Assembly (NCBI RefSeq): GCF_011386835.1 | Contig: NC_088792.1 | Coordinates: forward strand, 240,126,001 to 240,190,000 | Source of the DNA: Chrysemys picta bellii | Taxonomy: Eukaryota | Reading direction: 5' to 3' | Length of the DNA: 64,000 bases | In this document: positions 1 to 64,000 of the stretch, in pieces | Layout: each line of letters starts with the position of its first letter | How positions within the stretch are numbered: position 1 is the stretch's first letter | The notes under the pieces: model-generated | What the model was told of the DNA's origin: nothing | The model's input: only the letters and a program-made list of their open reading frames with translations | The model's database searches: none | Made by a program: the position numbers and the translations under genes

Positions 1-1314
1 AGAGTAAAGCCAATGTGTTTGTGCTGGAGGGGACTGTGGCTCCTCTCCTGCTTTAGGCCCCAGTACTGCCAGTAAAATTACCCACATGCATAGGAGTTTG
101 AAGAGTCAGAGCTTTAGTGTCTGTGCCACAGGAACACACCACGTTTTCCCAGCACTTCACTACTTGTTTGCCATCCCTGAATCAAGACCCTCGGCCCACA
201 GGCCAACAAGCGTCACCCAGTTTTCCTGTTCTCTACACCTCCCCAGTAACAAGGCGTTTTCCAGGAACAAAGCAGTCCTGATTCCACCCTTGAACAGTAG
301 GTATTTTGCAGAAGCACTACATAAACAGAGCTGGTAGTTCTAGCACTTGTAATCCACCCCCACTGGATCTCACCTCAGGCAGAAGGTTCTTAAGGAGTCA
401 CCCCTACAAATTAGCTTCTCCTGAAGCAATTTGTTCCTTGGGGAGCCCAAATGATGGATAATCACTTCAGAGAAACCTTGCCATTGATACCACAGACAAG
501 AAGACACAACATTCAAGATGAAACCTGGGGCTAGGACTGAACTCCTTCCCTTCTATTCAAAGACCACAGGCTGCTAACATGTGAACTAAAGTCACCATTA
601 GGGGGATGCACTACAGATAGCGCCTATGACAGCTTTATTATTATTTGTTATTAAAGTGACCACATTCACAAAATTCGGGGGAAAACCCCAACACAGAAAA
701 GGTAAAACTGTCATTTCTTCCCATGAGGGTTGCCACCAGTCCAGGTTTCCCAGGATCTTCCCTTTTTTGTGGTAATTGCCTGGGAAATATATAAAGGTGC
801 TCAGTCACATGGCCAGTTGTCCAGTTTTATGGGCTCTGAACAATCCTAGATGTCCCATTTTTTTGGAGGTGGCACCCCTACTCCCCACCCCTTTGAGAAG
901 CCAGTTTCTCACACTCATCCTCTTCCCTCATCTTAGGGGTTGGTGCTGCCACCTGCGGGGTTCTACTCTTGCAGCCTGGGTGGTGATTCTGCTGCTACTG
1001 CTGGCCTGGTGGTGGTGCCACTGGCTGGGGTTTGGTGATGGTCAAGTTGTGGGGGTGAACTGGTGCCACTGCCATGGTCCTCTGCCTGCTGCTGCTGCTC
1101 TCCCAATAGAAGGGGGATGGGGAGTATGGCTTCTCACAGCTTGTAGCAGTGCCCTCTGCTACGTAAAGGAGTGAGGAGAGATGTTGTGCATAAAATGGGA
1201 CAACTGTCAAATTTCCAGAACAGAGTCAAGATCATTGAAAAATGGAATTGTCTTGAGGGGGGAAAAGCAAGACACTTGGTTAGTTCATTTATTATTTGAA
1301 TTACAGGAGTCCAA

Positions 1315-1625
1315 ACAACAAGGAGTCTGGTGGCACTTTAAAGACTAACAGATTTATTTGGGCATAAGCTTTCGTGGGTAAAAACCTCACTTCTGCAGGT
1401 GCATAGAGTGAAATTTATAGATGCAGGCCTTATATACTGACACATGGAGAGAAGGGAGTTACTTCGCAAGTGGAGAACCAGTGTTGACAGGGCCAATTCA
1501 ATCAGTCCACTCCCAATAATAGATGAGGAGATGTCAATTCCAGGAGAGGAAAAACTGCTTCTGTAATGAGCCAGCCACTCCCAGTCCCTATTCAAGCCAA
1601 GATTAATAATGTTAAATTTGCAAAT
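1315..1625 (-). mobile_element. Penelope-like retroelement 3' fragment with pseudo-LTR
   Basis: Minus strand encodes ICKFNIINLGLNRDWEWLAHY (resembles the C-terminus of the PLE GIY-YIG ORF). The pLTR sequence is shared with 55010-55225. Confidence 0.7.
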
Positions 1626-3996
1626 GGTCCAAACCAACATCAGGTCCTACAGAAGAATTGCAGCACCACCGTTATCAGAATAAACTCAGCCCATTCTATA
1701 TAATCCACCTATGTGAAGGTGAGTAGGTTCTGTGCGATAGTTTAACTATAGGCTTTCGATGTACTACCTAGCATGGAACTGCAATTGATGAGACTTCTGT
1801 GCTTTAGTGAACTTCAGGATGTTCATTAATTAGAGTCCCCCTGGTAGCTCACTGGAACAGAGCAGCTGGTTAGAGCAATAGCTGAGCAGCTGCATCCATA
1901 ACATCAGCAAATTTATGAATCAGTTAGGGGCACCTGATTTGTAAAGTTTGATGCTTATTCAGTGGTGTGAACTTCACCCCGGACTCGGTGGAACAGTCAT
2001 GTCTACAGTGTGAATGTTCTGCTGTATCTTTTCTGCTGCAGTGCATTGGGGTCAGTGTTCTCTAGTGCCACCTACTGCTGGAGCTGGAGAATCAGCACTT
2101 AATAGGTCAGAGGAATGTACTAAATGTCAGCAAGCGGCAGGGATGGGAAAAGGTTGAGATTCTTGTTTTAAATGTCAAATGTTTTTTGTTTGTGAGCTGA
2201 GACTGAATACACATAGTGCACATGTTTAGCCCACTGGATAACTGTAAATATAAAACTCTGTGCTACTAATATTTGGTTTCTATGTCTCAAAGGTGGTTTA
2301 ACCCTGCTCAGGGAGGGTAATTCACTTTGTGCGGACCCCTGGGTAGGTAAGATGTGTGATTCTGGAGAGTTGGGCAGAAAAACAGCAGCAGTATTTTCAA
2401 GTACGGTGTGTTTAGAACTGATTTGCTGGAACATACGAATTCTAGATCGCGGGGAGTGAATTTAGCTACGCAGTCACTGTGAGGAAGGTATGTATTGTCC
2501 GCATTTTAGAGAAGGACCAGAGCGACAGAGGGCCACATTGTGAACGCCTTCTCGTGGGAGCAGGTACCACTCATGCAAATACTTCCATTGATGTCAGTGA
2601 GACACCTCGTGTAAGTAATCACTCAGCAATGTGAGTAAGGGACTCACAATGTGGTCCTGAGAAATTAACGGGGCTAATATGGCCCTAATTTGGGCTGATT
2701 ACCCAACTTCAGACACCTGAGCCCTGATTTTCTGAGATGCTGAGCAGTCACAGTCAGACGGGCTTCAGACCGAATTGTGAGTGCCTAGCATCTTTGAAAA
2801 ACAGGCTCCTCATGTCTAAAGTTGGGCACTCAAAAACCAAGGCACCCAGAAATAGACACCACTTCTGAAAATGTGGGATAAAGAGATTAACACAGGGTCC
2901 CCGGGGTACTGCTGTGATAGAACCTGGGTCTCATGACTCCAAGGGCTTTGGAAAACAGGATCAGGCCCAAAGCAAAATGTGTGCGTTTCAGCTTTTCTAG
3001 TTATGTTGCTTTAAAGAAGCTAAATGTTTTGTGCAGCATGGCTGGGGGAAAAGTCATGCAGCTGCAGTCTCAGCAATGCTATCATTCGCTGTTGGTTGCG
3101 CCTTTTAAGACTATGCATTTGGAAATACAGCATGTTGTGTGTTTGATATCTTGGTTTTATTTCTCAATAGATGATGTGGCAGTAAAGATCCCTGCTTATG
3201 CCTGGGTGAACTCTGATCCTGAGCAGAAGCCTGACCTCTGATACCTGTTCCACCATGTACCTGTTTCATCCTCTGTGGAGTGCTGGTATGGTGTTCCAAG
3301 GGATACTTCAGCTATTTTACCACATGGCAGTTGCAGTGGATAAAGCATATATGATACCAATGAAACTGCAATCAGTTTGCATATAATTTTTTTCTCCTAA
3401 TTGTGAAAATGGAGACTTTTTATTTTAATACCATGGTCCATTTTCACTAATTGTTATTAAAAGATCACTATGTCCCAACTAATTACCCCAGTGATAGCTG
3501 TATCTGCAAATGCTGGTTTTCCAGTTGCTTCTCCTGGACTCAAGCATGCTATATTTCCATGTACATGTTAATTCTGGAAGCTTATATCAACTCTCTTCTA
3601 TTTCCAGTGTTCCTGGCAGTTGAAATGTTGTATCATCAGATAGAAGACTCAATAAATGTAATATGTAATTAAAGTTATTGTGGCAAATTCTATTAATTAC
3701 ACCAGTGCAGCCCAACTGACTTTAAGTTTGCATGGGTGTAACTGACAAGAGATTTGAATCTATTAACTGTAGTGTGGACATTAATGAGATATTATATTGA
3801 TGGTATGTTTCCTAATTATTTTTTATCCTAAATTACTATCATAGTACACAGTCAAAGGAGCCAATTCCCATTCCTAAGAATTACTTCCCAACTTCCAGTT
3901 CTCTGGCCCAATTCTCTTTCCCTGGCATTGTGGTAATCTGGTTTCTAGCACCAGTGCAGCTCTTCTTCAGACTCACTTCCATAGTATGATCTAATC

Positions 3997-4215
3997 CAGG
4001 GGTTCTCAAACAGGGGGTCGGGACGCCTCAGGGGGTGACAAGGTTATTACATGAGGGGTCACAAACTGTCAACCTCCACCTCAAACCCAACTTTGCCTCC
4101 AGCATTTATAATGGTATTAAATATATAAAAAGGTGTTCTTAATTTATAAGGGGGGTCGCACTCAGAGGCTTGCTATGTGAAAGGGGTCACCAGTAAAAAA
4201 GTTTGAGAGCCACTG
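3997..4215. mobile_element. hAT (Charlie/MER5-like) MITE
   Basis: CAGGGGTTCTCAAAC...GTTTGAGAGCCACTG termini. Confidence 0.7.
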
Positions 4216-4551
4216 ACTAAGCTATGACTCCTGTTTCCTCTTCCCAGTTTAGTTCACCTCTTTCATTGACTCCCCAGTATATCCAGACTCATGCCCCAGC
4301 AAGTCCCAACTTCTTCCCAGCTGAAGTAATCTTTTCTCCCTTAACTATCTTGCTGAATTGTCCCCCACTGTTATGTATGTGACAGCGTGGCACAGGGCCT
4401 TCCAGATTAGAGATGATTCATCCCTGACCCCACAGCTGCTTTTGGATTTCAGCAGAACAGTCCCTTCTGCTGAATTGGAGATTTATTACTGCTGCTTTTA
4501 AAAATGCTCCCATCCCCCTTTCCAGCTGATCAGGAAAACTTTAGTCCCCAG

Positions 4552-4715
4552 GTTGTTTTTCTATTTTTCTAGTGTGGTTTCTTCAAACTCTTGCCAGTTT
4601 GAAGGACAGATTGTCCAGACTGAGAACATCTTTGAAACACTATTCTCCTCAGTGAGCCAATCCTTGCTGATGTTCACAGTGGGTCTCTCCAGGCAATCCA
4701 GTTTTCCTGTACCAC
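4552..4715 (-). pseudogene. Decayed FABP exon 2 remnant
   Basis: Aligns by eye to gene B exon 2 (plus strand GTGTGGTTTCTTCAAACTCTTG-CCAGTTTGAAGGA and CTGATGTTCACAGTGGGTCTCTCCAGGCAATCCAGTTT). Frameshifts present, donor lost. Confidence 0.75.
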
Positions 4716-5739
4716 CTTGTTGGAAAGGAATGCTTCACAGACAGAGGCATTCTCTAGCCCAATTTATACAGCGCTCATTGAAGTCAATATGAGTCTTTTT
4801 GTCTTCAGTGGGTTTTGGGTCAGACCCATAATGAGAAGCCAAAGTATAATTGACTATAAACCCTTCCCTTCTTGAGGTGTGAAATCTTTAATGGGGATCA
4901 GACAAGGCCCTATCCCTCACTTGACAGCCCTAATGAGAGTGTAGTTCAGCAAGCAGGCTTTAAAACTTGGTGAGAATTTCCCACGGGTATTAATTTATCT
5001 GCATTTAAGAAACGAACATGGTTTATTGTAACAAACTACTCACAACAAAAGGTATGTAAGAGGGGAAAATGTATGTCCACTTTTGTAAAGTCTAGAAGCG
5101 TCTCTGGAGCATCTGTATGTCAGTAATATTACAAGTACAGAAACGAGGCTTTTGAAATAATTGTTTGATTAAAAACATAACAGTCGGAAAAGAAAGCCAG
5201 AAAATGAAGATTTGAAACAGACACTACCAGAAGCTTTGCATAGGCCCATTAGTGCTGCTTTCTCTCTCTCTCTCAAACACACACCAAGTTTGGGTGAGTC
5301 AGGAGCAAAGGAATTGATTTCATTAGAAAACATTTTAAACTTTGTAAATCGGATGGGATGGTAGAAACTGGATCCACTGTTACATCTGGCATATGCCTTC
5401 TGACAGCACAAACAATGAACTGGAGGTTGGGTAAGTGATGTAGCCAATTTATCACAGCAGCATTATCTAGAGACATCAAGCACATTCATCTACCATCAAG
5501 ATGATAAAGAGGGGAGTCCATCATCAGATGGTATGCTATTTGTTCTTGAGCTCCACGGGGGCAGGATGGGGAGCTCAAGTAGATTAACAGTAAAGATATA
5601 AGTTAAACTGCCCATGACTCCAACATATCCTGTTGTAACGAAGAAGGATCTTTTGGCTCATATGGTTGTCTGGGGGGCATGCAAGAGCATATCCAGAGAC
5701 ACTAGAGGCTGCAGATATGAGTTGTCTATCTGTCAAGAA

Positions 5740-6170
5740 ATGCTACATCAATGCAAAACATAGCCCTGAGCCTCCTGTTGCTGCCATTCCTTAGAAAGTT
5801 TGTGTCCGAGGTACTGTCTGGGAAGCTCAATGGTTTCAAAAAAGTGGTCACATTATCTGGCATTTTGGATGTGGCTTTGAGATGAAATTGTGATGTAAGC
5901 TGTCTTGGTGGTTGACTGTGCACAACAATGCAGCCCTGGATCTGCCCTCACACCTAATTGCTGGGGCAGCAAGGGGAGCTGGGAGTGGAAGGGTGGAGAT
6001 GTGAGTTGTCTGGGTTGCACCAGATGATACGAAGGCCATAGTTGATACTTGAGTCCAGCTTGCCACAATAATGACTGGAGATCCAAGCTGCTGCACAGTA
6101 TTCCATGGATACAATCATTATGGGACTGGTAGATGTCCGTCAGGTTGCAGCACTGCCGCCGTAGGAGTTG
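5740..6170 (-). mobile_element. Old Vingi/Ingi-like (I-clade) LINE fragment
   Basis: Minus-strand frameshifted translation SMEYCAAAW...KLDSSINYGLRII..ATQTTHISTLPLPAPLAAPAIR resembles the post-RT EYCAPVW...LRIITG...LP.LA.I.PP.IRR region. Confidence 0.5.
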
Positions 6171-6567
6171 CTGGCAAGGCTGCAGAGAAATGGGATTCCT
6201 GACTGAACTTTAGCATGTTTGCTTTCTAAGTTGTTGAAAGGACAGACAGCTGTCAAGCTTTATTTCCAAATAAGTAAGTCATGGTTAAAAAAACAATTGG
6301 TTGATTGCTTGGGAGGATCTGTAGCTGCCAATGTCATTGTTACTTAGACTAGGTATTTTTTATCTTGCTCATTTTGGTCCCCACTTTTAGATATGGCCCT
6401 CTAGCATAAGATTTATATTTTTGATGGGTGATAGAGTTTGGGACTACCAAATTGTAGGGTGTTTACTGTAATTAGCTCTGCTTTCAGTATTGTGGCTAAG
6501 GAAATAAAAGTGCTGGTGACTGGAATCTGGTTCCTAGCACTGTTTTATCCCTACACTATCTGTCACT

Positions 6568-6606
6568 AGTTGGCCTTGAGTATTACGTATTCAAGCCATT
6601 TTTAAA
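6568..6606 (+). promoter_or_regulatory. Degenerate FABP proximal promoter module of the orphan exon 1
   Basis: AGTTGG..GAGTATTACGT..CCATTTTTAAA is homologous to the module upstream of B-E. Confidence 0.6.
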
Positions 6607-6696
6607 GAGAAGTTGTCAGAGTTTACGTGTCTCACACCTTCTTTTTTCTCCTTGGTAGCAGCAGCTGTCCTTGTCAATGCCCAGCAAACTCCCACA

Positions 6697-6769
6697 ACGC
6701 CTGAGCTATTCCTGGGAACTTGGAAACTCGTTTCCAGTGAAAACTTTGAGGAATACATGAAAGAACTGG
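6697..6769 (+). pseudogene. Orphan FABP exon 1 with ATG>ACG start
   Basis: ACG CCT GAG CTA TTC CTG GGA ACT TGG ... GAA CTG G|GTGAG = (M>T)[24 protein letters not shown]. Exactly 73 nt with an intact donor. No plus-strand exon 2 found before gene B. Confidence 0.85.
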
Positions 6770-7137
6770 GTGAGACATTATTATTTTGACAGGGGACTGG
6801 AAATGTGTCTGCCTTCAGAGAGAAGGTGCTGAGTCTGTCCTTTGTTCCTCTGCTTCTCTAAAGTGGCAAAGCTGTACTTGGTGTACATCCAGAGAAGGGC
6901 TGGAAGGAAAGGTGACTAACTCACCTTCACATTTTGCTGATCCTGGGGCCATCAGGCACTGCCCTGGTCCCAGCACAGGTTTGAGCAGCCTACAGGCTGC
7001 TGTATCTTGCATTGGCTGCAAATAACTCCCAGAGGTTATGGCACCTGATGATGAGCCAGCTGCAGGGACTCTTTAGCTATAATCACCATGGTAGATTTCA
7101 AGGACGAAGTAAAAGGGGGAGTTATGTTAGATTTTAT

Positions 7138-7985
7138 CAGTGGTGTAAGTAGGGCAGTCCGGTCCAGTCTGCCATACAAGTAAGCTATTTATAGCCGGTA
7201 TGGCATACTGGAAAGACACAGGAGGAGCAGAACGCCAGGCCGCCGGGCAGCCCCATGCCAGCAGCTCCTGCAGCGTGGCTGTACTGCCCCCAGCCCTTCC
7301 ACACAGCTGCGTGCCTGCGTCTCCTATCCGGGATTTGTACAGCAGCCCTGTCATAGCACATGGCTGGGGGCGGGGCTGGGATGGTACAGCTGCGCCGGAG
7401 GAGCTGCTGGCATGGGGCTGCCAGTGCTCCTTTCGCCGCGACGGTTCCCGGGAGAGTGCTGTGGTTCAAGGCTCTCCCAGGAACCGCAGCAGTGAAAGGA
7501 GCAGAACCCCACGCCGGCAGCTCCTCCTGCACAGCTGTACCGTCCCAGTCTCCCTCTACAGACCCTGGACAGGACTCAGGAGATGCAGCTGCATGGAAGG
7601 GCTGGGGGCAAGGCTGAGGGCTATACAGCCGCACCAGAGGAGCTACCAGCATGGGGCTCGGTTGCCAGCATGTTTGAAAAAAATATTCTCTGCTCTCAGA
7701 GGGAGCTAGTTTGAAGCTCTTCTGCTGGCAATTCCCAAAGCAGGTGTGACTGTGAACTGGCTATTGTTCCAGAGAGCAAGCCCTCTTCTCTTAGCAGCCC
7801 ACACAGCAGCTGTGCCGTGTCCACTCACTGGGGGCGCTCCCCCCTGCAAGTAACATGGGATGGATCGAGGGGAGGGAAGAGGAGAGCACAGAGCCCCAGC
7901 CTGGGGTCACGTGAGGAGTCATGTGCCCCCCCAGCTTTAGCTGGTGCAGCGTACCAGTAAGAAATGAATTCTACTTGCACCACTG
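7138..7985. mobile_element. hAT non-autonomous element
   Basis: TIR CAGTGGTG(T/C)AAGTAG, perfect 8-bp TSD GATTTTAT. Confidence 0.88.
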
Positions 7986-8329
7986 GATTTTATCAATCTC
8001 TACTAAAGTCAACATCCTGTATTAAGAGGAAAGGGAAATCTAGGTTTCTGAGAGTGATAGAAACAGGAAACAAATAGTGCTCTTCAATGACAGAGCAGAA
8101 CTTCCTGGAAAAAGTTTGGCGCAGTCTGGCCCATCTTCACCCCTAAGGCAATACCATAATTATCCGTTTAATACTCAAACTACTACTGATGGCTAAGTGA
8201 TACTCTCATATCATGCACTTTCTCGGTATCAGAAAGGGGTGCAGAATGAGATTTTCTCCAACTCTTGTGCTATTGCTTCATTCCTGTTAGAGGTCTAGAA
8301 TGCATCACTGGAACTCTTACATACTGGAA

Positions 8330-8405
8330 AAACTCAAAAGCGTGTCTCTTTCACCAGCAGACGTTAGTCCAGTAAAAGTTACCTCACCCACTTTGTCTCT
8401 TTAAT
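8330..8405 (+). mobile_element. Degenerate Penelope-type pLTR fragment
   Basis: AAAGCGTGTCTCTTTCACCAGCAGACGTTAGTCCAGTAAAAGTTACCTCACCCACTTTGTCTC resembles a recalled common turtle PLE terminal repeat. Confidence 0.4.
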
Positions 8406-8659
8406 AAAAGATGACACACAGTCCATTCCTATAGCAGGAGAACAGTGTTGTACCTAAATTGAGAGGCACTGGGGCCATCTAGGAAGATACAGGCCAACAA
8501 ACCTTACTTCAGCATCTGGCAAGGTGAGCACCCGAATAACTAAAGGCAGAGCTCTAAAAGCCAGAGGTGGAAGCAAAAGGAACAAGCCAAAACCTGTTTT
8601 GAAATGGTAAGTTATCTTCCCAATAGCATCGTGTGCCAGTTAAAGTAGATGAAGACAGA

Positions 8660-9300
8660 CAGTTGACTTGTCTTTTGAAAAAAAGCTTTTTTGTAAGTCT
8701 CTCTCAAGAGACGAGGTTGGAAGATAATTAGTCTCAGGGGAAAGGCAAATAATTGGCAACTGGTAAAGGAGGAAGGTTATGCAATTTTGAACATTGTAAA
8801 GTAGTACACATCCCTGAGATGCTCCAATGGTAATAAGATGAGTCTTATGTTTGTTAACGATCCTGAACAGGGGGGTTTAGAGATGTGACAATTTGCCAGT
8901 AATTTAAAAATTGATTAGGTGAGACTAAGGAAGATTGTTTTCCTTGCTGTTGAGGAATTGCAGAGCAGGCTAATGAGCAGCACAAATGCTGGTGAAAATC
9001 ATTGGTGATGAGTGAATGGTACGGTAGCAGTTACCTATCAGTTTGAGCTACTTACACACACTGCAGAATTCTCAGTCAACAACAATTACTCAAAGACAAG
9101 TGTCATTGAAAGGATGCAGCAATTAGAAACCAGAATGTATTGAGATGGGACTGAAGGCAGAAAGACTTCTTATGCCACTATATAAAATTGTTAGCACCCT
9201 CATCTTGAGCATTGTGCTCATCGCGGAGTGTCCATCTCAGGAGAAGGAGACATCAGTAACAAAGATCCAGAAAAGAGGAGATAAGTGATTTTTTAGTAGT
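8660..9300 (+). mobile_element. Highly decayed CR1 LINE fragment
   Basis: Remnants of DFQKAFDKV and LMPLYK.LV.PHLEHCAQ motifs. Confidence 0.55.
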
Positions 9301-10014
9301 TTAGGACGTTGGTTCATTTCCAAGACCCCCTCAGGAAGCCCTCTAACTATATTCCTTCTCCCACCTAGACAGACTTCCAAGGGGGTATTCTAGACCTCCA
9401 ACTTCCTAGCATTCTTCTTGAAGCAGTGGGGGTTTTCCCAGTTGGTGTTCCCTCTACCATATTCCTTTGACTATCATCCATGCATTTTTGTGTCTGTCCC
9501 TCAATTACACGACCCCCATTTCTTTGTTAATTCCCAGAATAGGAAGAAGCCAATCTTGTGCCAAGGGTTTGGCTTTTTGGGGCACTCCTGCCCTAATCAA
9601 GGTCAAGTAGGCCACTTCAGGTATATCTTTCCCCAATTAGACACTTGTGGGTGGCTTGTGCCAGCTGATGTGGGTTGGGGCTAAGGGACTGTTTAATTGC
9701 AGTGTAGACATTTGGTCTCAGACTGCTCTAGGCTACTGAGATGGGAGAGACCCATGCTGTGGCCTGATTGCAGTATAAGCAGATCTTTCCAAGGGATCAG
9801 GCATCACTACCACACAAATACTCTAGGACATTAGTCTGGAAATATTTTATTCACTCGCCACACTTCAAACAAGTGTTAACTAAATTGAAGTATGGTACAT
9901 TGCGGGCACATGACTATTCAAAACTTTTACAAACAGAAGGGAAACAGTAGCCTTTATCTTGTGGAACTGAGCCAGTTCCCAGCAGCAAGTTATAGTTAAC
10001 TGCAGATAGTTTCT

Positions 10015-10065
10015 TCATGCTTTCTCATAGACTCTAGTGCAGATGGCATACTTCATGGTACATTC
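10015..10065 (-). CDS. FABP paralog B exon 4
   Basis: 51 nt, [16 protein letters not shown]. Confidence 0.93.
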   Translation of the reverse strand, partial: ECTMKYAICTRVYEKA

Positions 10066-22399: not shown

Positions 22400-23546
22400 A
22401 TCCTGACCAGAGAGGCTACCAACCCACTGACAAGACAGCAGGGATGAAATCCTGTCCCCACTGAAGTCAATGGGAGTTTTGCCACTGATATTGCTCCAAG
22501 TTTCAGCAGCAAACACCCATAATTAAGCTCCCAGTACTATCTGCCACTACCTCCCCTAATGTGACCACAGTAGCAGCAGCCTCTTCATGGTTTCTGTCTC
22601 CATCCTCACAGACATCAGTACCTGTCATCTTTCTGGACACACTAGGACTCCAGTCTCTATTTGCAACAGCCAAGGGATTTGTCCATTCCCCCCAAAAAAC
22701 AATTTGGTTCAACCTAAACTGTAAATTCCAAAAAAAAAAAAAAAAGGTGAATCAAATATGTCCTCCCCAAGTGCCCCAACAGCTAGTTAAAGAGAGATTC
22801 TCACTCTCTGGTCCACTGGTTATTCGAGTATTGTCTGTAAAGTGGAACAGCTTCAACAGGAGACACTGAGAGAGACCCACCCCAGCCTATGCTATAACCT
22901 AGAGGTTAGGGCACTTTCCTGTAATGGAAGAGACCCAAGTACAAATCCCTGCTCCATATCAGGCAGAGCAGGGAACTGAAGCTGGGTCTCCTACATCCCA
23001 GGAGAGTGCTCTAATCACTGGCCTAAAAGCTCTAACTTCGGTGTTTCCTGCTGCTGTTGCTGCCACCTCCCTCCTTGCCCACCACTGCTTTGTGAATGGC
23101 AACTCACTTCCCCACAAAATTTTATTTTGGCCAGAACTATTCGGTGAAATCATGGCAAATACCAAGAGTTTTGGGTTGACCAAAAGTGCATTTTTGGCAA
23201 ATAAATCATTTGTCCTAAAAATTTCACTCTGCTCTGATCTCTCTACCTTGCCTAGCATACCTCCTACCTCAGCCTTTATCACCTGAGTTTTAAGGAACGC
23301 AAACAATCTTTGAATAATGAGCAACCACCCCCACTTCCCCTCTGACACACCAGCTGAAGACAAATCAGGACTGCTAGGGCCTGTGGAGGACATTAGTAGT
23401 GGCTAGGACTTGCAGGTGGAATGAATTGGAGAGATTGAGAGAATTCCTAATTGATGCGAGTATTGAGGGTCATATGTGGTAATGGCAGAGCAGCCCTCTT
23501 CACTGCAGCTAGGTGGGGGGAAAATTGACAAAAAGTTGAAGTAAAT

Positions 23547-23569
23547 CACACACACACACACACACACAC
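23547..23569. repeat. (CA)n microsatellite
   Basis: Direct read. Confidence 0.9.
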
Positions 23570-23986
23570 TGTTTGAGCACTGTACTCATGGCAGGGAGAA
23601 TATAAGATGTTGGTGGAGCCAGGTTTGAGAGCAATCAGAACGTGATCGGTTTAGAGGGAAGTACTTGCTAGGAGTCAGGAAGTATCACCACAGCAGTAAT
23701 CAAGCCTTGTGTCGGCCTCACAGGCAAATCAGGAAGGGACTTCCTAAATCTACACAAACTGACAGGTCTCTTTACAGCTGATCCCTCTCTGATTAGGGAA
23801 AGCTGATTCTTCTGTTTTTTACTGTGTCCCACTATTGAAAAAACTCAATTTTATTTAGAAGCTACCTTTGGGACTAACATCCTTTACTGAACAACTTCCC
23901 TTGTGAACTCTGCCAGCTGTAAGGATTTTAGTTTAGGTCAAAGAAATAAAAGGGAAATGATTGGTGTCTTTGCATTGCCTCTCCTG

Positions 23987-24029
23987 ATTGGATGTTGTTG
24001 AGTATCACATGTTCAGGGCATCTTTAAAA
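23987..24029 (+). promoter_or_regulatory. Gene D promoter module
   Basis: ATTGGATGTTGTTGAGTATCACATGTTCAGGGCATCTTTAAAA. Confidence 0.7.
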
Positions 24030-24128
24030 GGAAGCTATTGAGCTTAGGTAGCTTATAATAGCTTCAGGTCTTTGAGAGAGAATAATTTTTTTTTTTGGTT
24101 AGTAATAGTATCAACTACAGTCTATATC

Positions 24129-24201
24129 ATGTGTGAGTTATTTTTAGGAACCTGGAAACTCATTTCTAGTGAAAACTTTGACAGCTATATGAAAGAACTG
24201 G
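24129..24201 (+). CDS. FABP paralog D coding exon 1
   Basis: 73 nt, donor GTAAGG. Confidence 0.93.
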
Positions 24202-27200
24202 GTAAGGAGTATACTATAATTCAAGTAGGAAATCTCTCTCCTAATAGATGATTCTGAGAATGTATTTAATTCCATTTATTTACTCAACTTAGTTTTCTAC
24301 TCATGGTTGCTTCACTTTAGATTGCTGATGCTTATTTGGGATAATAGAACATAGTTCCTGGCTTTTCTTTATATTTTACAAATATTTCTTTCTAGCTAAT
24401 GATTCAGATGATGATGATGATGTTCTCTCCCTTTTCCTAATAAGGGGAAGATACTGTTTGAATCTGCCTGGGGCTGTTATCTACTGATAATGCTTTCTTG
24501 ACTATCAGTCCTTTGAATGAGTTGCTTGTGGAACCCGTGGGTTAATGCTCACTAATACGCAATAAAAGTTATGAGGGCCCTAATGTAACTATGTGAATGA
24601 CTGATACCCAGGTATGACAGGTTTTTTTACCACATAGATTTCCCCTCTTTCTGTATTTCTGCTAATCTCCGTGATCTCCTTGGTACTTCAGTTAGAGCCC
24701 ATTCAGGTGTTCGTGAGAGAGCGTCTAGTACATCCACAGACCTCTTCAGCAAGTTGCAGTGAGCTATGTCTCCCTTCTGGACATGCATGTAAAATCCAAG
24801 CTGTTAACTTGTGCTTTTCTTTTCAAGGGGTGGGTTTTACGACTAGGAAACTTGGCAGCCTGGCCAAGCCCAGTGTGATCATCAGCATCAATGATGACGT
24901 AATAACCATCAAGACAGAGAGCACCTTTAAAAACACAGAGATCTCCTTCAAGCTGGGGGAAGAGTTTGAGGAAACCACAGCAGATGACAGGAAAACCACG
25001 GTGAGGGCTAATCCTTCAGGATGTCCTGCAAAGGACACCTGGGTTTGTGCCCTTTCTTGCCTCATGATTATTTTTGTCTTGATATGGCTTTCTTCCTTTT
25101 CCCCAATCTCCATAAGTATGGGGGAATCCCATGGCTGACCCTAGGGCAATCATGTGCCCACTGTGAACCCACAAACTAAATCCCACCCATCTTCTAAGGC
25201 ATTTCAACATCTAAGTCTCTTTGAGGATCCAGGTCTAACGTCTAGGCAACCAGAAAACTCAGGCTTTGTGAATCCCAGGAATTAAGTACCTAGGCTCCCT
25301 ATATAATGAGAGCAGAGACCAGCACCTCAGAATGGGATCCACAGAAACTGGCATGCTAGGCAGTGAACGGCCTAAGCTAGCCAATGGGAAACGATGATGA
25401 GAGGGGTGTGTTGTAAGGTCCCTCCCTCTCACAGAATTGGGTGCCTATGTCTGGGTCAGGGAGGTGCTTATCACCTGCTTGCAGCCCACAGCTGGAACCC
25501 CTCTCCCAAAGTTGATGGCTTAGGTGCCCAAGCTGCCCTATTGCCAGAATGGTTTGGGGAGGAGGAAGTGGCAGTGGTGGCAGCAGCCTTCCTTAGCCCA
25601 GGAGTTAGGGATGTGGGAGACTTCAGTTTAAATTCCCCACACACACCTGGCCTGAGAAGAAGGGCTTTGTACAGGCATCTCCCACCACTCAGGTGAGTGC
25701 CCCAAGTACTTGGCCAAATGAGACTCACTCTGTTGTCCCAATTAATATTTATTTGAAGTAGAATAGCTGCAACAGGAGAGACTGAGTGTCCTGTCAGAAT
25801 ATCCCAGAGTCCATTTGCTTCTCTTCTCTTGACAGAGCACTGTAACCTTGGACAATGGCTCTCTGACTCAGGTGCAGAAGTGGGATGGGAAACAGACCAC
25901 AATAAAGAGAGCGCTGGTGGATGGGAAGATGGTTATGGTTAGTTCAATTCTTTTTTTTTTTTTCTTTAACCCCCTCATCTGAGCATTAAATTCTTTTGAA
26001 CTAGAAAAGCACAGACTAAATGCTGCTGTGACTTATGATGGGGAACATGAGGAATGTAAAAAATACAATGTAGGGAAGTTTCACTTGAAATAAAACTGGT
26101 GGAGAGACCACAAATCAAGCTCTGTATCGGGGTGCTGGAACAACTTGTATAGTGCAGGTGCTGAGACCCATTGAACCAAACTGTAACCCCATATATAATT
26201 GAAGCCACTTAAAGCCAGGGGATGCAGCAGCACCCCTACTTCCAGCACCTATGGACTGTGTCATTGTATTAGCTGCTAAGTTAGGGGCTGGCAAACTTTT
26301 TGGCCTGAGGGCTGCATTGGGTTTCTGAAATTGTACAGAGGGCCAGTTAGGGGAGGGTGTGCCTCCCCCAAACAGTCAGGCCAGGCGTGGCCTGGCCCTT
26401 GCCCCCATCCAACCGCTCCTGCTTCTCACCCCCTGATGGCCTCCTGGGACTCCTGTCCCATCCAACCCTCCCTTCCCCCCCCCCCCCCCATTCCCTGTCC
26501 CCTGAGAGCCCCCAGAATCCCTGCCTCTGACTGCCCCCGTCACCCCCATCCAACCCCTGGTCTCATTCCTGACTGCCCCCCTCAGAACTCCTGCCCCATT
26601 CAACCCCCCTCTCCTCCCTGCCTGCCCCCATTCAACCCCCCCCCCCGTTCCCTGCCCTCTGACCACCACCCCAAACTCCCCTGCCCTCTATCCTCCTCCC
26701 GCTCCCTGCCCCCTTACCACGCTGCCTGGAGTACCGGTGGCTGGCAGCGCAACAGCCACGCTGCCTGGCTGGAGCCAGCTATGCCACAGCGCACAGCACC
26801 AGGTCAGGCCCCGGCACTGCAGCTGCGCTGCCCCAGGAGCTTGCAGCCCAGAGCATTGTGCTGGCGGCAGAGCAAGCAAGCTGAGGCTGCAGGGGAGGAG
26901 CACAGCAGGGGAGGGGCTGGGGGCTAGCCTCCTGTGACAGGAGCTCAGGGGCCAGGCAGGAGGGTCCCGCAGGTCCCGTAGTTTGCCCACCTCTGTGCTA
27001 AGTGATGAACAGAAAGGTAGGGGAAGATAGGAGCCCTGCCAATCAAGTGCACTAGGCAGAGAAGTAGAGTATATTTAGTGAGCAGCTAGCACTAAAGAAT
27101 TCCTGGAGGCAAGAAATGTCTGGTTTCTTTTTCTGATGACATGAATATCATAGTGATGGGCACTAAATAAACACCTTTGACTCTGAGAAATGACCAACAT

Positions 27201-27329
27201 CCTTGCCCTACTTAGACTCATAAAATTCTGGTGTGATGTTTCAGAAGTTTCAATCCATTTTATTTTCTCCCGCCCTAGGAATGCACCATGAATAATGTCA
27301 CCTGCACTAGAGTCTACGAGAGGGCCTGA
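24129..27329 (+). CDS. FABP paralog D (tandem duplicate of C), 132 aa; join(24129..24201,24828..25000,25836..25937,27279..27329)
   Basis: [132 protein letters not shown]. 20 aa differences from C by manual count, AATAAA 27501-27506. Confidence 0.95.
24828..25000 (+). CDS. FABP paralog D exon 2
   Basis: 173 nt, AG/GTGAGG flanks. Confidence 0.93.
25836..25937 (+). CDS. FABP paralog D exon 3
   Basis: 102 nt, GACAG acceptor, GTTAGT donor. Confidence 0.92.
26282..26995. mobile_element. hAT MITE in D intron 3
   Basis: TAGGGGCTGGCAAAC...GTTTGCCCACCTCTG, perfect TSD TGCTAAGT. Confidence 0.85.
27279..27329 (+). CDS. FABP paralog D exon 4
   Basis: 51 nt, [16 protein letters not shown]. Confidence 0.93.
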   Translation, partial: ECTMNNVTCTRVYERA

Positions 27330-28706
27330 GGAATTCCCATCTCCACACCGGATCAGAACTTGCTGCTGAGAATCAGTTCAGGGACTGTAGCTGCACTACA
27401 CTGCTGTCTGCTTGTGCAAGCCACTTGCTTCACGTTGGGAAACAAATGCATTCAAAGCAGTTCTGTAACTAACTTGAAATATTGGTGTCTGTGGCTACTA
27501 AATAAATCACTTCTGAACACATGGTGGAATCGTCTACTCTTAGCTGACTCTCTGCCAGTCTAAAATAGCACTGAAATACAAACTACCATTATCCAGCAGT
27601 GGTAGAGATTTAGGTTTGGTGTGGGGGTGGTGGGTTTTTTGGGTTTGGTTTTTAATTTTGTGTGTGGTGTCTCTTTTTATTATTATCCCACCAAGACCAT
27701 AAACCCTGTCACAGTCATTGCTAGTGATGGTAGAGGGGTGGGGAATCAACAGCCCTAGGCTCACTTCCAGTTTGTTTTATGTTCCTAAACTCATGCTGCA
27801 GGGTTTCAGCTGGCTGCCTGCAGAGGTCAAAAGGGATTTTTCTTCCCTCCCTCTACACAATTCCCCACAATGTATTCTGGAGAGGGTGTTTTGTTTTTTA
27901 ATTTGCTTCCTCTGAAGCCTCAGGGATGGCCAGGGGACACTGGGGATGGGATGCTTGATGGGGAGGGCCAGGGCTCTGAGGTAGCACTGATGAGCAGTCT
28001 CTCTGCTTGGCTGGCTGGTTCTTGCTCACATTCTCGGTCTAGCTGATTGCCGTATGTGAGGTTAGAATGGCACTGACCTGGTGTGGGAGGCAGGAGAAGG
28101 TTGCCTTCCTCTGCAGCATATAGGAGTGGGTCGCTTGCCAGGATTATTTGGGTATATCTCACTTCATTTCCCTGGCATTGTGGGGGGGCTTGGGTGCTGG
28201 TGTAACTCTGTCCCTCCTGTTTCCTGCCTGTGGCACATAAGTCTAGTCTCCTCAGGGCTGTAAATCAGACCAAACTATTCAGTTTTTGGGTTAAGTGTGT
28301 AGGTGCTGAGTGGTGGTCTGTGATAGAGCAGAGATAAGATCAGATGATCTGGTGGATCCTCTAGCCTTAACCCCTGTGATTCTAGTAATGGCACATAATA
28401 TTGCAATGACTGACACTGCTGTTCTAGCTAAAGCAAAAACACTTGCTTCCTCAGCAATTGTCATCTTTATCAAAGAGCTATCTGATGGCAGTTCTCAAAT
28501 AGATCAATTTCCCAACCTACAAGTGGGGAAGCTCCTCCAAGTTAAGTTCCATAGTACCTGAGCTGTGGGATCAGACACCTGTTTTACTCCAAACAGTATC
28601 TAGTCATGGAACTTTAAGAGTGTAATCATTCAAATAGTCCAACACAGTTACACATGTAAGGTGCTAACTGGAAAGCAAGTATAACTCTGCTGCAATAAGC
28701 AAATAC

Positions 28707-29977
28707 ATTATGAAGCACTTGGAGGAAAAGAACAGTTTAGGAACAGTTACCATGGATTCACAAGGGCAAGTTATGCCTGACCAACCTGATTGCCTTCTAC
28801 AATGAGATAACTGGCTCTGTCAATATGGGGAAAGTGGTGGACATGAGATACCTTGACTCCAGCAAAGCTTTTGATATGGTCTCCCACCTTATTCTTGCCA
28901 GCAAGTTAAAGAAGTCTGCATTGGATAAATGGACTATACGGTGAATAGAAAGCTAGCTAGATCATCAGGCTCAACAGATAGTGATCAACAGCTCAATGTC
29001 TAGTTGGCAGCTGGTCTCAAGCAGAGTGCGCCAGGGGTCGGTCCCGGGGCCAGTTTTGTTCATTAATGATCTGGGTGATGGGTATGGATTGCACCCTCAG
29101 CAAGCTTGTAGATGATGCTAAACTGTGGGGAGAGGTAGATATGCTGGAGGGTAGGGATAGGGCCCAGAGGGACCTAGACAAATTGAAGGATTGGGCCAAA
29201 AGAAATCTGATGAGGTTCAATAAGGACAAGTGCAGAGTCCTGCACTTAGTATGGAAGAATCCCATGCACTGGTACAGGCTGGGGCCCGACTCGCTAAGTG
29301 GCAGTTCTGCAGAAAAGGACCTGGGGATTACAGTGGACAAGAAGTTGGATATGAGTCAACAGTGTGCCCTTGTTGCCAAGAAGGCTAATGGCATATTAGG
29401 CTGCATTAGTAGGAGCATTGCCAGTAGATCAAGGAAAGTGATTATTCCCCTCTTTTTGGCACTGGTGAGGCCACATATGGAGTATTGTGTCCAGTTTTGG
29501 GGCCCCCACTACAGAAAGGATGTGGACAAATTGGAGAGAGTCCAGTGGAGGGCAACCAAAATGATTAGGGGAGTGGGGCACATTATTTCTGAGGAGAGGC
29601 TAAGGGAACTGGGCTTGTTTAGGCTGGGGAAGAGTGAGAGGGGATTTGATAGCAGCCTTCAGCTACCTGAAGGGGGATTTCAAAGAGGATGGAGCTAGGC
29701 TGTTCTCAGTGATGGCAGATGACAGAACAAGGAGTAATCATCTCAAGTTGCAGTGGGGGAGGTCTAGGTTGGATATTAGGAAAAACTATTTCCCTAGGAG
29801 GATGGTGAAATGGGTTACCTAGGGAGGTGGTGGAATCTCCTTCCTTAGAGGTTTTTAAGGTCAGGCTTGACAAAGCCCTGGCTGGGATGATTTAGTTGGG
29901 GTTGGTCCTGCTTTGAGCAGGGGGTTGGACTAGATGACCTCCTGATGTCTCTTCCAACCCTAATTTTCTATGATTCT
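28707..29977 (+). mobile_element. CR1 LINE, 5'-truncated (RT and 3' UTR)
   Basis: ORF track 29066-29698 (KLVDDAKLWG, RPHMEYCVQFWGPH), 3' end GGACTAGATGACCTCC...TTCTATGATTCT. Absent from the homologous site downstream of gene C. Confidence 0.93.
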
Positions 29978-32159
29978 CTGTAAAATTCCAACAGTTTGCA
30001 GCTCAGCTTAGATCTAACCAAAACCAAACTAGAGCAGCAAGATCCCCTAAAGCTAACAATCAGTTTCCAAAATGCTATGGAAAATGAACTGTACACTGGT
30101 TACTTCCATACCTCCCATTCTCTGAATATTGGCATTTATATCTGAATCAGGTGTGATTCTTTCTCTTGTTCTTACATCTTGAGTTACTTAATATCCTGAA
30201 AAGGTCATGGGACTGTAAGATTCTTAGCTATCACACTTCAACTAAATGTAAAATACTTGGATCATAGAAGTTTGTTTAGGGGTGTTTCTCTAGTGTGTTC
30301 ATCCTCCCCTTACCAGCAGAGCATTCCATTATGGTGATAGGATAACTTGTAGGCTATGACTTACTTTCCCAGTTGTCTTTTAAAAGAGTGGCCAGAAGTA
30401 AATTTCCTGAGGTAATGCAGAACACAAACTCTAGGCTTCAGTTCCCTGCTTCTCCAGTTTCCTTTGTTCCCTTTATAGTCCACCACTTGGATTCTACTTC
30501 CACCCTAACACATTCATGCTTTATTTTGTTTTTTTAAAAATACACACTCATCTAGTAGCTGTTTGACAGCAAGTGGCCTCCCTCGCCTTTTCCTCTTATG
30601 ATTTTTCTGCCTTTTGTACAAGGCAGGAAAGGTGCTTCCAACACCAAAAGCAACCAATAGTGTGTTATCTCAGCTCACCCTGATGCTGGATTTTACCAGG
30701 AGATGACACAGCAAGAATCTCCCCATGTGTGAATCTGCAGAGGAGTGGCCATGAGACATACGACACCTAGATGTGATTTGAAAAATTGTCCATCTGCAAC
30801 TGCAAAGATCACTCCATTTCTTGGAAAAGTGATCACAAAACTGGTGATAGAATTTTTTTAAAAGAAAAAAGATTTAGAGATAAGGAAAGAAAGTACAGAT
30901 CTAGCAAGGTGTGTGCCAAATCCCACTGCTTACTCCTTTTACATTTTGCAGCATCTCATCTTCCATTCCTCATGTGTATATTGCTGGTACAGCCATCAAT
31001 CCTGCACTAAGACACCCATAAAAATGAAAACTGTTTTTAAAATACAGTAGAATCAAAAATCTTCATGCCCCACTACCTCCCTCCACCAGGGCCAGAAATG
31101 CAGGCAGCCCATTGACACCAAGCATGAAATCCTGGCCCCATTGAATCAGTGGGAGTTTTGCCAGTGATGTTGCTCCAGGTCTCAGAAGTAAACACCATAA
31201 TTCAGCCCCAAGTACTATCTGCCTCCTCCATAGGGCCTTTTGGGGGCAGAACTCTGAAGTCACTAGCTCCATTAATATGGCCGCAAGAGCAGCAGCATCT
31301 TTATGGTCCCCGTCTCCAGTCCCAAAGACATCAATACCTGTATTCTTTTTGGACACCCTGGGACCGCAGTCTTCATTTGAAGCAGTCAAGGGGTTTGTCT
31401 GATCCCATTGCTCTGCCTTGCCTTATATGCCTCCTGCTGTAGACTTTGTCACCTGTTGGAAGGACAATGTCTACCTGACAATAAATTAAATGTTGTCACA
31501 GCTACAATGTATTCCCAGGTCACCCAGCCACATTTGTACTTTTAAAGCCACATGTCCCTAGTTTTTTAAATGTCTTGTTCTCCCCTGGTGCTCTGTGAGA
31601 GATGCACACAAACAACAAATGGAACTGACTATGCATAAAGTGTTGTCCAATGAACAAAGCAATCAAACAATAAACAGATAAAATATTAGTTTAACCTCTT
31701 TCATTTATAAGAATCTTAGGAGTAATTGTCTCTGTAGTAGGTAAAATAATCTCAGACACAATGTAGTTTTAAAATTAATATTCTGTTATTTTTTCAAATA
31801 CCCATTTTCTTTTGTTGTTATGTTGATACGGGAAAGACCCGCTAACACCCATTTTGCTGTTATTGTTATTGGTGTACTGTAGCCTTCTTTGTTAATTCTG
31901 GTGTTCCTTTAAAACTACTGCTGCTCTCATTTAGCAAAGCAGGTCAGAAGTTCTTCTGTTGGGGAAATTTTTTTTGAAGCTATGAAACATGGTGTGTTTG
32001 GACTTTAAGATGTTATCAAAATGTCAGGATCCTGTTAGGATAATTCATTCAACTTTAAGGTGTTGCTACCACTTTTGATTGGGGTTTTGCGCTAAAAGAA
32101 ATGGAGCCTCTGATGTAATCTGGTCCTGGAATGGATTCTCCAAAAACACTTCAGTTCCC

Positions 32160-32204
32160 ATTGGTCAGCCCCAGATAATCACATGTTCAGGCCATCTTTA
32201 TAAA
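32160..32204 (+). promoter_or_regulatory. Gene E promoter module with canonical TATAAA
   Basis: ATTGGTCAGCCCCAGATAATCACATGTTCAGGCCATCTTTATAAA. Confidence 0.72.
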
Positions 32205-32301
32205 GAAGCTGTCTAAGGTAGTTTCTCCATTTTCTTTTGCTCCCTCTCACTGAGAGTTGCTGACTTTTCCCTGTGGCGTGTTACTTAACAAGCCCTACAG
32301 A

Positions 32302-32374
32302 ATGTGTGACCTGTTTGTGGGAATCTGGAAGTTTGTCTCCAGTGAAAAATTTGAGGACTATATGAAAGAACTGG
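32302..32374 (+). CDS. FABP paralog E coding exon 1
   Basis: 73 nt, donor GTGAGA. Confidence 0.93.
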
Positions 32375-34753
32375 GTGAGAAAAATGATACTGTGATATTT
32401 GGGGATGTCCCATTGTTCAGCAAGGGAAGTGTAACTAGCCACATACTCTGTTTTGGGATTTCTTTCATTGTTCTTAGGGACTCTTGCTCATGTAGTTCCC
32501 TAGTACTCAATAAGGAAAAAAATGAGGCTGTATCAAAGTTTAAATTCCTTTTAAAAAAAGAAATGTTGCTTCAGTTAACTAGAAATACCTACGGTGTCTT
32601 CCTAGATTTTTATAAGATTCTGACCTTGCATCTTCTTAGGCAGGGGATTAGGATTGAAAGGGAAGAAGCTGCTGCTATAACACTGTAGGTGTAATTTGCT
32701 TGTTCAGTAGTATGTGTAGAGAAAGTCTTATTTAATATTGGATGACCACTTTCTGTCTTGATAATGGGGACATAAAAGGGCAGGCTCTGGCTCCTAGCAT
32801 CTACCACTATAAAGCAATGGAAGCTAAAAAACTGAAGGCTAAATCTTGTTTTGATCTATGCTGGTGTACATCCGGAAGGAGTCAATGGCATTGTCTCCAA
32901 TTCTCTGTTGTAAGAGACCAAAATGTGGATGTTGGTATCAGAGACCGCAATATCACCAATAACTTATTATTCCGGGCACCAGAGTGTAGTGCTTAGGGGA
33001 AGCAGTAGATGGGTAACAGCTGAGCTATAGTTTACCCTCTTTTAGGGTTCCAATCTAAAACCTGCATAGCTTTGGGGTTCACTGATTGGGTTAAAGACTT
33101 CTACCCTGTGATTACTGCTTTGCTGAGAGAACTGTAGCAGCAGAATGTACCTTTAAACTGAAAATGCAAAGCTCATAAAGCTGACCTCCCTACACCAGCT
33201 CTTTCTAGATTCCATGTGGGACAGAGTTTGTCCGCTGCTGATGGAACAATGCGGTGTGTGTGTGTCTTTTTACAGGCCTGTCAGCTGTATAAATAAGAGG
33301 TCTAAGTAGCCTGGTTGTCAGGTGGCTAGAAACATTCAGATCAGATGAGGCATTGAGCCTGAACTCCCAACGTGTTTGGAATGTCCCACACAGAGAGGAT
33401 AGACACTTTAAAGAAATGTCTTGGTTCCTGATGGTGAACGTAAGTGTCTTGTGCCTCTGCAGGTGTGGGTTTAGCCACCAGGACACTGGGCAGCCTGGCC
33501 AAACCCACCGTGACCATCAGCAGGGATGGTGATGTGATAACCATCGAAACAAAGAGTACTTTCAAAAGTACTGAGGTCTCCTTCAAGTTGGGGGAGGAGT
33601 TTGAGGAAACCACAGCAGATGACAGGAAAACCAAGGTGAGTACTAAAGCAGCATTCATTCTTCATTCCCATTACTCCATTGAGGAGAAACAAACTGAAGG
33701 GAGAAAGTTCCCTATTTAAACAAAGGGTTCAGGGAATGTGAAACTTGGTTCTGGGTTAAATATCATTAAAATCTCTTAAACTCATTTTTAACCATCAGTG
33801 CCTGCTGTTGGACAACAAGAATGGGAGCAGTCAACTTTGCTAGCATATGTTCTTGCATTAACATAAACACAAATAACTGAGTTGGAAACATCTGGGGGAT
33901 TTCTCTAGTTCTAAACTTCAGACTGTTCTCCCCCACCCCTCAACTCTCAGATTCTGGTCAATTACTCTCTTTGCAGAGCATTGTCACCTTGGAAGAAGGC
34001 TCACTAACTCAGGTGCAGAAGTGGGATGGTAAAGAGACCACAATAAAGAGAAAACTAGCAGATGGGAAGATGATTGTGGTGAGTGAAATCACTTGACTAC
34101 TGGCTAGTGGTATTAACTATATCTTAATGGGATTGCATCAGGGCTGACTCAAGCAAACCCAGGGCTTTCTAAAAAGCCACTTAATTGCATTCCTTCTGAC
34201 TGCCTAGACTATGATTTAGTGTGGAACTATTCCCCACCTGCCTCAAATCTCTATACCAGCTTGGGGTGGGAAGCAAAGCTCAGTCCCATGTGTGGAAGAA
34301 TTAGCTGGTGAATGGGTGGCAGCACTGTCCAAACTGCTGCTGTAACCAGAAAAACCCTGTTTGAATTGCATAGTCAAAATGCACCTATGCTCCAATGGAA
34401 GTGGGGTAAGATAAACAAAATGGAAGCAAATGAGAACTACCTAAACATGACACACTCTTGGGATGGTCAAGGCTGAGATGAAGTGATGAGCTCCATTGTC
34501 TTATTGCAATAATGGACAAACTGTCCTTCCCTCTTCTGCTTAAATTGAAGAAAAAGGCAAAGAACCCTAATATGTATCTAGGGAATTACTAAAATACTAT
34601 TACTATAGTTCTGAGGGGGCAGAAAAGATTGGCTCTTATTTCAACAGCAGTCTGAATCTCACTGATAGTTCATGAGTTTCAATAAACTCCTTTTTCTTAC
34701 AGGAATACACCATGAACAATATCACTTGCACTAGAGTCTATGAGAGAGCATGA
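32302..34753 (+). CDS. FABP paralog E (FABP4/FABP12-like), 132 aa; join(32302..32374,33463..33635,33977..34078,34703..34753)
   Basis: [136 protein letters not shown] introns, TATAAA 32199-32204, AATAAA 34925-34930. Confidence 0.95.
33463..33635 (+). CDS. FABP paralog E exon 2
   Basis: 173 nt, TGCAG acceptor, GTGAGT donor. Confidence 0.93.
33977..34078 (+). CDS. FABP paralog E exon 3
   Basis: 102 nt, TTGCAG acceptor, GTGAGT donor. Confidence 0.93.
34703..34753 (+). CDS. FABP paralog E exon 4
   Basis: 51 nt, [16 protein letters not shown]. Confidence 0.93.
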   Translation, partial: EYTMNNITCTRVYERA

Positions 34754-37264
34754 GTAAACTCCATGTCCAGGAGTGCATCTAACTTGGTCTGAGAATGAGT
34801 TCAGGTCAAGGAAACTACTACACTTCTCCTGCTTCTTAGTTTTGTTTCCTGAAGAAAAGGCCTAATGGGTGCAGAATCCTAATTCCAAACACTAATGTAA
34901 CCAGAAATGTTAATGTGGTTGCTCAATAAAATCTTCCAAAATAATTAATGTCTCTGACCAAATGTTAATGTGTTGTAGATTACAATGCGGTTAATATAAT
35001 TCTACATATGCATGCTCATTTTTGTGCACAGCCAATCTGCACTTAAATTATAAACAATGTGGTTATTTCCTTGGAGGTGTAACAGATACAGTAATACCAT
35101 TCTACATAAAAATTAAATGCTGAAAGGACTTAGTCTGTCAACAGGAGTGGCTGGGGTGAGTTAACTTCCAAGTTTCATACTAGTCCTGGTCTGTTATGAA
35201 GTCAATCACTTCATAGGGGATCTACTGGAAAGCTAGATTGTCCCTTCTGTGGGCTATCTATAAAAGAGACTTTGAATTTTTTATTTCTGCCTTAATTGAG
35301 GTGTGCTAGTCTTATGTATTTAGAATGTGGGGATATAAGATCTCCTTCTGAAAACTGAAGCTGTATTCAGTACTGGAGCTCTAACCCAGGAAGTCTTCAA
35401 ACTTTCTCCAATGAGGACTTCCAAAAACAGCTGTGGTTTCTTATGTTCCCAGTCCTCTGAGATGAGATCAGTGTTGCTACAAAAAACAGGTGGTTGGTTT
35501 TTGGGAGGAGAGGCTAGATTTCTACCTTCTCTCCTACTACTGGGCTCCAACTTATCCAGTCCCAGAATGGTTTGGAATATAGTTCATTAGATAAAGAACT
35601 AGCTCTTTAGACTAAGCTGTCACACCTGTGGTCAGTAGATGCACTAAACTGGAGCTTCTCCACCTTTACATGAGGGCTTTGGAGTAGGTCCTTTCTCTGT
35701 GAAGGCCTCTTCGTCAAAGCAAGCTTGAATCATCTCTTCAATTCTCTAGTTTTTGGCAGAGTCCACCTTCTACACATCACGTAAGGCCTATTTCTTATCC
35801 CCAAGGCATCGATGAAATGGAACTTTCTTTAAATCAAAGAATAAAGATGGTGAGGAGGCAATTGAGTGCATTCAGTGGTAGGGAGCCAAGAGGTCACAGC
35901 ACCTGGTTCCTCCCCTCCTCTTAAGCTGTGTTACCCTGTAGCAGTGTAGTCAGGAGGGAAAGGCCAAAGTATAAACACAAAAGGAGTGAACAGCGCTTTA
36001 TGTTTCTGAGATCCTAGAAGCTGCTGGGTTTTTGGAAATATTTGTCATTGTATCATAACTGTCCACCTTGACCTCCCACTCTGAAAAATGCTGCTCTAAA
36101 CAGATCTTTAGACTGCTGTGGGCTATAATACTTTTTGTCTAATTGGGGTTAGAGTGGGGGTGGTATTATAGGTCAAATGATTAGATGTTTCCTTCTGGCC
36201 TTAACTCTGAGTCTATGAATTTTATTTAATTGCTAGTTGAGATCACCACTAGCTCAGTCTCTCAGTTCTGCTTATCCATTAACTCAGTATAATTCTAGAC
36301 CATGAGGAAAAAGAGTGCATCTTTCAACAATTAGCAAATCTCTTGTTTCTATGATTTTTATGGGGAGAGGGGCAGACTGCTGTGCCCACAGACTTCAAGA
36401 GGGGGTTAGAATACATGAGGGATCTAGTTAGTATCTAATATTTTAAGCAAGCCAAACATCCTAGCCCTACTGTACTTAATAGTGAACTGTGTAAACAAGC
36501 CAAGTAGGCTGAAGTGCATTTAAGTGCTTCTGTCAACTGACAGGGGGCTGAGGCTATGGGGCTGCTGTGGTGTAGATGGTCAGCCTGATAGGTAGCACAT
36601 GAACTGCCTGTTTGGAGAGGCTAGCCTGAGGCCGTGGCCCAAGCGCTGGCCCCAGGTCTCTTGGGTCCCAGCCCGCTTCAGGGAAGAGGAGCAGCCTGGG
36701 TTGGGGTCACGGGGGGGAGAACAGGAAGCAGGGGGGGAGGGGGCTTGGGGCAGAGTGTGGGTGGGGCCATGCCCGGCTGTTTAGGGAGGCTCAGCCTCTC
36801 CTGGCCTGTGATACCAGCTGCCCACAGTGCATCCTAGACTGGGGATCCTTCATCATGGGATCCTAGAGCCCACCCACCAGCCCAAACCTAAATGTCTACA
36901 CTGCAATTAAACAGCCCGGTAGCCTGAGCCTGCATCAGCTCACATGGGCCAGCTGTGGATGTTTAATTGCAGTGTAGACACACCCATGGTGAAAAAGGAA
37001 TGACCAAAACATCAGTAGGTTTGGGTCTTGCAAGCAGTGGTTGTTCTCAATAATTTAAATATGCTCCGTTGCGTCTTTTTACAAAACTATCTTTAAGTGT
37101 AATGGAAAAAAAACTGATTTTAGTAGAGGATTCATAAAGGTCTGTAGTAACCTATTAAAATTCTTACTAATTGAACTGTAGACTATTACAGAGCAATGGC
37201 TGGGTGTTGCTATAAGGCTACCTACCCTCCATTAAAAATCTCTCTTCTTAGTAGATTAAAAGAC

Positions 37265-39750
37265 AAAATGACTACTTAAAATTGGAAGTCAAATCCTGGG
37301 AGGGAGATTTCCACACTTGAACCATTCTTTTTAGGTGACAAATCTGAGGAATTGCCCCAGATTGAGATGTTGGCAGAGGAGCTTTTGGAACAGATTGATA
37401 CATTAATCAATAAGAAGTCACCAGGACCAGATAGCAATCACACAAGAGTTCTACGGAACTCAAATATAGGGTGACCACATGTCCAGGTTTCCCCAGACAT
37501 GACCTCAGTTTTGATCCTCTGGATGGATTTTGCAAATAAGATGCAATGGCTGGGATTTTTGTGAGCCAATGTTGCAGCTCAGAAAGAGCTGTCTTCATGC
37601 CCCAATTGGCCCCTTCCCTCCAGCTGCCAGACCTTGCCCCAGCTCCCAGCTGTGGGGAGGGGGCCTGCAGGGAGGCGGTGGCTGATGCTGCATCTGGAGC
37701 CTGCACCAGCCACCGTGCTGCTGTCACAGGGAGTGACACTGGCCCCCACCTTGAGAGTGAGGCTGCAGGTACCCCCTCCAACAGCTTCCAGGTGTCTCTC
37801 CCAGTACACACACACACCCTACCAGGACCCTCCAAAACTCTATCCTAGTACAAACACACTCCTCCAGTACCCCCACAGAACTCCCTGAATACCCCTCCCA
37901 GTTCACATGCACCTCTAGCATCCCCAAATACCCCCTCCCAGTATACTCACCCCTCCAGCACCCCTCAAATACTTCCTCACAGTACACACACACACACACA
38001 CCCTTCCACCACTCCCCAAATGCTCCTTCCCCGCCTCCCCTTCTCTGGCAGTGTCTCTTTTTGGGAACCTGAAATATGGTAACCCTACTCAGGTCAGGCT
38101 ATGCCTGCTACGGTAATGACAGTAGACATTACTACCGGGGGCTCACCAAACCCACTGCCTTCTGGGTAGCCCAGGAGGGTGTAAGGCTAAGGGAGCAAAC
38201 TATTACAGAAAAGCCCCACTGCCTTGTGGGTGAATTCAGGAGAATGTAAGGCTATGAGAGTAAACTCAGACAGAAAATCTGGAGTGGAGCACCGAAGGCG
38301 GTCAGGTACTAATATTTTAGTATCTTTCTAGCAACTCTTGCAGCGGATCAGGTACCAGACATATTGGTTTTTCCTCTCCTCTGGATTTTACTGGTGATGC
38401 CGAGAGGGGGGGTCCTGGTTCATGGGCAACTCAGGGCCTCCATATCATCTGCCCTGCCTTGCGCCCTGGAGAGGTACTCCAGCTTTGCCTTGAGTGTCGA
38501 CACAACACGGGAGGCAGCAGTCACCAGTTCTACAAACTCAAATATGAAACTGCGGAACTACTAGCCGTGGTATATAACCTATCACTTAAATCAGCTTCTG
38601 TACCAGATGACTGGCAGATAGCTAATGTAATGCAGATTTTTAAAAAAGGCTCCAGAGGTGATCCTGACAATTACAGGCCAGTAAGCCTAACTTCAGTAGT
38701 GGGTAAATTGCTTGAAACTATAGCAAAGAAAAGAGTTATCAGAGCCACAAGTGAACACCATACAAAATTACTCAAGATAGTTAAGTCCAAAGCTGTCTGC
38801 AAAGAGTTACAAAGGGATCTCACAAAACTGGGTGACTGGGCAACAAAATTGCTGATGAAATTCAGTGTTGATAAATGCAAAGTAATGCACATTAGAAAAC
38901 ATAATCCCAACTATACATACAAAATGAGCTCTAAATTAGCTGTTACTGCTCAAGAAAGAGATCTTGCAGTCATTGTAAATAGTTCTTTAAAAACATACGC
39001 TCAATGTGCAGCAGCAGTCAAAAAAGGTAATAGAATGTTAGGAACCATTAGAAGAGGTGGAGATAAGACAGAAAATATCACAATGACAGTACATATATCC
39101 ATGGTACGCCCACATCTTGAATACTGTATGCAGTTCTGGTATCCCCATCTTAAAAAAGACATTAGAAATGGAAAAAGTGCAGAGAAAGGCAAAAAAAATA
39201 TTAGGGGTATGGAACAGGTTCCATAGGAGGAGAAATTAAAAAGAGTGTGACTGTTCAGCTTAGAAAAGAGATGACTAAGAGGGGGTTCTGACAGAGGTCT
39301 ATAAAATCAGGAATCGTGTGGAGAAAGGTAATAAGGAAATGTTATTTACCCCTTCACATAACATAAGAACCAGAGATCACCCATTGAAATTAATAGGCAG
39401 GAGATTTAAAACAAACATAAGGAAGTACTTCTTCACACAATGTTCAGTCAACATGTGGAACTCGCTGCCAGGGGATGTTATGAAGGCCAAAAGTATAGCT
39501 GGGTTCAAAAAAGAATTAGATAAGTTCATCTATTAGCCAAGATGGTCAGGGATGTAACCACATACTCTGGGTGTCCCTAAACCGCCGACTGCCAGAAACT
39601 GGGACTGAATGACAGGGGATGGATCACTGGATAAATTGCCCTGTTCTGTTCATTTCACCTGAAGCATCTGGCCCCGGCCTCTGTCGGAAGACAGGCTATT
39701 GGGCTAGATGGACTATTGGTCTGACCCAGTATGGCCGTTCTTATGTTGTT
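37265..39750 (+). mobile_element. CR1 LINE fragment interrupted by nested insertions (37468-38525)
   Basis: KSPGPD.IH.RVL.ELKY continues after the insert as ELKYETAELL...NYRPVSLTS. RT core deleted. 3' end CCCAGTATGGCCGTTCTTATG. Confidence 0.88.
37467..38087. mobile_element. hAT/Tip100-like non-autonomous DNA transposon
   Basis: Termini TAGGGTGACC...GGTAACCCTA. Confidence 0.6.
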
Positions 39751-40144
39751 CCCTCAGCTGGTCCAGTTGTAATGGCAGTGTCTAAGGTACTGTGAATCTT
39801 CTATAAACACTGAAATGAGTGTGCATTACCCAATAAATAGAAAACTTTTTCAGGGCTCACATACAATTCTTTTCAAAATGGAATTTTTTAAAAAAGTGGC
39901 TGGTGGCAAGTACATAATGCTGTCAGGATCAATGGTGTCATGGGGCAGATTCTTCTAGTGAGGCAAATTTAACATCAGGAACTGTCAACCTTTTTTAAGA
40001 AAACCCAACCACTCAATAGCCTATAGATGCCAGTATATAGGCAATAAGTATTTACTGCATGTGTAAGCTTTTTATTAAATACCTACAACAGTTAAGTTTC
40101 TAATTCTCCAATTTTTAGTCAAGCAGGGTACTAACAGAGTTTCT

Positions 40145-40195
40145 TCAGGCTTTCTCATAGATCCTAGTGCAGGTGATGTCATTCATGGTGCATTC
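40145..40195 (-). CDS. FABP12: FABP12-like last exon (coding part)
   Basis: 51 nt, [16 protein letters not shown]. Confidence 0.93.
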   Translation of the reverse strand, partial: ECTMNDITCTRIYEKA

Positions 40196-43100
40196 CTAGA
40201 AGACAAAAGAGGAGTTCACCGAAACAGTTGTACTTTCTCACAGCAAAACTGTAAAGACAATCCCACTTTAAATACAAAGAGGGAGAAGAAAAATCCTCTC
40301 ACCCATTTTGTTTGTGCAAAGAAAAATGTGCACTGAAGTATATTATAAGGCTATTGGTATTAGTATTTCCCCTTTTCACATTTTCTTCCAACTTACAAAA
40401 AAATCAAAATATATGTTAAAGCAGGGATCAACAACCTTTGGCATGCAGCCTACCAAGGTAAGCCCCCTGGCGGGCCGGGCCGGTTTGTTTACCTGCCGCG
40501 TCCGCAGGCTCGGCCGATCGCGGCTCCCACTGGCCGCGGATCACCGCTCCAGGCCAATGGGGGCGGCGGGAAGCGACAGCCAGCACATCCCTCGGCCTGC
40601 ACCACTTCCAGCAGCCCCCATTAGCCAGGGACGGTGAACCACGGCCAGTGGGAGCCGCGATCAGCTGAACCTGCGGATGCGGCAGGTAAACAAACCGGCC
40701 CGGCCCGCCAGGGTGCTTGCCAAAGGTTGCCAATTCCTGTGTTAAAGACTAATATTAATATGAATTCAGCCATCTTTTGAGCTTCTTCATTTCTGTCTTA
40801 CTTATATGGCCCCCATAACCACAGTATCTGAACACCTCACAATCTTAAATGAATTTATCCTCACAACACCCCTCTAAGATATGGAAATACTTTTATCCCA
40901 CTTTACAGTTGAGGGAACTGAAGCACAGAGAGTCTAAGGCCCACATGCTTAAAAGTATTTAGGTTCCTAAATCTCATTGAAATCAACAGGAGTTGGGTAC
41001 CTAAATACCTTTGAGGGTCTGGGTCTAAGTCTAAGTAACTTGCCCAAAGTTATAGAGGAAATGTGTGGTGGAGTAGGGACTTGAACACATGTCTTCTGGG
41101 TTCTATGCTAACCACCAGGCCATCTTTCCTCTTCTCCCATATTCTATAATATTAACTTGATTCAACCTATTTTCTAATGTTCTCTTCCTGCCCTATGCAA
41201 CCAATCACATTTCTAATATAAGCCACATTTATTTAAAGAGAAAATGGAATGTATAATAAAACTATAACTGTTTAGATGATCTCTACATCTTTGCATTACT
41301 CAGTGATCAGATAACTAGAATGAATTCACTCACCACCACCATTTTCCCATCTACCACTTGTCTCTTTATTGTGGTCTCTTTGCCATCCCAATTCTGGACC
41401 TGATTTAATGACCCATTTTCTAAGGTCACAATGCTCTGAAGAAACAAAACATAAAGAAGCAAAACATGAGTATCCTGCCCAGATTATTATTATTTATAGA
41501 GCAGAGGCACACACAATACCCCAGTTATGCTAGTTTCTGTACAAACATATATTAAAAGATAGCCCGGGTCCAGAAGAGCTGATTGTCATGCTGGTTAAAG
41601 AAGTGATTCACTCAACACTCAGAAAGTCCCACTTTCTATCTTGGGGTTTTACACTGAACATAAGAACGGCCACACTGGGTCAGACCAGAGGTCCATCTAG
41701 CTGAGTATCCTGTCTTCCGATAGTGGCCGGGGCCAGGTGCTTCAGAGGGAATGAACAGAATAGATAATCATCAAGTGATCCATCCCCTATCGCCCATCCC
41801 TGCAGCTCATCATGTTGGGTATCTGGGGATCTTTCATGTAAAATAGATGGGCAATGCTAGGTACTAGCCCCAATGCTATTCAACATTTTTATTCATGTTT
41901 TGGCAATACGTATAAAATCACTACTGATAACATTTATGGATGAAACAGATTGCCAGAGTAGTAATTAATGAGGGCAGAGCAATCTGGATTGGTTAGTCAA
42001 CTGGGCCCATTTAAAACAAAATTTAAAACTACACCCAGTATTCCAGTATTGGTCTGACCAATGCCCTATACAGAGGTGAAATCACCTTCCGACTCATACT
42101 CACTATTTCTCTGTTAATTCTCTGCTGTCACAATCCTAGTCATTCCCCCTTCTGGACACTCACCAGTCTGCTGCGTTTGGGTCTCAACATGGTGGTGCCA
42201 TGTGCTTTAAGCTTCCTGTGGCTCTGGGTTTTTAGGCACACTCCCCCTTAGTAGTCTCTTTTCTAAGCTGAAAACTCCCAGTCTTATTAATCTCTCCTTA
42301 TACGGAAGCCATTCCACACCCCTATTCATTTTTGTTGCTCTTTTCTGAACTTCTCCAATTCCAATATATCTTTTTTGAGATGGGGTGACCACATCTGCAT
42401 GTAGTATTCAAGATGTGAGCGAACCATGGATTTATATAGCAGCAATATAATATTTTCTGTCTTATTATCTATCCCTTTCTTAACAATTCTCAATGTTCTG
42501 TTCGTTTTTTTGACTGCTGCTGCACATTGAGTGGATGTTTTCAGAGAACTATCCACCCTGACTCCAAGATCTCTCTCTTGCGTGGTAACAGCTAATATAG
42601 ACTTCGTCATTTTATATGTATAGTTGGGATTATATTTTCCACTGTGCATTACTTTGCATTTATCGACATTGAATTCTTTCTTCTAGAATAACCTATAAGT
42701 TATTGAGCTAGGTACAAAGTTACAGAGGTAACTGGGTTAGACTACATGATCTAATGATCCTTTCTGTCCTTAAACTCTATAAATCTAAGGAAAAAATTCC
42801 TAGTGTACTTCATGGAATCTGGCTCTTCTCCTTTTTTGGGGATATAAAAGCTCTACTTAAGTTGCTCTGAGCTTTCCAGGTGTGTTTATCTAATTATCCA
42901 CTCTGATAATTAGCAGATGTGCTATTACCATGTGGAAAAGAACTGTCCGTGCCTGTTGCAGCAGATTGGGAGAACTGTGAAGAACAGCTTTAATCCTCAC
43001 CTTGGTTTTCCGGTCATCTGGTGTGGTTTCATCAAACTCCTCACCAAGCTTAAAAGAGATCTCATTATTTTTAAAGGCACTTTTGGTTTGGATGGTTACC

Positions 43101-46100
43101 ACATCGCCGTCAGCACTGATGGTCATGCTGGGTTTGGCCAGCGTGCCCAGTTTCCTGGTGGCTAAGCCGACTCCTGTAAGCAAGAGAATTCAGATCTCTT
43201 AAACTACCAGGAAAAAAAAAACATTATGGATTTCAGTGTCTCAGGAAGGAGAACAGTGGCACTGATGGGAATGGCAAACATCCTCAGATGCTTACATAGG
43301 TCTTTATATTTCAAGTCATTAGCAATTTCCTAGTGAGGACTGGGCTCAATTTATTGCTCACTGAAATCAATGGGCTTTAAATCAGGGCAAAAAAAACTTC
43401 CATGATCACAATGAAGAACTTTAATGCATATGTGATGGCTCAGGAGCAATTGGCACCTATGATCTCTCCCCATCTCCCCAGTGAGCACTCTTTCCAGTTC
43501 CACGCCTTTACCTGTACTTCTCTGCACTCTTTCTAGAGTGGAACTCTGAGGTTCACCCCCACCCGCACTTTAGACTGAATCTGCAGGCTACACCCCCTAT
43601 TCCTACCTTCTTCCCACAGTTACAGGACAAGTGGTGTCTTATACCTCCTTGCAATCCTTCATGAATGAACCCCTCAAGGGACAGGTTATGCTACCTACAC
43701 TTTCTCTGGGTGAAACCCCATGGTCCTACCACACTTTCACTGGATCCTAGGGCAGCAGCGCTCCTGGTTCCCAACTATGTTAACACAACAGGCTCAAGTG
43801 CAATTGGTACGCTCCTTCTCAGGTGCCTGACTAAAGAGACTCAAATCAGCTACTTCTAAACAGACGTATTGCCCATTCACCCAAAGGTACACAGCAAGCA
43901 GAGGTAAAGGTTAACCCCACAAAAGGCCCACATGCCTGAGGCTTGCCTGCAGCCCATCGCTTCTCTCAATGCTTAGGTGAGCTCAGCTATCTCAGGCACT
44001 TCCTGCAGAGCCCCTGCCTCTGGAAGTCCCCAGTCTGCTGCATGTTCTGCCTAACCAGATATGGGGACTTCACTACATGATGCTTGGTGTAATGCCATCA
44101 ACTATGGTCACTAGCAGAACGGTCCTCAGTAGACTATGCGTGATTGATGATGTTGTTCCTTTAATCTTAGTCTCTGGTCTTGGAAAAATAGGATGTCACT
44201 CTTCTGGCAGGAGTGATGGAAGTGCCCTAAAAGTGGGGAGGCCACCAGCGGCCGAACTGTGGCCCTGCTCCCCCATACCTCCCAAACCCCCAGCCTCACA
44301 CTCTTCCTTCCCACCGGGGGGCCCGCCCTCATACTGCCCCTTCTCCCTGAGGCCCTGTCCTCATGCTTTCCCTTCCCCCTGAAGCCTAGCTCCCTGCTCA
44401 TTCCTATCTGCCCCCTCCCCTCCATCACTCACCCTTACGGCTGATAAAAAGTGAGGGGCCATGGCCCTCTAGCCCCTCCTGTTCTGGCATCCCTGCCTTC
44501 TGGCAACTGGCAGGCAAGAGTTTTCCAACAACTAGCTCAACCGTTGTTTCTCTTAAGGACCCCTGGTATTCTCCCTGGAGAGACCTTATCTCTGTCCTTG
44601 TTTTGTTTCCTGCTTGCATCCACCATCAGCCTTCTTTGATTTTATTCCCCTGGCTTAGAGGGGAAGTGAAATCACCTAAAAAAAACACTGGGAAAGTTCC
44701 AGAAGATTGAAAGAAAGCTAATGCTGTGCCAGTATTTAAAAAGGCTGAACAGGATGATCTGAGTAAACTGCCAGTCTGACATTGATCCTGGGTAAGATAA
44801 TGGAGGGGCTGATACAGGACTCAGTTAATGAAGACTTGAAGGAGGGTAATATAATTAATGTCAATCAACATGGGTTATAGAAAACAGAACCCATCAGACT
44901 GACTTAATATCTTTTTTATGAGATTACAAGTTTGGTTGATAAAGGTAATAGTGTTGACATAATATATTTAGACTTATGTAAAGCATTTGACTTGGTTTTG
45001 CACAACCTGTTGATTAAAAAGCCAGAATGATATAAAATTATCATGACACACATTAAATGGATTAAAAGCTGGCTAACTGTAATTGTAAACAGGGAATCAT
45101 CAGGTATGTTTCTAGTGGGGTCCTATAGAAACTGGTTCTTGGCCTTTCACTATTTAACATTTTTATCAACAGGCCCGCTGACAGCAATTCTGGGCCCCAG
45201 GGGTGCGGGGCCCGGGGCGAAAGTGACTTCCGGGACCGACCTGTCACTTCCAGGACTGACCGCGCTGGCCAATTGTGCTGGCCCGCAGGGCCCCAAAGGA
45301 GGAGTCACGCATGCCTAGGAGCCCTGAGGCCCGCCCAGGCGATTTAAAATCACCCAGGCCCCTGGGCAGTTGCCCCCCTCCCCCGCCCCGGTCGGCGGGC
45401 CTGTTTATTAATGACCTCAGAAAAAACATAGAATTTTCACTGATAAAGCTTGCAAATGACACAGAAATTAGGGGAGTGGTAAGGAATGAAGAGGACATGT
45501 CACTGATACAGAGCGATTTGGATCTCTTGGTAAATATGTGTTTTAATATGGCTGAATGTAAAGTTATACATCTAGGAGCAAAGAATGTAGGCCATACTTA
45601 CATGATAGAGAACTCAAGCCTGGGAAGCAGTGACTCTGAAAAAGATTTGTGAGTCATGGTGGATAATCAGCTGATCAGAAGCTCCCAGTGTGATGATGTG
45701 GCCAAAAGGGCTAATGCAATCTTTGGATGCATAAACCAGGACACCTCAAGTAGGAACAGAGAAATTATTTTACTTCTGAATTTGGTACTGGTGCAACTGC
45801 TGCTGGGATACTGTTTCTAGTTCTGGTGTCCACAGTTCAAGAAGGATGTTGATCAATTGGAGTGGGTTCAGAAAAGAGCCATGAGAATGATTAAAGGAGG
45901 GGTGGGGAACCTTTTTTCTACCAGGGGCCACTGGCCCACAGAAAAAATTAGTCACGGGACACACACAGTCCCGTGGGGGGAGAAAGGGGGGGAGGCTCGG
46001 GGCTTCCCCTAGGTTCTGGGGTGGGGCCAGAAATCAGGGTTTTGGGGTGCAGGAGGCTCAAGGCTGGGGCAGGGGTTTGGGTGCGGTAGAGGGTTCTGAC

Positions 46101-48926
46101 CTGGGCATGGGGCATTAGGGGTGTGGGCTCCGGCTGAGCGGTGCTTATCTCAGGCGGCTGCTGGTCGGCAGTGCAGCGGGGCTAAGGCAGGCTCCCTGCC
46201 TGCCCTGGCTCCATGCTGGTCCTGGAAGCAGCCGCCATGTCCGGCTCCTAGGTGGAAGGGCCAGGGGTCTCTGTGCGGTGCGCGCTGCCCGCGCCAGCAG
46301 CTCCCATTGGACACAGTTCCTCACCAATGGGAGTTGCAGAGCTGGTGCTGGGGGAAGTGCACAGAGCTTCCCTGATCGCCTCTGCTCCTAGGAGCCACAG
46401 GGACATGCCGGTTATTTCCGGGAGCTGGAGCCAACTCTAACTTTCCCCCACAGCGGGGCAAGCCGGCGCTTGCGGCTCCAGCCCAATGGGGGGGGGGCGC
46501 CAAGGCTCGGGGCCTCTGGCCGGCAATGCAGAAACTTGCCATGGGCCAGATTAAATGAAACAATGGGACGGCTCCAGCCCACAGGCCTGGATTAAAGGAT
46601 TAGAAAGCCTGCCTTCTAATGATAGACTCAAGGAGCTCAAACTATTTAGCTTAACAAACAGAAGGTTAAGGGGTGACTTGATTACAGTCTACCAGTACCC
46701 ACATGGGGAATAAATATTTGATAATGGGCTATTTGATTTAGCAGAGCAAAGTATAGCCTAGTCCAATGGCTGCAAATTGAAGCTAGCAAATTTAGACTGG
46801 AAATAAGGTGTACATTTTTAACAGTGAAAGTAATTAACCATTAGAGAAATTTACCAACGTGGATTCTCCATCGCTGAAAATTTTTAAATCCAGATTGGAT
46901 GTTCTTTGAGCAGGGGGTTGGACTAGATGACCTCTTGAGGTCCCTTCCAACTCTGATATTCTATGATTCTATGATTCTTCTAAAAGATTTGCCTAAGGAA
47001 TTATTTTCAGGATGTTCTTTCTATGTCCTGTGTTACATAGGAGCTCAGACTAGATGATCACAATGGTCCCTCCTGGCCTTAGAATCTATGGGTCTATGAA
47101 TCTGTGATTTAACTCTGAGTAATCAGCCAGAATAATACCCAGCAGGTAAACGCAGGCACATATATTCATACAAAATAATACAGACATCTTCCTCATTCCC
47201 CACACACTACTTTTAATACCTTCCTCATAAAGTTTACTACAAGGTGCCCAGAAAGAGTTTTAAATAGACATGGGTACCTTGCACTTCAGAATGCACTTTA
47301 TGAGGCAAAATTAAAAGTATGGCTTAGACAGTCTCCTTTGTGTGACCTGATCATGGTAAGGGCTCATTTATTCATTGCTTGCAGTCTTACCTATGTTGGA
47401 TAAAGCTCTACCAGTGACTGACCAATGAATGGAAAGCCAAACACAAACGAGGCTTTGTGTTTTGGGGGAATCATTATTAGTTAAGCCCTTTGTTCCCACA
47501 AAGGACAGAGACAAACCGATCCCTTCAGAGTTTATGCCTCAAAAAGCCTGTATTTGAGAAAGATTGCAGCACCAAAACAAGCTGAAACAATTTATTAGGG
47601 GAGATCTGGTGAGCTTTTGAGACATTCCTAGAAAAAACATAAAGGGCAATCAGGGGGGGAGCGTATAGGTTTGTTCAAATCTGGGTTACATTGTGCCTAA
47701 ATCACCACATTTTGGGAGAGGGCTTGGCTTATAATTGCAAGTCCTTTAATAAAGTTTTATGTAGAGCAAACAGCCATGTCTCAGAATGGTGTCAGCAGCC
47801 TTGGAGGCAGACTGTAGAAACAAGACAGCAATTGTCAATTGGTACTAGGGAATCAGTGATGTCACTGTCATCAGGGATGGCTCCAGGCACCAGCACAGGA
47901 AGCAGGTGCTTGGGGCGGCCAATGGAAAGGGGTGGCACGTCTGGGTGTTCAGCTGGGAATTCGGCAGTGGGTCTCTCAGTCCCTCTTGGAGGGAAGGACC
48001 GGCCGCCGAATTGCCGCCGAAGAATGAAGCAGCACAGTAGAGCAGCTGCCGAAGTGTCGTCGATCGCGTCTTTTTTTTTTCCCCTCTTCGCCGCTTGGGG
48101 CAGCAAAAAAGCTGGAACAGGCCCTGACTGTCATGATACTGTCATATTTGAGGTATGAGAAGTGTTTGGTAGTACTATTAAGGAGAACCCAATATTAGGT
48201 TATTGCAAAAATGATGCTCATTTTAATTGATTGGCTCTATTTGGCAACTGAACATGTACCATCACTTTTCCTCTTATTTGCAGTGGCTTCTTCCAACTCT
48301 TGGCTTAGTTGAAGGAGGTCTTGGTATTTTAACAGGATTTGGGGTTTTGATGGTACTATCATGTCCACATTTTACAAGTATAGCAATTTTCCAGGACAAA
48401 AGCAAAAATGTAGCCATTGAAACAAAATCAATGCAGAAACCCCACATCTTTATATGTTATCTCAAGAAAGGATTCAGGGAGTGGGAATCATCTTTAACAC
48501 AACCACCTCTGGCTAGAATATGCACAAATGAATTACTAATTAAATTACTTTATACATATCATAGGCTTTTTTCAAGTGTAACAGATTATCTGGGCAATTC
48601 CCAGGCAATGGAGGATCAGTACCTGCAGTGTCATTTCGAGTCCACTATAGTGGTGAAAGTCTTAATCAAAAAGGAGTGTCACCACTTCCCATAGCCTCCT
48701 CTACTGTCTCATAGTGGTCGCCCTTTTGTGCTTGCAAGTGACAAGAAAGCAACAGATCCCCAGATTATTTCTATTTAAAACAGTGTATATTAAAGAGAGA
48801 AAGGGCACTTAAAATTAAAAGAAAATGCATTCAAACCCTGTAATATTTCTTACCTAATTCTTTCATGTATGCATCAAAGTTTTCACATGAGGTTGATTTC
48901 CAGGTTCCCAGGAGATGATCAACCAT
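40145..48926 (-). CDS. FABP12: FABP12-like fatty acid-binding protein (paralog F), 132 aa; complement(join(48854..48926,43001..43173,41334..41435,40145..40195))
   Basis: [135 protein letters not shown]-x-SCEN, TKS-x-FKNNEISF and E-x-TP match recalled mammalian FABP12 diagnostics. AATAAA 40071-40076(-). The gene model is firm; the symbol is less certain (about 0.65). Confidence 0.9.
40422..40739. mobile_element. hAT MITE in F intron 3
   Basis: CAGGGATCAACAACC...GGTTGCCAATTCCTG, perfect TSD TGTTAAAG. Confidence 0.87.
40800..41125 (-). mobile_element. CORE-SINE (MIR-like) in F intron 3
   Basis: TTATCCCACTTTACAGTTGAGGGAACTGAAGCACAGAGAG..AAGTAACTTGCCCAA. Confidence 0.65.
41334..41435 (-). CDS. 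FABP12: FABP12-like exon 3 (coding)
   Basis: 102 nt, TTCTTCAG acceptor, GTGAGT donor. Confidence 0.93.
41659..41800 (-). mobile_element. CR1 3' end fragment in F intron 2
   Basis: Reverse complement of the CR1 3' UTR (ACATAAGAACGGCC...GGTCCATCTAG). Confidence 0.75.
42245..42680 (-). mobile_element. CR1 ORF2 fragment in F intron 2
   Basis: ORF 42326-42649: [13 protein letters not shown]...[24 protein letters not shown]. Confidence 0.88.
43001..43173 (-). CDS. FABP12: FABP12-like exon 2 (coding)
   Basis: 173 nt, TTACAG acceptor, GTGAGG donor. Confidence 0.93.
44208..44495. mobile_element. hAT-like MITE
   Basis: CAGGAG...CCCTG termini, TSD TCTTCTGG/CCTTCTGG. Confidence 0.65.
45170..45403. 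mobile_element. hAT MITE
   Basis: TIR CAGGCCCGCTGAC / GTCGGCGGGCCTG, 8-bp TSD TTTATCAA/TTTATTAA. Confidence 0.8.
45897..46589. mobile_element. hAT-like MITE
   Basis: GC-rich insert starting AGGGGTGGGGAACC, flanked by the duplicated GATTAAAGGA of the host CR1. Confidence 0.7.
47872..48126. mobile_element. hAT MITE in F intron 1
   Basis: CAGGG...CCCTG termini, perfect TSD ACTGTCAT. Confidence 0.85.
48854..48926 (-). CDS. FABP12: FABP12-like first coding exon
   Basis: 73 nt coding, donor GTAAGA. Confidence 0.9.
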
Positions 48927-49599
48927 TTTGTCCGATTTAGTGGAGCGCTCTGTCTGAAGGGGAAAAAAAAACAACTGCTTTAATGGCCTGATCCAAAGCC
49001 CAGTGAAGTCAATGTGAGTCTTTCCAATAGCTTCAGTGGGGTTTGGATTAGCCACTAAGCATGTGGTGTGTAATGCACAGGGAGTAATATCTTGTTTTTA
49101 ATATGCCTTGAATATGTGCTAATCAGGGCAGAACAGTGTCTTCAGAAACCCCCATTACTAACCCTTCACATTTATCCCAGCATTTCCATGCGAAGACAAT
49201 CATCATCACATAATGAACTTTTCAAATCCAATAGGGAAAAGCAGCCTGGCTGAGCACTAATGAAACACAGCTGCAAAAACAAAAGGGAGCAAAGTTTCTG
49301 CAGCAGGAATGGATCTGCTTCCTGCTTCCTCACTTCGCCCCAAACGGCATAAAATCTCACAATGAAACACACATTTGTCTTGTCTTATTGGTTAATTGTG
49401 GATTGCTTTGGGGGGGTTGGATATATTGGGCTGGATTCTCAGCAGAGGTAAGTGCTCCTCTGGTCATAGGGGTGAACGTAATTTAGAGCAGACTCGGGAC
49501 TCTTCTAATTTACACTGGCTGGATCAGTGACCTGGGTGGCCCAGGGAAATGAGGGGATTAAGAGAGAGACCTTGAGGAAAGGGCCTTGGAGAGGGGGAA

Positions 49600-49890
49600 A
49601 ATGTAAGAGGGACTTAGCGATGGGACAGTGGAGGTGAAGCTGGTGTGCCACATATTTGTGAGTTTAGATGTGGTATATCAAGTCTTAAAGTTTGAGGTGT
49701 GATGCAGAAGAGAGGGACAGGAGTAGAAATGAGAGGTGGGAGAGAGGAGAAGTTATGTTTTTGAGATATTGACTTCATGCTGATGACATTCAGGAAGAAA
49801 TGTCTGAAAGACAGTGGCAGATGAGAGTGAACAGAGGATGAAAGCTCTGAGGAGAGGAAGGAGAGTGGTAGAGATGGTAGCTGAGGCCCA
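49600..49890 (-). mobile_element. Probable old L2-like LINE fragment
   Basis: Purine-rich plus strand resembling the reverse complement of an L2 ORF2 3' region. Confidence 0.35.
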
Positions 49891-52800
49891 GCTAATCAAA
49901 GCTATTTAGATATCTAACTCTCATTGATATTGATCCTGAATTCCTTTGAGGATCTGAAACTGAAGGCCCAAAAACAGATGAGGTAAATCATGGATACTGG
50001 AGCCTGATCTTTGAAACCCTCACATTGGGTCAACAGCAATTTTTAGCCCTGCAGCCTGGGCCCCCTGGGCTCAAGTCAGCCATGCCACGGGCCTTTTATT
50101 CCAGTAGAGGCCAGTCTGAGAGGCAGCTTTGCACGGTTCCTGGAGATGCTGCTGCTAAGGGTTGAAATATTTAAAATAAGCTTAAAATAAATAACACAGC
50201 AGGACCTACCTTTTGCTAATGTGTTTTGATTTAGGGTTCTGAGCCTGCTTCTCTTTCCCTGCAGGCATCCAAGGGGCAGGACACGGGGAACCTGCCTACA
50301 ACTCCACTGACCAGTAGGTGAGAAAGTGCTGGCTCACATCCATATGCAGCTGGCAGTTGGCACTGACAACTGTCAAAGAGCCTTTAGTCATGGCAGTGGT
50401 ACAATGGGATTGGCAAGCAGTTGGTGTTCTCCAACCAATCACTGCACTCTAAGTCACAATGCTTCTGAACTTCACCTTTTTGCCTGGCTGCTGAGAAGGC
50501 GAGTGAAGCAGGTTTGTGAGTGAGATTCATGAAAACAGACTGAAGGGAAAGTAAATTTGCCAGATACAATTACCTACGTTACCCTTTATTATTGTTTTCT
50601 TTAGCCTAAATTATTGCTCACTGTTAGGAAAAAGTGACTCCGTGATTCTTTACCATCATCACATGACACATACGACTCTTCAGTCCGTTTTCGCTCTCTC
50701 TAGGGCCGCTGACACAATATATAATATCAGAGTACCTGAAACTCTACCTCTCAACCTCCAATGTACTACACATCTAACCAACGCCAGTGTGGAAAGCGGA
50801 GACAGCCACAGTGCTAACAGTGCACCACTGGGCCAGACTGGCTGCATTCTAAAGTTTGACATAGACAACGATGTTTTCAAGGGGTCATTCCAGACTAGTG
50901 GTAGATTGCTAAAGACATCCAGAGGGTTATTTTTTTTTATTGCTATCAGGCTGTTTATTCATCCTTGCTCTCTGCTACCATTGAAACTCTATCATTCCCT
51001 ATATGCTATGTTGAATCTGCAGGGTTGTTTATAATCACTGAGGCTGTTGTTACAGTACTATTTTCTTGGGAATTACCTTGACGTTTTACTCTAACACATA
51101 GAACACATCAGGCCAGCCCTGGTGTAACACCTTGAGTTCGCTGGAGTTACAGCAAGGATAAATTTGGTCTGTCGGCTCTGAGGTCTAGGAGTTTGTGTTA
51201 ATTTTGTAACTGGGGAGCTGTGGGTGGGTGGTCCTGTTCAGCAATTACTCTGCGATGTCAGTACACCAACATACTTCTCATGCCTGTGTGTCTGGCTTTT
51301 GTAGGATCTCTGGAGTGTAATAAGAACTGTTATAACAGTTTAACACTTCATACTGCAGGACTGTCACCCCATGACTCTTTGTGAGGTGACATGGGAATCA
51401 AGGGTGCGTTGAAGCTTAAACCATATGCTCTATATCTCTCTGGCGATATTATTAGCCAGTTATGCAGGCTAAAAATGTATAATTTATTGTGGCACAGTCT
51501 GCAGTGCCTTTACATTTCTCTAATCTTCTTTTCACTAAATCCTTTTCCTAAACAATTACTTAGGAAAGAAAATGGTACTGGGTAGAGCAGGATTAAAATA
51601 ATGAGTGTATGAACCAACTGGGACTGAAGAAAATGAAGATATCTCACAGATATAAGAGTCACTAAGGCTCAGATTTACTTCTGCTGACCAGGATTAGAGG
51701 ATAAAAAATGGTCCACATTTGAAAATCTGCAAATATTTTATCTAGGGCTTCCCTCCCCCACCAATGAGAAATACATAACGAAACGTTTAGTTTTAGAGAG
51801 TTTGAGAGACTTGGTGAAGTTATTCAAGACTGCTCTGAAACCGAAGAGCTTTTAAAATAAATCTGAACAAGAGGGTGTATGGGTGAGCGAGTCGCCATAT
51901 GCATATTTAAAATATGTGTCATCTAATAGTTATTAAAGATTAAAAATGACAGTCTGAGACATTGGGAAACTCCTCTATGGAGGCAAGTACCATTAGTGGG
52001 AAAGGGCTTGTAGGCTTAAGAGCTTACTCATGGTCAATGGAGAATTTAAAAGTGAGAAACAGTTAAGGCTGTGATTAATAGTAAATACGATGTTTTAAAA
52101 ATCCATTTAGTAGAGCCTGAAAGCTGTCAAAAAGGTGGCTGGGGTGCGTGGGGCTAATCATTATTAGGGCATCTGAAATTACGAAAAAATTGGGAGTCGC
52201 AAATATATAGAAAGAAATACAGAAAGTCATAGGATCACATTATTTTGTGCAAAATATCCTTTATTTTGAAAAAAAAATCCCAGGTGACTCTCCCATTCTG
52301 GACAGGACATTGTACACATTCATGGAGAGATCTTGCTCAGTTGCAGGCTGACTGAGGCAGAAAAGATAATGATTTATTATGAAAACAATTTTTTTAGCTG
52401 AATGTATTTCCAATATGCCTGCACAAATGTAGTTGCAAAATTTGTATATTCATCACAGTACATGTGAAAATTCACATTTGTGCATACAAAACCAGTAATT
52501 GCCACCATGACATTTTTGCACAAAGTACAGATTCTCTTTCTCTCTTTCTCACACACACATAGCATAGGTGCTGACTCCAGGGGTGTGGGTTCTGAGCACC
52601 CACCGGCAGCCCCGTATCAGCCTTCCAGCCCGACATTTCTATGATTCCATGAGCCTCTCCGCTTTCATTTTAAAACAAAGTTTCTAGCACTAATGGTTAT
52701 ACAAAACGTTGGAAAATGGGCACCCTAAAAACTCAAAAACCAGCAGGGAAATAAAAGAACCCCGAATCTATTACTTTTGAAAATCTCATTTTTAAGTCAG

Positions 52801-53986
52801 TCTTATGGGGTCTGACTCATGATTTTTGCATGCTTGGTGGCAGCAATACGGAGCTGCCTGTTAAAACAGAAGAAAATGTTGAGAGGTCCCACTACATTAA
52901 AATGGCTATTGTTTAAGTGTGATGACCATCATCTTAGTTATCTCTGGTGACTGAAGCTGGTCATCCAGAGCTAAAGTATGAGCCTCTGCAGTTTGAAATG
53001 GCAAACGTATCTGTACTTCTGCCCTACTGAACATAACCCTAGATTATTCCAACCTCTCAATAGCCTTAAAAGTCTCTATAAATCACAATCACCTTCTGCC
53101 CGACTCAGTCTAAATTTAACAGTAGTATTGCAAACCTTGAGATTAACAATTCAATCCGTTCATGAATATGAATGATGTAGTGGGACACAGATACTAGAAA
53201 ATTGCATCACTCACCTTTAGGACTACCTCCCTGATTTCTCTGCCTAAGGGCTGATGGCTCTTGCAGCCTGTGGGCTAGTCTCCTTCCTCAAAGCTATGCT
53301 AGGCCCTGGGCCTTGCTGTTCAGAACCAGCCCACAGCTTTCACTTGGCACTTGTAGAAATGGCTCCCCCTGCTGCTCAAGAAGCCTGACCTCCACTCTCT
53401 GCACAGATGACACATACAGAAATATTTGTGGGGGCTCCTTAAAAAATATTGCCTGTACTGGTTAAGCTTGACTGTCTGGTTCTGAATGAGAAACCAAAAT
53501 TTGGAGTCCTATTCCCAAGATTCATGCTTCTCTACTTCGTTCATCAAGGGAAGAGGTATTCTTAGATGTTCAAAGGGATATGAAAAGACCATGGCCGGAC
53601 TTTCAGAAATAGAAAGAGCTTCCATCAGATGTTCACTCGCTTCCATCAGATGTTCACTGTGTCTAAAATGGCATGCTGGGTATGCACTAGGTCTGTGGGA
53701 TGAATCATAGTATTTCCAATCCCAAGTATTCAAAAATCATGTATCAGGCCCCACAAAATCATGAGATAGACTTAAAATCATTATATAAAAAAACAGTCAT
53801 GTTACAGTTCAAACCAATGTAAACAAAAATAAATAAAACTATACATAGAGGCACAATGCAAGGTGACAGAGAAAGAATCATTATATATATTTCTGACTGT
53901 TTTTTGTCAAAACAATTAACCTCTTTCCTGCTGAAACCAAGTGCATGTCGGTTACTTTATATTTGCCTTCTCGTCTCTGAGCCTTT

Positions 53987-54281
53987 GGGTATGTCCAGAC
54001 TACCTGCCGTATCGGCGGGTAGCGATCGATTTATCGGGGATCGATATATCGCGTCTCGTTAAGACGCGATATATCGATCCCCTAACGCGCTCCCCGTCAA
54101 CTCCGGAACTCCACCGGAGCGAGCGGTGGTAGAGGAGTCGATGGGGGAGCTGCGGCCGTTGATCCCGCGCCATGAGGACGGGAGGTAAGTCGGAATAAGA
54201 TATGTCGACTTCAGCTACGGTATTCCCATAGCTGAAGTTGCGTGTCTTACATCAACACCCCCTCCTAGTGTAGACCAGGCC
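53987..54281. mobile_element. PIF/Harbinger-type MITE (CpG-rich)
   Basis: GGGTATGTCCAGACTA...TAGTGTAGACCAGGCC termini, internal palindromes. Confidence 0.7.
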
Positions 54282-55009
54282 TTAAAGTTCACTTGTTTTG
54301 AATTTCCAAGTTGTTCTCTGCCATCATGAGGGCTAGACACTTACTTTTCTTCTCAAATAGAAGGTTGTAATCCCAACAGTCCAGGAGCTGCTGCTTCAAG
54401 AAAACCCCCAAACATCATGAGATGCATGATAAAATTGTGAGAGTTGGCAACACTGGAATCATACCTCAAATGCTGCCCTTGCATACAGTACTTGAAATAT
54501 GCCTTTTGTAGTGCTGTATTTTTCAATGTGCATCTCGCTTATCACAACATTCCTTTACATTCTGATGCCAACTCTTAAAAGAACTCCACCACAGGCAGGG
54601 TTGCCCTTGGTTTCAGCAAAAACAAGATTAACCTTTGACGAAGAACAGTCATTTTACAGTTCAAACTAATGTACAAAAAATAAATAAAACCACAAACAGA
54701 GGCATAAAACAAGGTTACAGGGAAAGGACATGGGTTGTTATGAGTAAGTTATATAAGAATTAAATCACATATGACAAGTAAAAAGCACAGTGGGGTGAGA
54801 GCTGGGGTGAGTTCATTTTGAAACTTTAGTTGCATATTTGTTCTATTACAGTGATTTTCAACCTTTTCAACCTTAGACATAATCTGTGGACTCCCAGCGG
54901 TCTGCGGACCAGAGGTTGAAAACCATGGTTCTGTGAGAATCTTAAAGTGATGCAATTTCATCAGGGAAATTCCGATTAACATGCAGCTGTACCTATACAT
55001 AACACAGTA

Positions 55010-55225
55010 TCAGAGGGGTAGCCGTGTTAGTCTGAATCTGTAAAAAGCAACAGAGGGTCCTGTGGCACCTTTAAGACTAACAGAAGTATCGGGAGCATAA
55101 GCTTTCGTGGGTAAGAACCTCACTTCTTCAGATGCAAGTAAGAAGAGAAGGTTCTTACCCACGAAAGCTTATGCTCCCAATACTTCTGTTAGTCTTAAAG
55201 GTGCCACAGGACCCTCTGTTGCTTC
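55010..55225. mobile_element. Penelope pseudo-LTR insertion as a 75-bp inverted repeat, with 15-bp TSD
   Basis: Arms 55046-55120 and 55149-55223 are 74/75 complementary. TSD ATACATAACACAGTA at 54995-55009 and 55226-55240. Confidence 0.8.
55095..55135 (-). ncRNA. Minimal type I hammerhead ribozyme motif (PLE-associated)
   Basis: GCAU-CUGAAGA-A-GUG[AGGUUCUUACC]CAC-GAAA-GC-U-U-AUGC: core CUGANGA and GAAA, stem I GCAU/AUGC, palindromic AGCU stem III. Confidence 0.65.
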
Positions 55226-55299
55226 ATACATAACACAGTAAAGCTACCGACAATTTACTGTATTCAGTGCAACCCACATATAACAGTCAGTTTCCACAC

Positions 55300-55530
55300 A
55301 AGATTCATAGATTTTTAAGGTCAGACGGGACCATTAGGACCATCTAGTCTGACCTCCTCCATAAAACAAACCGTAAAACCTTACCAGTAATTTCTGCATG
55401 AAACCCATAACTTTTAATGTAGCTAAAGCATATCTTTTAGAACAACACCCAATGTTGATTTAAAGACTTCAAATGATGGCAAATCCACCACAAGCTTAGG
55501 TACGTTGTTCAAATGGATAATTACCCTCGC
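55300..55530 (-). mobile_element. CR1 3' end fragment
   Basis: AGATTCATAGATTTTTAAGGTCAG..GACCATCTAGTC is the reverse complement of a CR1 tail. Confidence 0.7.
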
Positions 55531-55547
55531 TGTGAAACATAAACCTT

Positions 55548-56262
55548 TGGTATCAGAGGCCTGGTATGAGGCCTGAGGCCTGAACCAAAGGCATGGTTAA
55601 GACTTTGCTAACATAAAGCAAAGTTAAGCTGTGAACTAGAGGCAGGCCCTGCTCACAAAAGTTGGCAAGAGGAAGGCTGCTAATTGGATGTATACACATA
55701 TCTAAAGGGTATCAAGCACTAATAGGATAAACATGGACCAGGATGGCACCAGAACAGTCCGGTACAAACACATTCCACAGAAATAATGACCCATCCTAAA
55801 AGACAGGGTCAAAAGGATAATATGATGGATAGACTTGTTTGTTCAAACCAACATACCAGGAGAAAGGCAGCACCCCAATATGCAGAGGGGTTTTACCTCA
55901 ATACATCAGGAGTGATGTGTAACTTGTTTGTACCTGTGTATAAGAATGCATCCCTGGGTCAGTGTCTTTGTCCAGCCTAGGGGGCAATGGAGTGTCCCAC
56001 CACTGACTGAGCTCTGTCCATTGTCAGGGAGCACGTATTCGTAGTATGGCCTTAGAGTCTGCTGGAAACTATTACTGTGCTTCGTTTGACAATAAACATG
56101 GCCGGGTGTCCTCGTACCTTATCGGAGTCTGTGGTCTCTTGGGGTCTGCGGTGCCAGCGATCTGCAGAGCCGGGGCAGCACACAGAGGGAACACACGCAC
56201 ACAGCCGACTGTTATCAACATTGAACAAGAGCAGAGCACCATACCGGTGACATCTGACGACA
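55548..56262 (+). mobile_element. Probable solo LTR
   Basis: TG...CA bounded, TATA-like TGTATAAG near 55937, AATAAA 56091-56096. No clear TSD seen. Confidence 0.55.
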
Positions 56263-58574
56263 GGACATATATCATTTAATCATTTCCCTGTAATTGCAGG
56301 GGCTGGAGGCTTTTCTGAGCCTCACTTACCACAGGACTTAGAAGAGACCTGACTTTTAATAGCAATTATATCTTTTTCTTAGAATTTTAAAATTCACGTA
56401 TACAGTTTAAGAGAGGATTATACTGCAGCTATAGAATTCTACAGGGTGGTTTCAAAATTGTTCTCCTTTTTTTCCCCTTGCATGTTTGAAAAAGTCCATG
56501 TAGTTCTCTGTATGTTGCTTCTTATTTCTCGGATTGTTTACTTTGGGGAGAGCAGCATGAAACCTCCTCATCCCAGGGGTTTGGTAATACTAATGGTGCC
56601 ACCAACAGGAAATAGCTAAGTGTATTTTTCAAATTAGTGTTGTGTTAGTCGAAATATGTTATTTTTAATTGAGACTTCTCTTTTACTCTTCTCATGGCCA
56701 CAAAGCAGGAAGCACGCTAAGTGCACTGTGAAATATTTGGGCTGGGCAGATTGTACTGAATGTGGAGAGAGAAAAGAGTATCTGTGAGAACATCTGTAAG
56801 GCTGAGATCAGAATATGACAGTGCATGTTTCAACAGGCTAGCTGAGTTTATTACACCCTTAGAGATGAACCGTGCAGCAACTACAAAGAAGACACACAGC
56901 AGCACTAAGAGCTCTAATAGCTCCTAGCTGGTTCTATCAAGAGTGTGTTTAACAGATCAGAATGAAATCTGTGAAAATCTGTGGATCCCCTGAGGCTGTC
57001 ATTCTGAACGTCTGACAAAAATGTTGACAACTCCTACCAGACTAAAGACAATTCACGGATCGCACACTATGCCCTTCTAAAAGATTTGGATGTTGAGTAC
57101 CGTATATTGTCTCAATTCAACACATTTTGTTCAAGGTTTTACAAGCGCTTAACTAATATCTAAGGGCTTGATCTTGATGCTGCCCATTGGCCCGCGTGCC
57201 GAAGGTTGCCAACCCCTGCACTTGCCAACCTGCAAGTGACCCGTGCCCCATGCTGCAGAGGAAGGTGAAAACTGACCTGGGGGAAAACTCCTTCTCACCA
57301 CAAATATGGTGATGCTGATAAACTCCTCTAGGCAGGGACTGTCTTTACATTTGTGTCTTGGTCACGCAAATTGTCATTACTTAATATGTTATTAAATCAT
57401 ATCAGGCTTGAGCATGCAAAGTACTGAGCCAGAGTGCTCGGCCCCTTGAATTTAAATTGGAGTGTATACATTTCTCAGCAAGGTGATTGCTACTAACTTG
57501 GTTATTGTATCTTTCTTTCCAGGTACTTACATTGTCATCCTCGCTGTAGGAAAATGGCTCTTTCCACCACCACCCACAACTCTCCATAAATTTAAAAACA
57601 AATTGAAGAAAGAAGAGCAATACTGTGCCTGGGCCCCTAACTCTGCTAATAGGATGTAAAGGCAAAGTATCATTGTCTTAAATCTGTCAGAGAAAAAATA
57701 AACTGTCCCATAGAAGTAGGAAGGAGAAATAGAATCACTGTCAGGAAGCTGAAAGGGGATTTGGAGAGTCAGGTTTCTCATGCATTAACTGTATGGTCAG
57801 AGTGACTATGGCTAAAGTTTTATTTACTCTTAGGTATTTGATTTCAGTGGAAGTTGGAAGCTTAAATACCACTGAAGATGTAAGCCTCTGACTCTGGGAT
57901 TGCTGGACACATGTGAGGAGTCCTTCTGAAGTCTTATGAACACACAATGACAAGACATTCAGTGGCAGTTTGAAATCAGCTGTTCACATAAGTAAGGATC
58001 ATTACTTGTGGATGTAACGGCTGCAGGATTAGGTGACATATTGTACTGCTTCAGCCTGATCCTGTAATATATATCTGGGGAATAGGGGAGATTCCACATA
58101 GAGACAGCTATGTTCTTAAAGCAGTCCAGCATTTCCTCTGCACAGCGAGTACATTTGTTCTGACCACACTGAGTGAAGTTGGAAGTTTTCTGTTGATAGC
58201 CCAAAAGTTGTAAAAATTTGCAATGTGCTTAGAGTTCAGATAAAGGAAACGTGTACATTGAAATAAATCAGTCAGTTCAGTGAAAGGCTGATAACAGTCC
58301 TAGCAGCTGTATCAAGGTGGAGGTGGCTGGTTATTGTCTGCATTTCTCTGACTAAGCTGAAAATTTCATTGCCAGTGCTGAACAGATTTAGTTATCTTTT
58401 CCAGTATGGCTTTATGTGCTCCCTGGACCCAGGACTAACATCCATTTGTTATGGGAATTTTCGATTAGCTCTCCAGTACAGTCCTGTTGACCAGACATAA
58501 ACTTCTCTATTCAAGCTGATAGTGAAGTGTGAGACTACAAATGATACAATAGTTTTGTATTGCATTGTAACCAA

Positions 58575-58820
58575 GATCCGGACCCCATTGTGCTGGGTGA
58601 TGTATGTATATACACATAGGATGAGACAGTCTCTACAATCTAAATAGTCAAGAAAGATCTAGGATAGGAGAAAGCAACTATTATTATCCCCACTTTTTAC
58701 AGATGGGGAACTGAGACACAGAGAGATTCAATGCCTTGCCCATGACCAAACAGCAAGTCTGTAGCAGAACTGAGAATTAAACCCAGGTCTCCCAAAATCC
58801 AGTCCAGTGTCTTAACCAAA
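58575..58820 (-). mobile_element. CORE-SINE (MIR-like)
   Basis: TTACAGATGGGGAACTGAGACACAGAGAG..CCTTGCCCATGAC core. Confidence 0.75.
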
Positions 58821-60374
58821 ACACTCCCATTGCTCTATTATACAGTAATATAGCATAGGCATGTTGTGCTACTTAAAAATTATTATTCTGTATCTTTGTG
58901 CATATGATACAATTTAATTAAAATAACCTTGTACTGTTAGTCATAAGAATTTTTATCTAATCTTGGTAGTTTGCTACAGACTTTTCTCCAGGAAAAGCCA
59001 GCATGAGTTATTGCTAGATATGCTGAATATACTAAACATAATCATTTCTATTGCTTGAAATGCTAGTAATGTTTGTGAACTCATCTATTAATCTATATTG
59101 TGTATTTTGTTTGTTTCTAGCAGACCTAATGGTGATTGCAATTAACCTTCAACACTTCTGTATATGGATTAAGGTAAATCACATTGCTTTGCAATACCAG
59201 AAACAGCTGTTGAGATGTATTACACTCTGAATCTTAGCTGAGGCATTAATCATTCTCAAAAGCTTGTTAATTACAAGGCTAACATTTGTGGCGGAGAAGT
59301 ATAAAAAGCAGTAAATGGCTTTTGTGTGAGATAAAGTGCTGCAGCAAAATGGAGGGATTTGTCAGCAACAAAAGCGGCTGAGAACATAATTCCTATTACT
59401 GAATTAGACAAAGGAGGATTCAACAAACCCAATTATTAAAATAATGTTTGTCTCATCTAATGAGGCCCTAAAACTCAGTGAAGCTGCCCGTCCAGAATTT
59501 CCATTTGGGTGTCAAGCAAAGAGCCCTGATTTAACATGGGACTTAAGCACATGCTTAATTTTAAGCATGTGGGTAGTCCCACAGAATACTCTATGAAGTC
59601 ATGTGACGATTCAGGCATAAAATTAAAGCATGAGTTAAAGTGCTTTGCTGGACTAGGTCCCAGGTGATGATTAAAAAGGGAATATAGCTCATTCACAAGC
59701 AACTTTACTGATCCAGGTAAAAAGAACAAAATAAAAATATTTTACACTATAATTTCTGTTAACTGAACCCCCTGTTATTCAAAACTCAGTTACATGCTCT
59801 GACACTGTCCTGTGCTCTTCTTCACTCAAACCTGGAGCACAGTGAAAAGCAATGGCTGGCTGGTAAGCATGCAGCTGCTCCCAAGTTCAGCCGGGGCTAC
59901 AGGGGCTTCTGTACTCTGGAATCTTACCCTCAGAACTCAGTGAAGAAGAAAACAGTGGGCCAGTGAACAAAGTCTGTCCCCTTCCGTCATCAAGCTGTTA
60001 ATCCCTGGAGAGCAGAAAAGAACTGGTGTGCAAAGCTGGCGGGTCAGCCTCTAAAATCAAAATCTCAATTATCTACAGTTTGCAGATAGAGCTGAACAAA
60101 TAATAAAATGTTGTGCCTGCTCCTGCTCCCATTGAAGTCAATGACAATACACTCACTGACTTCAGTGGAGCAGCAACAGGTCACTCACTGGCCTATTTAA
60201 AGCTGATCCTATGTAATTAAAGTTATTGGTTTTAGCAGTTCCATGGTAGCTGCTAAGGGGTTGTCTCTACAAACACCTAATTAATGGCAAACTGGGGTGT
60301 AAATCTACTGTAAAAAGTTCTAGAGTGTGCACTCAGCTACCTGCTTTGAAACAGAAGTAGATTAAAGTGAACTA

Positions 60375-60659
60375 GGGCTGGGTCTACACTACCCGCCTGA
60401 ATCGGAGGGTAGAAATCGACCTCTCGGGGATCGATTTATTGCGTCCCGTTGGGACGCGACAATCGATCCCCGAATCGACGCTCTTACTCCACCAGCAGAG
60501 GTGGGAGTAAGCACCGTCGACGGGAAGCCGCAGAGGTCGATTTTGCCGCCGTCCCTACAGCGGGGTAAGTTGGCTGCGATACGTCGAATTCAGCTACGCT
60601 ATTCGCGTAGCTGAATTTGCATATCTTAAATCGACCCCCCCCATAGTGTAGATGTAGCC
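60375..60659. mobile_element. PIF/Harbinger-type MITE, same family as 53987-54281
   Basis: GGGCTGGGTCTACACTA...TAGTGTAGATGTAGCC, collinear internal similarity. Confidence 0.72.
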
Positions 60660-61280
60660 TCAGAAACTTTTAATGTGCAGCAGCAGGTTCCATACAGACA
60701 CTTAATGCAGGGTAGATTTATGTCCCAGCTTGTCACGAACTAAGCGTTTGTATAGACAAACCCTGAGTAATAGCTGGATAAAAATATCTAGCACCAAAGG
60801 AAGCAAAAATTCCTGGGAATGGCTACTGTGAATCCACCATGCAAATTTGGAAGATTAATGGCTAAACATTTCAATCTGAGAAATGTTTCAGAATTGTCTT
60901 CAAGTGATCTCAAGCTAGCATTAGGGCCTTGATTCAGCAAAGCTCTCACACACATGCTTCAGAACCTAGAAGAGCAAGAGCAAAAAAACCAAACTTCCAC
61001 AGCATTTCTACAATCCAAGCAAAGCTTTGACATGCAACTAATTTCAGTAACTCCCATCGGTAAATTTATGTGAGGCTGTCAAAAGAGGATGGGCTGGTTA
61101 ACGTTTTATGTCATACAATGCTACAGCTCAGAAACCATTACTCATCAGTCTCGTTGTTACATGAATTTTAGCTTCTCCAACTACCCTGTCATTGATCATT
61201 TGGCAGAAATGAAATCCATCCTAGCATTTTTTTACTCATTACAATATTCAATACAATTTTTTCCTCATTTACGATAGATT

Positions 61281-63520
61281 TATAGCAGCCTGCTGACAGT
61301 AGATGCTTTAGACTGGGTCGTCCCCGTGCTGGAAGGCAATAGGCCAGTTCTGTCAGACTGGGATGCTTTTCTCCAATTGATGTCCACCATCTTCAATGAC
61401 CCGCACTGATGGGATTCCAGCAGGGGCAACGCATAGTGGCCTCCTATGCAGAGCATTTCCACTACCTCAGAGCAAATACAGAGTGGAACGAAGGAGCACA
61501 GCTATACCAGTTCCGATGGGGCTTACAGGAATAAATCAAAGATGAACTGGCCCGTATAGAGATGCCAACGGGCCTAGATGCCTTTGTGCACCTCACGATC
61601 CACATAGATAATCATCTGTGAGAACAAAGGGAGGAGAAAGGGGGTTGTTTGTAGCTTCCCTTATCATGTACCCATGACCCCAATATTTGTATCACCCACT
61701 GAACTCATGCAAGCCAATCTAGCTCGCCAATGACTCACACCTGAAAAAACCAACGGTCCCACCAGCACCACCTGTGCTTCTACTGTGGTGAAACTGTCCA
61801 TGGCATCTCGGCCTGCCCAGTACAAATGCCAAAGAGCATGGGGAAACAAGCCAACCCAGGCCTGGTGTGGGGAACCAGACTGGACCTTGAAAGAAGGTCC
61901 CTAGTTCTCACTGAGGCACACCCTTAGCCCCATCCACAGGCTTCCCATTAGCAGGTGACTATCCAGCTGCACATCCTGGGGGACCCCCTGACAGACTCCC
62001 TTCCAACAGACCCTCATCGATTTAGGAGCAGCAGACAATTTCATGGATGCAGCTACAGCTCAGGCCCTACAGTTCCCCTTGCTACACAAGACCATGCCCG
62101 ACACAACCAAATCTATTGACAGCTCTCTGCTGTCTTCAGATCCAGTTGTGGAGGAGACTGTCCCCCTGGAGGCCATTATTCAGGGACACAGAAAAATGAT
62201 ACAATTTGGCATGATCCATTCCCCGCATTTTCCATCAATCTTTGGCATCTCCTGGCTGACCCTTCATGACCTCTTTGTTCACTGGCGAGAACAGAAAGTT
62301 ACCTTCCCATCAGAATTCTGCTGACAGCATGGCAAGGGACCCCCTACGGCCACTTCAAATATTTAGTTATGTCATTCGGACTGACTAGTACTCCAGCAAC
62401 GTTCCAGCATTTCATTAACAATGTGCTTCGAGACCTACTGGACCAGTTTGTGGTAGTGTCCTTAGATGATATATTGATATTCGCAGATGATCTGGACCAA
62501 CACACCACTCATGTCTGCACAGACCTGAAGAGACTATGACAACACGGTCTCTACACTAAACTAGTGATGTGCGCATTTGATCAGACCTCAACAGAGCTCC
62601 TGGGTTTCGTCCTGTCCCCAGAAGGCACCAAGATGGAAGGTCCATGCAAGGTCTAGTTTGTCTGCAACTGGGCAACCCCCCTACATCATTGTTTAGGCTT
62701 CACAAACTTCTACCGGGGTTCATTCCAAAATTTTCAAAACAAGCCAAGCCCCTTACTGCCCTACTCCAAAAAAATGCCAAGTTCCATTGGTCACCCAAGG
62801 CCCAGCAAGCATTTGAGCAACTGAAGCTTGCCTTCACCACCGCCCCAGTATTGGCCCATCCTGACATGGCTCAAGCTTTTGCTGTGGAAGCAGACACCTC
62901 TAGTACTGTGATTGGGGCAGTCCTCTCCCAAAGCCAGGGACCCAAGCAAATACTGCATTCCATTGCCAACTACCTAAGGAAGCTCACACCTGCTGAGTGA
63001 AACTATGAGATCCAGGACAAGGAGCTCCTGGCAATTAAGACTGCCTTTGAAGAGCGGCGACACCACTTGGAAAGGGCCTATCATCAGTCCAAGTGTTTAC
63101 AAACCACAAGAACCTGGAATACCTTTGCAGGGCTAAGGCCTTAAACCAATGACAGCTCCAATGGGCCCTATTTTTCTCCCAGTTCAATTTACCCTGATCT
63201 ACCACCCTGGAATCAGGAATGGCAAGGCCAGTGCCTTGTCCCAAAGATATGGGCCTGACCCAGAAGGCTCCAGTCTGGAACCAGACCACAGTCTCAAATG
63301 CCATAATTTTCTTAAAGCAAATTACTTCCAAGACCTGCTCACACTCATCTCCGTCTCTGGAATTCCATCTGACAAGCTGGCCATTGTAATATACAAACAA
63401 AAAATATATCTAGGTTTAAAGAACTAACCTACTTCAATGATTTTTGATAAGGGGCCCAGAAATGGGAAGGCCACTTGGAGACAGAATTTCCCCACCCACT
63501 ATAAACAGAGGGGGGGGGGA
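61281..63520 (+). mobile_element. Decayed, internally deleted Ty3/Gypsy (sushi/chromovirus-like) retrotransposon
   Basis: gag (DALDWVVPVL..DWDAFL), CCHC knuckle CFYCGETVHGISAC 61775-61816, protease LIDLGA near 62019, [14 protein letters not shown]...SLDDILIF, RNase H VEADTS...YEIQDKELLAI, purine tract near 63506. Confidence 0.9.
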
Positions 63521-64000
63521 ATTCTGAGAGACAAGACGCTATCCTGACCCACCACTAGAAGGAAGTGCAGGACCCACTGAGGTGGAGAAGAAGCCCTGTT
63601 ACACCACCTCCATGAGGGGAGTAGCTACCAGCGTTGTAGCACTGTCTACACTGCCACGTTCCAGTGCTGAAACTTGAGTGAGAAAGATGCAGCGCTGTAA
63701 ACTGGCAGTGTAGACAAGGCCTCAGATCTCTGATCATCACACACAGTGACCACTTGCCTTCAAATACATACCAATTAGCACTTTCCTGCTAAAGTTCTTC
63801 ATTTGCATTACACAAGGCTTCTTTCTCATTTGATGGGCTATTTATTTACAGGTGTATATACAATGTAAATGTTTGCTATTACATTATAACAGAATGAGAT
63901 AAGTGAAAACCGGGCATGTAACATCCCATTCATTTTCATTAAGTTTTAACACCAAATACATTCTTATACAATTAACAATCACTGTGATCTATACTAATAA

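What the first reader, a model, noticed from the sequence alone, without database searches (positions are those of the whole stretch)
4552..48926. Expanded cluster of five intact FABP paralogs plus two remnants; none is a clear FABP4, PMP2 or FABP9 ortholog
Seen: five open 132-aa four-exon FABP genes and two decayed pieces within 45 kb. Established: the mammalian locus has single PMP2, FABP9, FABP4 and FABP12 genes. Genes B-E combine an FABP4-type start and end (MC..F, RVYERA) with the PMP2/FABP12-type helix-II motif R[KT]LG[ST]LAKP, not the FABP4 motif RK[VM]AG[MV]AKP. Inference: a turtle or reptile-specific birth-and-death radiation of lipid chaperones, possibly specialised by tissue or ligand.
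Basis: partly seen in the sequence, partly recalled or inferred. Interest (0 to 1): 0.78.

Follow-up and report, generated by a model that had tools for sequence, protein, structure and literature searches.

The report
Painted-turtle expanded fatty-acid-binding-protein gene cluster
This stretch of the painted turtle genome holds five intact, already annotated fatty-acid-binding-protein genes: one is the turtle FABP12, and the other four are old reptile or turtle duplicates that crocodiles and birds have mostly lost. It is a solid gene-family expansion, not a new kind of system.

Summary
The window is Chrysemys picta bellii CM062319.1:240,126,001-240,190,000. It carries five intact four-exon, 132-aa FABP genes, which I label A-E by position.

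- No gene is an FABP4, PMP2 or FABP9 ortholog.
- Gene E is a robust FABP12 ortholog (clade support 100/99).
- The true FABP4 and a sixth extra paralog (F) lie just upstream of the window. PMP2 lies beyond FABP4 in Chelonia.
- All the extra genes sit between FABP12 and FABP4.

This is not a recent turtle burst.
- B, C and D were already separate genes before side-necked and hidden-necked turtles split.
- D and F group with FABP12 and a tuatara gene.
- Crocodile and emu keep decayed relics at matching positions.
- Whether the extras are reptile-specific or older and lost in mammals is unresolved (AU p=0.27).
- A's affinity is also unresolved.

All five genes keep the Arg-Arg-Tyr fatty-acid-binding triad. 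dN/dS was measured for C and D orthologs and for paralog pairs and is 0.08-0.36.

All five are already called in the NCBI annotation, and E is named FABP12 in UniRef. No expression data could be obtained.

The parts
10015..12810 (-). Gene A: intact 132-aa FABP paralog of unresolved affinity (MCDQF...RVYEKA; portal residue F57 replaced by V)
   Evidence: Exons 12738-12810, 10830-11002, 10460-10561, 10015-10065, all GT-AG. Called as a 132-aa PF00061 gene in the NCBI annotation (L010 5597-8392). Forms a clade with Lepidochelys XP_073185478.1 at 100/100. An A-type exon 1 is present in Emydura next to psiB.
14419..19270 (+). Gene B: intact 132-aa FABP paralog, head-to-head with A
   Evidence: Exons 14419-14491, 15252-15424, 18146-18247, 19220-19270. 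Identical to P0225 = XP_065441875.1. The listed members of its 90% cluster come from cryptodire turtles. Non-coding homology with C extends into the 5' flank, introns and 3' flank. Emydura has a pseudogene copy that is colinear over 3.9 kb.
24129..27329 (+). Gene C: intact 132-aa FABP paralog, tandem partner of B
   Evidence: Exons 24129-24201, 24828-25000, 25836-25937, 27279-27329. Identical to P0007 = XP_065441876.1. The C-type clade includes Emydura, Pelodiscus and Carettochelys. dN/dS is 0.36 against Emydura and 0.34 against Chelonia.
32302..34753 (+). Gene D: intact 132-aa FABP paralog of the D/F/FABP12 lineage (K31T, C117Y)
   Evidence: Exons 32302-32374, 33463-33635, 33977-34078, 34703-34753. 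Called as a 132-aa gene (L003 18174-20625). The turtle D clade has 100/93 support, is sister to F, and together they are next to FABP12. dN/dS is 0.30 against Chelonia. It is a pseudogene in Emydura.
40145..48926 (-). Gene E: FABP12 ortholog with a 5.7-kb intron 1
   Evidence: Exons 48854-48926, 43001-43173, 41334-41435, 40145-40195. Identical to P0232 = XP_005301567.1, UniRef name 'Fatty acid binding protein 12'. The FABP12 clade has 100/99 support. It is 90.9% identical to alligator FABP12 and 80.3% to a marsupial-type FABP12.
6697..6769 (+). Lone exon-1 relic of B/C type, start codon lost (ACG)
   Evidence: 82% nucleotide identity to exon 1 of A-D, and 87% protein identity to the Pelodiscus C-type gene. 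The GT donor is kept and no downstream exons follow.
4539..4702 (-). Decayed exon-2 relic
   Evidence: blastn gives 73-86% identity to the 3' half of exon 2 of A-E, E about 1e-6. It has frameshifts and stops and has lost its donor.
48266..48354 (-). Decayed exon-2 relic inside intron 1 of E, about 500 bp downstream of E exon 1
   Evidence: blastn gives 75-76% identity to exon 2 of A, B and C (E down to 3e-11). The local alignment covers exon-2 positions 64-168 with indels. Crocodile FABP12 has its real exon 2 577 bp after exon 1.

Best explanation
The window is the FABP12-side part of the painted turtle's FABP4/PMP2/FABP12 tandem cluster of intracellular lipid-binding proteins.

Cluster map. 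Written with FABP12 on the + strand, the order is: FABP12 (E, +), D (-), C (-), B (-), A (+), relics, about 11 kb not sampled, F (-), FABP4 (+), an old pseudogene (-), PMP2 (+). The PMP2 position is shown in Chelonia and inferred for Chrysemys.

Orthology. E is the FABP12 ortholog. A, B, C, D and F (F lies outside the window) are extra paralogs lodged between FABP12 and FABP4.

Origin and timing. The extras arose by local tandem and inverted duplication.
- D and F share a lineage with FABP12 and a tuatara gene.
- F-type and probably D- and A-type copies existed in the common ancestor of turtles and archosaurs.
- B and C separated before crown turtles diverged.

Turnover. Turtles kept the copies, while crocodiles and birds let them decay. 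Individual turtle lineages keep losing copies: psiB and psiD in Emydura, and a truncated C in hard-shelled sea turtles.

Function. Each intact gene should encode a standard 10-strand beta-barrel fatty-acid chaperone that holds the ligand carboxylate with Arg106, Arg126 and Tyr128. The paralogs differ mainly in helix II, at portal and cavity positions, and in their flanking DNA. Retention is therefore most likely through division of tissue expression and ligand or partner preference.

Shown: gene structures, orthology of E, age of B, C and D, relics, and sequence constraint.

Inferred: lipid binding, expression, and specialisation.
For: Gene models:
- Intact models with canonical splice sites.
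- Exon sizes of 173 and 102 nt match the family norm (PMC7193176).

Identity of the window and annotation:
- The window matches the public record at 100%.
- B, C and E are identical to RefSeq proteins; A and D are called as 132-aa PF00061 genes.

Phylogeny:
- ML trees put E in the FABP12 clade at 100/99 and the D clade at 100/93.
- [tuatara, (F, D), FABP12] has 91/88 support.
- A, B and C-type are separate turtle clades.
- FABP9 sits with mammalian FABP4 at 95/86.

Synteny:
- Chrysemys FABP4 and F lie upstream of the window.
- Chelonia has C, D, E and then FABP4, a pseudogene and PMP2.
- Emydura has A, psiB, C, psiD, with 3.6-4.0 kb of non-coding colinearity to the matching Chrysemys genes.
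- Crocodylus has FABP4, a degenerate F-type gene, relics and FABP12.
- Emu has psiF, FABP4 and PMP2.

Divergence and constraint:
- dS for B-C is 0.27, against 0.21 for Chrysemys-Emydura C orthologs. Other paralog pairs have dS of 0.5-1.5.
- dN/dS is 0.30-0.36 for the C and D ortholog pairs measured, and 0.08-0.28 between paralogs.
- Only B and C share non-coding homology.

Functional residues and closest structures:
- R106, R126, Y128, F16, Y19, D76 and R78 are kept in all five genes.
- The closest solved structures are PMP2 and FABP4 at 190-217 bits.
Against: - No expression or binding data were obtained. The runs that hold parts of the A/B region are only guessed to be RNA.
- With 132 columns the backbone of the tree is a polytomy.
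- Alternative placements are not rejected: extras as one clade p=0.268, and A with FABP9 p=0.243.
- Ortholog dN/dS of about 0.3 rests on 13-37 substitutions per comparison and is only moderate constraint.
- About 11 kb between FABP4/F and the window was not sampled.
- PMP2 was located in Chelonia, not in Chrysemys itself.
- Crocodile and emu relics are too decayed to type. Their assignment to D, A or F rests on position and orientation.
- About 6 kb of the crocodile interval, between loci L005 and L004, was not sampled.
Confidence: 0.8

Rival explanations
1. Timing rival 1: A, B, C, D and F are all descendants of one sauropsid-specific duplicate of the FABP12 lineage. That would make it a reptile radiation that began after the split from mammals. 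It is the reader's 'reptile-specific' reading.
For: - The AU test does not reject all the extras plus the tuatara protein as one clade excluding FABP12 (p=0.268).
- All the extras lie in one block next to FABP12.
- They share the RKLG[ST]L[AT]KP helix-II motif with FABP12 and PMP2.
- No mammalian member appeared among the listed hits of two searches.
Against: - The best ML trees place D/F nearer to FABP12 than to A, B or C, and leave A, B and C in the backbone polytomy.
- Paralog dS values are 0.5-1.5, which is 3-7 times the crown-turtle value.
- Exon 1 of B and C is closest to FABP4, and exon 1 of A and D is closest to PMP2.
Confidence: 0.4
2. Timing rival 2: the extra lineages date to the amniote ancestor or earlier and were lost in mammals. 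On this reading turtles are a living archive of the ancestral cluster.
For: - The ML topology ((D,F),FABP12), with mammalian FABP12 inside, implies that the D/F split predates the mammal-sauropsid split.
- dS between paralogs is large.
Against: - Support on the deciding branches is 88-97 UFBoot but only 67-80 SH-aLRT.
- Eutherian FABP12 sits on a long branch (0.22) that may distort placement.
- No mammalian relics were looked for.
Confidence: 0.35
3. Gene A is the sauropsid ortholog of mammalian FABP9, the testis FABP.
For: - The AU test does not reject A+FABP9 (p=0.243).
- A shares 'GSMI' (Met91) and Asn77 with FABP9 sequences.
Against: - FABP9 groups with mammalian FABP4 at 95/86.
- An A-type protein scores higher to PMP2 (190 bits) than to FABP9 (173 bits).
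- A lies between FABP12 and FABP4. It does not lie between FABP4 and PMP2, which is where FABP9 sits according to read-through models (FABP4-FABP9 in rabbit, FABP9-PMP2 in elephant seal) and to published synteny, which places all five genes on one chromosome (PMC7193176).
- The other shared residues (Pro56, Asp99) are rabbit-specific.
Confidence: 0.12
4. The copies are assembly artefacts or unexpressed pseudogenes that happen to be open.
For: No transcript evidence was obtained here.
Against: - Paralogs differ by 10-24% at the nucleotide level.
- Parts of the same gene order recur in independent assemblies of Chelonia, Emydura and three emydids (Trachemys, Emys, Malaclemys).
- Five reading frames of 132 codons staying open since before the pleurodire-cryptodire split is not expected without selection. 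That split is more than 150 My old (general knowledge).
- dN/dS is below 0.4.
- Genuine pseudogene copies nearby show what decay looks like.
Confidence: 0.03

Closest known systems
FABP12 (mammalian retina/testis FABP; named 'FABP12' in UniRef for Crocodylus, Pelodiscus and Chrysemys)
   Same: Gene E shares the N-terminal signature [17 protein letters not shown] with FABP12, along with [18 protein letters not shown] and [11 protein letters not shown]. It has the same four-exon structure and the same position at the FABP12 end of the cluster. It sits in the same clade at 100/99.
   Different: E is 132 aa, whereas many eutherian FABP12 proteins are 140 aa. Turtle intron 1 is 5.7 kb and holds a decayed exon-2 copy. 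A published survey states that FABP12 is found only in mammals (PMC7193176), which this ortholog contradicts.
PMP2 / FABP8 (myelin P2)
   Same: A-D share the helix-II motif RKLG.LAKP with PMP2. PMP2 is among the best-scoring solved structures for C (212 bits) and the best for an A-type protein (190 bits). NCBI names several of these genes 'myelin P2 protein-like'.
   Different: A-E fall outside the PMP2 clade (100/99). They lack PMP2's KGD.(I/V)TIRTES and ECxMKGVVCTR signatures. The true turtle PMP2 is a separate gene downstream of FABP4.
FABP4 (adipocyte FABP)
   Same: Same length and exon plan, and the same MC start and RVYE(R/K/T)A end. Exon 1 of B and C is 86-89% identical to turtle FABP4 exon 1. 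NCBI names B, C and D orthologs 'adipocyte-like'.
   Different: Helix II is RKLGSLAKP, not RKMAGVAKP. A-E fall outside the FABP4 clade. The true FABP4 (XP_005301572.1) lies about 21 kb upstream of the window.
FABP9 (testis FABP)
   Same: A member of the same cluster, with 132 aa and four exons. It shares a few residues with gene A.
   Different: FABP9 groups with mammalian FABP4. No window gene joins it in the best trees, and the syntenic position differs.

Membership tests
Intracellular lipid-binding proteins / cytosolic FABPs (Pfam PF00061) | About 130-135 aa protein encoded by four exons, with conserved exon sizes (exon 2 = 173 nt, exon 3 = 102 nt) and intron phases | tested here: met
   All five genes have coding exons of 73/173/102/51 nt with GT-AG introns. 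The family norm is quoted from PMC7193176.
Intracellular lipid-binding proteins / cytosolic FABPs (Pfam PF00061) | Significant match to the family profile | tested here: met
   PF00061 is recorded for the called products of A, B, C and D, for E and for P0007. C and an A-type protein score 190-217 bits to solved PMP2 and FABP4 structures.
Intracellular lipid-binding proteins / cytosolic FABPs (Pfam PF00061) | Carboxylate-binding triad Arg106, Arg126, Tyr128 (FABP4 numbering, taken from memory of the literature) | tested here: met
   R, R and Y are present at the aligned positions in A-E and F, with no gaps in the alignment.
Intracellular lipid-binding proteins / cytosolic FABPs (Pfam PF00061) | Binds long-chain fatty acids inside a beta-barrel | not testable with these tools
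   Needs recombinant protein and binding assays. The fold is inferred from about 65-70% identity to solved structures.
FABP12 orthogroup (gene E) | Monophyly with mammalian FABP12 in a gene tree | tested here: met
   100/99 support in two careful ML trees that include marsupial, eutherian, crocodilian and turtle members.
FABP12 orthogroup (gene E) | Position at the end of the cluster, on the far side of FABP4 from PMP2 | tested here: met
   Chrysemys, Chelonia and Crocodylus maps. The mammalian order is taken from read-through models, PMC7193176 and general knowledge. The neighbour beyond E (IMPA1 in mammals) was not found within 10 kb.
FABP4 orthogroup (A-E) | Helix-II motif RK[VM]AG[MV]AKP and membership of the FABP4 clade | tested here: not met
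   The motif is absent from A-E. A-E lie outside the FABP4 clade (96/86). A separate true FABP4 exists.
PMP2 orthogroup (A-E) | Membership of the PMP2 clade | tested here: not met
   The PMP2 clade (100/99) excludes A-E. The true PMP2 was found in Chelonia.
FABP9 orthogroup (gene A) | Monophyly with mammalian FABP9 | tested here: inconclusive
   Not recovered in the best trees, but not rejected by the AU test (p=0.243). Only two FABP9 sequences were available, one of them partial. The rabbit one was verified at 232 bits to PDB FABP9.
FABP9 orthogroup (gene A) | Location between FABP4 and PMP2 | tested here: not met
   A lies between FABP12 and FABP4. The FABP4-PMP2 interval of Chrysemys and Chelonia holds only an inverted pseudogene relic.

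The most novel reading that the evidence does not exclude
Turtles may preserve three or four FABP lineages (A, B/C, D, F) that were present in the ancestral amniote or sauropsid cluster and were lost or decayed elsewhere. If so, the vertebrate FABP nomenclature lacks several members. These genes would then have distinct tissue or ligand roles, possibly tied to turtle lipid physiology. FABP12 would be an amniote-wide gene, not a mammalian invention.
Probability: 0.3. Interest if true: 0.5.

Novelty: new member of a known kind. Interest (0 to 1): 0.35.

Why it matters
The FABP4/5/8/9/12 cluster is a textbook example of tandem gene-family evolution, and its members are drug targets and metabolic markers. 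A published survey states that FABP9 and FABP12 exist only in mammals (PMC7193176).

This locus shows that FABP12 predates the mammal-sauropsid split. It also shows that reptiles, and turtles above all, carry extra intact paralog lineages. Current annotation hides these under 'adipocyte-like' and 'myelin P2-like' names. That naming can mislead expression and orthology studies in turtles, where reads or proteins may be assigned to 'FABP4' or 'PMP2' wrongly.

The finding offers a natural series of closely related lipid chaperones with altered portal and helix-II residues for comparative binding studies. It is not a new mechanism.

Tried and rejected
They were included only in a local window-against-window blastn inside run_python and in locus L010, which was fetched by a protein look-up.
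- Sequencing runs. The look-up of sequencing runs gave only runs guessed to be RNA that hold 5-25% of the words. This is inconclusive.
- Failed look-up. The look-up of P0108 (A-type, Lepidochelys) found no record.
- Retracted note. I first noted the exon-1-like piece at L002 1151-1219 as PMP2 exon 1. It does not match turtle PMP2, so its status is unknown.
- Chimeric model. The first careful tree nested PMP2 inside FABP4 because of a chimeric database model (P0046 = FABP4 exons 1-2 plus PMP2 exons 3-4). I removed it and rebuilt the tree.
- Excluded sequence. The human PMP2 chain returned by the search (P0085) was left out of all trees.
- Mosaic idea. A mosaic or gene-conversion origin for the 'FABP4 start plus PMP2 helix' pattern remains open. 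Exon-wise identities show B/C exon 1 nearest FABP4 and A/D exon 1 nearest PMP2, but the exons are too short to decide. The MC start and RVYER end also occur in sauropsid PMP2, so shared ancestry suffices.
- Other ORFs. A Pfam scan of the ten longest non-FABP ORFs found only a weak reverse-transcriptase fragment. Nothing was recognised at 49-64 kb.
- Literature. Searches found no paper on turtle or reptile FABP cluster expansion.
- Earlier notes. The scan's earlier notes held nothing on this place.
- Full-length queries. Full-length spliced proteins could not be passed by reference. Searches started from exon-2-containing ORFs with the 'region' option, and then used the returned identical proteins.

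Full report
**What is in the window**

A six-frame motif scan and tblastn with a first gene model found FABP exons throughout 4.5-49 kb. Splice-aware modelling gives five genes. Each has coding exons of 73, 173, 102 and 51 nt, AG/GT at every boundary, an ATG and a stop, and each encodes 132 residues.

I label them by position: A (-, 10015-12810), B (+, 14419-19270), C (+, 24129-27329), D (+, 32302-34753) and E (-, 40145-48926). Protein identities are 70-77%, except B-C at 85%. Exon sizes of 173 and 102 nt are the norm for this family (PMC7193176).

- An exon-1 copy at 6697-6769 (+) has its start codon changed to ACG. It keeps an open frame and a GT donor, and no exons follow it.
- An exon-2 copy at 4539-4702 (-) has frameshifts and stops.
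- I also found a third relic, an exon-2 copy at 48266-48354 (-) inside intron 1 of E.

**Where the window comes from and what is annotated**

A search seeded from the ORF that contains exon 2 of C returned a 132-aa RefSeq protein of Chrysemys picta bellii identical to C. The DNA around that gene matches window 14129-37329 at 100%. The window is therefore CM062319.1:240,126,001-240,190,000 of assembly GCA_011386835.2.

Annotation of each gene:
- B equals XP_065441875.1.
- C equals XP_065441876.1.
- E equals XP_005301567.1, which NCBI calls 'myelin P2 protein-like' and UniRef calls 'Fatty acid binding protein 12'.
- A and D are called as 132-aa PF00061 genes in the same annotation.

The genes are therefore already in public databases, under '-like' names.

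**The rest of the cluster**

The true FABP4 (XP_005301572.1, helix-II motif RKMAGVAKP) lies at record 240,102,151-240,104,997, about 21 kb upstream of the window. Head-to-head with it is a sixth extra paralog, F (135 aa, XP_005301571.2). Beyond FABP4 lies an old pseudogene.

In Chelonia mydas the same pseudogene sits between FABP4 and PMP2, and PMP2 lies 10 kb downstream of FABP4. C, D and E lie 50-70 kb away on the other side, in the Chrysemys order.

With FABP12 written on the + strand, the turtle map is: FABP12/E (+), D (-), C (-), B (-), A (+), relics, about 11 kb not sampled, F (-), FABP4 (+), pseudogene (-), PMP2 (+). All the extras lie between FABP12 and FABP4.

An exon-1-like piece at the edge of locus L002 is of unknown status.

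**Phylogeny**

I ran careful ML trees (LG+C20+F+G4) on 79 and 86 proteins of 132 columns. A chimeric database model was removed from the second tree.

Well-supported clades are:
- FABP12 (100/99), which contains E with other turtles, crocodilians, marsupials and eutherians.
- PMP2 (100/99).
- FABP4 (96/86), with mammalian FABP9 attached to mammalian FABP4 (95/86).
- Turtle D (100/93).
- Turtle F (100/99).
- Turtle B (99/98).
- A with its Lepidochelys ortholog (100/100).
- A C-type clade that includes the pleurodire Emydura and the softshells (87/76).

D and F pair together and sit next to FABP12, with a tuatara protein just outside them (91/88). The backbone joining A, B, C-type, PMP2, FABP4 and that group is unresolved.

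AU tests do not reject A+FABP9 (p=0.243). They also do not reject all the extras forming one clade apart from FABP12 (p=0.268).

E is 90.9% identical to alligator FABP12 and 80.3% to a marsupial-type FABP12. It shares their N-terminal [17 protein letters not shown]. The rabbit sequence used as FABP9 was verified against solved FABP9 structures at 232 bits.

**Age of the duplicates**

Only B and C share non-coding homology, in the 5' flank, intron pieces and 3' flank at about 73-76%. All other pairs share exons only.

dS for B-C is 0.27, against 0.21 for the Chrysemys-Emydura C orthologs. Other paralog pairs have dS of 0.5-1.5.

Emydura carries, in the same order, an A-type exon 1, a B pseudogene, an intact C-type gene and a D pseudogene. 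Each region is colinear over 3.6-4.0 kb with its Chrysemys counterpart and far less with the others. B, C and D were therefore separate genes before crown turtles split.

Evidence from outside turtles:
- Crocodylus porosus has FABP4 head-to-head with a degenerate F-type gene. That gene has a 7-nt deletion in exon 1, a lost exon-2 donor and Arg126 replaced.
- Crocodylus also has an intact FABP12. An exon-2 relic lies tail-to-tail with it, which is the place and orientation of D, and an exon-1 relic with a stop lies further on in the orientation of A.
- Emu has an F-position relic upstream of FABP4, with PMP2 downstream.
- A gecko has FABP4 alone in 24 kb.

The expansion therefore began no later than the turtle-archosaur ancestor, and for D/F probably earlier, given the tuatara protein. 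Turtles retained what archosaurs lost. Losses continue within turtles. Hard-shelled sea turtles share a 2-nt deletion that truncates C to 128 aa and removes Tyr128.

**Function**

dN/dS is 0.30-0.36 for the C and D ortholog pairs measured and 0.08-0.28 between paralogs. Orthologs of A, B and E were not measured this way.

All five proteins keep Arg106, Arg126 and Tyr128, as well as Phe16, Tyr19, Asp76 and Arg78. The numbering follows FABP4 and is from my memory of the literature.

Differences at portal, cavity or helix positions:
- A: F57V, T29M, A75T
- D: K31T, C117Y, I62V
- E: A75P, T60N, V40M
- C: V115M

B and C differ most in exon 3, at 80% nucleotide identity against 94% in exon 2.

The closest solved structures are a 132-aa FABP (5bvq), PMP2 and FABP4, at 190-217 bits. 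FABP9 scores lower.

I infer ordinary cytosolic fatty-acid chaperones whose retention reflects divided expression or ligand preference. Nothing here tests that inference. The runs that hold parts of the region are only guessed to be RNA.

The claim that no gene is an FABP4, PMP2 or FABP9 ortholog stands, although A+FABP9 is not formally excluded.

Four points need revision:
- E is FABP12.
- FABP4 lies just outside the window, and PMP2 lies beyond FABP4 in Chelonia.
- The array is far older than a turtle-specific burst.
- The 'FABP4-type' start and end also occur in sauropsid PMP2, so they are probably ancestral states.

**Novelty**

No paper in the searched library treats this expansion. [quoted passage not shown]

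The genes themselves are already annotated. The finding amounts to new, unnamed lineages of a very well known family. It is of moderate interest for gene-family evolution and for correct orthology calls in reptile studies.

Noticed in passing
window 48266-48354 (-): A decayed exon-2 copy sits about 500 bp downstream of E's exon 1. In crocodile FABP12 the real exon 2 lies at nearly that distance (577 bp). The working turtle exon 2 is 5.7 kb away. This may mark a partial tandem duplication of FABP12 followed by exon swapping. The relic is slightly closer to exon 2 of A, B and C (73-77%) than to that of E (71%).
   Followed up: partly
window 12916-12968, 24004-24036, 32156-32210: A short conserved element about 100 bp upstream of the ATG is shared by A and D (83% over 53 nt) and by C and D (91% over 33 nt). 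It is a possible common promoter or 5'-UTR motif.
   Followed up: no
window 38459-39223 (+): A 255-codon ORF between D and E has a weak reverse-transcriptase match (RVT_1, E=1.4e-4, below Pfam's cut-off). It is probably a decayed retroelement.
   Followed up: partly
They lie in intron 1 of gene A. They were not sent to any search tool afterwards.
   Followed up: no
L002 1151-1219 (-), i.e. Chrysemys record about 240,113.8 kb, 12 kb upstream of the window: An exon-1-like piece ([23 protein letters not shown]) whose best match is the tuatara protein. It is either a lone relic or the first exon of a further gene in the unsampled 11 kb.
   Followed up: partly
L002 15976-16414 and L014 2004-2488: The same inverted pseudogene relic (exons 2-3 with stops) lies between FABP4 and PMP2 in Chrysemys and Chelonia. 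This is the interval where mammals have FABP9.
   Followed up: partly
L009 5032-5080 (Chelonia mydas gene C); proteins P0026-P0028, P0033, P0040: Hard-shelled sea turtles share a 2-nt deletion in exon 4 of C. It gives a 128-aa product without Tyr128. Dermochelys keeps the full length. Terrapene has a different 128-aa end.
   Followed up: partly
L006 (Emydura macquarii) 2717-5965 and 16606-18351: B and D are pseudogenes in this pleurodire (stops and a frameshift), while C-type and FABP12 are intact.
   Followed up: yes
L005 5864-7843 (Crocodylus porosus): The F-type gene annotated as a 147-aa product is degenerate. It has a 7-nt deletion after the start codon, the exon-2 donor GT is lost, and Arg126 is replaced.
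   Followed up: partly
database proteins P0001, P0002, P0003, P0004, P0005, P0046: Several public gene models are read-through chimeras of neighbouring cluster genes: C+D in sea turtles, FABP4+PMP2 in birds, FABP4+FABP9 in rabbit, and FABP9+PMP2 in elephant seal. One of them (P0046) distorted a tree until it was removed.
   Followed up: yes
window exon 3 of B (18146-18247) and of C (25836-25937): B and C are 94% identical in exon 2 but only 80% in exon 3, which is close to their non-coding identity. This suggests either gene conversion of exons 1-2 or relaxed or diversifying change in strands F-I.
   Followed up: no
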